Shown here piece by piece: positions 1 through 64,000 of a DNA stretch of 64,000 nt. Both the position numbers and the translations under genes were made by a program. Origin of the DNA: Stegostoma tigrinum (taxonomy: Eukaryota); assembly GCF_030684315.1 (NCBI RefSeq), contig NC_081363.1, positions 82,979,678-83,043,677 on the forward strand, read 5' to 3'. Positions within the stretch are counted from its first letter, which is position 1. Every line of letters starts with the position of its first letter. The notes under the pieces were generated by a model that searched no databases, was not told the DNA's origin, and saw only the letters and a list, made by a program, of their open reading frames with translations.

Positions 1-745
1 CCTAACCAGTAAACTGCAAGATCCACTTCGGGAGTAGCAGGGTTTGTGGAGACTCGGTCACTCTGCATCACAGTTTAAAGCGGTCTTGCACTTCGACAGG
101 GACAAAAATGCGTTTGCATAGCGCCATGGGCGCAGAAAAACGCTTCACGGGAGCGTTCTCAAAACACCTTGCGGCGTTGTTGGCAGAAGTCACGGCCACC
201 GCTCATAAAAAATATAAAAATTATGTTTGCGTAAGATGCCCAAATGGAGACGTGTTGCTGAGGGCTTGGTGAGAGAGAAAGAGAGGCAAGACCGTGATGG
301 GGCGCGAACACAACGATGAGAAGCCTAGACGGAGAGTTGTAGTATCATTGGACTGATTGGCAAATATTTTTTGCTACTTTAGGGTTGACGTAAATGATTC
401 CAGGAAACCATTCAGCTGTAAACACTGAACTTATCCTGAAAACATTTATGCTAAGGTCGGCTGCCCCTCAAATGAGGGAGTCAGTATAGAAATTTCAGGT
501 CACTATAATGACAAGCAGTGTTCAGCAAAGCCACAGTAAGCATTCAAGTGGCTAAATAATCCGCTCCATTAGGCTACAGTGACATTGTCTCAGAATCAGA
601 CCGGGAACTGTCTCTGGAGGTATACGCGCACCGAAACCAGCTGCTCGTCCAGCGAAGGTAGGCAGCATTGCAACGATCATTTGCACAGGTCGAGAATTTA
701 CGTTTAGAATTATACAGTGAATTTGCACGAGGTCACTGGACTTAC

Positions 746-871
746 AGGTCCCCAGACATAAGCAGAAAGACCTAAGGAAGATCCTTTAAACATCGCGATC
801 TTTAATGTGTGCCCACAATACCGATACACCTTCTCCTCTACCCCGGTGTTGTTATCTTCGGCGTTGCTCAT
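746..871 (-). CDS. EEF1AKMT3: EEF1AKMT3/METTL21B-like paralog A, coding exon 1 (rest of gene lies left of the window)
   Basis: ATG at 871; MSNAEDNNTGVEEKVYRYCGHTLKIAMFKGSSLGLSAYVWGP, then a phase-0 GTAAG donor at 745-741. Aligns with exon 1 of paralogs B and C (F/YCGxxLKI...LGVSAYVW) and has the same intron position. Confidence 0.8.
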
Positions 872-2591
872 CGTCTCTGATTTGAAATAGATTCTTGTCA
901 AATTGCCCAGCAGTTTCCTATTCTTCCCAAAGTTGTATTTTTTTTGTTAAACCGGTTTCAACTCCAAGCAACCACGACAAAGCAAAGGTGTTATCTAGGA
1001 ATAAAGAAAGAAATGAGGAAGATACGAATGCGGAGAGGCCTGGTAATAGTCAACGGAGCTTTAAATATCAGGACAACACAGCAAGATCCACAACAAATCA
1101 AAGGAGATGGATGAACTGTCAAATAAGACAATGTTTGCGCAATCCACATAATTCCAATATTGGCCGTTGATCCCAGGGTAGGACAACATTTCATTGCTAT
1201 ATTTAAAACCTTCGTGTCATCTACCATATGTCAATCTGAAAGACGTATGTCGAATATTTCAAATGAAGTATGCTACATTTTAAGTATGCGCGCCATTGGC
1301 AAATTTCAGCAAATTAATTGCAGAAAAGTAAATGTATTTTCTTCGCGTTTTGAATCCGTGAGTCGCTGCTGTTGACCTTAATGGGTTTGCACATATTTTC
1401 TAATCGACCTCTTTCAGCGATGTTATTACACACCACGGAACCAGGCGGGACTTCGAGCCCAGGCCTCCTGGGCCGATTGGTTAGCATGGCTATATGTATC
1501 CAAATTGTCTCCGTAAAGGTTCTAACGAGTTGAACACATGTCTGTGGTCGTAAAGATCACTGTTGGAAAGCAGAGCGAGCAGCTTCTTCAGCTGCTTTCC
1601 ATCTTAACCCTAACCAAATCCTAACCTTTTGCTCTACTGATCATTGTTTTCAACCGCGTTAGTACTGCCAATCCCGAGCTTGCTGGTCACCTCAGCCTCT
1701 AATTATTGCCGCCCTTTTTTATACGCCGAAAATTATGATACTCCATATTACCCATTTAGGCTCAATAAAACGACAGCCGTATCAGTTAATCTGCGCTTCA
1801 AACCCCCAAGACAGCTCCTGTAAAATGGAGCACGAGCTCTGCTTTTAAAGCTTTTAATGAATTACAATCTCCCTGAGTGTTTGAATGCATATTCCCTCAC
1901 TCCTTGTTGCTGCTCCATCATTCGTTTCCACGTTCCTTCTCCCTGTTTCTTTCCTGCGATTCCTGCTTGCTGTTTGGAACATTGGCTTTTCTTTCCCCTT
2001 CAGATTTGTTCAAGGGTAGCTCGGCCACCCGGGCATATTCAGTCAACTGTACTTGAGCATCACTGCTCTTGCCGCTGGCTGGAGCAAATGACATTCAACA
2101 GACAAAGAAGTAGATTTGGATTTGCAATTCTTTTGTTACCTGGTATTCTCGACAATACGAAAACCTTCTATGCAATCAGGTATGAGGCAAGATGTAATTG
2201 TGTTTCCTGGTCTGAATTGCTATTAGATATACAGCATTTCAATTGGTAGATGCTAGATTTTCAATTCATGCTTTTTCCTTTATTCTATTCAATAGAAATT
2301 GTGAGGTCTCAGGGGCCTTCAGTCTCTCACATGCAATTGTTATTAGTTGAGCAGCCCATATCATTGGAGCCAAAGCGTCGCTAGGGAGAATGAGCGAAAA
2401 AAAAGTACCCTTGTGAGACTCAGTAACAATACTGAAGGTGTACAGCGCACGTTAAGATATCTCATTGCCACCACAATGGTTTTGATCTATCTTTGTTTCC
2501 GGTCGGATATCTGCAACAGACTGGCCAGGGGCTCACCAGAGCATGTGCAGTTGTGGACCTTCGCCAGTCTGCAACCAGTCCAAATTATATA

Positions 2592-2796
2592 ATCGTAGAC
2601 TCCCCGACACTGTCGATGCAGGCTATTCGACCCATCAAGTCACGCCGACCCTCCGAAGGGCATCCGACCCAGACCTATCCCGCAAACCTATTCCCGTAAC
2701 TGTGCATTTTCCGTGCTAATCCACCTAGCTATTACATCCCTGGACGCAATGAGCAATTTGGTATGGTAATCCAACCAACATGCGCATCTTTGGACG
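2592..2796 (-). mobile_element. 3' half of an HE1-type SINE
   Basis: Homologous to the SINE copies at 49388 and 58703. Confidence 0.7.
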
Positions 2797-3059
2797 TCTC
2801 CAGGCCTCACCACACCAAATCTCGCCAGAATTTAAAAGAACAAGTTTTGTGCTCATGGTAGTAAGATCATTCGTGATGGCTACTGAGAAAGAAAGAAGTG
2901 TGAATTGGAGCTCGCAAATCAACTGAATCCTCTTTCTTTTTACGACTGTGGGCATTGAGTAGTTTAAATATTCGTTATTAATAACCTAGGAGCAATGCAC
3001 TATTATGCAATGTTATCTACCAGTCGCTTCAGAACTCACCCAATTGTCAACTGATCTAA

Positions 3060-3199
3060 GAGATAGCAGGAACTGCAGGTGCTGGAGTCAAAGTCAGCAC
3101 AGCATGAAGCTGGAGGAACACAGCAAGCCAGGCAGCATCAGAGGAGCAGGAAAGTTGACGTTTCGGGTCGGGACCCTCTGAATAAGGGTCCATACCCTG
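3060..3199 (-). mobile_element. Miniature PLE tail with short inverted hammerhead segment
   Basis: PLE tail running to tttcgggtcgggaccc, then inverted tctgaataagggtcc; TSD ttgtcaactgatctaa at 3044-3059 and 3200-3215. Confidence 0.82.
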
Positions 3200-6100
3200 T
3201 TGTCAACTGATCTAACTAACGTTAACCCGCAAAGCCATTTCTTTCCCGCAGCTTTTTTTTTGAGAAAACAACTTCAAATTTCTCGGACAGTACTCAGGAC
3301 TGACTGTTAAGTTGGAGACACTACACTCTATAACGAAACAAAAATATTTTTATTTCAGTTGACTGCACAGTCCTTTTCTCGCTCTGATTTGTTTTTAAAT
3401 ATCCACTCGAGGGATATGGATGTTCCTGTCTAGGCCGGCATTTATTGCCCATCACTAACTGTTGTTGAAAAGGTTGTGGCAAGCTGTCTTATTGATTCAT
3501 TGCAGTCCTTGCAATGTAAGGGCGCCCACACTACTGTTAGGAAGGGAGTTCCGAGGTTGTGACCTGGACAGTTGTCGAAACTGCAATCATCAGCAAACCA
3601 CTCCATCTCGGACAGTTTCCTGAAAACAAAAAGTCTTGCAGCCATGCCCTGTGATTTGAACATCAGACCTGAAATAATCACATTGGGTACAGATGTAACC
3701 AGTGGAGAAATTTCCTCATGATTCCCATTTGGTCTGAAAAAGAATCACATTGGACTCGAAATGTTACCCTTGTTTTTCTCTCTATTGATGCTGCCAGAAC
3801 GGCTGAGTTTCTCCAGCACTTCGTGTTTTTTTAGTTATTATTATCTCATTGACTCTAGTTTTGCTGGACAGTCTTGATGCCTCAGACAATGAAATTTTGC
3901 CTTAATGTCAAGGATTGCCACCTTCAGTTCCCCTCTTGAGTTCATCACTTTTGCCCAAGGTTTTGACCAAGGTTGCGTTAAAGTTCGAAGCTTAGTGGAC
4001 CTTGTGCGATCAGAATTTAGCACAACTGAGCAGGTTATAAGTGATGCTTGATACCAATCTCTACAACTTCAATTACTTTACTGATGGGACATCGTATGTC
4101 AGGTATGATTTATCGAGTATTAGTATAATCGGCTGCTCTCTAACTAGAATGTGGGAGACTCGTTCTAACTTTGGTGCAATCATCCTGATGTTAGCAAAGA
4201 GGACTATGCAGGATGACAGGGCCGTGTACGCCAGAGTCATGACATTTTTCTGACATTTCCTAATTAATGTTACTTCAGCTAGTTTTGTTCCTTGTAGCCA
4301 TTAAATACAACTGACCTGTTAGGCCATTTCAGAGCCAACTACATTGTTCTAGAGTCACATGTAGGCAATACTAAACGAAGACAGCAGATTTTCATTCCCA
4401 AAAGGCATTAGTGTGTCAGAAGTCCGTTTTTTACGGCAACAGTCTCATGTTAAAAGTTAAAATAACGTTTAATTTCAGATATACTTCACGGTCTGCAGTG
4501 GTGGGATTTGAACCAAGGTTCCCAGTGTACTAGCATGGGTTTCTGCATTATTTATTCCACTACCAGTACAACAACTCTATCCCTTCCCAGCTGCCAATTT
4601 CTCTGGAACCACAATTGGCGGTTCAGATATTGTGAGGAGACTGCCATCTTGTTTACCAAATTGATGATAGCCAGTGTCTCTATAAGGATAAAATGCATTT
4701 ACTGCCTCTTAATTTAAAATCTGTCGACCCCTCATGGTGGTGCACCTCGTTGATTTTCCTTCTTCACAGCAGAAGGACTTGTGGGAAAGGTGAATAAAGT
4801 TCAAGGTGGGCTGGGGCCAGAAGGTGCTCGTAGGTGGAGGGGGTGTGTGGTAGTACTTGTTGGTGGTTAGACGAACGGCATTGCCGAGAAGCGTTTGACT
4901 CTCTAGCAGTTATGGTAAAATTGTTTGCAGTCTGGACTATGACGATAAGCAAAAGTATGAAAGTATCCTGCATCGGACTTCAGCTGCAGTTGCACCTTAA
5001 TGTGTTGAATCCTCGTCACATCTGCATAAACCAGCATGAGGAATATTGAAGTAGCAGCACATATCGCTGGAATTGTGCAGACTGAACAAATTACATGCGA
5101 TTTCCAGTCACAGTCATTGGATGTGGCAACTCTTTAAGTTCCTGAGACTGTTTAATTAACGGTTCCATGAAAATCTCCTTCATTAAGTGCATTATCCCTT
5201 CCATGGATAAAAATAACCTGAGAAGTCAAGTGTCTGCATCAGCTGTCTTGCATTTTAATAAAACATAGATGCCCATAAAGTTACTTAAAGTAAATACTTT
5301 TCGCTATCCCTGTAAAGAAGAGAACGAGGGGCTAAGCTCTTGACATCGAATATCTGACACATTAGTCACGTTTGCTTGATCATGAATTCAGATGTAGCCT
5401 ATACCAGTGCTTTTGCTAACTAACATGAGGAATAGACATGTCGTAAAGCACATGATCTCAAATATAGGCATTCACACACAAATACACCTTTTTCCTTCTA
5501 CACTTCTTCTATGTTCCTTGGTGACTGATATGGAAAGGCTCAAACTCAAACAAATTAAGTAGTCATTTTATACACTATACTTTGGTTGTTGAATGGCGAA
5601 GCTATAAATGATTTTGATGTAAATGAGCATAGGTGAAGCACATTCTTAAAGCAGAAAAACAATTTACTCGAAAATGTAACTCGATCATTGTTTTTAGTCA
5701 GCTACACTTGTTTTTAGTCAGCGATTATAGTGAACTCTACAAATGAGATAATTAAAGTTCTTAAGATTAAAGTGAACTGTCTGCTGCAGTTTACCTACTG
5801 CCCAAACAGCCAGATCTCATTGGGTTTCTGAATAATTTTCACGTTTTATGAGTTAAGCATTTACTTTCAAGAATTTATAACAACGTGAGTTGACGTGATT
5901 GAAATAAGTAAAACACTTGGAAGAAAGCAAGATAGTAGTTGCCTGGGTGGAGTAATCTAGATTGCAATCACATAATAAGGACTGAGTCCAATTAGAACTG
6001 AGATTAGGAGAAGGTTCTTCACTCAAAAATTCGTACAGCTAGGGAGTTTTCTACCCAGACGGCTGTGGATGTTCTGACATTGAATATGTTCAAAACAGTG

Positions 6101-7689
6101 GCCAACAGATGTGAATGAAAAGGGAATGGAGAGAGAAGGGATAATGTTGGAAATGGAGTGCAAGCAATAGATCGGGCTTTATCTGGTTAAATGGTGAACC
6201 AGGACTGAAGGGCCAAATGTCCACATCAGCTCTGTTTTCTATGTTCTTTCAGACTAATTTAATGCTCAGAATATTTGGTACAGATAGATTGTAGCTTCAC
6301 AAAGCACGTTCTGTTTTATAAGATTACAAGAAGTGAATGTTGCCCCAAAGTATCCTACGACAGAAAACTGGGTACATTCACATGATTTTAGCTGAAGAAT
6401 CGCACGTGATATTAAAAACACCCTGAGCTGCGAACATTCAGTCCAGTTGATACAGTGCCATTGAGATTCTGTAATCACACTTTGCATTCAATTTCGGACG
6501 ATACCATAAGCGGATAAATGCATAGTTGTGACGAAGTAAAGCAAACACAACTTTTCCTACAGCTATATTAAGCTAAGAAAATACCTAATAAAAGTTGAAT
6601 ATCGGCTATTATAAAATCTCAGTGCTGATCTCATAGTGCTACCATAACTTATTCTATTGTAAATAACAAAAAAGGACATTTTTTCTTTTTTTTCCTCCAA
6701 TACTATACGTAGATTTTTTCACTTCTGCGTGTTGTTGATTTCACCGAGATCAATTTAAACTTAAGATTCAGCATACATCAAGCACAGAAGCAATAGCATT
6801 CAATACCGAATCGGTGAATAAATGCTGTTATGGGCAATTCTTGCTGTTGGGTTAAAACCAGTTTCATACCAATGCACCTCTAATATTCTGGCATGTTTCA
6901 AATCACATAGATGCACATTGTCTTCAAATAACCGTTAATAATTGTTTAAATGCAAGAAAACGGTATTCTAAAACAATGAAAGACATGAGTGTTTTCTGGG
7001 AAAAGAAACGTGATGTCAAGTGCTTTTATTTCATTTTGCACTGATCGGGATAAATGCAAGATGCCGTATTTCAAAGGGAACAACAATTTATACACCATTA
7101 GAAAAGTGCTTAGTCTACCTCAAATTGCGACAAAAGAATGAGGCATCTCGGTAGATTTGATCAATAGGTTAAGCTGTCACTGTTTAGAAACAGCATGATT
7201 AATACTTTCAACTGAAAGGGTAAGTCAATCACTTCAGAAGGTCTTTCCGTTTACGACACAAATAAGTGATCCTGTGCCAGAATGATGCAGTATATGAAGG
7301 CTATACATCTGCGTATCTCAGGTAAATTGTACCAAACGCCATGTCCCTTCTTAGCCCAGTCAGGCTACCAACTGTTCTTAGTTAGCCCATGTTTACGAGA
7401 CGCATTGCATTGTATCCAACATTAAATGTGATTCTGTCATTGTATATCACACACTGAACGGCACCAAGTATGGTATGAATTTTACTGCCAATTTGACGTT
7501 CAATCAGGCTCGTAATCTGACTTCCTGATAGACGCTGCATACAGCAGGACGCATATTAGTGTCTTCTGAAGCAAATACAATATTGTGCCTTCTTCGACTA
7601 AACAATGGCATCATAATGAAGTGCTCCCTGTGCACTCCCCTACAACAAGGCCTCAGTAAATCCAAACCAAATAATATTTTGGAATTTGC

Positions 7690-7871
7690 CAGAAGTCACA
7701 TGACGCCAGGTTATAGTACAAAAGGTCTATTTGAAATCAGAAGTTTTCGGAGCGCTGTTCCAGGAACAGCACTCGGAAAGCTTGTAGTTTCAAGTAAACC
7801 TGTTGGGCTACAATCTGGCATCGTGTGACTTCTGACTTTATCCACCTCAGCCCAACACCGGTGCCTCCACA
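7690..7871. mobile_element. Miniature fold-back element of a third PLE family
   Basis: Inverted arms cagaagtcacatgacgccagg...tttcggagcgctgttcc / ggaacagcactcggaaagc...gtgtgacttctg plus a one-sided tail. Related copy at ~9658-9823 contains ctgatgaagggg. Confidence 0.7.
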
Positions 7872-8168
7872 CCTTGGAAGTTAACTAAGAGTTTGGAGCG
7901 ATTCCCCCTTGGTGCATTGATCATGGTATGACTCAAACAGTCACAGTAAGTTTTCCTATGAATCAGTCCTCTTTTAGCATGTCTCATAAATGATTATTTC
8001 CTTTGACCTTCAGTATTCTTGCATCTATCCTGAAAAATGCATGAAACAAAGCATTGGCAGCCTGTCTCCTTTTTTAACAATGCCCAAGTTCTACAAACTA
8101 AAGACTTGCATTTATGTGAGGCTGGATGAACACAGCAGGCCCAGCAGCATCTCAGGAGCACAAACGCT

Positions 8169-8196
8169 GACGTTTCGGGCCTAGACCCTTCATCAG
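8169..8196 (-). ncRNA. Minimal hammerhead ribozyme motif
   Basis: Reverse complement reads CTGATGAAGGGTCTAGGCCCGAAACGTC. Confidence 0.7.
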
Positions 8197-9318
8197 AGAG
8201 GGGGATGGGGTGAGGGTTCTGGAATAAATAGGGAGAGAGGGGGAGGCGGACCCAAGATGGAGAGAAAAGAAGATAGGTGGAGAGGAGAGTATAGGTGGGG
8301 AGGTAGGGAGGGGATAGGTCAGTCCAGGGAAGACGGACAGGTCAAGGAGGTGGGATGAGGTTAGTAGGTAGGAGATGGAGGTGCTCCTTGGGGTGGGAGG
8401 AAGGGATGGGTGAGAGGAAGAACAGGTTAGGGAGGCAGAGTCAGGTTGGACTGGGTTTGGGATGCAGTGGGTGGGGGGGAAGAGCTGGGCTGGTTGTGTG
8501 GTGCAGTGGGGGAAGGGGACGAACTAGGCTGGTTTTGGGGTGCGGTGGGGGAAGGGGAGATTTTGAAGCTGGTGAAGTCCACATTGATACCATTGGGCTG
8601 CAGCATTCCCAAGCAGAATATGAGTTGCTGTTCTTGCAACCTTCGGGTGGCATCATTGTGGCACTGCAGGAGTCCCATGATGGACATGTCATCTAAAGAA
8701 TGGGAGGGGGAGTGGAAATGGTTTGCGACTGGGAGGTGCAGTTGTTTATTGCGAACTGAGTGGAGGTGTTCTGCAAAGCGGTCCCCAAGCCTCTGCTTGG
8801 TTTCCCCAATGTAGAGGAAGCCACACCGGGTACAGTGGATGCAGTATACCCCATTGGCAGATGTGCAGGTGAACCTCTGCTTAATGTGGAAAGTCATCTG
8901 GGGGCCTCGGATAGGGGTGAGGGAGGAGGTGTGGGGGCAAGTGTAGTATTTCCTGCGGTTGCAGGGGAAGGTGCCGGGTGTGGTGGGGTTAGAGGGCAGT
9001 GTGGAGCGAACAAGGGAGTCACGGAGAGAGTGGTCTCTCCGGAAAGCAGACAGGGGTGGAGATGGAAAAATGTCTTGGGTGGTGGGGTCGGATTCTTCCT
9101 CTCACGCATCCCTTCCTCCCAACCCAAGCAGCACCTCCATCTCCTACCTACTAACCTCATCCCACCTCCTTGACCTGTCCGTCATCCCTGGACTGACCTA
9201 TCCCCTCCCGACCTCCCCACCTATACTCTCCTCTCCACCTATCTTCTTTTCTCTCCATCTTCGGTCCGCCTCCCCCCCTCTCCCTATTTATTCCAGAACC
9301 CTCACCCCATCCCCCTCT

Positions 9319-9346
9319 CTGATGAAGGGTCTAGGCCCGAAACGTC
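9319..9346 (+). ncRNA. Minimal type I hammerhead ribozyme motif (PLE-associated)
   Basis: CTGATGA-A-GGGTCTAGGCCC (stem II)-GAAA-CG-TC: conserved core with palindromic ACGT in place of helix III; predicted cleavage after C9346. Helix I is only ~2 bp. Confidence 0.7.
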
Positions 9347-10849
9347 AGCTTTTGTTCTCCTGAGATGCTGCTGGGCCTGCTGTGTTCATCCAGCCTCACA
9401 TTTCGTTATCTTGGATTCTCCAGCATCTGCAGTTCCCATTATCACTTGCATTTATGTGACGGTTTTCACTATTGCAGAATATCACAGTATTCTCTGCAGT
9501 CAAATAATTACCTCTGAAGAAACGCATGTAGGAAACACGGGCAGACATTTTGCAAGCAGCAAAGTTTGGCATATGGGACAAATGGCCTAATATTCCGTTC
9601 GATCATTTTTGTTGAGCCTAAAGTGCTATTTTCAATCTCATACATTCTTCTTGTATGGAGTCAGATGACACCAGGTCATACTCCAACTGGTTACAGACAC
9701 GCCGCCTGATGAAGGGGCAGCACTACAAACACTTGTGATTTCAAATAAACATGTTGGACTATGACCTGGTGTGCGTAACTTTTGGTATTGTTCACTCCAC
9801 TTCAACACTGGCACCTCTACATCAATCTTTTACTTTCACAGAAAGAACAGGTTAGTGTTTGATTTAATGTCAAGAGGTACCTCTGACAGTGTACCACTGT
9901 CTCAAAACTTCCCTGGAGTGTTGTTAGCTTTCTGAGGACAAAATTAATGGCCAATTTCTACGTTAGATGAATCTGGTTTACTATAATATTTGCATGTGGT
10001 ACCCACGGAAAATATCATTAATTCACTAAAATGATTGACCAAATATCTGATGGTTGATCCTATTGTTCAGCATATAGTTTCCCATTGATAATTCATTTCC
10101 TCATACAGCTAGTGGTGGGTGTTAAAGTGTACGCATCAAAAAATGTAACAGCTTGTCATCATCCCTAATTCATTTAAGAATAATGAAATCTGTTGTGCTG
10201 TAATGACAATGTCTACATGCGTCATGCAATTATTGATCGGCTATATAATATGTCCACATGGATTCACACACTTCTCGTATGCAATTCCAGCAGAGCGTCA
10301 TCTTTTATTATTTTAGCTACGACTTTATTTTATGAAATTAGCATTCCTGCACCTAAAATAGCTTTTAGCTTTCAAATTTCTCTGTTGGTATGATCATCTA
10401 AAGTTATAATGTGCCTTCCTCCTCATTTGCTGGTATCTTCATTTTTGCTCTTATCAATTACCCAGTGCCAGTACTTTCTGTCAGTTCTGTATTTCCGCAC
10501 CCAGAGCACAGGCCTGGGCACTTCTGTTCTTGCATATCAATTGCTTAAAAACAAGCTGGCCCATTCATCAGGAAAGCATCATATTCTGCGCGTTTCAATT
10601 GGTTAGTTACAAATGTTTCGGCTGTAATCAGCAAAGCGAGATATTCCGCCCAAGGGACATTTTTGTGATCTAGCATGCTGAGTGTTTGAGTATTTCAGCT
10701 CTGATGGAAGTTGGCAGGGAAAGGTCGACAAGGACGATGAAGGATAGACTACTACAGCCTGCAAAATGATCTATGCTATGTCCGAATCCTGAAATCGAAT
10801 ACTAGAGGATCATGCCAGCCGCGTGTTAAACTTAGGGGCGTGATTAAGA

Positions 10850-11490
10850 GCATAAGACGTAGGAGCAGAACTCGGCTATTCAACTCATCGAGTGTACTGC
10901 GTTTCGATGAGATCAACGCAGATCTGCTCATCCTCGACAAAACTCTCGCACCTTATCCCAATAAGTCTTGAACATAATCAAACCTTCAATCTGGTCAGCC
11001 CTCTGTGGTATACAGTTCCTCAGAATCACCACCCTATAAAACAGAAATGTTTATCATTATTGACTGAAGTTGACTATCCCTTAATCGGACACTGCGCCCT
11101 CTGGTCCTAATCAAGGAGAAACAACATTTCTCTGTCTACCCTGTCAAGCCTTCTTAGAAGCTCTTATGTTTGGGGAAGGTTTGCTCTTATTCTTTTTAAC
11201 ACCAACGGGTATAACCTCAACAGACTCAACCGCTCCTCGTAAGAAACTCTTTCCATGTGGTGTCAGCCTAGTGAACTTTCGCTAGATTGCCTCTAATGGC
11301 AGAATATCTTTCCTTAGATAAGGGGACCACAACTGTTCACAGTATTCCGTGTGTGATCTCAGTAGTGCATTGCATATTTTCAGCAACTTTTTTTAATATT
11401 TACGTTCCACGCCCTTTGAAATAACCGCCAACAGTCCATTTGCCTCCTTTTTTACCCACTAAACTTGGATGTAAGCTGTTTGTGATTCAT
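10850..11490 (-). mobile_element. CR1 3' fragment
   Basis: cataagacgtaggagcagaa tail and antisense ORF2 end (gggaccacaactgttcacagtattcc). Similar fragments at 5990-6250(+), 12650-12838(-), 13300-13735(-), 19150-19535(-), 39330-39700(+) and 58230-58620(-). Confidence 0.72.
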
Positions 11491-13737
11491 GCGCCAGCGC
11501 CCCCAAAATTGCTGTCTGCTGCAGCCCCCTGTAGTAAGGAGCAGATTTTCGCAGTGAATGGACACTTCTAGTTTTGCTGCCCTTGTCTGGATTTGAATAC
11601 ACTCCTCAGCGTCGTCATTCTGAGAAGACGTCAAATCGGCGTCAAACCCAACGCTCATGTCTCAAACGTAAAGATTGTCCTGTAGTAGTCCCTGGTAATG
11701 GCTTCAGTGCAGCATTCCTAATGTAGTTGAGCGGGTATCTCTCCAGTACTTCTCGACCAGGAGCTATCAAATACAAGAAGCAGGCAAAGGCGGGGTGGGG
11801 GGCAGGGATTTTGGGCACGCTGGTGATGGGGTACTGTCACCCTCTTCTATCAGACACCATCAAAAGTTGGAAAAACTGCTGTTTTTAATCTTCTCCAACT
11901 TGACCAAGTTATAATATTGTGGCTGGGCAACCTAAATACCTTATTCGTTCAGCAGAGGGGTTGCGGAGGTTGCGGGCGGACGGAGATGGGGATGGGGGAT
12001 GTTGCTGTTCAGAAGCTGCTGCTTCCCCAGGCCTACTCAGTGTAATACCACTTTGGCAATGACAAGTTAATGCAAGCTGTGAAGTTATGGCATGCAAAGA
12101 ATTGCTGAGGCCAGTGGGCCTTCGGAACGTGTGTAACAGCAGCTGAACTGGGAGTTGCTTGCTAATGATCACTGAAAGTGGTGAAAATACCAAGCTTAGT
12201 TAAGTTCGCGATTCCCACACAGCAGAATATGTCAGCAGAGCTGACTTTACAACCAACTAAAATTACAAGGTCAAGCAGCCTTGACCTTCGGACTTAGTAT
12301 AATTAGATTGTTTTATTTATTGAAACGCGAGCTGCTGCCTTGTTTATTTCTCTCTAATCTCAGAAATATACTTCCCTCTACAGCTGGGCTATCTCTTCAT
12401 TTCCATGTGTTTTAATCTTTTAACATTGCACTTGCTTATGTTTTTTTCAAACTGAGAATTAGGAAATTAGTGAACTGAAATGAGGGAATTGAGGAAGCTG
12501 AAGCAACAATAATGTTAGAGTGAAAACATCAGAAACAGTTGGAGGCGGGGCCAGTAGCTGGGTAAATCGAGACACACGTTAATCACTACATCACTCAGAG
12601 ATGTCCTTCAGCGGACGTGGCGAGAGACGCCTAAGTTACACTCACTAACCATAAGACCATAAGACATAGGAGTGGAAGTAAGGCCATTCGGCCCATCGAG
12701 TCCACACCGCTATTTAATCATGGCTGATGGGCATTTCAACTCCACTTACTCGCACTCTCCTCCCAGCCCTTAATTCTTTGCGAGATCAAGAATTTATCAA
12801 TCTCTGCCTTGAAGACATTTAACGTCCCGGCCTCCACGACCTCTCACAATTCATGCTTGGTATATTTAAGGCAGAAATCAATAAACTTGTAAAACATAAA
12901 GAGAAATGAAAATAATGTGGGGGGCGGGGATGAAGACGTTGAGGAAGAAGGCCAGCTATGATTTAGTTAAATGGCAAAAGAGGCTTGGGGTACCAAATAG
13001 TTAACTCCTACGCCTCCCTTTCCTTGTTTCTACGTTCGTACGAATGAACAGTGAGCCTCTAGCAGAGCGCATCACACTGTTTTTGCTACATTGGTCGCAG
13101 CTGGCAACCCAAGTCTTCGTGTTCGCAGTTCATTATCCATATTCACTTGACCACGCGCTGTCATAATATAGATTCCACAGTTTCATTGCCCCTTAATTAT
13201 TACACTGCATTGTTAATGGACCATTGTCTACAACTTAACATTCACACTCAACATTCGACTGTGCGTTCACATTGCACTGATAACTACTCACTCCTGTGAA
13301 CGTAGGAAGTAGGAAAAGGTGTAGGCCACTTGCCCCTTGAGTTTCCTTTACCATTTAACTAATTCATGCTGGCCTTCTTCTTATATAATATTTTCCTGCA
13401 TTATATCCATTTCTCCTGATATTTTAAATTCTAAATATTTGTCAATTTTTCTCTTCAGTATAGCAAATAACTGGACATCCACTTATCTTTGGAATAGAGA
13501 ATTCTAAAGATTTATAACACAGAGATCAATAAATTCCTCCTCATGTCAGCCTATGTATGTATATATTGTCCAGCAATTATTCTGAGATTGTGTCCCTCTC
13601 CCCTAGGCAAGAAAGCATCCTGCATCTATCCCCTCGAGCCTTATAAAAATGTTTTTGCTTCAAAGATATTACCTCTCATTCTTTGAAACTCGAGAGAATA
13701 CAGGCTCAGTCTCCTTAATATTTTCTCATGCATTAAT

Positions 13738-14253
13738 CCACCATTCATGACAAATGACAACACCTTCCAGTTACGAACCACTTCAATCTCTGCCCCCCCC
13801 CCACCCCCAAATCCCTGGACGACATGTCCATCCTGGGCCTCCGAAATTTTCACAATGACACCACCCAGAAACTGAAGGAGCTGTACCTCTCTCAATGTGG
13901 ACTTTACTAGCTTCAAAATCTCCCTACCCCCCGACCTCTTCCCAAGACCAACCCTCCCCCATCCCTGCCTCCCTGACATGTCTATCTTCTCTCCCACCTA
14001 CCTGCTCCTCCCACCGCACTGACCAATCCCCATACTCTGTAGTGTGCATTCACCTATCACCATCCCACCTTCCTTCCCCAGCCCAACCCCCCCATTTATT
14101 TCATACCCCTCTTCCACTCCCCCCTTTTCTAAAGAAGGGTCCCAACCCAAATGGCAACTTTCCTGCTCTTCTGATGCTGCCTGGCCTGTTGTGTTCCTCT
14201 AGCTACACACTGTGTTATCTCATATTCCAGCATCAGCAGTTCTTATGATCTCT
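13738..14253 (+). mobile_element. Penelope-like element 3' fragment
   Basis: Homologous to the GIY-YIG C-terminus (aatgtggactttactagcttcaaaatctcc), C-rich UTR, degenerate hammerhead and tail (cagcatcagcagttcttatgatctct). Confidence 0.8.
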
Positions 14254-17224
14254 CCAGAAGAGTCATAGAAGTTTCGCAGCATAGAAAGATGCCCTTTGGC
14301 CCATTGTATCTTCGTCAGTCATCAAATATCCAATCCCATTTTTGAGCATAGCCTTATATGTTCTGGTATTTCAAGTGTTCATCTAAATGTTCTGAAAATT
14401 AATGAGGATTTCTGTGGCTATTACCCTTTTTGGCACTGCAAATACAAGTCTGGGGGATTTTTTCTCCCTCAAATTCCCTCTAATACTCTTGCTTCTTATC
14501 TTGGCATATTGGAGTTCAGAAATGAATAATACATCATCTAGAAGAAGCCTTGCCACAATATTGTACAGAATGATCAGGATTATGTATATGTATTGAATAG
14601 ACTCTGTCTCCACTTGTCTTTTATTCCTTACCCCATCTCCCCAACCTCAGTTCTGCAGAAAAAGCAATGTTTTCCTAACTATTATCAGCTCTGAAGAAGG
14701 GTCACTGGACCCGAAATTTTAATTCTGGTTTCTCTCCACAGGTGAGGCCAGGCCTGCTGAAATTTTCCATTAATTTATGTTTTTGCTTCTGGTTTCTAGC
14801 ATCCACAGGTTCTTTCAGGTTACTTTGAGTAGGCCTCACATTTTTTCCATCGCATTTTCTATTGCCTTTCAGCAATTGCCAAAAAACTTTATGTACTCAA
14901 GCCCTGCACCGTGGACAGTCAATAATCTTTCATTGAACACTGAAGCTCAAAATTGTCCCTATCCCATGCATTAAATTAAAACATCATCATATGTTAAAAG
15001 GCTTTTTCATTCTTTGCATCTAGATACACTTTTTTTGTTATATCCAGAATCTAAAACTGTAACAGATCTCCCTCCCATCAAAAAATGGTGGGGATTGAAC
15101 ATGGAAGGAGGGGAACACAAAATGCCTCCAACATATCATTATCATATGCACCATTCCTATCATATCTTTCTGGAACACAACAGAACTTTCTTTCAGTGTA
15201 TTTTTCTTTTAATATTTTGCAAAGACCATGTATGTGCCACCTTTGCAACCCAAACTTTCTTCATCAAATTAGTAAAGTCTTAGGTGAAATGAAACAAGTT
15301 GATGTGACAGGAGTTATTTTGCAGGAGTTATACTGCATTGCCAATCTTCAACTCTTGCCTACAGCTTCCATCAAGTAAATAAGGCTATCATTGTGAATAT
15401 TAGTCGACCACAGTCTTCCCTCCAATCAACAGAATAATCTCAGACTTCATCATACTATTTGATATACAAACAAGATGATCCCTTGGCACAGGTCGAATTG
15501 TATTGGGTTGCCTAAGTGGACACCATCTGGAGCTACAACTGAACTGAACTTTGCTCTTTGATATTGGCATCTTCAATGTCATCAAGGTATTGAACACAAA
15601 ATAAGTACAATTGGTTCAAGGTGCTCCTTTCAGCCATGCCTCGCCCCAGGAATCTATCCTAACTATCTTGAGGAATGCTTTGATAGCCCATGTCATGCCT
15701 TTGTTAGTTATGAGAGTTTGAAAATAAAATTCTCTAATGCAACTACAGTTGTCCACAACTTTCTTTCTATTGACTGTTTAATCTTTCTAATGACAGCTCT
15801 TGTTGACTTTGATGATCATATGCCTGCTTGCATTTCATTGGTGAATGGTGGGTCGGGGAAAGATATTTTACCCTAGTTGCACAAAACAAATTCTGATCAC
15901 ATCTGAGTAAATTTTATATACGAACAAGTAGCCTTTTCACCTGGTTCTTTCTTGGGAATTTCCTCTGCATTGGGGCGTGCAGTGGTCCCCACCTTATGAA
16001 CAGTTATGGGTAATATCAACCTTCGGTAGAACGTTGATTGGTCAATCGTCTTGTCCAATCTTTTTTAATGTAACTTATGGAAGTTTATTTTGTATAGAGA
16101 TGAAAACTTGAGTAAAATGTAACATTCTGAGTGTATCATTGCAACCAAAAAGTACAGTGCATCCACCTTTGCAAAATATATTTCAGAGGAAACATTCAAC
16201 TACTTGGGGAAAGTGGATATTGAACCATAGAGCACACTGTTACAATGAGAACGGATCTACATATAGCTATTTATAGGGCTTCCATGCAAAAAGCTCCATT
16301 TGTTTCTTGTTAAAGGCTTATTGTTTGCTTAATGCTACAACTGATTAGACATAGATTGCAAAAGCAAAATACACAAGATTGTATGAGATTGAATTCTGCT
16401 AAAGCTTTAAACTGACCTCAGTGTCATTGTCATTGTCATTGTAATACCGAAACAGGTGAGAAGACGAATTGAAACAAAGTAACACAGTACCAGTGTTTTA
16501 TCCGGTACGTATTCTCTTTAGAGTCAAAAAATAGATAATGTTATTGCAGCACAGCAGTTTACTCACACGGACATATGAGCTTGTACAGTTTTTTTTAGGC
16601 AGTTTATTTATGGCTACCTCAAGGCCAAATTAGGCATCACAACGCACGCAAGGAGACAGCACACACTTCAAAGCGATTTCTGCCTCAAAGCAAATATATT
16701 GCAAGTATTAAGAGAAATTAAAATAAATAATTCTGCTTCTCACCGACGTGTATGACTGTTAACACGTAAATAATTGGATTTGTTTTTGTTTTTGAATGCA
16801 CACTATCTGCACTTTTGTGAATGGGTTTATCCAACTTCACGCAAAGGAAATTATCCAACGTTTGATGAACAACAGGCACAAGGTAGGCAAGCTTTCTCCC
16901 CCGCAATCAGAGCCACATAATTTATAACTGCTCGTGAATGCCCACTGCGTATGTCATTTAAGTTATTAAGGAGGTAGACAAGGATTATTTCAGGCACTGA
17001 CGGATAGCTAAGTTGTTTGAAGGTGAACTTGTTAGTCCTGTTTCAAAACATATATTAACCACTCATAAGTAAGCAACACGCAATTCAATCTGAGCAGAGA
17101 TATAAGAGACATAATGTATAGCCATTGACCTATTAGCTTAATTTGTTCCTTAATGTGGATAATTCATAGGATAGCAATTTTATTCCAATTGTACTAAAAT
17201 GTGTACCAGTTGGCTTAATGTCAA

Positions 17225-18110
17225 ATAGAAATATAGTAAAGTTGGGCCACGGAAGGAGTCTATTCATCCCATTGTGTCCATACCGGTGGAGGATTTATCT
17301 AACTTATTCCACCCTCTCTTGGGTCAAGCCCTGTAGGCCTCCGCACACTAAAAATGAATCTAAGGCTTTATTTACAAATGTGTTAAGGGTTTCTGCCTCC
17401 ATCGATCTCTCTGACACTGAGCTTACAACTACCACCCCACCCTAAGAGTACCATCCTCTAATCTTTCTCCCCATCAGTACCAGTCTATGGGATCTGTTAA
17501 TTTGACACTTTGCTGAGGGAAACATATCCCTCTTATTGAGACTGCACCTCAGTTAACCTTCCCTATTCTCCTGCATTCCAAAAAGAGTAAACCAAACAAT
17601 CGTTCCTAAAAGCTAATATTCACCATTCTTTCCTGTATCCTTGCAAATTTCCTCCACGCTCTCTCTCGTGAAATCGTATTTTCCAACAATGAGTTGAGCA
17701 CATATTTTCACAGTACATTAGCTATTGTCTAACTAGTATTTAACATGATTCTAGCATAACCTCTCTGCTCTTATGGCCTAGGCTTCACCCAATAAAACGA
17801 AGTCTGCAGTATAAATTCCCAATCACCGAATTACCTTATCTTCTATTGCAAAAATCTATTGGCATGGACTCCACCATTCCACATCCCTGTAATTCTCATA
17901 ATCCTACCAGTTATTCTATATTGGCAGTCTTGATGGTCTCTCCCAAGTGCATTGTCACATATTTTTCTCGATGAATTCCTTCTGACACATTTTTGCCAAA
18001 CTGACTGCTCCATTGCTAGCTCTCTTCAGTCTACAACATGTTTTTTTTATTAGCCCCAAAGAGACAACTTTCATATCATCTGCAAACTTCCTACTCACTC
18101 CCTCTACATT
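17225..18110 (-). mobile_element. CR1 3' fragment
   Basis: Antisense tcatctgcaaactt (KFADD) at ~18077 through to the 3' tail at ~17230. Confidence 0.7.
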
Positions 18111-18410
18111 AAAGTCTCAAGCAATGACTAGAATTGAGTCCAGTAGTACAGTACATGAAACTCTAGCACAAGAATATTTGCTGTGACAATAGGAGGGCTT
18201 TGAGCAATTCTAAATTTGCACGGGTGTCCCCATGAGGAGGTGGAGGCATGAAATGTTGGGTGAATGGAATCTAGTTACAGTTATCTATCAAGGCAACCGC
18301 AAAATTAGTTGGGTGAGTGGTTTGGTTATTCAATGGGCCAGAAAGTACTTTCTGCTTCTTGATTGGGACCTTGAGAGCTTCTATCATAAACAAAGAGAAG
18401 TGGAGATTAA

Positions 18411-18592
18411 AATCCAAAATAACAACAGATGCTGCAAATCAGAAACAAAGGTAGAGATTGCTGGAAAATCTCAGTAGGTCTGGCAGTATCTGTGAAGTGG
18501 ATTCAGAGTTAATGTTTCGAGTCCAGTGACTCTTTCCCCGTTCTTATGACGGGTCATTGGAGCCGAAATGTTATCTCCGATTTCTCCACACG
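18411..18592. mobile_element. Miniature fold-back element of a second PLE family
   Basis: Tail ttgctggaaaatctcagtaggtctggcag...gtttcgagtccagtgac, then inverted gggtcattggagccgaaatg; TSD gtggagattaa at 18400-18410 and 18593-18603. Related copies at ~3731-3832, 14686-14816, 40222-40303, 41812-41931, 43960-44078, 45027-45165 and 53250-53291. Confidence 0.75.
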
Positions 18593-20499
18593 GTGGAGAT
18601 TAACTGCGACTTCAACCCCAAAGTCAGTTTTCTAAACTTGGAAGATTTTCTCATGGGCAGTTTTAGTTTGGATGCCCAAATTATCTCAACCAGCATTCAA
18701 ACTACTTCTTCATTTGGTAGAGTTGCTTCTGCAGTTACTTGTTTATCCAATCGCCTTTGTCCACAGCAAAACCAGAACTTCTTCTCACACAGGTTATATC
18801 ACAGACAAATGGCAAAGGCACAACAGTCTTCCTTTATATCTGTGCCACATAGACGTGAACACATATGGCACACTATGGATTTAGTTATTCAATGCCAGAT
18901 ATGGATGGATAGCTTCTGTTAAACTCTTGCTCCTTTGTTCTTACGCTTTGTAATAAAAAAAACTTTCATACTGTGAGTGCCACTAGCAAGCCCAGTATTT
19001 TCTGTCAACCCACTCGCTAACCTATAAAATATTTCATCCTTGCAATTTCTGCCCGTGTGGGAATGTTGGGACGCTTCACTTACCTTGACGGACCGTGTAT
19101 GCAGGAAGTGTCACCAGCTACTTCAAATTGAGTTCAGCATTTCGCTAGCCATAGTCAGACAGCATGGAAACAAGCGCTTTGATCCAATTAGACACCAAAA
19201 ATGTTCCCAAACTAAACTTGTCCCACTTGCCCGTATCTCGCTCAAATCCCTCCAAGCTTTTTCTATTCATATACTTATCCAAATGTTTATAAAGGCTGTA
19301 ACGGCATTTACATCTCTCACTTCCTCTGTCAGTTCATTCCACGCATGAACCACTCTCTGCGTAAAAACTTTGCGCTACGTATCCTTTTTAAAACTTTCAC
19401 CTCTCATCTTAAAAATATGCCCCCAGTTATGAGCTCCCCCACACTAGAGAAAAGACCCTTGATATTCACTTTTTCATTACTTCTCATGATTTTACAAACC
19501 TCTAAAAGGTCACCCCTCGACATCCTATGCTCCAATGTCATTATGAAGCATGCAGGAGGACGTGTGCTTCCTGGATCACATGTTCTAGGAGACTGAAATC
19601 CCACAGGCAGTAAGAATTAAGGTTCATAGATGTTTAGACATCAGGAAGAATAGGAAGAGACTGGGAGTATAAGAATTATCAAAGTATGGACTACTTTGAA
19701 ATACGTATTCAAATTGGAGACTGATAGAAGTGACAACAACTTGAAGTGCACTACAGAGCATGACGCTAATGGTCAAAGGTCTATACAGAAGTGAACAAAA
19801 AAATCGAAATGTGCAGTTCTTATCTGGCAACTGGAAATTAAGGGGACATGAAATCATTGATATAAGTATCGTTGTGAGTCCTTCACAGTAGCTGTTTCCT
19901 GGTACAAGTCTAACGAATGTTTGGAAGTTATTACAGAATAGTTTGCAGGAGAAGGCACTGTACCGGAAGTAATGATACACTGTGACAAAGATATGATAAG
20001 TATTGTGATCCTAGTCAAGTTTTTTTTGAACTGGAGGATATTGAAAAAGCTGCAAATTGAAGAGTGCAATCTCTTAGGTCATTTCCACAGCATTTTGCTA
20101 ACAAGATGTGGAGACACAAATTCTACCTTAACACATGGTGTAAGAGGGACATTGTCAGATTGGAGTCACCAAAAAGGCCCTTCAGCCCATCAATATTCTT
20201 GGGGACTAGGGTAAATTCTGGGGTAAGAAGATCCAATCGAAAAGGGGTAAGATATATTCTTGTGTGGTGAACATCAAAATGTGAAGGTACACATAGTACA
20301 TATAAGAAGAATAAGAAGGTATGAGGGCCAATAGATTACAGTGCACATATGTAAATTTAGAAAATCTGGTAAATAATGTGAGTGATGGACAAGGTAGTGA
20401 ATATGATGCAGTGGAAATAATGGCTCTACGGTTGTAGCTCTGGAATATTCAGATTCAAGACATAAAGTGTTCAAGAAATATTGAAAAGCAAAACAGAAC

Positions 20500-22440
20500 A
20501 GTCATTGCAGTAGAGATAGTGGTCAGAAAGCCATTCGATGTTAAAAGAGGGGATTTCATTAAACAGAGAAAAACAGAATCTATTTGGTCACAGTTGAGAG
20601 GTTTAAAAGAGAATCTCTCTCCTGGTGCTGTTTAATATGCCCCAGATGGAGAGAGAGAGGAAGAGGGGCAAAACTGCAAGGACTTCACTGAGACATGTGA
20701 AAATTTTAGTTAAGATATTGGACGACTATTGGAAGATACCCGAATAGGACTAAGATAGCTGTATATGGATATTCATAATGCAAAGACATAACACGGAAAG
20801 AATTTCTGAAAGGTATTCAGGAGAAATTCCAGGATCCTTGTTCTCAGCCCAATTCGAGAGTAAGTATTGCTGGATCTATTACTAAGAAACCAACTGGCTT
20901 CATGAAGCAAGTATTGGTTAGGAAGGGGAATCTTGGCTAAGAGTGGCCATCATGTTAAAAAGTTAAAATTGGAGATGCAAAAGACATAGGAAATATCTAA
21001 ACAAAAGATCTAAATTAAAAGGAGTTAATTTTCTTGGGTGAGACGGAATCCGGTTTTGGGAAAACAGAATCAAAAACTGTCAGGAAAAGCTAATCGAGTA
21101 GTTGTAGTTCATTGGGGAAGACATGCTTCAGGGAGAAGTTTGGATCATTAACAGCAGGGGCAGAATGTATGGAATACAAAACTAGGGCTTCAAAATGACA
21201 AGGAAGATACAGAATGTGAGAAGGCAAAAGAAAGAGGGCTTTTGCCGGAGAGCACTTGAAAATATTAAGTTGTGGTGAACAATATTTTTCCAGACATGTA
21301 ACTGTACTGTTTTAATTCATTCACTCGTTTGTAATAATAATGACATTTATATTGGAATACAGAGTGTCATTTTAAATGTTACCAATCATACTAAATTTGA
21401 AGAAGTGGCAAATATTGACAGTGATAACAAATGACTACGACAGCACATTGATTGGTTTGTAACATGGAAAGACAAATGGCACCTGGAACTTAATAACCGT
21501 ACCATGAATTGTTTTAACGCAAGGGATGGGAAAGGTATCACAGACTTAATTATGGTGACCTAAATGGTGTGCAAAGGCAGAGGGACCGTGGGCTCATGTG
21601 TATTGAGTTTGAAGGTGGCAGGGCCTGCTGAAAGTGTGGTTGGTGAAGCAATGAGTCATCAGCTTCATACATAGAGGCATTGAACAGGAAAGCAGAGAGG
21701 TTTTTGCAGAACTTAAGTGAAAGAGTACTGTGTACTTGTACGCAACACACCTAAAGAAGGATGTGGTTTTCCATGAGACAGTGCAGAAGTGATTGACTAG
21801 AATAGTTCCAGGAATGGAAGTTTTAGACATGTGTTCAGGTCAGAGGTGCTGAGGTTGTTATCTTTGGGACAAATAGAGACCCAGGGAGATATAATAGAGG
21901 TGCACAGGATTATGATAGATTGGATAATGTAGGCAAGGAAAGCTGTTACAATTAGTTAATAGCGCGAAGCCTGTGGGGCACAAATGTAAAGTTATGATCG
22001 AGACATGGGAGGGTGTGAAAGAATGCTAAATTCACTGGATGAGTAAAAGAAAAAGTTGATGAATGGTTTAAAACATGATTTCTACATGGACTTTTTAAAG
22101 CATTTGACAAAGTAACCCTTAAAAGACTGATAATTGAAGTTGAGACTTGTGGAATAAAGGGGTCAATATCAATGTGAATCCAAAGAATTACACTTCAAAG
22201 CTCAAAACATCATATTATGGTGAGTGGTATTTTGTCAGACAGGTAAACCAGGAACTCAATGTGTATGAGAGTAGTTGAAGCAGAGTCAATAGCTAGTTAC
22301 AAAAGAAATTTGGATAGACATTTGTGGAACTTGAACGTGCAAGGCATGGGGCTTAGAGAGAGGAATAGGGCTGATGGGATTGAACCGCACAGTACTTGCA
22401 TAAACGCAATGGGTCTAATAGTGCTGTGGAACTCGATGCC
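20500..22440 (+). mobile_element. Decayed, rearranged CR1 LINE
   Basis: Endonuclease and RT remnants (atctatttgg..., catactaaatttga, tacatggactttttaaagcatttgacaaagta) and CR1 3' end. Confidence 0.7.
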
Positions 22441-24337
22441 TGTGACTGTACATTGTCCTGTCTCCTTGCCCCTCTGTTGGTTTAAGATCTGACTAAATAT
22501 CACCTTCTTTGATGTTTCATGCAGTTGTTTTTTGGTATGCTTCTTCATATGGCTCAGAGTCAAAGTGCAGTGAATTATATGAGGCGAATCTACATTAATG
22601 GAGCGACATACATGTAGGATGCTGTTGCTGATTAGAAAAACATGCATTGATGATGTTCACTTGCACTATGCAAAAATTTGCTGATCCCAATGAACCCATG
22701 GAATGTATATGTAACTTTAGTTGTGTTGGGAATTGCTTGTTGCCGACCACCACAAATAGCAGAAATTCCAAGCCCAGAACTGGAGCCAACAAAGGTTGCC
22801 AACACAACTGTCTTTGCAGTTATCTAACCTCATCTAACATTGCAAACATAAGTTGATTTGAAATGATAACATTATTTCATTGAATGTCAAATATATTTCG
22901 ATTATTGATTTTTTTTCAAACCATTCTGACATTCTTATCTGGACGCTTCATTAAGTGTTGTATCCATTATGGTTTCAATGTTGAAGTAGTGCCCTAATAT
23001 TGAGCCCTTGTTTTTGATTTTCTAGATCAGTCTATTTAAGGTATGTGGAATGTCAAAAACAAGAGAACCTGGAGGTTCAACAAATCAAGCTGAATGTGAG
23101 ATGGCAGACTCTCATCATGAAAGCATCATCGCATGGGCGTACGTTCAACATTATTGTCAAAGGAACTTGCCAGAGGAGCAGTATTTTGTGAAGACCATGA
23201 CTGGCCAGGCTTTATAGACAGTTTATCAGTCACACAGCGATAATACCCCATCACCCACATATTCTGTCATCATCTCATTGTTTTCTCACCATTGTCTGCA
23301 TTCCATAAGTGCACTGTCCATATCCTGTTGTCTAGACCCTATAATCTCTGCAGTCCTGCCACATCCATTGATGAATGGTGGTGCACAATTGAACACAGAC
23401 TGGAGGCGGAGTGTTGGCAAACATAACAATTCACAAGCATAGTGGTGCCTAGCGTGTCAGGACAATGAAGCATTTGCAATAATGTTCAGTCAGAAGTGCT
23501 GAGTGGATAACTCATCATGGCTTCCTCTAGAGGCTGCTGACATCACTGGTACCAGTCTTCAGCCAAATGGGTTCATTCCACATGAAATCAAGAAACAGCT
23601 GGAATCATTGGATACTGCAAAATCTATGGACGCTGACAGCATTTAGTTCACATTATGAAAACTTGCACCTCACAATTTGTCATGTCCTTAGCCAAATACA
23701 GCATGAATACTAACATCAATCTGACAATGTGGAAAATTGCACAATAAGCTAGAACAAGTACAACCCGGCCAGTTACCAGCCCATCAATCTGCCATGGCTC
23801 ATCATTAAAACATTGGAAAGTGTCATCTACAGTGCCATCAAGTACCCTTTCTGAGCAATAGCTTGTTTACAGTAGCTTAGTGTTGATTCTGTCAGAACCA
23901 CATAGATCTTAGACTCATTACAGATTTACTCCAACCATGGATGAAACATTTGAATTCCAGAAATGATGTGAGAATGACAGCCCTTGACATCAAATGCTGC
24001 ATTTGACCCAATTGTAATAGAAGGGATACTAAACAGAATTAGAGTCAAAGTAATATCATGGGTGAAGTCATACTGAGCACAAAGTAGCATGGTTGTTGAT
24101 GTAGTTTATCTGAATTCTAGGATGCCTCTGCAGTTTGTGAGAATAGTTACCTAGACCTAACCCTCTTCAGTACTTCCAACATAAGATCAGAAATAGGGAT
24201 GTTTGGTCATCTCTACAAGGCCAGTGGGAAATCATTAATTAATCTCCGTGTAGAGCTCAAAGGATATGAGTTGCATTTATGGCAGCTGATGGCTGGTCCA
24301 GCTAGAACTCATCACCTGAACCCTTTACGAAGACTCT

Positions 24338-24445
24338 TGTGGTGCAGTTGTAGTCCTTACATCTAAGTCAGGATGTTCGAGTTCAAGTCCCAATTGCTCC
24401 AGGGGAGTGTCACAACAGCTCTGAACACATTGATTAGAAAATAGT
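24338..24445 (+). mobile_element. Second tRNA-derived SINE head (partial minus copies at ~1413-1475 and ~53425-53482)
   Basis: tgtggtgcagttgtag (A box)...gagttcaagtcc (B box)...tctgaacacattgattagaaaata. Confidence 0.6.
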
Positions 24446-25134
24446 TTCCATCCCAGCCTGGATCTAGCTCATGTATGGCACACATAATGGCTCTATTTTG
24501 ATGTTCAGCAATAAATAATGCTCCTTTCCAGTTGGGCTTCCTGAGTTGTTCCACGGTGTTTGCTAATTAATGAATAATTTCATCATCAGTCATGGCTCCT
24601 GAGATATTGAAGCAGTCCATGTCCAAGCGTTACATGATCTGGACAATATCCAGGATTGAGTTGAAAAATGCCACACAAGTACGAGGCACTGGCCATCTCT
24701 ATCATGAGAGAACATGCCATCATCCCTTGACATTCAATGGTGTTGCCATCACTGCTTCACCACTGCCAACACCATGCAAGTTTCATTGATCAGGAAATGA
24801 TCCAGCCATAAATGTCCGATGGTTACAAGAGCATTATAGAGGCGAGGAATACTACAGTGAGTGACTCATCTCCTGAATCTTCAAATACTGTCCATAATAT
24901 ACAATGGACAAATCAGGAGTATGATGGAATGCTCCCCACTTGACTGGATGAGAGCAGTTCCAACAATACTAAAGAAGCTTGACACCATCCTTGACAGGTT
25001 GGTTGATTGGAACAACATTCACAAATATGCATTCCCTCTACTACTGACACCCACTGGAAACAATATGAGCCATACACAAGGTGCTGAACAGAAATTCACC
25101 TCTACTCCTTAGACAGCACCTTACAATTCAGGAT

Positions 25135-25686
25135 CACCCCGACACACAATGTAATCATCCTTTCCACCCAATACCAACCCCTCTAATACAGTCTCACACA
25201 CATTCACTACAGTTAGTCCTAAAAGCGTATGTGAAAATTGGCAGCAGCATATCAAACCATGACAGAATAAAAGAGAAATATGCCCATGAGAAAATAGCAG
25301 CAATGCTGTCAGTGATAGTTGGTTCCCTTGTTTCTAAATCCGGCTGTATTCCAATCAATTTATTTACAACAATATTTAATAATGGAAAAGCTAAAGAAAT
25401 TTGCTCGGACGACCTTGTTCTTGATCAGTCAATTAAGCACAATTTTTGCCTTCTGCACTAAAATATGAAGTAAGGATATTGGCAGCCAATGTGGGCTTCA
25501 AGTTAATGGTACTATAATTCAGAGTACTGTTAACAACTAATTGAACTGATCGGGCCAAGGGTATATGTAATGATGCCTTGTTGGTCACAGGGTGGTTGGG
25601 GATGGAAGGATTATAAGTGGGATCACTTTGTTAATCACTCAGTTTTATCCTGGAAGCTAAATCCCGTTGGTTCCCTATGCCTGGTA
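25135..25686 (+). repeat. 552-bp direct duplication, copy 1
   Basis: Appears identical by eye to 27317-27868 (offset 2182). Confidence 0.93.
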
Positions 25687-27316
25687 CCTTCAAAAATCTA
25701 GAAAGAGAAGAGCAGTAGATATGTGGCAACACCACCATCTGCAAGTTCCTGTCCAAACCACTCATTATCCAGATTTGGAAATATGTCACTGTCTCTTCAG
25801 TGTTGTGGATCAAAATCCTGGAACCCCTTCCCTAATAATACTGGGAGTCTACCTACATTAAATGGACTGTAGCTGCTCAAGAAAGCAACTCACAACCAAC
25901 TTCTCAAGGGTAGCCAGGGATGGGCAATGAATGCTATCCCAGACAATGATATTCATATCACATAAATGATTTTAAAAGAAAAATATCCTCTTGCAAAATT
26001 CATGAACTGTACCAGGAAGGCCCTGTCCACTCCATTTCTTCCTTGACCACCATTCAAAACCCATGAAATGTGCCAAGAAAAATTGCTGTCTAAACTATAC
26101 CCTCATCAGTCACTGGATGTATTAAATTAACTCACAGATTACATTCTACCGTCCGCATTCTAGGGTTTATGCTGCACTGTTCAATTTCCATATTTTTCCC
26201 CCTCTTTCCTGTTCTGGGCTCCCGGGTGGGGTTGGGTGCAATCCAACAGGGCAAGGAGGGTTTCTAATTGTCAGGTCCAGCAGCAAATGGGATTTGATAT
26301 GCAGGAGGTTGCTTTGGGTACAGAAAGGGATTGGGTAGATAAGACCACAGAGAGGTCCAGTCATGTCCAAAAATGGGGTGGGGTGGGGTAGGCTGGGTAT
26401 CAGTTTGCTGGCTTCAGGGATGTTGCCACTATAATATTGTATCTGTGGCAGGATGGGAGATGGAGCAGGTGTCGGCTCCCAAAGTGGAGATCTCGCTGGA
26501 AAAGTGAGTCTCTGTTCAGTGGAATATCTGCTCCAGATATGTTTGAATGCACAAGGGAATAGGCAATTCCTTCAGAGTCTGGTTTAATAACATTCCACAG
26601 AGACAGCTTCCATCTATGCTGGTATCACAGTTTGGTTAGCGGAAGTTCAAAAGGTGGTTTGTTCATTAATGAGTGCTATTCAATCAATTACCTCAGTGCT
26701 TGCAAAGATGTGCTTGGCATTGAGTCAGGTATGTCTTTCAAGATTCTACTTCCAATGACTGCGTGACATAGAATATTATTTTGACAGTCTAAACATATAC
26801 AATTTCAAGTGTGTGTGTGTGTTTAAAGCTTCGTTCCACCGCAGTACATCCCAAATTAACCTTTGGTGTGGCTACATTTTAATAAGGTTAATGTGATCGC
26901 AAAATAGCAACATAAACAAAATTTGTGTTTATGAAAATAAAAACATTCAGCAAACATTTGTGTCTGCTGACCGTAGATCAACATTCAGTTCGCTATAAAA
27001 CAGCGCATTAGTGTGTAAAATGTGCTTTTATATCTTTTTAAAACAAAAATATTATTTTGTTCACTCACCAGTTCGTTATTTCATCTGAGTTTTTCCATCT
27101 GATGACCTGGTTTGGAAATAGTGATTATATTGTTAATCATCTTTGCACTCAACTTCACTGATATATAGCAACATTGTAGCAAGATTTTCTCAAGTTCATC
27201 CTGACATCATGGATTTGATTGTAAGATTAGTCAAATAAACATTTAATTTTCCATTGGATTTCAGTCATTCTGCCCACACAGAAACACAATACAATGTACC
27301 TCTCTTCATTCCAACC

Positions 27317-27868
27317 CACCCCGACACACAATGTAATCATCCTTTCCACCCAATACCAACCCCTCTAATACAGTCTCACACACATTCACTACAGTTAGTC
27401 CTAAAAGCGTATGTGAAAATTGGCAGCAGCATATCAAACCATGACAGAATAAAAGAGAAATATGCCCATGAGAAAATAGCAGCAATGCTGTCAGTGATAG
27501 TTGGTTCCCTTGTTTCTAAATCCGGCTGTATTCCAATCAATTTATTTACAACAATATTTAATAATGGAAAAGCTAAAGAAATTTGCTCGGACGACCTTGT
27601 TCTTGATCAGTCAATTAAGCACAATTTTTGCCTTCTGCACTAAAATATGAAGTAAGGATATTGGCAGCCAATGTGGGCTTCAAGTTAATGGTACTATAAT
27701 TCAGAGTACTGTTAACAACTAATTGAACTGATCGGGCCAAGGGTATATGTAATGATGCCTTGTTGGTCACAGGGTGGTTGGGGATGGAAGGATTATAAGT
27801 GGGATCACTTTGTTAATCACTCAGTTTTATCCTGGAAGCTAAATCCCGTTGGTTCCCTATGCCTGGTA
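27317..27868 (+). repeat. 552-bp direct duplication, copy 2 (probable donor)
   Basis: Same sequence as 25135-25686; the ORF track shows an identical peptide in both. Confidence 0.93.
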
Positions 27869-28199
27869 GCTTCCAAAATCTCAATTTATATTTGACAACT
27901 CAGAAGATTCTGATAAAATTGAGTAAAATAACTACTCAGGAAAATTTACATTATTGAACACTTAGTCTAACCCCAAAGTAATTTTTTAACAAACGCCATA
28001 CTTATTTCATGTGCACTCTAACTACACCACCCCCGGATTTCTTCTGTCCTCCAGAACACAAGGATGCAACCTTCATTCTAAGTTGTGCCCCCCCCCCCCC
28101 CCCCCCCAGCTCCGTCACTTGCCACTAGATTCAATCCCCACCAGACCTCCTCAAATACCTCCCTCACTGTTGCTGGACCCAAGACGAATTTGTGGTCAC

Positions 28200-30822
28200 C
28201 AGAATTGAATTCCCAGATCTGACAAAAGAAAAAGATGATGTAAGCCTAGAAATCAGGGAGGAAGGTAATGATAATGATATACTTGCACAAATTAGCATTG
28301 AGGGAGTCGAGGTATTAGTGGTTTTAGAGAATCTTGAATTGAAATTAAATCCTTCCAACGATGCTGTAGTGGGAAAGGAAACAAATTGCAGAGGCTCTGA
28401 TGTTAATTTCTAAATCCTGTCTGACTATTAGAGGAGCCCACAGTTTGGGAGGGTACCTAATGTGGAATTATTGCTCAGGAAGGTGGTAGGTATACACTAA
28501 GACATGGCAGATCTAATGTCTGTGAGAGGCAAGCTATAGAAACCAAAGTATCAGTGGCATGGCACGGTAGCTCAGTGGTTAACACTGCTGTTTCACAGCG
28601 CCAGGGACCTGGGTTTGGTTCCACCCTCGGGCAACTCTCTGTGTGGAGTGTGGATGTTCTCCCAATGTCTGTGTGGGTTTCCTCTGGGTGCTCTGGTTTC
28701 CTCCCACAGTCCGACGAAGTGCAGGTTAGGTAGATTGGGTATGCTAAATCACCTGTAATGTTCAGGGTGTGTAAATTTGATCGATTAGCTGTAGGAAATG
28801 TAGGATTATGCTGAAGGTATGGGGGATGGGTCTGAGTGGGATGCTCTTCAGAGTGGCAGTGTGGAGTTTTTGGGCCAATGGGTCGGTTTCCATACTGTAG
28901 TGGATTCTATGAATTGACCACCACTTACAAAGGCAAGGGTAGTCATCATGGCTTTAAAAGGGGGAGATCTCGACTAACAGACATAATTGAATGTTTTGAG
29001 GTGATGACTAGGTGTGTAGATGAAGTTAGTGCGGTTGTCGTAGCCTACATTGATTTCAGTCACACTTTTAACAAGATTTGGCATTGTACACTAGTTAAGC
29101 AGCTAAGACCCGAGGGGGTCCAGTCAAATTTACCAATCTGGATCCAAAATTGGCTTAGTGGTCAGAAACAGAGAGAGATGGCCGAAGAGTTTTTTTATAA
29201 GTAGAGAGATGGAAAAGTGAGATGTGAAGAGACAGAAAGAGCTTACAAATGGATATCACAAATTGACCACAATGTGTGAAAATGTGAAATGGTCCATTTT
29301 GGACAAAAAAAATTCTAAATGGTGCGAAGGTCTGCAGCTGTGACATACAGCGTGTTCGAGGTATCCCAGTACATGAATAACAAGGTTTATTATTCAGGTA
29401 GCAGCAAGTAATCAGGAAAGCAACTAGTAACTTATGATTTATTGTAAGAGAAATTGAATGCAAGAGCAGGGAGATTATAATTCTGTTATACAAGGCATTG
29501 GTGAGACTGCATCTGAGTACAGTGTACATAATTAATCACTTAGTGTACAGTACACTGTACTGATGTTAATGCAAATAAAGCAGTTCAGAGAATAGGACGT
29601 TACAGAGTACAAAGGATCACATGGACTTGATGTGCCTGCTATTGGATTCCTTGAAGGCAGCAGGATAAATAAATAATGTGATTAAGAAGGTATATGGGAT
29701 ATTTGGTTTTATTAATCAATGCATTGAAAACAATAGGAAATAGATGGCATAAAATGTAAGTTCGGTTGCAGCAGGAATACAGAGTGCCATTTTGGTTATC
29801 TTTCGATAGGAAGGATGAAATTGCACTTGTTTTTATTATTATTCACTCATGGGATGTGAGCATTGCTGGCTGACCAACATTAGATGCCCATCCCTAGCTG
29901 CCTTTGAACGGATTGTCTTGCTAGGTCTTTTCAGAAGAGAATTGAGAATGGATTTGTACATGTTTAGGAAAGATTTAGTGGTATATGGACCAAATGCAGG
30001 CAAGTAGAACTAATTTAGTTTGGGAAACTTGGTGCCTATGGAGGGGTGGAGCCAAAGTGTCTGTTTCTGTGTTGTATGACTCTATAACCACATTGCTGTG
30101 GGCCTGGAGTCACATGGAGGCAATATCGAGTGAGGATAGCAGATTTTCTTCCTGAGGGCCATTCGTTTTTATGACAATCCACAATGGTTTCATGGTCATC
30201 ATTGGATTCTTAATTGCAGATTTTTTTGGATTCATTGAATTCAAATTCTACCACCTGCCACAGTGGGATTCAAATTCTGGTCCTCAGAACATTAGCTATG
30301 TTTCAGGATTAAGAATCAACTGATAATATCACAAAGCCATGGCCTCTCCCCAGGGGGATTCATCATGATGTTGTCTGGACTGGAGTAATTCACCAGTGAA
30401 GAGAGACTAAGTAAGTTTTGGGGTTGTTTTTCTTACAGACAAGAAGTTAGGAGGGGATGGATCTGATTGAGGTGCAGGCAAGGTAGAGAAGGAGAAATTT
30501 TCTCACTTAGTAGTGAGGTGAATGATTGGGGACACCATTTTTAAACAGAGAAGAAGAACATTTTGATTTGATTGTTTTTATTTGATTTGAGTGAACTCTT
30601 TTTGCTTCTGCGAGTCGTCAGTATCTGTAAGCTACTGCCTGAAAATATGATAGAGGCAGGAACTCTCAAAATATTTAAGATACATTTAGATCAGCTCTTG
30701 AGACGTCACTGCATATAGGGCTACCAACCAATTTCTACAAAATGGAATTAAAATAGATGGATACTTAATGGACATAATGGGCTGAAGGGCCTCTTTCTGT
30801 GCTGTCAAAATTCCATGACTTT
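28200..30822 (+). mobile_element. CR1 LINE fragments with nested SINEs
   Basis: HGFKRGRSRLTDIIECFEVMTRCVDEVSAVVVAYIDFSHTFNKIWH...WIQNWLSGQKQR (ORF 28836-29204); LYKALVRLHL; 3' tail gggctgaagggcctctttctgtgctgt. Confidence 0.8.
28556..28912 (+). mobile_element. HE1-type (V-SINE) tRNA-derived SINE nested in CR1
   Basis: A box ggtagctcagtgg, B-box-like ctgggtttggttcc, V-domain gggtttcctctgggtgctctggtttcctcccacagtcc, CR1-like tail. Confidence 0.88.
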
Positions 30823-32469
30823 ATGGCTGTATATCACCTATACTTCCCACATCCTAACCCAACCTCCTGCTATTGCACTCGATTTTTGATACTCACTCAA
30901 AACCTCTAAAACATTCTGAGTTACTTTACCAATTTATTAACCTTGTACTCTTAGCAACCTGGCTTCTTCTTACTTTGCATGTGACCCACCTGGCACACTG
31001 CTCACACCCAGCTGGCACTATATCCAGCTGTCAACTTATCTCGCACCCAATATAGCTGGTATCCTATTCCCTCCACATTTATCTCAGGCAGATGATACCT
31101 TACTTTCCTGGCATTTTACCCCCTGCACATCTGACACTTTAGCCTCTCAACATGCTAACATCGCACTTACCATATGTACTAACAGTTTGACAGCAGCTGT
31201 CAGAATGTTTACATTTCACAAAATGGCAACAAAAGCTTTGATACAGCGTTTGTGAACTTTGTGAAATACCATGATTTGTGCTCACTGAAATTGCCATTTT
31301 TCTGCAGGACTTGGATATTCAGTAGACTGAAGGTCAGGTTATAGTGTTTTGCACCTTCACACTATGTGAATCGTTTTGTAGTATTTTGCACACAAATAAA
31401 CATCGAGCTCAGTGTATACCATCTACAAGAAAGACCCAGTAGCGCGTCAAACTTCCTTCCGGAGCACATATTGTGGACAAGTGTTATACAGAGATCGCGC
31501 TGTTATACCCCCCGTAGCAAATATATTTACATTCTTCTCAGTTCCGTTATGCAGGGTGCTACGTAGAGGTCCAACTTCGCAAAGTAGCTCTTAACTCCGC
31601 TCGAGCGTAATTTTCGTTCAGGTTTAGGTTTCTTGTTGGCCAAATTGGCCAGATTGACTGTGTCCACTACAGCTCGAAGTCACGTTGTGAAGCACCCAGA
31701 ATTTTCGGGAAGTTGGCCGCTCTAGTCTGTCTTGTGAGCTGCGCTCATTCTCTCTCAAAAATAAGAAATCCTTAGGTGTGCATGGAGAGCAGAGCAAAAC
31801 AATCGCCTTGCCCACCTAAAGTTATTCTATCATTCTATTCCTATATGTTGATGTTTGCAATATAAATCAGTTGAAAGTTAGTGGGCGCCTTTTTTCTCTC
31901 TATGTTATGCAGTTTGATCCTGCGGTAGGTAATTCTTAGAGACATATAGATACTCTTTTATGAATAAAGCAGCATTTATTATTTTTTGCGAGCCATTACC
32001 GATTTCCTCAACTTAATGGAAGCACGTACTTCAGAGAACCAGTTCACTGCTTAATTGTATCTATGCACCCATTCGTCAACTCAATCGTCAGCAACAGATC
32101 AATAAACTGCACTTTTTAAATGACAAGACATAGCATTGCCAAGTTAAATCACCCAAGTTCATTCGACATTGCAACACCTTATCAAATCGAATCAGATTTA
32201 TGTAGCCCCATTTTTGCCACAGTACCTAGAAGAAATTATGCTGATTTCCACCTCGCAGGACAGTAAATACGTAGGAAAATTAGCTTTCACAGCCTATACT
32301 TGGAAAACCAATTAAGTAACTGGAGAATGTAACGTAGAAGTGAACGGCATCATTAGCAGGCGATTGCAGAGTTTACATAGAATGCAAGTAGACGAGTGTG
32401 TACAGTTTGCAATATGATACCGGTTAATTCTATGCTACCCTCTTTACACAACTGAAACAGTTAGTTAGC

Positions 32470-32825
32470 CCAAGGATCCGACACTTGTGTACCAAAGATA
32501 ATCTTTTATGGAGTGCTCGAGTTGGGATGCGCTCTCATGACCATCAAAGAAAAGCTATCAAGACATTCTGAAAGCTTCGTCTAGATGTTGTGGTATTAAC
32601 TTCGAATCCTGGAAGAAGATCGCTGCACCTGCCCTAACTAAATTGGAAAGTGTGCAGCCTCTTTTGAAAGTAAGTGCATTATCAAGGAGCAGAGAGACAT
32701 TGTAAGGAAAAGAAATTGAAAACTAGCAACTGGTCTTAAACTGCGTTCTCCGTGTCCCCCTGTCCTATTTACAACAGAAACTTACAGTTGCAAATCGATC
32801 TTATTTACCACCGAACCCCTGTCAA
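32470..32825 (+). mobile_element. RTE (BovB-like) LINE 3' fragment
   Basis: Frameshifted PKIIFYGVLELG...QRK...DILKASSRCCGINFESWKKIAA, typical of the RTE ORF C-terminus. Confidence 0.6.
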
Positions 32826-33378
32826 ACACTCCAAAAAGGTGAAAATGGTCATCGCCATATTCCTGACTGACCAAGAATAGCAGTTTGCTGCCACTGAGAT
32901 GAAGTAAAACTATACTTCCTTTAACTTGGTTTTGTACATTTCTTTCCAAATGGTTTTAGAGTTATGCAAACACAAATAACATCTATTTCACTTGCGATTT
33001 AGCATAGAAACATAGGGTTTAAATTGACAAAGCTATAAGCAATTTCTTAAACACTTAAATTTGTGAATCACTTCAATATTTGCTAATTTGATTAGTCAGC
33101 CTCGAGCAATGTATGCATACTAATTAAATTTAGATATTCAGAAAAGTTAATATGTTTCTCGATCCTCTTGATCTGTTTGTCACATTCATAAGATCTACAA
33201 CTTGCTTAAGAAAGCAGTCTCAATAATTAGTTACCGTTATTCTTAAAGGACAGGAACTGACGTGACGGAAGGTTGAACCTGTCTGGTTTCATTCGACACT
33301 GTCTAGAGCGTTTAAAATTCAAACCTTCCTTTGAATGACTAAATTGCGTTTTAAAACATGTAGCCATGTCTTGATTGA

Positions 33379-33384
33379 TTTATT
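33379..33384 (-). terminator. Candidate polyadenylation signal AATAAA of paralog B
   Basis: TTTATT on the + strand, about 40 nt past the stop codon. Confidence 0.4.
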
Positions 33385-33424
33385 ACACGTTACTACTGCT
33401 AACGGTAGCAATGTGGAGCTCCTC

Positions 33425-33828
33425 CTATTTCTTACAGTCGACAGAATCAAGTTTGGTCAATTTGTAGACAGCTATGTATTTAGTCTCTAATCTGTCCACA
33501 ACCTGGCAATTAAAATAGCCAGGCAGAGTCACTTCATGGAAAGAAAGAGATCCATTCCCATTTCGGAATTCGGAAGCCAGGTAAATCGTTGTCCGTTGGC
33601 TGCAGAGATGCCTCAGTGTATCTACAAGTGCAGTGTAAGAAGATGAAGAATAGACAATATCCGAACCCAAGACGACATCGTAGTCAGTATTAAAGTTATT
33701 TTGATCTTCACCCCAGGTCAGTGCACAGACTTTCAAACGGTGCCTGCAGGCAAAAGGGACGTTAATTGAGATGTTGTTGTTTATTTGCCTCAGAATTGCT
33801 GGTTGGTCTGTCATGGTAACGTTTCCAC
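33425..33828 (-). CDS. EEF1AKMT3: Paralog B, coding exon 3 (404 bp, ends TAG); spliced CDS 687 nt = 228 aa
   Basis: ttttgttctcag acceptor; GNVTMTDQP (post-I), LTWGED, YDVVLGSDIVY (motif II plus DxxY), LRHLC...TIYLAS. Frame is continuous with exons 1-2. Confidence 0.93.
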
Positions 33829-34454
33829 CTGAGAACAAAAACATACAAGGATGTTTTATTCATGATTTGCACTTGATTTCATTTTGATCCCGTATGAGAT
33901 TCACCGAACCAAAACATAACCACCTTCAACGAATAAAACACGTCTGGGAGAGGGTATCATCCCATAAGACCAAGCTTTTTGACCCACTTTTAAACTGATC
34001 CTCTGACAAGCTCCCCAAAAGTTAGTGACATCAGTATCATAAAAGCAATCACCATGAGGCATAAATAATGCTAGCTATCAGATATCCAGAAGTGAGATAG
34101 ATTTAAAACAAACATTTTAACGACACATTTGCTTATAAGTATTTAAGGGCATGGTGATAGAGGGGGAAATTCCTACACTAGACTGTTTCAAAATTAATAC
34201 CATGACGTTTTCAATATGTCGGTTTTAAATTTGACAAGGAGTTGGGACAAGATGAAATACATCAAAAGGTACGAAAGAAGTGAGTGAAAATTTTGGAGTC
34301 TTCCTGAGACTCACGGGAGGTACCATTTGTTCTGGGAAATTGCAAATAAAAAGAGTGCAAAAATAAGCAAAGTAACTACAGGTCAGTCGGTTTAACTTCT
34401 AGATTGAGAAAATGTCTAGAAACAATACAATGAGATACGATTAGCGAGTTTGAT

Positions 34455-35850
34455 TTGAGATTGATTTATTTTTGTCACATGCTGAAATAGAGTGTAAAGT
34501 GTTGTTTTGAGTGCTGTACAAGCAGATCATGCCGTACAAAGTGCATCAGGGTAGCAGAAGAGACTGTAGAGTACAGTGTTACAGCCGCAGAGAAGGTGCA
34601 GAGAGAGAGATCAACACCAACATTTGAGGTGTCCATTCAATCAACTGACAACCGGAGGGAAGAAGCTGTTCTTAAATCTGTTCATACGTATATTCAAACT
34701 GTTACATCTTTCACCCAAAGGAAGAGAGTGGGAGAGAGCATTTCCAGGATGGGAGAGGTCTTTGATTATGTTGGCTGGTTTTCAAAGGTAGCAAGAAGTG
34801 TAGATGGAATCAATGGATGGAAGGCTGGGTTAAGTGATGAACTGGACTTTAATCACGACTCTGTAGTTACTTGCAATCTTAGAAAGAGCAGTTGCCATAT
34901 AATGCAGTGATGCATGCAGAAAGGAGGCTGTCTATGGTGCATCTATAAAAATTGGTACGAGTTTTTGTAGACATGTCGAATTTCCTTAATCTCCAGAGGA
35001 GGTAGAGGCTGATTGTGCTTTCTTGACCATTGCATAAAGGTGGATGAACCAGGACAGATTGTTGGTGACCATCACTTCCAGGAATTTAATGCTCTCGACC
35101 ATTGCCACCTCAGGGCCATTGATGCAGATAGTGGCATGCACTCCACACTGATTCCTGAATTCAATGACCAGCACCTTTCCTGTGCTGACATTTTCATACC
35201 ATGCCACTATGCACTCAATATCTTTCCTGTACTCTGCCTTGTCATTGTTTGAGATCTGACCTAGAACGGTGATGTCATCAGCAAACTTGTAAAGGGAATT
35301 AGGGTGTAATTTAGCCAAACAGTCACGAGTGTATACGGCGTATAATAGCAGGCTGAGAATGGAGCCATGCAAAGCACTAGTGTTGAGGATTATCATAGAG
35401 GAGGTGCCATTGAGTATTATAACTGATTGCAGTCTATGGGCAAGGAAATTAAGGATCTAGTTACAGAGTCTCAGGATTTGGGGATAAGTTTGTTTGGAAT
35501 TCTGTTGTTGAGGGCAAAGCTATAGTCAATGAGTAGAAGCTGACATAGGTAGCCTTATTATCTAGATGTTCCATGTCTAGGACCAGAGAGAGATGGCATC
35601 TGCCATGGACCTGTTAGAATGTCAGGAGAATTACACAGCGTCTAGGCAAACTTGCACGCTAGAGTTGATGTGAACCATGACTAATCTCTTGAAGCACTTC
35701 ATAATTATGGAGATCAGTAACACTGGGCAGTAGTCAGTGAGGCATGCTGAATGATTTTTCTTTGGCACTAGGATAATGGTGGTCTTTGTAAGTCAGGTGG
35801 ATACTTCAGAGTGTAACAAGGAGAGGTTAAAGATGTTAGCAAATGTTGAT
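34455..35850 (-). mobile_element. Rex1/Babar-type LINE 3' portion (decayed RT) in intron 2 of paralog B
   Basis: ORF 34986-35396: GSILSLLLYAVYTRDC...KFADDITVLGQISNNDKAEYRKDIE...FLEV..TNNLSW. Confidence 0.85.
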
Positions 35851-36129
35851 AGAAGCCAGTCCAATAATACTCATGTAGATAAATCTGGACTAATTAAAGA
35901 GGGGCAAAATGGAATTATTAAAGGAAATTGTGATTAACTAAATTGTTTGACCTTTCTGAGGAGGAAAAAGAAAGGGTTGATAAGGGTAATGCTGGCAATT
36001 GAGTGTACATTAACTTCAAAAGTAGTTTGATACAGTGGGATACACGCAGTAATACCTGTAAACAGAAGCTGAAGTGTAGAATGGAAGCAATAATAGGAAT
36101 GGGGATACAATATAGACTGAATGATTGGA

Positions 36130-37560
36130 AATATTCCTGCAATTTGGCTAAAGACTTGTGCTGCAGAACCTGCCACCAACTACAACCACCTCTCCCCCTC
36201 CCCCAACCAAGCAGTTCCAGTACAGCTGCATCATTAACATCTGCTTGACAATATGCAAAAATGCCCAGTAATGTCTTGTGCCCAAAAAAAATGCAGCATA
36301 TGTCCAACCAATAATAGTCACTCCATCGTTCTAATTTCGATCATCAGTAAAGCAATAACCTGCTCACCGTCGCTAAACTTGAAGTCTGTTAAGGCTACTC
36401 AGTTCCCAACCTCTTTGCAGCCTTTGTTCAATCATGGACAAAACAGCTGAATTCCAGAAGTGAGTGCACATAATTTCTCTTGATATTAAAGCATGAAATA
36501 ATGAGAAGTGGCATCAAGTAGCCCTGGAAAAAAAGTGGAGTCAATAGGATATAGAGGGAAGTCTCTCTCCTGTTTTGAGTCATACCTGGTGCAACGGAAG
36601 ATGGTTATGTTTGTTGGAGGACCACTACCTCAGTTCTAGGACATCTGGCAAAAGTTCCTCAAGATTAAGCCCTCGGCCCAAACATCTTCAGCTGTTTGAT
36701 AAATGACATTTCCTCCATCATTAGATCAGAACTAGGGATGGCCAATAACGATTGCACAATATTCAGCACCATTCGTGGCCCTGCAAATACTGAAGCAGTC
36801 CATGTCCAACATGAGCAAAACTTGGATATTTAAACCATGCAAATGTCAGTGGATGACAATTTCCAACAAGAGAGAATCTAACCATTGCCCCTTTACATTC
36901 AATTACATTGCAAAATCTGAATCCCCCACTATCAACATCCTGAAGAACACCATTGACCAGAAAAATAATTGGATTAGCTATTAGATTACAGTAGGTACAA
37001 GAGCTGGTATCTTGCAGTGAACAAATAACCTTATTCGAAAAAGCCTGTACTCCACCTCTGATACACAAGTTTGTAATTTGATGGAGTTCTCCCAACTTGC
37101 TTGGATAAATACAGTCCGAACAATACGCAAGAAGCTTGACACCATACTCCATTAAAAAAACGTGCTTGAGTAGAGCTATATCTTCAGATAACGACTCCCT
37201 CCGACATTTAGCAGCAGTATTGAGTTTGCAAGATCACTGCAGAAGTTCACCAAAGCCCTTTTGACTTCATTATAGGCTGCACCTTTCCTAGCCATCACCA
37301 CTTCTTGCATTAAATACCTGGGAAAACCACTACCTACAAGTTCTTTCCACACTCCTCACAATCCAATTTGAAATATTTTGCCATTGCTTTGGTGTTGCTA
37401 GGTCAAAATTCTGGAATTCCCTTCCTAATATAAATATGGATCCAGCTAAAATAGACTGCAGTAGATCCAGAAGGATGATTACTATCACCATCTCCAGGGT
37501 GATAAACGATGGACAATAAGTAACAGCCCAACCAAAGGGTGGATGCATTCCATGAATGAG
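36130..37560 (+). mobile_element. Decayed LINE of the same family as 23040-25965
   Basis: Shared segments (ctgaagcagtccatgtccaa, aagaagcttgacaccat, 3' UTR). Further copies at ~3400-4330 (-) and ~63200-63560 (+). Confidence 0.72.
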
Positions 37561-37619
37561 TAGACAAAAAAAACACAAGTTCACATTCTGAAATCCCAAA
37601 TGACAATTAATTAAGTGCC

Positions 37620-37920
37620 AGTGTAAGTCTTCATTAGATTTATCATAATCATATTCTGGATTATCCGTACACTGGATAACTGCTCAATTGTAGAATCTCA
37701 TCTCACATTGTCCTTTGCAAGCTTGAGCTCATTGAAAAATATCAGTATCAGATAACGACTCCCTCCGACATTTAGCAGCAGTATTGAGTCATAAATGGCT
37801 AAATTGGTATGGTGATTGATATGATCAACGAGTCTTTGGGATGTGTGACCTATATACCCGGCAGCAGTATTAATGGGGATGTTCTCCATCTTAACACATC
37901 TGCTAAGTAGAGTCAACTTG
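37620..37920 (-). mobile_element. Ancient GIY-YIG PLE remnant of another lineage
   Basis: YIGHTSQRLVDHINHH in ORF 37698-37916. A related remnant VWYEFYCQFD lies near 7468-7500 (+). Confidence 0.45.
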
Positions 37921-38109
37921 CCAGCAAGTCAGCACTCTCCTTTCATGCAGTTGGTTTTGACCTGTATTTTGTATTCAATGTCCAGTTGTGTGCAAAACAA
38001 AAACATTGAATAAAATGTTTTTATTTGTCTTTCAGCAATTCCCAAATATTTAGTTGGAGGAACTTTCCGCTCATGCAGTAAATCAATGTTCTTTTTCCAA
38101 AAAACATCC

Positions 38110-39250
38110 AAATAATTATGCACCAACAGAGGAGCCAAGAGAGTGGTGGTAAGGTGCAGCTGGGTGTCATCAGCATGCTGCAAGTTAATGCTGTATTTTG
38201 GGGAATGTCAGCAAGGCTGTATGTCAATAGAAAATAGAAGGAACTGGTAGACCCTCGGGGGCACTACGGTAAATGTTGCTGGACCTGGAAGAAAACTCAT
38301 TGTAAATGATAAATGAAATGAAAATATTGTATATGCTACAAATCTGAAATCAAAACAGGCTCAGCTTGAGAAACCAACCAGCTCAAGGATTTTGTGCAGT
38401 TGAAAGGGGGCAGAAACATAAGTTCTGGAAAATGTTAAAGGGTGATTAGAGGTTAAGATTGTAGAATAAAAGGCAAAGGGAGTGGGAATTGTTGGAGAGG
38501 AAGCAAGGATTAGATCCATTGTAGGCGCCAATAACAGAATAAAATCCAGACTTTTTCTGCCTGTCTCCAGTTCCAAAGTATGGTCAAGACTTTCATAACA
38601 CATTATTGTAACATGTACACTGCCTACCATATGACAGTTAAGAATCAAACTAGGTAAGAGCATGGCAGTTGGAATGGTCATGTGTATTCAGTGCTGAAAA
38701 ACAAGGAAGGATATTTTACATTTTCTGCAGCCAGTAGTTTGTTGCTTGGTCAGAACCATTTTGGTAACTGACAACAGCGAACAACTTGATAGGAGGAATT
38801 CAAACATGGAAGTCTTGAAAGAAAGGCATGAATTAGGGAGACAAAAACAAGATACCAAATGTTTGGAGAAAAAAGGGAAATTGGCAATGGGTGAGTGTAT
38901 ATTTCTGGGGCGGGGAAGAGAGATGAGGTTAACAGATGTAAAAGAGTAGAGAAATGTACTAGCATCATCCTCTAACATGGGAAATGCTGAGTGAGTTTTG
39001 ATGATAAGCAGTTTAATGGGAAATAATGTCGAGCGAGCAAGAGGTAGGTCTCCTCACAAGCGAAACTGGGAGACGAAATTACTGTAAATAGGAAAGGAAC
39101 TTAAGACCTCAATTCTTGGGAAGGGGCATCATTAGAGGAGGTTTAACTTAGTAGGCCCATAGACAAGAAGGACATGGCAGAGGCAGCCAGTGGGTATTGA
39201 TCTCTGTGGCAAATAAAGCCTTAAATTCCTGGCACAACTTGTTATAAATG
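38110..39250 (-). mobile_element. Decayed L2 LINE
   Basis: HADDTQLHLTTT (cf. YADDTQLY) at 38183-38145 and purine-rich antisense L2 ORF2 remnants. Confidence 0.6.
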
Positions 39251-39640
39251 AGAATGGAAGAGACAGGGAAGAGGACATGATGCAGATGATTAAGGAAGCT
39301 AAGCTACATCATTAGACATCAGAAGAATAAGGGTTGACTTCATTAAATCTCTCAAATTGCAAAGGATTTTGAGCCAGTAAGTGTTGAGAAATGTGTTTCC
39401 TGTCTGGTTAATGTAGAAGACCGAGTTAAGGACTGACCATATAGGACTGAGAAGAAGCGCAATTACCGTAGTCGGTTCCATGCTGAATCTTTGAAATTCT
39501 GTACACTGAAAAGCTGCAGGTTTTCAGTCATTGAGTATATTCAAGAGTGAACGAGATGGATAAATGTGATGGTCTTTAAGGGATATTGGGTTAATGAGGA
39601 CAAGGGAGTTGAGGTAGAACGTCATCCATGATCTGGTTCA

Positions 39641-39964
<324 letters not shown>

Positions 39965-40902
39965 TCATGAACTTCTGACTGAAATTTAACAGGACGCCGC
40001 TTCCAAACAAAATTGCGGACGAACTTAGTCTCGTCGAATAGGTCAAAGGAAGGTTCAATGCACGTTTCATGAAACACGCCCATTAGTTGCAAAAGCATTA
40101 TGATTATTTGAGCACCGTCTTAAGACTCCCGAAAGAGTCATGCGGCCGTTTCAATTCATTTGATTTGTTCCCCATGTCAATTCGCGCAGAGCAAAATGTT
40201 TGAGAGAGACAAACAGGTATGTAAATGGAAATTGTTGGAAAAGCTCAGCAGGTCTGACAGCATCTGTGGACAGAAATCAGAGTTAACGCTTCGGGTTCCT
40301 CAGATCGGTACCCAGGTGATCGGTATCTATTACGGCTCAACATTCCTCGGTGCGTCTACTCTAGATTATATGATTAATAGTCTCCGGTAGAGATTGGCTC
40401 CACTTGATTCTGTCATAGCAGTCACAATACTATCACTGAGTTATGGTTAACAATAAATGAAAAGTATCAGAAATTTCACCTTGCATTCAACAAATGATTT
40501 TCAGTCCTGAGGAGTGAACTTAATTCGAAAATATAACACTCTTTCTAAACTTCATCCTAAAAGTACGGCAGGCAATTGGAACTTGCAACTCATGTTTATT
40601 TCATCATTTAAACATCTGAGTTATTTTAAGAAAAGATACGTTAGTGTGCGCAAGGCATTGGTGTGTGAACACAGTACAATTCACATTGATAGAATGAACT
40701 ACTTTTAAACTATACCTGACATCTGAAAACTGTACTCATCTTCCTAAGATGTCAAATGAAATGCAACGTGTTCCTGTGCCTCCGCACTGTAATCTCTGAC
40801 TCCAGCATCGGCAGTTCTTACTATCTCTAAGAGCGGCTTTCTGTTCTAATTTAGTCAAACGCGGTTGTCTTTTACTCTATCCGACTAACGCAGTTGACTC
40901 AC

Positions 40903-41073
40903 AGCCTCCCAGACATAAGAGGAGACGCCCATCTCAGCATCCATGTATCGAACGATCTTTAAATTAAATCCGCAAAATTCGAAGTTGCTCTTGCGAATTG
41001 CAGGAGTCGAGATGCGATTCTCGCTCTCGCGAGCCTCGGAGCTACCTTGCTCCCGCTGCTGGGTCGTCGTCAT
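40903..41073 (-). CDS. EEF1AKMT3: EEF1AKMT3/METTL21B-like paralog B, coding exon 1 (171 bp)
   Basis: ATG at 41073 (AACATGA); MTTTQQ...FEFCGFNLKIVRYMDAEMGVSSYVWEA, then a phase-0 GTGAG donor. Matches the METTL21-family GVxxxVWD/EA motif. Confidence 0.9.
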
Positions 41074-41163
41074 GTTTTCTATTCGAACTCCTGAACCCGA
41101 GCGCAAAGGTTTCCAATCAAGTTGACGAGGGGTACAGATTTGCGGCAATGGTTGGAATTGCAA

Positions 41164-41257
41164 TTATATATCGAGTTTGTGTCGTCATGGCGTCTCGGAT
41201 CGCGTCACAGCCAATTATGTGTCATCAGTCCTTAAAGATTTGTGCATAGCAGCCAAT
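41164..41257 (-). promoter_or_regulatory. Putative core promoter of paralog B
   Basis: TATATAA at 41170-41164, about 90 nt upstream of the ATG; AGCCAAT boxes (CCAAT at 41211-41215 and 41253-41257); CGTCA half-sites; locally CpG-rich. Confidence 0.5.
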
Positions 41258-44200
41258 TTTGCAACAAGGATTTGAATAATAAGTATGGGTCGTCGTTCTT
41301 TCTTGATTTTACGTTCAATTAGCAATACAACTAGGCGCCAGTGTCTCCACTGGCGAATTGTCCCATACCCCAGACACCTCAGAGTTAGAATACTTGGTGT
41401 CTCGTTCCAATTCTTGGGGCACAATTTCTATTCTTAACGCAGTACCGAGCGAATGCTGTTCGGCTCACAGCGCACTAACACGAAAGGGAAAGGGCCTCTC
41501 GTTGCCAGTGAACGTTCACGATTATGTGGCACCATTTTGAAGCAATGCTTGGGAGCTGGCAAGTGCCTTGATCAATCACTAGCTCTCAATTACCACCGAA
41601 AACAGAAGCCCTTCTTGCTAGCTTGCTCTGAGCAAATTCGTCAGTCGTCTCCTGCATGCAAACAAATATTGTTCTTCAAAATACTTCAGAAACGTTCAGT
41701 AGTGAATCTATGAGGTTCACCTACATTTCGAGCAGAGACATTCCTGGCCATTGCGGAACCTAAAAGCAATTTTCGAACTATTTCTTCCGCAAATAGAATT
41801 ATCTACTCTTAAGTTCCTGTGTAGAATCATATTGATCTGGAAACGTCAACTCCCTTTCTGTCTCTACAGATATTGCAGAATTAGAGTATCACCAACCAGC
41901 ACTTTCTGTTATTGCTGCGGATCTCCAGCATCAATGATACTCTAAATCTTTTTTTTGCGCTTTTGGTGCAGAAGTTGGTAAAACGTCGTTTCTGTTGTCT
42001 ATTCCCTTTTATTGATCATGAAAACTCCAATAGCATTTCCAAACGCAGGGCAGGGATACCTCTTTTGCTGGTGAGAAAGCCTCCAAATGTGAAAACGGGA
42101 CACAGTTTCAGGGGTTGTCGGAACCTGAAGACTTCGTTATTTACGTGTGAAATTCCCGAGGAAAAAAAAATTCCGTTCGATTTTTGAATCATACACAAAT
42201 CTCCAACTTTTCACATGCTGGCCCTTTACCATTTTGAAACTGAATGACAGCACCAAGTCAATAAGCCAAACATCCTCCTGGGTTACTACTATATGATCGT
42301 TCATTTTCATTGGGACAAAAACTCCGAATTACCTAACAGCACCCCGGCTGTCTTCAACCGAAATTGGCGGCTCTGATCACGATTGGAGCTTGATATATCC
42401 TTCTCATTCAATATTACAAATCTTCAACTAATACAGGTCTCATCAGACAGCCTTGTCTTCAGTGAAATATTCACTTTACCATTCTGCGGTCATGTCTGAT
42501 TTTACAATAATTGAATAACTAATACAGCAGAGATTTGGGGCGGCGTAAGGCAGAAGTTCGGTTATGTTAATCTCAGTGAACGAAGTTTACACCATAATAA
42601 AGATAAACATCCGTTTTTTCAGAAGGGGCCTGGAGGATAAACAGCAGCGCCGATGGATAATAGTGGCAAATCGACTTCAGAACATTAGATGTTGAAGCAC
42701 TGGGATATATAAAACGCCAGGAGAGAGACCAAAGGGCACAACGTGGCAACTATTAGATTTTCATGTTGATAGAAAATTTTCCACACTCGCATGAAAGGGT
42801 ATGGAATACACTGAAGCATTGTGCTTTCCAGCACGAAATTCCTTTAATTAATGTCAGTGTTGAGCTACATTTCTTACAGTGACTACAGAACAGAACATAA
42901 AAGTACGCGCCCTTGAATAAACTATTACATTTCATGACATTGTTTCCCGACCTTTTTAGGTCTAGATTATCTTAATTGCTTGTCTTCACGTTACTAATGC
43001 ATTGATGAAAAAACAAATTAGTGCTGTTTTAGGCCCAAAGAGGAATTTTTGTTTTTAAGATTTGGTCAGATCAGTCAGCAACTGTACTCCCAAGAGAAGG
43101 TAGCGTGTGGCGATGATATCAATTGAATCTCCGCCCCAACAACCCCTCAGCCCTATCTCGAGTACATTCTGTGCTCTAGCCACCCTCAATGTTTCTCGAA
43201 AACGGTGTTCAACTCAGCTGAGATGTCAGTTGAGTACCTGGTTTTACCGTAGGGCAGGGAGAGTTAGGGGTGCTCAGGTGATAGATTGTAGACAGCAGTT
43301 GACTCCCTTATCCATGTTTAACTTGTTGTCATGGTACTTTCATGGACTCTGAATCATTGCTGAGAACTCCCAAGACAACCTTATGCCAGGATGTACCCAG
43401 ATTTGTAATAGTGGTGCCGGGCTCATTAGTTGTAAACTGTAATTCTGCGAATATTTCTATGTCAGTTGTTGTTTTAATAGCCTACGGAACGTTCCTTCAT
43501 ATTTTGGCATAAAACCCTGGGTTTTACTAAGATGGAGTTTGCTGGTCGTTTGATCTAAGTGTGTAATTGTTTCTCCCACTGTTTAAGTTAAAGCCGGGTG
43601 GTCCATCCACCTTGGCTATGTTTTTGTGGTTCCCCACTACTTGAATGACTTTCTACAGTCTTTCGGAGGACAATTACGACTCAGCTACATTTATGTGGCC
43701 CTGAATGCACATGCTGGCCAGATCATGTAAAAACAGCAGGTTTCCTTCTCCGAAGGAGGTTATTGAGACTCATTCGTCTACCTCCTCCTCCAAGCGCACT
43801 CATTTCCTCCGCGCCGCTCAGTTATTGGCAAGTTGTGCAAGTTACAGTGTACAATTCAAGAAACATCAAAACGTCGTTTTGCTGGATTATATCATTTTTC
43901 AAAACACTAACTCTCGATTTCGGGTGCTCAATACCAGCTTGATTGCTGTCCTAAATAAAAACCGAAAGAACTGAGGACGCTGTAAATCAGAAACAAAAGC
44001 AGAAATTACTGGAAACGCTCAGGCAGCATCTGTGAAGAGAAATCAGAGTTACCGTTTCGGGCCCGGTGACCCTTCCTCGCATTTCTCTCCTATTGGAGAC
44101 GTAGTAGTTACTGACATTCCAGCGCCTCCGTTACTAACTTATTTCCTGAATGCCAAAACTTCTGGATAGCCAATGTCGCCCAACAATTACAAATTAAGGT

Positions 44201-45847
44201 TTTCTTATGGCCTGAACATTTGAGGCACTTGCGGCTGTGTCAGTCTCATCATTGCAATTACGAGAGAACGCAACATATTTGGATGAAACTCCACCGTATT
44301 TTGACGCTCTTCCCATTGACGAGTACCACAGGCTACTCTGACATGGCCACATCGGTATAATCCATCACCCACAGCACCTGCTAAAATCCTTCCAAGGTAA
44401 AAATGTACGTGACCCCCTTTGGTTGACAGAAGGTTTTTGCGGCAAAAGTGATATTTAGTTATTTCATTTTGGTAAGAAACTGATTATTTATTGATGTACT
44501 GTAGCTGCTAATGATTCTTTTGACTCCTGCCCTTCAGCGACAACCTATGTGGAACTCTCTTGTATGTAATTGTGTCCGTTCCTGCTCTGCTGCTTCTTGG
44601 TCCGTTGTGTCATTTTATACAGTGGCCTGTGCAACCCAGTTGGGCTGGCAGTTAACATCGTACAGTATCCCCTGACATGCGCACTTAAGTAGTGTTGCAG
44701 AACGGCAATTCCTCAGTACCGGTTATTTGTCTAATGCAAGGAATTATCTTAGCTCTCTTCAACTCTTGTGCTGCTCACTGCATGTCAACGCTATTGTCCT
44801 CTTAGCAAATATGAAAATAGCAAACTAATGTGCGCAAATATCAGGAGATTTTTACCATCATGAGATTTCTAAGTACATTTCCAGAGCTGTTCTTTAAAAA
44901 GGAGTTTAAGCAGACATGAAGCAGCATAATCATAAAAACTAATAATTATCGCTAAGATACAAAGTACAGTGACAGCTGTAACAACAGAAAAATCGAGGGA
45001 AAGAGTCCATCATACCATAAACAAAAACCCTTCCTGAGAACTCCAGTCACCGGATCCGAAACGTTAACTTTGATTTCTCATCACAGATGCTGCCACACCT
45101 GCTGAGCTTTTCTACCAACTCCTGTTTTTCTTTCTGATTTACAGCATCCGCCGTTCTTTCGACTTTTAAGAAAATCGAAAGATTTGGAGGCAATGAAGGA
45201 AAGTGTATCTGAGGTGCGAAACCAGACAGTCGCATTCAATGCTGGAGTATTCCCGTGGCATTGTAAGGGCTATGTTTGTTCCTGTTTCTCAACTCTTTTA
45301 ACTTGAGGCTATGGGCATTTTAGAATCGCCAACAGAGGAAGCAGTGCCTTGACATCTTTCATGTAAAGAGCTACTCTCTGAATGTTGTGATTAGGTCTCC
45401 TATTATTCCAGAGAGGAACTTACCATTTTAGGAAATACTCCAGTGAAACATTGTTGAACCTCAGTTAAGGAAAATATAACGTGCTTTTAAGTAAGGGAGT
45501 CAATAATCAATATTGTACTCCAAATGGGATTTCACCCATTCCAAATCCATTCACCTGAAGGTTACCATAGAATGTACACTTGTAATTGATTTTATGTTAA
45601 CTTTTCTGTAATTCATGGAAAAGGCCCCGCAAATTCCATTGAGTAGTACTGCTACTTTTTTGCTTAATTTTTCTTGACCATGCTGCTTTCTCATTGATCC
45701 CACCAAATGGATAATTGCAAAATTTCCTATATTATGCTCAATCTGTATCTTCATACCCAATCACTTAACCATTTTCAGTTCTTCGTGGCCACCTCACAAC
45801 TTTATTTCACCAAGCTTTGTACATTATAAGCATGGAAATTGGACGTA

Positions 45848-46682
45848 CAGATAGTAACAACTGCTGATGCTGGAGTCTGAAATAACACAGTGTGGAGTTG
45901 GAGGAACACTGCAGGCCAGGCAGCATCAGAGGAGTGGGAAAGCTGACGTTTCGAGTCGGGACCCTTCTTCAGAAATGGGGGAGGGGAATGGCGCTCTGAA
46001 ATAAATGGTGGGGGGCGATGTTATCAGGTCGATAGTAGAGCGGATGGGTGGGAGAGAACGACACATCAAGGAGGTGAGGATGAAGTTAGGAAAGGTGATT
46101 GTAGGTAGATAGTGGCGGCGATTGGTCAGTGAGGTGGGAGGACCGGATAGGTGGGAGAGTAAATGGACAGGTCAACGAGGCGGCGATGGGGGTGTGGTGT
46201 GTCTGGTCTTGGGATAAGGTTGGGGGCGGGCAGATTTTGAAGCTAGTAAAGTCCACATTGAGACCATTGGGTTGTAGAGTTCGAAGGCAGAACATGAGAT
46301 CTGTCCCTCTCCGAGGCGGAATATGAGCTGCTGTTCCTCTCCAAAGCGGACTATGAGGTACTGTTTGTCATATTCCACATTGAAAGCCTACAACCCAATG
46401 GTCTCACAGTGGACTTCACTAGCTTCAAAGTCTCCCCACCTTCGACCTCATCCCAAGATCAGAACCCCCCAAACCCCGCCTCATTGACCTGTCCGTCTTT
46501 TCTCGCACCCAGCCGCTCCTCCTACCTCACTGACTAATCCCCACCACTCCCTGTCTACACTCACCTTTACTAGGTTCATCCCCGCCTCCTTGACCTGCCT
46601 GTCTTCTCTCCCATCTATCCGCTTCACTATCTATCTGCTATCACCGTCTCCCATCTCTATTTATTTCAGAGCCTCCTTCCCC
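45848..46682. mobile_element. Older Penelope-like element, inverted two-arm insertion inside a CR1 remnant
   Basis: Minus arm with LQPNGLNVDFTSFKI, 3' UTR and tail to ~46365; plus arm from ~46368 repeats the same segment. Confidence 0.8.
45945..45972 (-). ncRNA. Minimal hammerhead ribozyme motif
   Basis: Reverse complement CTGAAGAAGGGTCCCGACTCGAAACGTC; stem II sequence differs from the younger family but still pairs. Confidence 0.62.
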
Positions 46683-49387
46683 TAAGTCCTTCGTGCAGAG
46701 ACATGGTCTCTAATGCATTTCTTCAATTTCATAGCTCTGATATTTCGATATTGCCGTTGTTTCATTCTCCAACCTTGTTTGTAAATGATTTTTATTCAAT
46801 CATAACACTTATTTTCATTGCTCTGAAAGAATTTGAAGTAGACATAACCTTGTGTATTTAAGAATGTCCTAGTTTAAGCAAGCTCTCCCAATAATCAAAC
46901 TCCTGGAACCCGCTAACATTCTGCCGAATCGGTAGTGCATTCCTTCCAAGGATCTTTCCAATAAATACTTTAAAGCATTTTACTCTAAAATATGCAGAAT
47001 ACTCTAAATATGGCCTAGTCAGGTTTCTGTATCCTTGCAATAAGCGTCGTCCCTCTTGCCCCGCCCAACATTTGGCTACAAAGTCCGTCGTCGATCAGCT
47101 TTAATTTCTGACCATTTTGCACGCTACCACAGTGTTTTAGGCATGTGTGCACGTGAATCCTCAAATCTCTTTGGAGCTCAGCTCTTTCGTTGATGTAAAA
47201 ATCCGTGTATCTATGTGTTACTGCAAAATAGATTAACTTATATTCACTTGAATTGAATTCAGCTACTCCGCACTTCAATGTTGACAGCCCCTCCTAATAT
47301 CATCTTTGCTGTAATTCATTGGTGAGGGGTCTTCATGTCAAGCGGATAGAAAGTTGACGCCAGAAAACAAGGTCGTAGAAGCTTGGATGGAAGTCACAAA
47401 AGAAGTCTGCTCCCTTGAGGTCAATGAAGGTAGCTGAAAGCAGTGTAATAAAAGGCTGAATGGTCTCTTGCGATCGGAAAGCGTGAGTATGGAATAATTC
47501 TAGCGATGGAATTCCATTCAGGGTGTATGGGTGTGAAAAGTACATATAATGGTGAGACAACGCCCAGACTTAAAACAAATACACCACGTTTAACGGTGCT
47601 GGGTAATTTTAGAGATAGACAGAGACTGGGCTCCGAGAACAGCAAAATTTGTCAATTTCGAAATACCATAAGAAAATGGTTGCAGCAAGAATGGATATGT
47701 TGGCTACCAGAGTGAACGCATAACACTTCCTCTAAAAAAACAGGGTCATAAAGCCGATAAGAGAGCAAGGCCTGGAGGAGCAGCTCAAACCCTGGTCATT
47801 CAACTTCACCACACTGAATGAGGAAGCTCTACAGCGAAGGAACAACTAACGCTATATGGCCATTGGTCACCGAGACGCTGCGTGATACCTTCGAGGTGAT
47901 GAAAATGTGGAGCCACAGACGTCTCCGGGAAAGATTGCACTGCGTAGGTGGATCGAAATTGGGAAACGGAGAGTGGATAGGAGCGTTGATGGATTGATTT
48001 TTTTTATTTTAGCATTCGGAGAGGGATGAATGTCTCAAGTTTGAAGAGATTGGTGTTTAAGTTCCAGGCAGCATTGGTTTGTGCGTATAGGTGTATAGGT
48101 TCATGTATGCGTTTTTGAGGGCTGAGTGGTGTAGCAATGGTGCATCTCTAAATGAATTTCTCTTAGTACGGAGACATTTAGAGCCACATTATTTAAGATT
48201 AGAGGAAGAGCATTCTTTGTAAACGTTCAGTAGTTATATGGGCACTTACGTAAACAGGTCTAATTTGCAGGACAAAATAAACTAGGTTCTGAGATTACAG
48301 CGGACAATTTAAGCAAAGAATGACCACAGACGAGATGGTGCGAATGACCTCTTTCTGCGTTGCAGAATTTTCTGATGTATTGATTTTTTCACGTCGGCGA
48401 GTAAAAATGGATGCTTTTTTATGGCGCATAAATACTTCTGAGTTTTGTACCTTTCCAGTGCTTTTCCGGTGCATCATCAGGTCGCAGGAGAGCGCGAGAA
48501 TGAGACAGAAAGTCGCAGTCACTCTCAGATCCACGGGCGAATAAATTGCAACGTTACAATTTTAATTCTTCGAGGCTTATTATCCATTTTCGCGCGTTGA
48601 AAGTAACATGCAGTTATCAGAAGATAATTGAGTCCGTTGTACACGATATATTTGTTTTATTCTATCTGTGCATTCATTTGTCACTCAGAAATAGAATAAT
48701 TGTTTCACGGCCACAATAACACATTATTGACCAGGCTCAGCTTAACCTTAATTCCGAAATTCAATACAACATTTCAACCGTTCGGCGTCAGATGCAGATG
48801 TTCTATGCATTCACACTTTGTAGTAGAATGTACGACAGAGACGTGAATTGTTTCGAACCACATACTTGTCAAAACTCTTACATTCTATGTCTAGGCAATT
48901 TGCAGTTTAGGGGCTATTTGTAGGAGCTGACCGATATGAATGAACATTGACCAATGGTGTCCCTGGCTCTTTTGCTATCTGTTCTGCGTTAGTCGACAAC
49001 TTTGCGGCCAAAGTTTTCAGTTGGCTGACGTAATTGTTGCAATGAGCATCTACGGTGGCTTCAACTGATCTCTGTGCGGCGAGTATACAATCACACTATT
49101 GCACGCGAACGGTATTTGACGGCAAATTTCGCCAATTAAATATGAATACTAAGTGCACAAACAGTCCAATTACTTCTGCACCAAGTCGACGGTTCCCAGC
49201 AGTGCGAATATATCCATTAAATTCAACTGTCGGGCAATGTCAGCGTTCAATGGTTTTCACAGGGAGAAACAGCAGGTTATGTGTCAACTCGTCTCCAGGA
49301 TTTAAACCGATATCTCTTATCATGACATATATTTACCTGTTTATGTTGTGTTCCTAAATATTGTTTGAAAACTATTTCAAATAGAAG

Positions 49388-49694
49388 TCATACGTCACAG
49401 TGTGGAAAATGGTTCATCGAATCCACACCGACTCTTTGAAGAGCATCCGACCCTAACCCAATAACCCTGCATTTCCCATGGCTAACCCACCTGGCCTGCA
49501 CATCCCTGGACACTGTGGGCAATTACGCATGACCAATTCACCTAATCTGCACACGTTTGGGTTGTGGAAGGAAAGCGGAGCACCCAGAGAAAATCCACGC
49601 AGACACGGGGAGGATGAGCAAACTCCGCACAGATAGTCGTTCGAGGCTCGAAACGAACCCGGGCCTCTGGCGCTGTGCGGCAGCTGTGCTAACT
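49388..49694 (-). mobile_element. HE1-type SINE just downstream of the paralog C stop codon
   Basis: Reverse complement of the same SINE (ggagcacccagagaaatccacgcagacacgggg). Confidence 0.85.
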
Positions 49695-49922
49695 AGGAAG
49701 AACGAGCAACAAGCAACTTAATTGTTGGTTCACTACATTAATTTAGTTATTTAGATACACCATCATGACAAACGGAGCTTCTTAGGGAAGATTATGAACC
49801 ACGTGATAGAATGAGGCGATCCTAAAACAAAGCCTTGAAGATTCTGGATTTTGAATTTATAGAACGAATAGAGAAAATGATCCCCTTATCATGAATTCCA
49901 ACGTCAGCTAAAGTTTCCACAT

Positions 49923-50335
49923 TTATGTTAGGAACCAGTCCTCAGGACCTCTACCAATTTTGGTCATTTTGTACACAGTAATATCCTTGTCTGCTAACCT
50001 GTCAACAACTATGCATTTAAAATACACGGGTAGAAGTACGTCATGAAAAGATAGGGAGCCATTTCCTTTCCGGAATGCGGAAGCCAGAAAAATGGTAGTA
50101 TCTGGATGAGCGAGATAATGTAATGTTCTGATTAGTGAAGAGTAAGAAGCTGAACTATAAACAAGATCCGAACCCAGAATGAAGTCATACTCGTTGGTAA
50201 ATCTAATGTGGTCTTCACCCCAGATCAGGGGGCGGATATTTATGCGGTGTCTGCAGGCAGCAGGGATGTTGGTAGCGATGTTGTGTTCTATCTGCTGCAG
50301 TGCGTTCGGCTGATCTGTCAAGGTAACATTTCCAC
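49923..50335 (-). CDS. EEF1AKMT3: Paralog C, coding exon 3 (413 bp, ends TAA); spliced CDS 696 nt = 231 aa
   Basis: cttcttgtcag acceptor; GNVTLTDQP, LIWGED, YDFILGSDLVY, TIFLAS. In frame with exons 1-2. Confidence 0.93.
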
Positions 50336-50812
50336 CTGACAAGAAGAAGAGAGAAATTATTCACCCACGTTGACGGTTGACCCTGATAGCACGCTGGTAA
50401 GCTATTTGACCACGGCACTAAGCGAGCTCCAGCTGAAATCCGGGATTCGCTCACATTGAGCGTTAGGATAACTATGTGTCGAAAAGGCACTAACACAAAT
50501 GGTCTGACATTGATCAAAATGACCTGGAACGTTAAATGCGAACTTATAAACAAGGAAGTCTGTTCTGTTTTAAAGCTCGCGGGGAAGAAAGTTCATCTCA
50601 TTTTCCTCCAACCACCTTTCACAAAAAAGAATGAACACCGGGAAGTTGCTTTTCAACTTGAGTAGATGGCAACGCCACTGAGTCAAAAGAAGTCCCTCTC
50701 TGCTACTAGATATTACGAAATGGTGATTATCGTCGGGATTTGAACAATCATAGTTGCGCGGAAAGGGATAAGAAATCGTTCATTCCACGAAAAAAATGTA
50801 GAATTTCAAACT

Positions 50813-51023
50813 GTGATCAGAGATAATGGGAACTGCAGATGCTGGAGAATCCAAGATAACAAAATGTGTAGCTGGATGAACACAGCAGGCCGAGCAGCAT
50901 CTCAGGAGCACAAAAGCTGACGTTTCGGGCCTACATGAAGGGTCTAGGCCCGAAACGTCAGCTTTTGTGCTCCTGAGACGCTGCTTGGCCTGCTGTGTTC
51001 ATCCATCTACACACTTTGTTATC
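50813..51023. mobile_element. Miniature fold-back PLE (tail plus inverted tail) in intron 2 of paralog C
   Basis: Near-perfect ~90 bp inverted arms of the PLE 3' end; TSD tagaatttcaaact at 50799-50812 and 51024-51037. Confidence 0.88.
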
Positions 51024-51720
51024 TAGAATTTCAAACTTGCGCGTTAGTAGGGAATAGTATTAAATAAAATCACTAGTCACCCATCGATTAACCTCACCAC
51101 AAAGAACAATAGTTGCCTTATAATTCGTAGACTGAAATGACGCAGGAGCCCGGTTGATTTGAAGGACCGACTTTTTGGGCCAGTGGGGTTGCCACTTGCT
51201 CATGTGTAAAACCAGCTTTCCGGCGTTCAATCCTTTCGAGAATAGTTTTTGGAGCTGATCAAGACAGATTTTCTTGTCTCTGCTCTTTAAAATAAACCAG
51301 AATTACTTTTATTAATCGATCTAATGTTACGTTCCCTTGAAGAGTTCCTGATTTGAAGCAATTTCTGCGCATTTATGCCACTCTGGGTGCCTTGATGGTG
51401 CGTTATGTTTTCCAATTCCCTTGACAGAACTACACAGTTAATTCCATCTCACTGCTACTGCTTCGGAGTCCTTAAAAAATTGACTGTTTCAAACATATAT
51501 TCTGTAGTGCAAGTGCACACTGAAGTCACCATTCAATCTGTGATTACCAGCTTTTCAAGTGATATACTATGGAAAGGGAGTGAATTAAAATGCTCCTAAT
51601 ATCTCTTAAATGATTTTGTCAATTTTTCCTGAAGATGCGTCTTTTTGTTGACAACGGTTCTGCTGGAAGAAGCAGCTCATCCCAATCTACTCGATCAAGA
51701 CATGTGCATGATTTTAAAGA

Positions 51721-51860
51721 TGGTAGGAACTGCAGATGCTGGACAATCTGAGATAGCAAGGTCCTAACCCTTGATCTAGGCCCGAAACATCAGCTTTCCT
51801 GCTCCTCTGATGCTGCTTCGCCTGCTGTGTTCATCCAGCTCTACAACTTGTTATCTCTTA
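51721..51860. mobile_element. Miniature fold-back PLE remnant
   Basis: Minus tail (ggtaggaactgcagatgctgg) joined to plus segment tctaggcccgaaacatcagc...; flanking direct repeat tgattttaaaga at 51709-51720 and 51865-51876. Confidence 0.78.
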
Positions 51861-52972
51861 TGCTTGATTTTAAAGACGTTTTTGGATCTCGTAATGTTCA
51901 CGGCTGTAGGGAAAACTGTTACTCTTTATCTAACCTTTCTGAAGTTTGTCATCTCTGATAACCTCACCCTGCACTATCTAACGCCATGATATTTTGTTGC
52001 TAAAACGCAGGACACGGAAATAGACAAAATCCTCGAACTGTGTGAATAATGTGTGAATTAAAAACGTTTACCTTAGCTCCTTTCCTACTGTACCTAATGC
52101 CTCTATTCCCAAAACCAATCATCCCGTGTGGATCTTATTCCATTAGCTTCACAAATTGTTTGGCCTGAATCGCATATTATTTGAATATATAGTTACATGC
52201 CTGTGCGATCCGCGGACCTCTCCCCTGAAAATTCTAAATTTAGCTAATATCACCTGAGATTTCAATTGACTGGAGTAATTCATTTTCATAGAAAGGCCCC
52301 AAATGTTAAGACTTTGGTTTGAGTGTTCAGATATTCTGGGTACATTGAGTGGATGTTATCAAGAATGCAAGATCAGTAAAACATCAGTTTCTGACGGGAC
52401 ACGGATTTTTCCAATGATGATCATTATAAATCAGCATTCCCTGTGAATGGGCATCACGCAGTTACAACCATTAAAACCTTTGGCTATCATCTGCATTGAG
52501 AATGCATTGCTTTACTACCATTCTTAACTCCAATTTACAGGCTCAACGCGTTCGATGACCCGAAAAAACAACGTAGCTGCTGATATTTGGAATTTATTTT
52601 ATATTCTGCATCAGTGTTGTTCTTGTGGTGTCACTTATATGCGTGTGTTACAAAGTCAGGAACTGTCATCTATCAAATGGGGCAATTAGCCAGGGTCAAT
52701 GTTAAATACGTAGAAGCGAATGGGCAGGTTGTTTGACGTTAGTGTGATGAAAATGCCACTCTGAAACTTGCCATGGGTGAGGGGAGGAGCGGGGTAAGGA
52801 GGTTCACTGCCATTAAATGATCAGCTATAAAATTCTTCTTCATCAGCACCCTCCAACACACACACGCACACAAGCGCGCGCACGCCTCTCTAACATATCT
52901 CCCCTCGTTCACAGAACTTTCGTTTATTGCCTGCATTCAACAAAATCTTAAATCGTTACAAGCCATCTTTCA

Positions 52973-53131
<159 letters not shown>

Positions 53132-53552
53132 TTAACCTATTTCTCGCATTTGTGATTCACTATTTACCCCAAATCAGTACGGGTCGTGGATGAGAACGAT
53201 GCTCTTTGGAGCTAGAGGGACGCTGGTAATATTTGTCGTCAATAACAACAACAAAAACAGAAGTTGCTGGAAAAGCTCAGCAGGTCTGGCACAATAATTG
53301 TTGTCACCCGGCAACTTTCATTGACTACGGTCTAACGTGTTGACTTGATGTCTCGCTTGCTGCGGTACTGAGTCAGGAACGACATGCTTTCAATTAATTT
53401 GCGATTTCTTTTTAAATAATTAACTTATTTTTTTCCAATCAACCTATTCAGAGATGTTATTACACACCTCTGGAACAGGTGGCAGTTTCTCTACCACTTG
53501 TATACTTATATATATTATGTATACTTGACCCAAATCCGGTGAGCTGTACCCA

Positions 53553-53873
53553 GATGATCCCTACAATGTGGAAACAGGTCATTTGGCCCAACAGGTCCAT
53601 ACCGTTCTCTGAAGAGCATCCAGCCTGACCCATCCCCCTACCCTTTCCCTGCAACCCCCCATTTCCCTTGTCTAATCTAACCAAATTGCACACGGCTTGA
53701 CAGTATGGGAAATGTTGCATGGCCAATCCACCTAACCAGCACATCTTTGGACTATGGGAGGTAACATAGGAGATTGTGCCCACTCCGTGCAGACAGTTGC
53801 CCGCAAGTGGAATTGGACACGGGTCCCTGGTGCTGTGAGGTAGCACTGCTAACCAGTGAGCCACAGTGCTGCC
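53553..53873 (-). mobile_element. HE1-type SINE in intron 1 of paralog C
   Basis: Ends gctgtgaggtagcactgctaaccagtgagccacagtgctgcc (reverse-complement tRNA head). Confidence 0.85.
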
Positions 53874-53932
53874 CCAGTCATTGTACAACGTGACGCTTTT
53901 GTTTAGATAAAATCGGATTTGTCATCAGCATC

Positions 53933-56079
53933 AGAGTTAATGGGAACGGCAGATGCTGGAGAATCCAAGATAACAAAGTGTGGAGCTGGATGAACACAGC
54001 TGGCCAAACAGCATCTCAGGAGCACAAAAGCTGACGTTTCGGGCCTAGACCCTTCGTCAGAGAGGGGGACGGGGAGAGGGTTCTGGAATAATTAGGGAGA
54101 GAGGGGGAGGCGGACCCAAGATGGAGAGAAAAGAAGATAGGTGGAGAGGAGATTATAGGTGGGGAGGTAGGGAGGGGATAGGTCAGTCCAGGGAAGTCGG
54201 ACAGGTCAAGGAGGTGGGATGAGGTTAGTAGGTAGGAAATGGAGGTGCGGCTTGAGGTGGGAGGGAGGGATAGGTGAGAGGAAGAACAGGTTAGCGAGGC
54301 GGGGACGAGCTGGGCTGGTTTTGGGACGCAGTGCGGGGAGGGGACGAACTGGGCTGGCTTTGGGATGCGGTGGGGGAGAGGGAGATTTTGAAGCTTGTGA
54401 AGTCCACATTGATACCATTCGGCTGCAGGGTTCCCAAACGGAATATCAGTTGCTGTTCCTGCAACCTTCGGGTGGCATCATTGTGGCACTGCAGGAGGCC
54501 CATGATGGACATGTCGTCTAAGGAATGGGAGGGGGAGTTAAAATGGTTCGCGACTGGGAGGTGCAGTTGTCTATTGCGAACCGAGCGGAGGTGTTCTGCG
54601 AAGCGGTCCCCAAGCCTCCGCTTGGATTCCCCAATGTAGAGGAAGCCACACCGGGTACAGTGGATGCAGTATACTACATTGGCAGATGTGCAGGTGAACA
54701 TCTGCTTAATGTGGAAAGTCATCTTGGGGCCGGCGATGGGGGTGAGGGAGGAGGTGTGGGGGCAACTCTAGCACTTGCTGTGTTTGCAGGGGAAGGTGCC
54801 GGGTGTGGTGGGGTTGGAGGGGAGTGTGGAGCGGACAAGGGAGTCATGGAAAGATTCCATCCCCTATTCGCAATTCCTTCGCCTCCGCTGCATCTGCTCC
54901 CTGGATGAGGCATTCCACTCCTGCACATCCCAGATGTCCGCCTTCTTCAAGAACCGCAACTCCCCACCCCACCCCCACCCCCACCGCAGTGGTCGAGAAC
55001 GCCCTTGACCGTGTCTCCCGCATTTCCCACAACTCATCCCTCACACCTCGCCCCCGCAATAACCGCCCTAAGAGAATCCTCCTCGTCCTCACATACCACC
55101 CCACCAACTTCCGTATACAACGCATCATCATCCGACACTTCCGCCATCTACAATCCGACCCCACAACCCAAGACATTTTTCCAACCCCACCCTTGTCTGC
55201 CTTCTGGCGAGACCACTCTCTCCGTGACTCCCTTGTCCGTTCCACACTCCCCTCCAACCCCACCACACCCGGCACCTTCCCCTGCAACCGCAGCAAGTGC
55301 TACACTTACCCCCACACCTCCTCCCTCACCCCCATCCCAGGCCCCAAGATGACTTACCGTATTAAGCAGATGTTCACCTGCACATCTGCCAATGTGGTAT
55401 ACTGTATCCATTGTACCCGGTGTGGCTTCCTCTACATTGGGGAATCCAAGCGGAGGCTTGGGGACCGCTTCGCAGAACACCTCCGCTCGGTTCGCAATAG
55501 ACAACTGCACCTCCCAGTCGCGAACCATTTTAACTCCCCCTCCCATTCCTTAGACGACATGTCCATCATGGGCCTCCTGCAGTGCCACAATGATGCCACC
55601 CGAAGGTTGCAGGAACAGCAACTGATATTCCGTTTGGGAACCCTGCAGCCCAATGGCATCAATGTGGACTTTACAAGCTTCAAAATCTCCCCCTCCCCCA
55701 CCGTATCCCAAAACCAGCCCAGTTCATCCCCTCCCCCCACTGCATTCCAAAACCAGCCCAGCTCTTCCCAGCCTCCCTAACCTGTTCTTCCTCTCATCTA
55801 TCCCCCCTCCCACCTCAAGCCGCACCTCCATTTCCCACCTCCCAACCTCATCCCGCCTCCTTTACCTGTCCGTCCTCCCTGGACGGACCTATCCCCACCT
55901 ACACTCTCCTCTCCACCTATCTTCTCCTCTATCCATCTTCGGTCCGCCTCCCCCTCTCTCCCTATTTATTTCAGAGCCCTCTCCCCATCCCCCTCTCTGA
56001 TGTAGGGTCTAGGCCCGAAACGTCAGCTTTTGTGCTCCTGAAATGTTGCTGGGCCTGCTGTGTTCATCCAGCTCCACAC
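53933..56079. mobile_element. Penelope-like element (Neptune-type), two 5'-truncated copies joined head-to-head, in intron 1 of paralog C
   Basis: Plus arm (~54850-56079) encodes DSIPYSQFLRLRCICS (RT C-terminal region), a frameshift, a Cys linker PCNRSKCYT and a GIY-YIG domain (VVYCIHCTRCGFLYIGESKRRLGDRFAEH). Minus arm (53933-~54850) is the inverted 3' part. TSD tttgtcatcagcatc at 53918-53932 and 56080-56094. Confidence 0.92.
54033..54060 (-). ncRNA. Minimal hammerhead ribozyme motif, sense to paralog C pre-mRNA
   Basis: Reverse complement CTGACGAAGGGTCTAGGCCCGAAACGTC (CUGANGA core intact). The partner on the plus arm (55997-56024) has CTGATGT, i.e. A9 is mutated. Confidence 0.68.
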
Positions 56080-57154
56080 TTTGTCATCAGCATCCTTGGA
56101 TTCTGTAGGTCATAAGAGCCGAGCTTCCTTCTGAAGTGGTTGCTCAGGGCATATCACCAGAGGTTGGTCGTGAGACAGCATCGGTCAGCAACATCGGTGT
56201 TATAAAGGGAAACGTGGAGCCTGAGAGCAAGAAAAAAAAACACCGCAAGCCGACATTCGTGGCCTCAAGTCATTTAACCAGTACTAAGAGGCTCTAACAT
56301 TTATTGCCGGCAAGGCTTGTCGGGAATAGCAGGTTCTTCAATTTAAAATATGGGTGAGAAATTCATGCACAGGATAGATAAGCGCATTGTGGCGGGGTTT
56401 TAATCGCAACGGGGAGCATTAGAAAGCAGATTGGTGGGCAGCAGATTCCACTACTGCTCGCCCATTTTGCGCTATTCAGGCGTTTCACAGTCCAGTTGGT
56501 GTCAAGGGCCCCCGGGGTGATAATTCCACAACCGATAATTGCCAGCAATCTACAGGATGGCAGGTCCCCTGGTCTCATTAGGAGGCTGAAGCTTTAGCAG
56601 GTAGAATCCAAAGGAGGATACGTATGGGAATGATGGCGAGAGCATGGCTGGAGATGGAGATAAGAAGCACGGCCGGCTTTCAGCCACACCCACCCCTCCC
56701 CTCCAACCAAACCTCCACTCCACCCCTCGCTCCTCACGCCACCCATCTCTTTTCCGTTGCTTGATCAGCTATGACCTTAGGAAGGGTCCACGGGAACCCT
56801 GCAAGAACACATGGTGGGGTTTGCTGGCCGTGCTGCTCCCCACATGGCGAGCCAGCGCCCATTGATCGCCAATTTTAGGTGCTCCAATTGCCGTGAATGC
56901 TTCTTCCCGCATCGCTGTGGACGTAGGAAAATGACAATCCCCAGCCGAGACCATACCTTCCTCGAACCCTGCACCCGCCCGAACACACCACGCCGAAAAG
57001 GCACTGGATTCCGGAAAACAGTACACATTGCTGAACTCTTTACAAATCGAAAAATTCTGAGAAATTTAAAAAGGGATAGCAAAGCCTTAAAATTAACTCG
57101 ACATAAAAGACGACAGACCGGCTTTTCCTAGATCTGACAAGTTATTGAACTTAC

Positions 57155-57325
57155 CGCGTCCCAAACATAAGCAGACACACCCAGGTTAGCGCTCGTGTTC
57201 CGCGCGATCTTTAAGCAGTATCCGCAGAAAGCGAAGTTAGTTTGATTGATGTAATAGATCGAGGGCTGAATCTTGTCCGTGGTGTCATCGTCATTACAAT
57301 TCTCCGGGGATCTAATGGTGGTCAT
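57155..57325 (-). CDS. EEF1AKMT3: EEF1AKMT3/METTL21B-like paralog C, coding exon 1 (171 bp)
   Basis: ATG at 57325 in ACCATGA context; MTTIRSPE...FAFCGYCLKIARNTSANLGVSAYVWDA; GTAAGT donor, phase 0. Same length as paralog B exon 1. Confidence 0.9.
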
Positions 57326-57405
57326 GGTTTCCAATCTACTTCCAGACGTTTCTCAGAGGATGCTGACGATTCAGTTCAAACGGCTGAATAACACACGATC
57401 GAGCA

Positions 57406-57475
57406 TTTATATCACGCTCCACCCACTGCAAAGCCGCCCGTCCTTGTGATGTCCCCAATGTTCTCATAGCCAATC
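57406..57475 (-). promoter_or_regulatory. Putative core promoter of paralog C
   Basis: TATAAA at 57411-57406, about 80 nt upstream of the ATG; GC box CCGCCC 57434-57439; CCAAT at 57455 and AGCCAATCA (CCAAT 57470-57474); CpG-rich. Confidence 0.55.
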
Positions 57476-58702
57476 AAGCGCAATTGCAGTTGTTCGTCAA
57501 TGAAACATTCCGTCTATTCTGTGCACCGCAAAATAGTCGAGAATTAACGGATCTGACAATGCGCATTGCCAGGGGGGTGGGGGAGAACGGTGCTGCTAAA
57601 CTTTGCATAGAAGTAATATCCTACTAGTTACTTTGCGATTCGGGAAAAAGAAACTCTCTTTTCGACATTTAATAATGCTATGATCATCAATGCATTCATT
57701 GTGCACTGAAGCGAATTTTAGATCCAGACTGCATACCTCTGAATCTGAACCCACGATCTTTAACTCGGAAGTTGGAAAACCGCCACTCAGCCGAAACTTC
57801 ACGTCTACTTGGTCGAGCCGGTACTTCACATGAGTTTCAGTTTTATAATAACTCACAATGAACTAATATAAAAGTTGCTAATAGTATTCTTAACATTCGA
57901 ATGACTTCGATTCATAACCAACTAGAAAGGCGCATGAACATATTAATATTGAATCCTTTGGAATGGCTTACGGAGGTTAATACTTTTATTAAAAACAGAT
58001 GGTACGTAGCGAAACTTTTGTCATATATTGGTCTCCCCTTACTTGTATTGACCACATTGCACCATAACTTTTGCATCCACCTCTGAATATCTTAACGAGA
58101 TGCTCTTTCACCCACAGTTCTTTCGAAATTCTGCACTCACTGCCTCACAGGAGAGACCATCTCTTGCACTGAACACGTTCTACTTTAAACAGAAATTGAC
58201 ATCAATGCGAGCATTACTCCAACGAATAGGAAGAAGAACGGAGCATGCTGTACTAGCCACCGTGTTCTGGTATTCAGTAAGATCAAGGCTGAGCTCTCAA
58301 ATTAAAGTTCTCTCCCGATTTATCTGCATATTCCGTGATCCTCCTGGTATTCAAAAGTGTACCGAACATAAACTTCCATATATCATTGACGTTGCTGCCC
58401 GAAGAAAAGAGTTCCAAAGATTCACGACGCTCTGGCTTTCATGAAACTTCATCGAATCCAGCTCTTTACCTGAGATTGTGATCCTTACATCCAGTCTCTG
58501 CTGCTGGTATCCAGCAATTTTCCTGTCAATCCCTCTGGAAAGACCGCATGTTACGGCCATTTCACGTAGCCAAGGAAGAATTCGACCCAATCTCAACTCA
58601 TACAGCAGACCTCCCATCCCACGATTCAAGATAGTTGAAATTCTCTGTCGATTTATCTGCATATTCCGTGATCGTCTTAGCATTAATCCCCCTTACAATT
58701 CT

Positions 58703-58915
58703 TCATAGAATCATAGAATCCCTACAGGGTGGAAATAGGCCGATCGGCCAAACAAGTCCGCACCGACCCCCCGAGCACCCCCAGACCCATCCTACCTTAA
58801 CCCACCCCGCAACCCATCCCTGAACACTGTGAGCAATTTAGCATGGGAAATCCACCCAGTCTGCATATCTTTAGACTGTGGGATGAAACCGGAGTACCCG
58901 GATGAAACCCACGCG
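58703..58915 (-). mobile_element. 5'-truncated HE1-type SINE
   Basis: catagaatcatagaatccctacag tail and V-domain gactgtgggatgaaaccggagtacccgg. Confidence 0.8.
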
Positions 58916-61900
58916 AACTTCTTAAGAATTACCTTCTTCCCCAATTGACGGGACACAAGCGGACAGTGTAGTTGGGCTGTGATCTTTAAAACCCAACATA
59001 ATTGAAACTAGATTTGAATATTCGAGCAGTCCTTTAATAAAGTTCTAAATACCATTTTACTTCAGAGTTTTCGTTAAATTTTTTTATCTATGAATTTGGT
59101 ACACCAGTAACCAAATCCCTGCAAACACCAAATTCTACTACTCTCTCTTAAAGAGACACCCTCTACTAGACCCTCCTAAAACTATTTTTCTTATTTCCTA
59201 CTCATTCCGGAAAAGCAAATCACTTCAGATTTTCTTCATTATAAACCATGTGCCGTATTGTTGACCAATAAACTAGTTAGTTGATATTTCTTTGTATCTT
59301 CCTTTTGTGGACATATTCCTGCCCTGCTGTGTATCGCTCCGAACGTGAATGTATTGGATTGTCCCGTTATCTAAGTTTTTTATATAGATTGTTAATTGAG
59401 ATAGCCCAGGCATTGATGCTTGCAGCACCCCAATAAATAAACAACATTATTTCGGGAATAGCCCATTTAATCCCTCCTCTGTTTTTTGCCTTTTCACAAG
59501 CATGTTAAACTGATGTGTTACCATGCACACCCATCAGCCCTGACTTTGCGATTTCTGTATATCAACCAGATCAGGGAAGAGATTTCACTATCAGATGAAT
59601 TCGTTTCCATTGAAAAATGTTCACGATTCGTCACCAGATGCCCGAGGTATAGCTGCAAATTTTACTTTGTCTGCTCGGATTGTCAATCGTTTTTGAAAAG
59701 CTAATGTTAAGAACTATGGGTAATCCTGTTGCATTCTTCCCACGTAATTATTTGTATAGGAGTAGGTCATTTGGATTGTTTGGAATCCTGAAACAGTAGA
59801 TCGGTTGCTCGGATTAATAAGGATTCGAGCTTAGAATAATAAATATTAATACATTTAACAAATGTTAAGAATAATAAATTCTAAGATCTTTCAATATAAG
59901 CGTCAGCACTAGTTAGTCGTACAATGTTCCATCAACATTTGAGATGTATGAACACAAAGAAGACGGGAGCAAGGATTCACAAAATCGAAGTGATTAGTAG
60001 TTAACAAGTGTCAGTTTCATGCTGCAACATATTCCATACACAAGTGATGATGTCATAGGACATCATAAATTGAAACATTACACATACTGGGACAAAAGTC
60101 GTTTAATTAAAGTGAATGCTGTGACATATTTCTTCCTGGGTAAGAACAGAACAAAGTAAACAACTCTCTAACCTTGAACAAAGATTACAATTGGCTACAT
60201 TATTTGGCTGAGGTTTTCGCCTATGTTACCCTCTAACGACTCCACACTTCAGCACTCAGTTGACGAAATATGAAGTTGACCATAGCTCACATGTCACATT
60301 TTGGTGTGGGGGGAATCGAAGTTAGTCCTGCAAGAAACTACAGGTCCCATACCTCTGAACATAAAAAAAAATCGAAAGTGGTTCATGTGGCCATTGGAGC
60401 CAGTTCGGTAAGGTAAATTTGCAAAGGTTGGTGAGGGTGAGGACAAGTCGGGTTTCCCTCTTGTTAGTTCCCTAACCAGACAATTGGGCAATATGCCCTC
60501 ATGATTTAACCAACATTTTAATGTCCCATCCAATCTCGTATGGGTCTTTGCTACTGTGCTTATTCAAAGTAGTGTCCAGAGTTGAAGAGCACTGATGCAC
60601 CAATAGAGAAAGGACAGAGGCAGTTAACTGCCCACCTGAGATCTGATGCTGTGAGGCTTCTTGGTGTTTAGAATCAATACCAAAGTCTCAGCACATCTCC
60701 ACCACAACAGTGTTCAACTCTGCTGCAGAGCTCCATCACGACTGTGTCCAACTCTGCTTCCAACTCTAGTGACATAGCCTGATGATGTTTCACAGTATAG
60801 TAAGACATGCTAATGGAAATGCCTGAAGCATTGACTGTAAGTTATGGTTTGTTTTGCTGCACTGTACCTCAGTTCTCCCAATGTTGACACAACATTCAGT
60901 GAAGTTAGTAAGCAGTACTTTGCATAATCTATTAAGTGGGGTCTGCTATCCAACTTTATTTCTTGCTCAGAAGTGTTTTTCATTCAACTGAATTGTTTGT
61001 TGGACCTTTTAGAGGGCATTTAATGGCCTAATCAGACAAAGACACCTTCAGAATAGCCATTGTCCCCTTTGCCACATTCGCATGAAAGTTATTTGTCATT
61101 TATTTTTCTTTGAACAAAACTTCGCAGTTCTAAAGATAACCGGATATGCATGGGGTCAGATAACTTCTAACATCCGTGCAATGTAACATTGTGAACTTGG
61201 TGATCCCAAAGATTCTTGTGACCTTTCGCTTATCTTCCTTTTGTGTTTATCGATTATCTATTCATCGTTTATGTTTAAGGAAACCTGGTTCTTGTATAAT
61301 GACAGTTTATTAAGACCTTATACTGTACAGAAAATGTGAAAAAGAAGTCAACTTCGAAGGTATGCCAATCTTCAACAAAGGATGTAAATAGTCACTGAAA
61401 TAAAATGCAGAAAATTCAGCACAATGCAGAAAAGTACAAACTTGCCCACTTTGGTACGAAAAATGTTTTTGATAGGCATAGATTGCAAGGCTCTGGGAAT
61501 GGAAAGGATACTGGATGTCCTGTTTCTTGAATCAAAAAGATTAGATTTCAAGTGCAGAAAATAGGCAGGAAATCAAATAGAATTTTATCATTTATCATTG
61601 ATTCTATGACAATAAGCTAAGATTTGCTCTCAACATGTTGAGGTTTGTCCTCATCCAACTTTGAAAATTTATCTGACTTTCTCCCATTCATCCCTAGTAC
61701 CAGTGTGATGATGTCAGGCATTATTGGAAGATCCGATCCCAGAATGAAAACTGGCTTGAGAGAGTACATGTTTATTTAAAGCCTTAAACTTTTCACTTGC
61801 TTGACATAAAGCCAATATATAAACATATCTCTGTAGAACGATAGCACTCTGCAGTCACTTGTTTTCTGACAGATCTTGAATTTAGGCCTTTTTTCTTGAA

Positions 61901-63680
61901 GGACTTCCTGATGATTTTGTTTAAAGATAAACATTCACAGAAGTAACAAACAGCTATTTGCCTCTATTCCAAAAATGAAATTCCAAGGATAATAGTAGTG
62001 TCTAAGAATTATACACTGTACAACATCTCCAGTCAGAAGAGAATGAGAAGGTGCCCTAATGAGACGTTTCTATTTCCTCCTACTAATTCCTCCGTAACAC
62101 TATTCCTATGTTACATGAAAAGTCATAATGTATTTGCATCAAATATATGAGTTTCACTACAAACGTGTTTTACTTAACTCTATTGTATCATGGCATCTGA
62201 TTTCCTCGACATGTGCCCTTATCAAATCATTCGATACAATATTGTCTTTACCAACTAAATTAATAACTTTTAAATTGTGCAGCTATAATATTAAACTCCA
62301 ACAAAACAATTACAAGTTATTCTTTCAAAAGACCTCGAAGTAAATTGATTGTGAAGACCATAAATAAGTTTCATCCAAGTTGGTGGATATGTGTATTCAA
62401 GGAAGGTTGTTCAACAAAAGAGATAAGTATGCCTTTGTCCACTGTCAAATGTTATGTTAACAGGTATACAGTTCCTTCAAAAACAAAACCTGACAGGATG
62501 CTCAGCCCTCACTTCATCCCAATGTAGCATAACAGGCAACAAACCAATGTCACTGGCATCGACAGTCAGTTCCAATCTCTTTTCATAATTTTGTACTGCT
62601 AAAACTAATGTGGTTGTCAGCACAGCTTTCAAGTTAGAAACGGTGCTCTGACATTCTTTTCAAAACCTTTGTCTTTTTTTCCAATACATTTGTCAAAGCA
62701 GTCATTAGAGTGCTGAAGTTTGAAACAATTTCCAGAGTCCATTTACCAACCAATGGCAGAATGTTGCATTTTGTCTTTGGCATGAGAAAAATGAAAAGCT
62801 GTTATTTTCACTTTTCCTGTTATCACATGATCCCATATCAAATGTGACTCAAAAAAGCCAGTTTTGCTTTGTTAGATTCACTTTCAACCTAATTTAAAAT
62901 AAAATCAGCTACTTGTAACTAATCAACCAGTTCAGTTAAGCGTTGCACATGCTTATCCCATTTGCACTGAATATGATCAAGTTGTTGATGGACTCAAAGC
63001 AAAGGAAGGGTCTTGCAATTATTAAGTCAGATAATCAAAGGAAATTTGATGGTGAATTTTCCATTGCAAATGGAAACACTTCGCCTCAAATAAACAATTC
63101 AGTATCACAAAAGCTGATATCAGCGAACTCCAGCTACTATGACTTGATTCAATTCTATTCTTGTACTTCGTGACCTCAATCCTCCCCTACTTGGCCCAGC
63201 GTCTCTGCATTCAGGCCGTAAGTATTTTGCTGTATGTGCAACAGATCCCCTACGTTAACATCCCAGATGTTACTATCTACAAGATGCACTGCAGAAATTC
63301 ATCTGCCCTCTGTGTCAAACGGCAAGGACAGATATAAGGGAACACCATCACCTGGAAGTTCCCCTCTTAGCTACTCACCATGCGGATTTTGAAATATATT
63401 TCCGTTCTTTCACTGTCACTCAAAATCGCAAAATTCCCTTCCTAACGGTATTGTGGATCTACTTACAGCACATGGGCTTATGCAGTTCAACTTGGGAAAC
63501 TAAGCACAGGCAATAAAAGATGGTCACCCAATGAGGACCACATCTGAGGAGTCAATTAAAAATTATAACCTGTAGGTAAATAGTTTTTTCCAGTTCTATT
63601 CACAGAAATAGACCCATGAGTCTGTGGTAGTCTGTAATTCACCTCCATATTGTAATTAACCTCGATATTGTGTTTCACTC

Positions 63681-63985
63681 GGCAGCACGGTGACACAGTG
63701 GCTGTCACTGCTGCCTCACAACGCTAGGGAACTGGGTTTGATTCCTGTCTTCATTGAATGTCAGTGTGGAGTTTACATGTTTTCCACGTGTCTGCATGGG
63801 TTTCGGTTGAGTGTTCCGGTTTTCTCCCGCGGCCCTGAGGATGTGCAGGTTATGTAGAGTGGCAATTTTAAATGCAGGGTTAGAGAATAGGATGGGGTGT
63901 TGTACCTAGATGGCATGCTCTTCGGAGGACTGGCGTAGGCTTGATCGGCCGAATAGCCTCTATCTTCGCTGTGGGGATTCTCTGA
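63681..63985 (+). mobile_element. HE1-type SINE
   Basis: ggcagcacggtgacacagtgg...gggtttgattcc...V-domain...gggattctctga. Confidence 0.85.
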
Positions 63986-64000
63986 TATTTGGAAGGTAGC

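Follow-up and report, generated by a model that had tools for sequence, protein, structure and literature searches.

A 64-kb stretch of DNA from the zebra shark (Stegostoma tigrinum), the window analysed here, carries several genes resembling METTL21B/EEF1AKMT3 and raises the question of whether these are copies of a known eEF1A lysine methyltransferase or members of a family with substrates of its own. The initial annotation had described three co-oriented METTL21B-like paralogs, two of them intact with exons of 171/112/404 and 171/112/413 nt, and this arrangement could be rebuilt from the window DNA, with all exons on the reverse strand. The gene designated G57 comprises exon 1 at 57155..57325 (171 nt; disordered N-terminus, beta-hairpin, substrate loop 1, and catalytic Trp55), exon 2 at 52978..53089 (112 nt; SAM-binding motif I), and exon 3 at 49923..50335 (413 nt including the stop; post-I Asp102, the DXXY motif with Asp151 and Tyr154, and substrate loops 2 and 3). 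The corresponding exons of G41 lie at 40903..41073 (171 nt), 39829..39940 (112 nt), and 33425..33828 (404 nt including the stop). All introns of these two genes are GT-AG, in phases 0 and 1, and the reading frames, free of internal stops, encode products of 231 aa (G57) and 228 aa (G41) that match the S. tigrinum RefSeq proteins XP_048394354.1 and XP_048394353.1, both named ‘EEF1AKMT3-like’, at 100% in every exon. The RefSeq gene models for the window copies are automatic annotation. The third copy, G0.8, is represented by exon 1 at 746..871 (126 nt from the ATG to a phase 0 GT donor); it belongs to a ‘short N-terminus’ subclade and finds its best match in a horn shark paralogue (P0282; 69% over 42 aa). 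The remainder of this gene lies beyond the left edge, as had been anticipated, and the array probably runs past both window edges.

Motif scans of the reverse strand identified TATA-like boxes 86 nt upstream of the G57 ATG (57405..57411), preceded by CCAAT-type and GC-box motifs, and 97 nt upstream of the G41 ATG (41164..41170), as well as a candidate polyadenylation signal 40 nt past the G41 stop (33379..33384). The CpG observed/expected ratio is 1.12 around the G57 start (57000-57499), a level attained in 2 of the 127 tiled 500-bp bins (median 0.5), and 1.25 around the G41 start (40800-41299), reached by none of the 127; for G0.8 it is 0.91. A complete, spliced open reading frame of a G41 orthologue is present on a 1,342-bp Logan contig (P0034), and together with the CpG-rich first exons and TATA boxes, such features hint that the array genes are expressed. 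In a Pfam search of all 177 long stop-to-stop frames of the window, Methyltransf_16 was the sole domain above cut-off, scoring 31-61 bits in exons 2 and 3 of G57 and G41 (cut-off 21). A tblastn search of the 64 kb with an interim set of family proteins recovered no further family exon, the same search and the Pfam scan of long frames disclosed no hidden fourth gene or pseudo-exons, and an Rfam search of the window returned no match. Contigs from four DNA runs, representing at most two samples, place 39700-53200 at single-copy depth outside repeats, and none of the seven listed differences from these contigs falls within a coding exon. An assembly artefact is thus ruled out for this interval by the DNA-run contigs, and also by the existence of orthologues in other species, while a retrocopy origin is ruled out by the retention of both introns in G57 and G41.

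In phylogenetic analyses, the window genes are not EEF1AKMT3 orthologues and instead belong to a sister clade that expanded in cartilaginous fishes. In a maximum likelihood tree of 67 rows (LG+G4), the expanded clade is supported at 100/99, as is its union with the shark orthologues; under a C20 mixture model with 42 rows, the respective values are 85/97 and 99/99. A METTL21B clade containing all of the copies is separated from METTL21A by a branch with 100/100 support in both trees, and METTL21C-like rows, included as an outgroup in a FastTree run, fall outside; METTL21D was compared by sequence and structure score alone and appears in no tree. The copies are therefore not spread over known METTL21 subfamilies, and the proposal of an old, lineage-specific expansion is supported by a sister clade with members in sharks, rays, and chimaera. 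The trees favour an origin of the array after the split from bony vertebrates, whereas an AU test did not reject (p 0.21) a topology in which the shark and bony orthologues form a single clade; in that case the array could stem from an earlier duplication in jawed vertebrates, with loss in bony fishes. The zebra shark EEF1AKMT3 orthologue is a separate gene (XP_048379406.1) on a 19.6-Mb sequence. Relatives carry annotation names of TSFM isoforms, from which we infer that the orthologue adjoins TSFM; its chromosome is probably the X. As XP_048379406.1 occupies the place of the one-to-one orthologue at the TSFM locus, the window genes do not, and the RefSeq label ‘EEF1AKMT3-like’ conceals non-orthologues. 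An ‘out of the X’ scenario, in which autosomal copies back up an X-linked gene, is unlikely, given that the members in chimaera are older than the split and that introns are retained in the copies.

The expansion is considerably larger than the window suggests. The initial annotation had spoken of at least three copies; its multi-copy array stands, but the number understates a family that is chondrichthyan-wide. Two of the underlying searches covered the best 120 of 356 and the best 120 of 217 matches. In Stegostoma, seven annotated family genes reside on one 96.4-Mb sequence and, with G0.8, bring the total to at least eight. At least 15 clusters are found on one sequence of the sevengill Heptranchias, which also has lineage-specific duplicates, and at least 12 on one sequence of the horn shark Heterodontus; such counts may include isoforms or merge close paralogues, and a shared sequence denotes the same chromosome, not adjacency. 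In Chiloscyllium punctatum, at least six of nine consecutive gene numbers (chiPu_0014294-14302) belong to the family, two of them placed by consecutive accession. Outside the window, gene order was read from sequence lengths and accession order, so that adjacency of the array genes there is an extrapolation. Three proteins of the chimaera Callorhinchus fall inside the expanded clade, and copy number varies among species. By comparison with this multi-copy array, the best 120 of 217 matches hold one or two METTL21B clusters per named bony vertebrate, and, given that coverage, an array-type gene may yet occur in these animals. No description of the expansion was found in a search of open-access papers. 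The main text of a whale shark study contains neither ‘methyltransferase’ nor ‘METTL’ (PMC8455134), though a supplement to it lists an orthogroup, OG0001578 (EEF1AKMT3), of 92 proteins in 28 taxa.

By Pfam domain, motifs, and fold, the array proteins belong to the MTF16/METTL21-type seven-beta-strand family. An AlphaFold model of G57 (mean pLDDT 86) presents the seven-stranded fold with an N-terminal beta-hairpin, and its best Foldseek match is human METTL21B (PDB 4QPN; TM 0.83/0.95, 46% identity). METTL21A (HSPA-KMT), METTL21C/E, and METTL21D (VCP-KMT) share the MTF16 subfamily, the DXXY motif, and the lysine cage, but METTL21A, C, and D score lower than METTL21B against array proteins in both sequence and structure. 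A relative from the short clade, P0019, is modelled with the same fold elements (pLDDT 85). Motif I, the post-I Asp, DXXY, and the cage Trp are intact in G57, G41, and all 104 grouped array proteins, a subset from which truncated, unassigned, and degenerate members were excluded, and W55, E79, G81/83/85, D102, W133, D151, and Y154 are invariant throughout these 104. The best reading of this conservation is that the array copies are active, SAM-dependent protein-lysine methyltransferases. Fold, Methyltransf_16 domain, and catalytic residues are thus held in common with EEF1AKMT3, within whose clade the array nests, and the intron positions also match, going by the break points in mammalian alternative models (P0064, P0133, P0137, P0393).

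The array departs from the orthologue in conserved motifs and in the loops expected to contact the substrate. Three motifs kept in the orthologue from shark to mammal are absent or nearly so: the N-terminal LFx[DE]x[FY] (113/120 orthologues vs 1/104 array proteins), the beta5-loop SK[MV]RxEH (106/120 vs 0/104), and the post-DXXY D[IL]VYL (94/120 vs 0/104). In the METTL21D-p97 complex, three elements grip the substrate, namely the S2-H1 loop, motif II, and the S7-H5 loop (PMC10339199), and this structural map, rather than a METTL21B-eEF1A structure, is the source of the loop roles assigned here. The loop limits are those of PMC10339199, but the consensus pattern had been viewed by eye first, so that the loop p-values are not blind. 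Of the orthologue-conserved columns, G57 has changed 10 of 21 in the loops and 11 of 59 elsewhere (p 0.019); for G41 the counts are 11 of 21 and 9 of 59 (p 0.002). Subfamily-specific conserved residues number 2.8 per column in substrate loops vs 1.7 in other surface loops (p 0.0006). The zebra shark orthologue has changed one of the 21 loop columns and none of the other 59. Conservation within subfamilies is 0.87 in the substrate loops vs 0.83 in other surface loops. The Leu that follows the DXXY Tyr is replaced by Ser, Asn, or Thr in array proteins, and where the distance to the cage Trp indicates the equivalent of METTL21D Val38, subfamilies carry Val, Phe, Tyr, or Ile, a variation that could switch enzymes among mono-, di-, and trimethylation.

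Exon-by-exon comparison of G57 with G41 agrees with the suggestion that exon 2 is conserved under purifying selection and that exon 3 and the N-terminus are far more diverged. In exon 2, two of 37 aa differ against some 18 synonymous changes (dN 0.025, dS 1.41); in exon 3, 55 of 131 aa differ (dN 0.32, dS 1.12), and of the first 28 residues, 22 do. The resulting dN/dS ratios, ~0.02 for exon 2 and ~0.28 for exon 3, are rough, as dS is near saturation. Gene conversion is rejected as the source of the likeness in exon 2, since its dS is not below that found elsewhere and the DNA match enters the introns by only ~10 nt. In the 67-row tree, orthogroups uniting different species are recovered around both G57 (100/98) and G41 (100/99), and neither gene looks neutral.

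Taken together, these data lead us to assign a probability of about 65% to the reading that the array arose by DNA-level duplication of METTL21B/EEF1AKMT3 in early cartilaginous fishes and now encodes active enzymes with rebuilt loops and new substrates. Tandem duplication would have preceded the chimaera-elasmobranch split and left the parent gene beside TSFM on the future elasmobranch X, where it probably still methylates eEF1A Lys165. The copies would bind SAM through motif I and post-I and hold the target lysine in a Trp/Asp/Tyr cage, having lost the orthologue’s N-terminal motif and rebuilt three substrate-gripping loops, of which every subfamily conserves a version of its own. They would most likely methylate protein lysines other than eEF1A-K165, with targets or methylation levels differing per subfamily; the new substrates are predicted from sequence. 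That all copies instead still methylate eEF1A, at Lys165 or paralogue-specific sites, with the array dividing tissues, stages, or stress signals or raising dosage, is unlikely, although the scaffold is nearer METTL21B than any other family and many loop changes (for instance A51S and A82S) are array-wide and might reflect one early event. This alternative also draws on the stress inducibility of human METTL21B and the location of Lys165 in a variable patch differing between eEF1A1 and eEF1A2 (PMC5416902, PMC10238732). It is countered by loop residues that are kept from shark to mammal and yet altered in the array more than in METTL21A, which, with a different substrate, has changed just 5-7 of the 21 columns, by subfamilies that differ from each other at the same loop sites, and by the separate retention of the orthologue.

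A shift from proteins to free lysine, peptides, or small amines, in methylamine/osmolyte metabolism or detoxification, is quite improbable. Large arrays of tandem genes typically belong to metabolic or detoxifying families, the N-terminal motif and orthologue substrate-loop residues are lost, and the substitutions after the DXXY Tyr would open the pocket; set against these, the lysine cage (W55, D151, Y154) is invariant, and the characterised members tabulated in PMC10238732 act on folded proteins. Least credible is birth-and-death redundancy, in which mostly dispensable duplicates drift. Some array copies are decaying, to judge from motif loss: a G41-like whale shark copy (P0042) lacks the post-I Asp, and in P0056 the motifs are disrupted. 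These, the variable copy number, and the Heptranchias duplicates fit drift, which the low G57-G41 dN/dS ratios have already largely refuted for both genes, as have zebra shark-horn shark identities of 86% (G57) and 85% (G41), near the 87% of the EEF1AKMT3 orthologue, and a G41 orthogroup spanning sharks and batoids.

A bolder extension of the preferred reading, one we regard as a long shot, is that cartilaginous fishes have retained for ~400 million years ten or more lysine methyltransferases of their own, with a distinct substrate and degree of methylation for each. Together these would make up a layer of non-histone methylation absent from other vertebrates and suited to life with a urea-rich cytosol, where it would stabilise proteins or protect key lysines against urea-derived carbamylation. 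The coelacanth, also ureosmotic, shows orthologue-type entries only among the best 120 of 217 matches, an observation against a link with urea.

Expansion of a gene family is in itself an ordinary kind of event, and the interest of this one lies in the putative substrate shift. With a core that stays constant, loops that are exchanged, and a parent gene kept as control, the array offers a natural series for asking how these enzymes choose a folded substrate. Seven-beta-strand lysine methyltransferases are known as mostly single-copy, one-substrate enzymes and number 16 in humans (PMC10238732); 8-15 or more extra conserved METTL21B derivatives per shark genome would expand such a repertoire up to twofold. 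The same source describes another lineage-specific multiplication of such an enzyme, primate FAM86/eEF2-KMT; those copies arose by recent segmental duplication and most are pseudogenes, whereas the shark array is ancient, mostly intact, and divided into subfamilies conserved across species.

The METTL21B-like array is real. Gene models rebuilt on the minus strand recover what the initial annotation had described, namely three co-oriented paralogues of which two are intact, with exon lengths as claimed. G57 (57325-49923; exons of 171/112/413 nt, 231 aa) and G41 (41073-33425; 171/112/404 nt, 228 aa) are complete three-exon genes with canonical splice sites and matching intron phases, and their proteins match zebra shark RefSeq XP_048394354.1 (G57) and XP_048394353.1 (G41) exactly, both records being named 'EEF1A lysine methyltransferase 3-like'. 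The third paralogue, G0.8, is represented by its first exon (871-746, minus strand), whose best match is a 'short N-terminus' paralogue from horn shark (69%), with no exact match among the family proteins compared. Searches of the window found neither a further family exon nor a host gene. The conservation pattern put forward earlier also holds: between G57 and G41, exon 2 differs at only 2/37 residues despite synonymous change (dN 0.025, dS 1.41), exon 3 at 55/131 (dN 0.32, dS 1.12) and residues 1-28 at 22/28, the dS values being near saturation. Contigs of DNA runs representing no more than two samples span 39700-53200 at single-copy depth outside repeats, and none of the 7 differences listed falls in a coding exon.

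The zebra shark carries 7 annotated family genes on a 96.4-Mb sequence (XP_048394351, 353, 354, 355 and 356, XP_048393284-9 and P0294), plus G0.8. In Chiloscyllium punctatum, a single 1.05-Mb scaffold carries the family members chiPu_0014294, 14296, 14301 and 14302; together with the G57 and G41 orthologues, placed by their consecutive accessions, these make up at least 6 of 9 consecutive gene numbers. Judged from this numbering, the array probably extends beyond the window on either side, in keeping with the earlier expectation for the left edge, where G0.8 has exon 1 only. Clusters counted per sequence among named proteins from the searches reach at least 15 on one sequence in Heptranchias, at least 12 on one sequence in Heterodontus, at least 8 in Mustelus and at least 6 in Pristis. 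A profile built from 19 shark proteins gave 356 matches at E 1e-30 or better, the best 120 of which are all elasmobranch; with a sturgeon query, the best 120 of 217 matches comprised 9 from elasmobranchs and 111 of bony type (3 unnamed), and among the latter no named species has more than 2 clusters. Short- and long-N-terminus subclades apparently alternate along the array, and this accession order would fit a two-gene unit having been duplicated. Expanded-clade genes also occur on other chromosomes (P0047, P0285, P0273/P0276/P0281/P0297/P0301): a skate sequence of 10.9 Mb carries several nearly identical copies, a whale shark sequence of 9.7 Mb carries one or more genes, and a third chromosome holds a conserved subfamily of its own.

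Trees computed with FastTree (176 rows), IQ-TREE LG+G4 (67 rows) and a C20 mixture (42 rows, 25 having been removed, long branches among them) agree on the main points. METTL21A falls outside the METTL21B clade (100/100). The window genes belong to a distinct, expanded clade (100/99 with LG+G4, 85/97 with C20), whose sister group is formed by the shark orthologues (100/99 and 99/99). Three Callorhinchus proteins, two on long branches, fall inside this clade, so the expansion began before the holocephalan-elasmobranch split. The G57 orthogroup contains galeomorph and squalomorph sharks and, in the set analysed, no batoids; that of G41 contains sharks and batoids. The trees favour the proposed lineage-specific expansion, but an AU test did not reject a single clade of shark plus bony orthologues (p 0.21), and the array could therefore be older, with later loss in bony fishes.

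The true orthologue is kept as a separate gene. In zebra shark it is XP_048379406.1 (19.6-Mb sequence), a member of a shark/ray group that retains the orthologue motifs and includes models annotated as TSFM isoforms (P0286, P0307, P0076). Human EEF1AKMT3 adjoins TSFM on chromosome 12. One of the shark and ray models fuses a TSFM-like start to the orthologue's last exon; such models may reflect either transcription that is shared with TSFM or reads through from it, or gene models that were merged. The orthologue lies on a 73.08-Mb sequence in Mobula hypostoma and on one of 28.81 Mb in white shark. It is likely X-linked, since these sizes equal the upper X sizes in bioRxiv 10.1101/2025.02.26.637739 and PMC10620051 describes homology between the shark X and part of human chromosome 12; the horn shark orthologue sequence (37.8 Mb) lies outside the quoted X size range. 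EEF1AKMT3 was also found in kiwi, rhea, emu, tinamou, goose and duck (P0320, P0341, P0350, P0404, P0417, P0418), contrary to its stated absence from birds in the excerpt of PMC5416902.

In the predicted G57 model, residues 1-22 form a disordered N-terminus, followed by a beta-hairpin and a seven-stranded core; the closest structure is human METTL21B. Comparison of 104 array proteins in 13 subfamilies (truncated, unassigned, off-array and chimaera rows excluded) with 120 orthologues found W55, E79, the motif I glycines, D102, W133, D151 and Y154 invariant in 104/104. Three orthologue motifs, LFx[DE]x[FY] (N-terminal), D[IL]VYL (post-DXXY) and SK[MV]RxEH (beta5-loop), occur in 113/120, 94/120 and 106/120 orthologues vs 1/104, 0/104 and 0/104 array proteins. 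In the METTL21D-p97 crystal, as given in the available part of PMC10339199, the S2-H1 loop, motif II and S7-H5 loop surround the substrate loop, with the target lysine among V38, W43, Y147 and Y148; distant single residues can also discriminate targets, by the section available of PMC9942839. The METTL21D loops map to G57 residues 42-56, 151-158 and 180-189, and the loop tests were not blind, because the pattern was known before these limits were set: among 80 orthologue-conserved columns (21 in loops, 59 outside), G57 is changed at 10/21 and 11/59, G41 at 11/21 and 9/59, the zebra shark orthologue at 1/21 and 0/59, and METTL21A at 5-7/21 and 21-22/59; subfamily-specific conserved residues number 2.8 per column in substrate loops vs 1.7 in other surface loops (p 0.0006), within-subfamily conservation being equal in both. 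METTL21A has a different substrate from METTL21B, yet fewer loop changes than the array proteins. Because of these counts, the array is read from its sequences as a retained METTL21B scaffold whose gripping loops are rewritten more than in METTL21A.

We assign a probability of roughly 0.65 to the reading that the array encodes active protein-lysine methyltransferases, in which the retained parent gene would keep eEF1A-K165 methylation and the copies would take new protein targets, subfamily by subfamily. That they still act on eEF1A, with expression divided or dosage raised, is unlikely, set beside the METTL21B-like predicted structure on one side and the altered loops on the other. It is improbable that the array enzymes act on small molecules, and very improbable that the copies are dispensable redundancy. 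Some copies are decaying, and this speaks against a uniform function; in whale shark, a G41-like protein has lost the post-I Asp. CpG observed/expected values in the first exons of G57, G41 and G0.8 are 0.91-1.25 vs a window median of 0.5, a motif scan placed TATA and CCAAT-type motifs at G57 and G41, and a G41 orthologue has a spliced full-length ORF on a 1,342-bp Logan contig from a skate cluster; these promoter features and the one ORF point indirectly to expression of the array genes. CpG is also raised at 47000-51000 and 31000-34000, stretches that surround the final exons of the two genes G57 and G41 and lie apart from the first exons.

The available parts of PMC5416902, PMC10238732 and PMC8662637 portray METTL21B as an enzyme limited to vertebrates and highly specific for eEF1A-K165, and do not mention cartilaginous fish; the portion available of PMC13410288 adds nothing on this subject. 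The expansion is latent in the supplement of PMC8455134 (EEF1AKMT3 orthogroup, 92 proteins in 28 taxa) and absent from its main text. No account of it was found, by listing, in the literature searched, within which the shark family seems undescribed, and the array genes are so far machine-annotated.

Retroelement copies at 53969-56088 (G57 intron 1, with 886-bp inverted arms, 92%) and 8115-9441 have weak GIY-YIG matches below the Pfam cut-off and look like Penelope-like elements; short related pieces reach very high copy in DNA runs. A 565-bp direct duplicate (25135-25699 and 27317-27881, 99.6% identical, 2.2 kb apart), whose frame has no Pfam match, is either a recent local duplication or an assembly slip. 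Outside sharks, piranhas, anchovy, sardine and catfish have long proteins in which 2-6 METTL21C-like domains follow one another in tandem, the longest reaching 1,923 aa (P0039, P0041, P0046, P0051); these may be either a parallel teleost expansion through internal repeats or gene models that arose by read-through.

Follow-up and report, generated by a model that had tools for sequence, protein, structure and literature searches.

Results

Penelope-like elements in the window

The window, i.e. the whole analysed stretch of 64,000 nt from Stegostoma tigrinum (GCF_030684315.1, NC_081363.1:82,979,678-83,043,677, forward strand), contains elements with tails of three families, F1 (young 1A and older 1B), F2 and F3 (Table 1), the number given in a preliminary description of this DNA. 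They are Penelope-like elements (PLEs) of the EN+ type: reverse transcriptase (RT) followed by C-terminal GIY-YIG, a hammerhead, a tail and a target site duplication (TSD). A GIY-YIG remnant at 8430-9101 (-) matched Pfam with E 2.9e-4 (21.5 bits, just under the cut-off of 22.6) and another, in locus L115, with E 0.006. RT-type motifs upstream of GIY-YIG were recognised by eye, and the nearest Atlas clusters were HTH_animal/GIY-YIG (score 0.97); Pfam RVT gave no match and no intact full ORF was recovered. A Cys-rich linker carries a three-Cys motif ahead of GIY-YIG, which in the available part of PMC8557442 defines Neptune and is common to Nematis too, and the family, which may be Neptune-like, probably belongs to another clade than Poseidon_Ac. 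The terminal repeat holds a predicted minimal type I hammerhead ribozyme, with the core motif, a stem II and a palindromic stem III. A search of Rfam returned no matches at E<=1, presumably because minimal variants are not modelled there. By inspection, stem I of 1A has 2 bp, a weak pairing, and the core gave no fold as a monomer hammerhead. In all 100 sampled 1A arms the 3′ ends fall into two modes ~34 nt apart, corresponding to two tail ends. The PLE origin proposed in the preliminary description is thus borne out by the GIY-YIG remnant, hammerhead cores, tail and TSDs, and the inverted structure by the fold-backs present.

Ten of the 11 breakpoints listed earlier lie in or at the hammerhead motif; the eleventh, 14686, was listed wrongly, and the copy there aligns ~93 nt further upstream with long F2 copies. 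At ~18540, both arms of an F2 fold-back end near the 5′ edge of the hammerhead. Four long copies with distant breakpoints (8114-9446, 13737-14253, 45849-46683 and 53919-56094) had gone uncounted.

Table 1 Penelope-like elements and hammerhead cores in the window. Breakpoint offsets (in brackets) are in nt relative to the C of CUGA, positive values being upstream; the predicted cut site was placed by the hammerhead numbering in PMC4209133.
Feature	Position	Strand	Remarks
Hammerhead cores	9319-9342, 8173-8196, 54037-54060, 45949-45972, 14691-14716	+, -, -, -, +	
F1B mini	3044..3215		- arm 3060-3177 ends 7 nt inside core (breakpoint 3176, -7); inverted + piece 3178-3199 (22 nt) from CUGA; 16-bp TSD 3044-3059 / 3200-3215
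Old F2 arm	3733..3830	+	Begins 1 nt before CUGA (breakpoint 3731, +1); TSD unconvincing
F3 fold-back	7690..7871		Junction ~7760 in stem II loop; TSD doubtful (9 bp, 1 mismatch)
Long 1A fold-back	8104..9459		- arm 8114-9094 (GIY-YIG remnant, short tail), + arm 9093-9446 (long tail); 16-bp TSD; breakpoints distant from ribozyme
1A reference repeat end	9315..9446	+	Putative RNA start 9315 (4 nt before CUGA); core 9319-9342; predicted cut 9346/9347; short-tail end near 9411; long-tail end near 9446
F3 element	9659..9821		Short inverted tail piece, then + arm from 5′ edge of core (~9700, about +1)
Old F1B long copy	13737..14253	+	Runs past ribozyme
F2 long copy	14598..14821	+	14686 not an end
F2 fold-back	18400..18603		- arm 18407-18534, short + piece from about 18541; 11-bp TSD
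F2 arm	40223..40298	-	Ends in 3′ strand of stem II (breakpoint ~40300, -18)
F2 arm	43956..44078	-	Ends 2 nt inside CUGA (-2)
F2 element	45027..45169		+ arm from about 45045 (breakpoint ~45040, -10); preceding 17-nt inverted piece begins at +4
Long F1B fold-back	45849..46683		
1A mini fold-back	50799..51037		- arm long tail, ends in stem II loop; + arm short tail, begins 3 nt inside CUGA; junction 50933 (-13 and -3); 14-bp TSD 50799-50812 / 51024-51037
F1 mini	51705..51876		Inverted long-tail piece 51718-51759; + arm 51775-51856 from stem II loop (-12); 16-bp TSD, 1 mismatch
Long 1A fold-back	53918..56094		ORF remnants in both arms; long tail left, short tail right; 15-bp TSD

Short copies stop at the 5′ edge of the hammerhead

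Stop positions were counted in 100 young (1A) arms, chosen by an exact anchor in the 3′ tail only, all of one allele and from the initial 7.3 Mb of a single contig; these arms and counts at single positions stand in for a genome-wide histogram of fold-back gap lengths. Stops 0-7 nt 5′ of CUGA account for 25 of the 100 arms (25 in 533 nt at risk, 4.7% per nt), against 24 in 15,082 nt elsewhere (29-fold excess, p 6e-24) and nine in 2,933 nt on the 3′ side (15-fold, p 6e-14). The upstream boundary of the peak is sharp, and the modal stop lies 4 nt before CUGA. Another 11 arms stop in the first 7 nt of the core and three in stem II, with none between stem II and the cut site. Comparison with background truncation, the check named beforehand, thus gave a clear excess at the motif, with the peak at the 5′ edge of the ribozyme rather than within it.

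Young copies number about 80,000 in the genome, and the short ones that stop just before the hammerhead run to tens of thousands. The base before the modal stop is other than C in 8,457 of them and C in 70,437; only 770 of the 8,457 are substitutions in long copies, so that ~10% of arms stop on this one nucleotide, compared with ~0.1-0.2% per nt upstream. In the older families, where alignments overshoot and ends are less exact, arms ending within -7 to +8 make up 39/93 (F2), 24/52 (F1B) and 6/19 (F3), and in F2 and F1B the edge likewise lies 3-5 nt before CUGA, though the upstream sequence differs. Arms running from tail into the 5′ body, among which copies of 5′-end templates must be present, stop at the edge less often (2/18 at risk vs 36/91, p 0.03). 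A splice acceptor at the edge was ruled out, as long copies have no AG there.

An extra G at the edge

In 100 of the 8,457 matches, tallied by hand, the base next to the modal stop was G in 69, T in 26 and A in five; the first 70 matches included 63 junctions (G 45, T 15, A 3). Of the 36 junctions at which the partner arm does not template the base, 26 had G, and outside fold-backs G was present in 14 of 24 cases; a C-rich partner is an alternative source for 18 of the 45 junction Gs. G was found in 19/23 cases at the edge position vs 12/38 at neighbouring positions of equal coding (p 1.6e-4). The predicted cut site, which would give an uncapped end and served as internal control, had G in 19/100 compared with 69/100 at the edge (p 9e-13). 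An older T-rich variant has the G one base further out (4/4 rows). Genome-wide the G was compared in 1A and F2, the F2 excess being modest (16/32 at the modal position, 5/11 adjoining). G junctions occur on several haplotypes and only 4/49 G matches are long copies, which excludes a subfamily variant as the source. An extra G at the 5′ junction is described as a cap mark in the accessible part of PMC11702581, and the untemplated G before the edge suggests that RT copied a capped RNA end. Long copies retain no cap-derived G (21/100 have G at the edge and 16/100 one base upstream, p 0.47), so there is no sign in them of a retrovirus-like first-strand jump.

Fold-backs probably join two templates

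A TSD of at least 8 bp surrounds 30 of 39 fold-back pairs, indicating that each fold-back is a single insertion. One long and one short tail were combined in 49/58 pairs, and the arms differed in a G/T allele in 15/36 and in multi-site haplotype in 5/39. The preliminary description had asked whether identical junctions recur at many loci, as from a master mini-element. Junctions are mostly different, with some recurrent 8-mers, and the private TSD of each insertion, the long-plus-short tails and the frequent differences between arms argue for two RNAs per fold-back and against a master. In many pairs the short-tail arm extends further 5′ than the other. Arm lengths agree within pairs, both being short or both long (31/7/20, p 1e-8), a concordance not explained by two independently drawn RNAs by themselves.

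Haplotype A is carried by 28/36 short and 38/55 long arms, tail extensions are common to both, and comparison of 1A haplotypes revealed no diagnostic changes setting short arms apart from the autonomous element. Among F2 arms about 9/93 are long. Tail extensions of at least 6 nt gave no difference (4/28 vs 4/27, p 0.2) by which solo-repeat transcripts could be distinguished from full-length 5′ ends. Many copies share a fixed 5′ end, the edge 4 nt before CUGA, as in SINE-like families. The minis may be non-autonomous elements mobilised in trans from short capped transcripts of solo repeats.

Cut-site ends and deletion units

In a minor class, arms end exactly at the predicted cut site without the G, annealing without an added base. 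Perfect cut-site fold-backs occupy about 560 loci (22/100 rows of 5,149), in three haplotypes and with a TSD of at least 11 bp in 10 of 11. These ends are joined via a 4-nt palindrome and are ~50-fold commoner than at an equal palindrome 5 nt away. Hence the earlier statement that templates were not cut at the ribozyme applies to the main class, which keeps the whole core and so indicates that most templates were uncut, but not to this one. Separately, deletion units of ~330 nt (~300-340) repeat their own private junction, tandemly in 5/28 insertions, as if copied from circular RNA; together with a 208-bp array, these insertions form a tandem side class outside the window. At cut-site and deletion-unit loci both arms share a haplotype or junction. 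No tandem hammerhead units, a trait of retrozymes, are present in the window minis, which are inverted or single.

Discussion

The short copies are best explained, with a probability of roughly 0.7, as cDNAs made by run-off at the 5′ end of the element's RNA, an end that the extra G suggests was capped; the reading is drawn from genomic junctions. The transcript would begin about 4 nt before CUGA, and the available part of PMC2377424 places a Penelope transcription start inside the repeat, upstream of the ribozyme. In D. virilis this start is at nt 371, far ahead of the ribozyme and its intron (416-491; PMC2377424, PMC4209133). The PLE enzyme would nick both target strands ~14 bp apart, as the TSDs indicate, and two cDNAs would have internal starts, at either end of the ~34-nt tail, in keeping with the tail ends and their pairing. 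Internal RT start has been published for an Anolis PLE (PMC11167929: two internal start sites, extension of both strands and a predicted dimer). With the tail near the 5′ end of the RNA, RT would meet the cap after ~120-150 nt and add a C opposite it. The two cDNAs, usually from different RNAs, would then be fused head to head, with trimming or microhomology of a few nt at the joint; trimming, together with small stem II palindromes, could yield the stops that fall within the core. By this route, about one third of the young arms would have arisen. Not every RNA can have started 4 nt before CUGA, as the tail-into-body arms (edge stops 2/18) contradict this, and run-off needs an extra class of circular or multimeric templates, on which RT would pass the edge, as the repeated junctions suggest. 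RNA apparently cut at the ribozyme site would be another minor template, giving arms that end there without G.

A 5′-3′ exonuclease might instead trim longer RNA down to the ribozyme fold or a protein bound to it, with RT adding C at any end. RNA folds that block exonucleases are known, and irrespective of upstream sequence the edge keeps to the beginning of stem I, 3-5 nt before CUGA, in every family. However, C addition is not a general property, as cut-site ends mostly lack the G and are annealed with no extra base, and in 1A stem I has 2 bp and the core gave no monomer hammerhead fold; this route is unlikely. A stall of RT at the fold, as the preliminary description had it, or at a protein on the upstream C-rich tract, followed by template switching, would suit the 14/100 arms that end inside the core or stem II, some junctions that use stem II palindromes (window 50933, L083; counted in the samples) and the cut-site class at the 3′ foot of the fold. 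A stall should, though, pile up stops on the 3′ side of the fold, yet no arm of 100 ends in the interval from stem II to the cut site; the peak appears only after passage, with a hard upstream edge and a position-specific G, and F2, which lacks the C-rich tract, has the same edge. We consider a stall improbable.

If one strand primed itself (snap-back), the route put forward for rotifer PLEs in the available part of PMC3846280, head-to-head palindromes would result, in line with the shared haplotype or junction in cut-site and deletion-unit arms. Self-priming seems very improbable for the main class, where arms differ in allele and haplotype and the short-tail arm, when it reaches further 5′, cannot be a copy of the long-tail arm. 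Still less credit is due to the amplification of a single master mini-element, or of a few, carrying a fixed junction: recurrent 8-mers and the ~560 cut-site fold-backs would fit, but recurrent junctions lie on palindromes or microhomology, outer ends always lie on the two RT start sites beside a private TSD, and the cut-site fold-backs span three haplotypes. Least credible is an artefact of homology fading at a conserved motif as upstream sequence diverged. This is what happened at 14686, one of the 11 listed sites, yet 55/100 young arms align through the edge region at ~90% or more, which refutes it for 1A.

Tentatively, the insertions may record three forms of RNA, namely a capped hammerhead-first transcript, its ribozyme-cut product and religated ~330-nt circles copied for more than one round, with a dimeric RT-EN that would load two RNAs, prime both target ends at two tail sites and fuse the cDNAs; we hold this joint scheme at somewhat below even odds.

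EN+ PLEs with inverted pseudo-LTRs, in the available parts of PMC8557442, PMC3846280 and PMC2377424, share RT then GIY-YIG, the hammerhead in the repeat, an inverted 5′-truncated copy, an optional 30-40-bp tail at one end and a TSD. Those texts describe truncation as variable, whereas here the edge is fixed for a third of the arms and bears an additional G, and the alleles of the arms reveal two templates. Poseidon_Ac of Anolis in vitro (PMC11167929) has two RT starts bounding the tail and extends both strands, and ribozyme cleavage is unnecessary, as here; in that system reads ending at the cut site were not seen, unlike the genomic class found here. The non-LTR retrozymes (PMC7229834; bioRxiv 10.64898/2026.07.22.740005) are PLE-derived and hammerhead-bearing, which the ~300-340-nt deletion units fit, while the window minis, at 100-250 bp, consist of inverted pairs or single arms instead of tandem monomers. 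Full-length LINE-1 insertions, as far as the accessible part of PMC11702581 goes, are alike in the cap G, inversion by a second primed cDNA and a 12-18-bp TSD; there priming is at poly(A) and each piece derives from a different part of one RNA. In the present elements the two arms are copies of one and the same stretch, begun at fixed internal sites and often taken from two RNAs. In LTR elements the minus-strand strong-stop DNA is also begun, from a tRNA primer, some ~100-200 nt away from the cap, and ends by running off it. The elements here lack a tRNA primer, nothing points to a jump to a 3′ repeat, and the product integrates directly.

The available parts of PMC11167929, PMC4209133 and PMC3846280 state as open the mode of PLE integration, the origin of inverted repeats with a one-sided tail and hammerhead cutting in vivo. 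A literature search, weak in that it covered subscription papers thinly, found no report of a fixed capped edge or a cut-site class in PLE copies. From junction statistics, RNA ends can be placed with single-nucleotide resolution; the statistics give two templates per event and argue against self-priming in the main class. A large share of the short inverted repeats in this genome are PLE by-products, not MITEs or SINEs. If the three-RNA-form reading is true, it would provide in-vivo evidence that minimal hammerheads cleave and a single mechanism for the tail, for the inverted pseudo-LTR and for the origin of retrozymes, and minis that keep the start site could be transcribed again and spread in trans. 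Most likely, the genome is a fossil record of where the RNA of the element started and, less often, of where it cut itself.

Penelope-like elements and sampling

Self-comparison revealed three tail families in the window: F1, with a young (1A or F1A) and an older (1B or F1B) form, F2 and F3. Long copies carry a GIY-YIG remnant, RT-type motifs further upstream and a minimal hammerhead, and are, judging by these motifs, EN+ Penelope-like elements (PLEs). Of 11 breakpoints placed at the hammerhead by the preliminary description, ten lie in or at the motif, while that at 14686 belongs to a long copy whose alignment continues for ~93 nt; four additional long copies were uncounted there. TSDs of 11–16 bp flank six window elements, with none convincing at the other eight examined. 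PLEs that are inverted and truncated, with a single tail and a hammerhead, have been described before (PMC8557442).

The whole genome (G000, 3.2 Gb; window on contig C12) was searched. Positions (d) are nt upstream of a 38-nt 1A tail anchor: the predicted ribozyme cut falls at d 10, stem II spans d 19–31, CUGA has its C at d 38, and d 42 lies 4 nt before CUGA. The first 100 of 26,547 exact anchor matches served as the sample of arms (single copy strands of an insertion), with 5′ ends mapped onto real long copies. Totals are exact matches genome-wide; base tallies are visual counts over the first 100 rows of each match list.

Coordinates of features in the window and of one satellite elsewhere in the genome
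Feature	Position	Remarks
1A tail anchor	9357-9394	reference for d scale
Tail-only fragments of F1B and F2	40768-40832 and 53250-53291	ends well 3′ of ribozyme
156-codon frame	34986-35456 (-)	by eye, looks like a LINE reverse-transcriptase remnant
Direct repeat, 565 bp	25135-25699 / 27317-27881	99.6% identity, spacing 1.6 kb; TG..CA termini looked for, none seen; may have arisen by recent duplication, be an LTR-like pair or stem from assembly
Direct repeat, 42 bp	37184-37225 / 37748-37789	identical, 564 bp apart
Retrozyme-like satellite	G000:C2:58043048-58044746	at least 9 tandem units, 208-bp period, with 1A tail

5′ stops peak beside the hammerhead core

The 5′ stops of the 100 young 1A arms fell at d 0–9 (5), d 10 (1), d 11–18 (0), d 19–30 (3), d 31–37 (11), d 38–45 (25), d 46–100 (4), d 101–200 (5), d 201–300 (6) and beyond (40), with some of the ends at d 319–358 spurious owing to a 39-bp tandem repeat. 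At d 38–45, just 5′ of CUGA, the stop rate is 4.7% per nt, 29 times that of the remainder (p = 6e-24) and 15 times that of the 3′ side (p = 6e-14), and the smooth-truncation null posed by the preliminary description fails. Genome-wide, 22,519 copies depart from the consensus base 8 nt upstream of an intact core, a number that agrees with about one arm in three stopping at this edge. Among random neighbours of the older families, 39/93 F2 ends lie within −7..+8 of CUGA, about 9/93 being long and a further 16/93 ending at +9..+30 (mostly alignment overshoot); 24/52 F1B and 6/19 F3 arms end at the same edge.

G at the edge

The base beyond d 42 is C in 70,437 copies and non-C in 8,457, ~770 of the latter being substitutions within long copies, which puts the share of arms stopping on this single base at ~10%. 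The adjoining base is G in 69, T in 26 and A in 5 of the first 100 of the 8,457 matches. Because partner arms in fold-backs (two arms joined head to head) are C-rich, G might be borrowed from the partner, and junctions were therefore inspected individually. The first 70 matches comprised seven long copies and 63 junctions (G 45, T 15, A 3); 18 of the 45 Gs are templated by the partner, 26 are untemplated and one is without a donor. G makes up 26/36 untemplated junctions, 8/9 single added bases and 14/24 junctions outside fold-backs. Restricted to stops at which the same three letters can be seen, G occurs in 19/23 cases at d 42 vs 12/38 at neighbouring stops (p = 1.6e-4). Weaker support comes from F2, with a modal edge 3 nt before CUGA (2,023 matches; G 16, T 13, C 3 in 32 rows). 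In every family the bases at the edge match an initiator-type motif (TCT in F1A, Inr in F2 and F1B), a match that pyrimidine runs give easily.

Additional G at L1 5′ junctions has been interpreted as cap copying (PMC11702581), and Penelope of D. virilis has an internal promoter with transcription starting inside its repeat (PMC2377424). The peak, its place and sharp edge, and the G together point to a probable RNA start site at the edge, with run-off at the cap. One of the body-containing copies, L189, where body joins d 42 through a G, shows the presumed capped-template type. A strand jump from cap to 3′ repeat left no trace in long copies (G in 21/100 at the edge vs 16/100 one base up). The four long copies with edge G among the inspected matches (L155, L157, L269, L273) have a single upstream variant in common, and represent either a small subfamily or a retained cap base.

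Arms ending at the predicted cut site

A base other than C ahead of the predicted cut gave 5,149 matches, the first 100 of which (A 53, T 28, G 19) include 11 perfect fold-backs whose arms overlap by the 4-nt palindrome there. A control 3 nt downstream (3,168 matches) resembles substitution in its spectrum (T 62, G 20, A 18), and its first 100 rows hold no perfect palindrome-overlapping fold-back. A control palindrome 5 nt upstream (809 matches) has one perfect pair among the matches listed; perfect pairs per Mb are 51-fold higher at the cut site (p = 6e-8), the control's CpG depressing its count somewhat. The 11 fold-backs, of three haplotypes and with matching arms, have TSDs of at least 11 bp in ten and long plus short tails in ten. 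A further 29 rows held eight perfect fold-backs, 14 other junctions (four only ambiguously near the site), two deletions reaching it and five substitutions. Assuming ~115,000 family anchors (an estimate), this class is roughly 2–3% of arms.

The simplest reading of this excess is that these arms were copied from cleaved RNA, cut by the ribozyme; an RT pause at the 3′ foot of its fold could possibly yield the same ends. Such motifs cleave poorly in vitro, requiring dimers or protein, according to PMC4209133 and PMC11167929. Lacking G excess, cut-site ends serve as an internal control for cap copying at the edge.

The T allele is present in 39/42 cut-site events vs about 77% background (p = 0.007; L227-L246, L257-L266). 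Deletions in the long copies L248 and L265, possibly religation scars, comprise 2 nt lost at the predicted cut and a stretch running from the CUGA box to the cut.

Fold-backs combine two cDNAs

The 3′ ends of 100/100 sampled arms fall on one of two sites ~34 nt apart, corresponding to the two RT start sites described in PMC11167929. Among 90 inverted neighbours within 4 kb of these arms, 58 pairs were kept (39 with arms filling the gap and 19, less sure, censored by alignment length) and 32 dropped. Tails are long plus short in 49/58 pairs, and 30/39 gap-filling pairs have a TSD (8–17 bp, mode 13–15). Arms are discordant at a biallelic G/T site in 15/36 pairs and at several haplotype sites in 5/39, and the arm that extends further 5′ may be either of the two. 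Each fold-back is thus one integration of two cDNAs, often from two RNAs; the enzyme would act as a dimer. Self-priming of one strand, proposed for fold-back formation (PMC3846280), is opposed by the allele and haplotype differences and by either arm extending further; the same differences, in single integrations, speak against the master mini-element (a short tail-only copy) envisaged previously.

Within these two-cDNA integrations the length of one arm goes with that of the other: both are short in 31 pairs and both long in 20, with 7 pairs mixed (p = 1e-8). Possibly the same repeat holds both RNAs, or short RNAs are loaded on other occasions than full-length ones.

In the mini fold-back L107 both arms stop at d 34, linked by ~105 nt seemingly from the RT coding region. 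Young 1A copies L056, L058, L120 and L127 sit inside older PLE minis, in ribozyme or tail, which may reflect target preference.

Body-containing copies

The tail-into-5′-body junction has 365 matches, and the first 30 loci (28 insertions) were examined. Stops at d 31–44 occur in 2/18 at risk, which is evidence against a simple model in which every RNA starts at the edge. Most of these copies are internally deleted units, commonly 300–340 nt, with a body-to-3′-end junction private to each insertion yet repeated within it: five insertions have it in tandem (L171, L185, L192, L195, L196), six on both arms. Since RT went past the edge here, the templates would be circular or multimeric, resembling retrozymes (as described in PMC7229834; bioRxiv 10.64898/2026.07.22.740005), and the repeated junctions suggest copying of small circular RNAs. 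Loci with such junctions on G000:C1 are L171, L174, L180, L185, L187, L190, L192, L195 and L196.

No account of a fixed G-marked edge, two-template evidence or a cut-site class in PLE copies appeared in search listings of the open-licence literature. Through the edge, template and cut-site findings, open mechanistic questions become directly testable.
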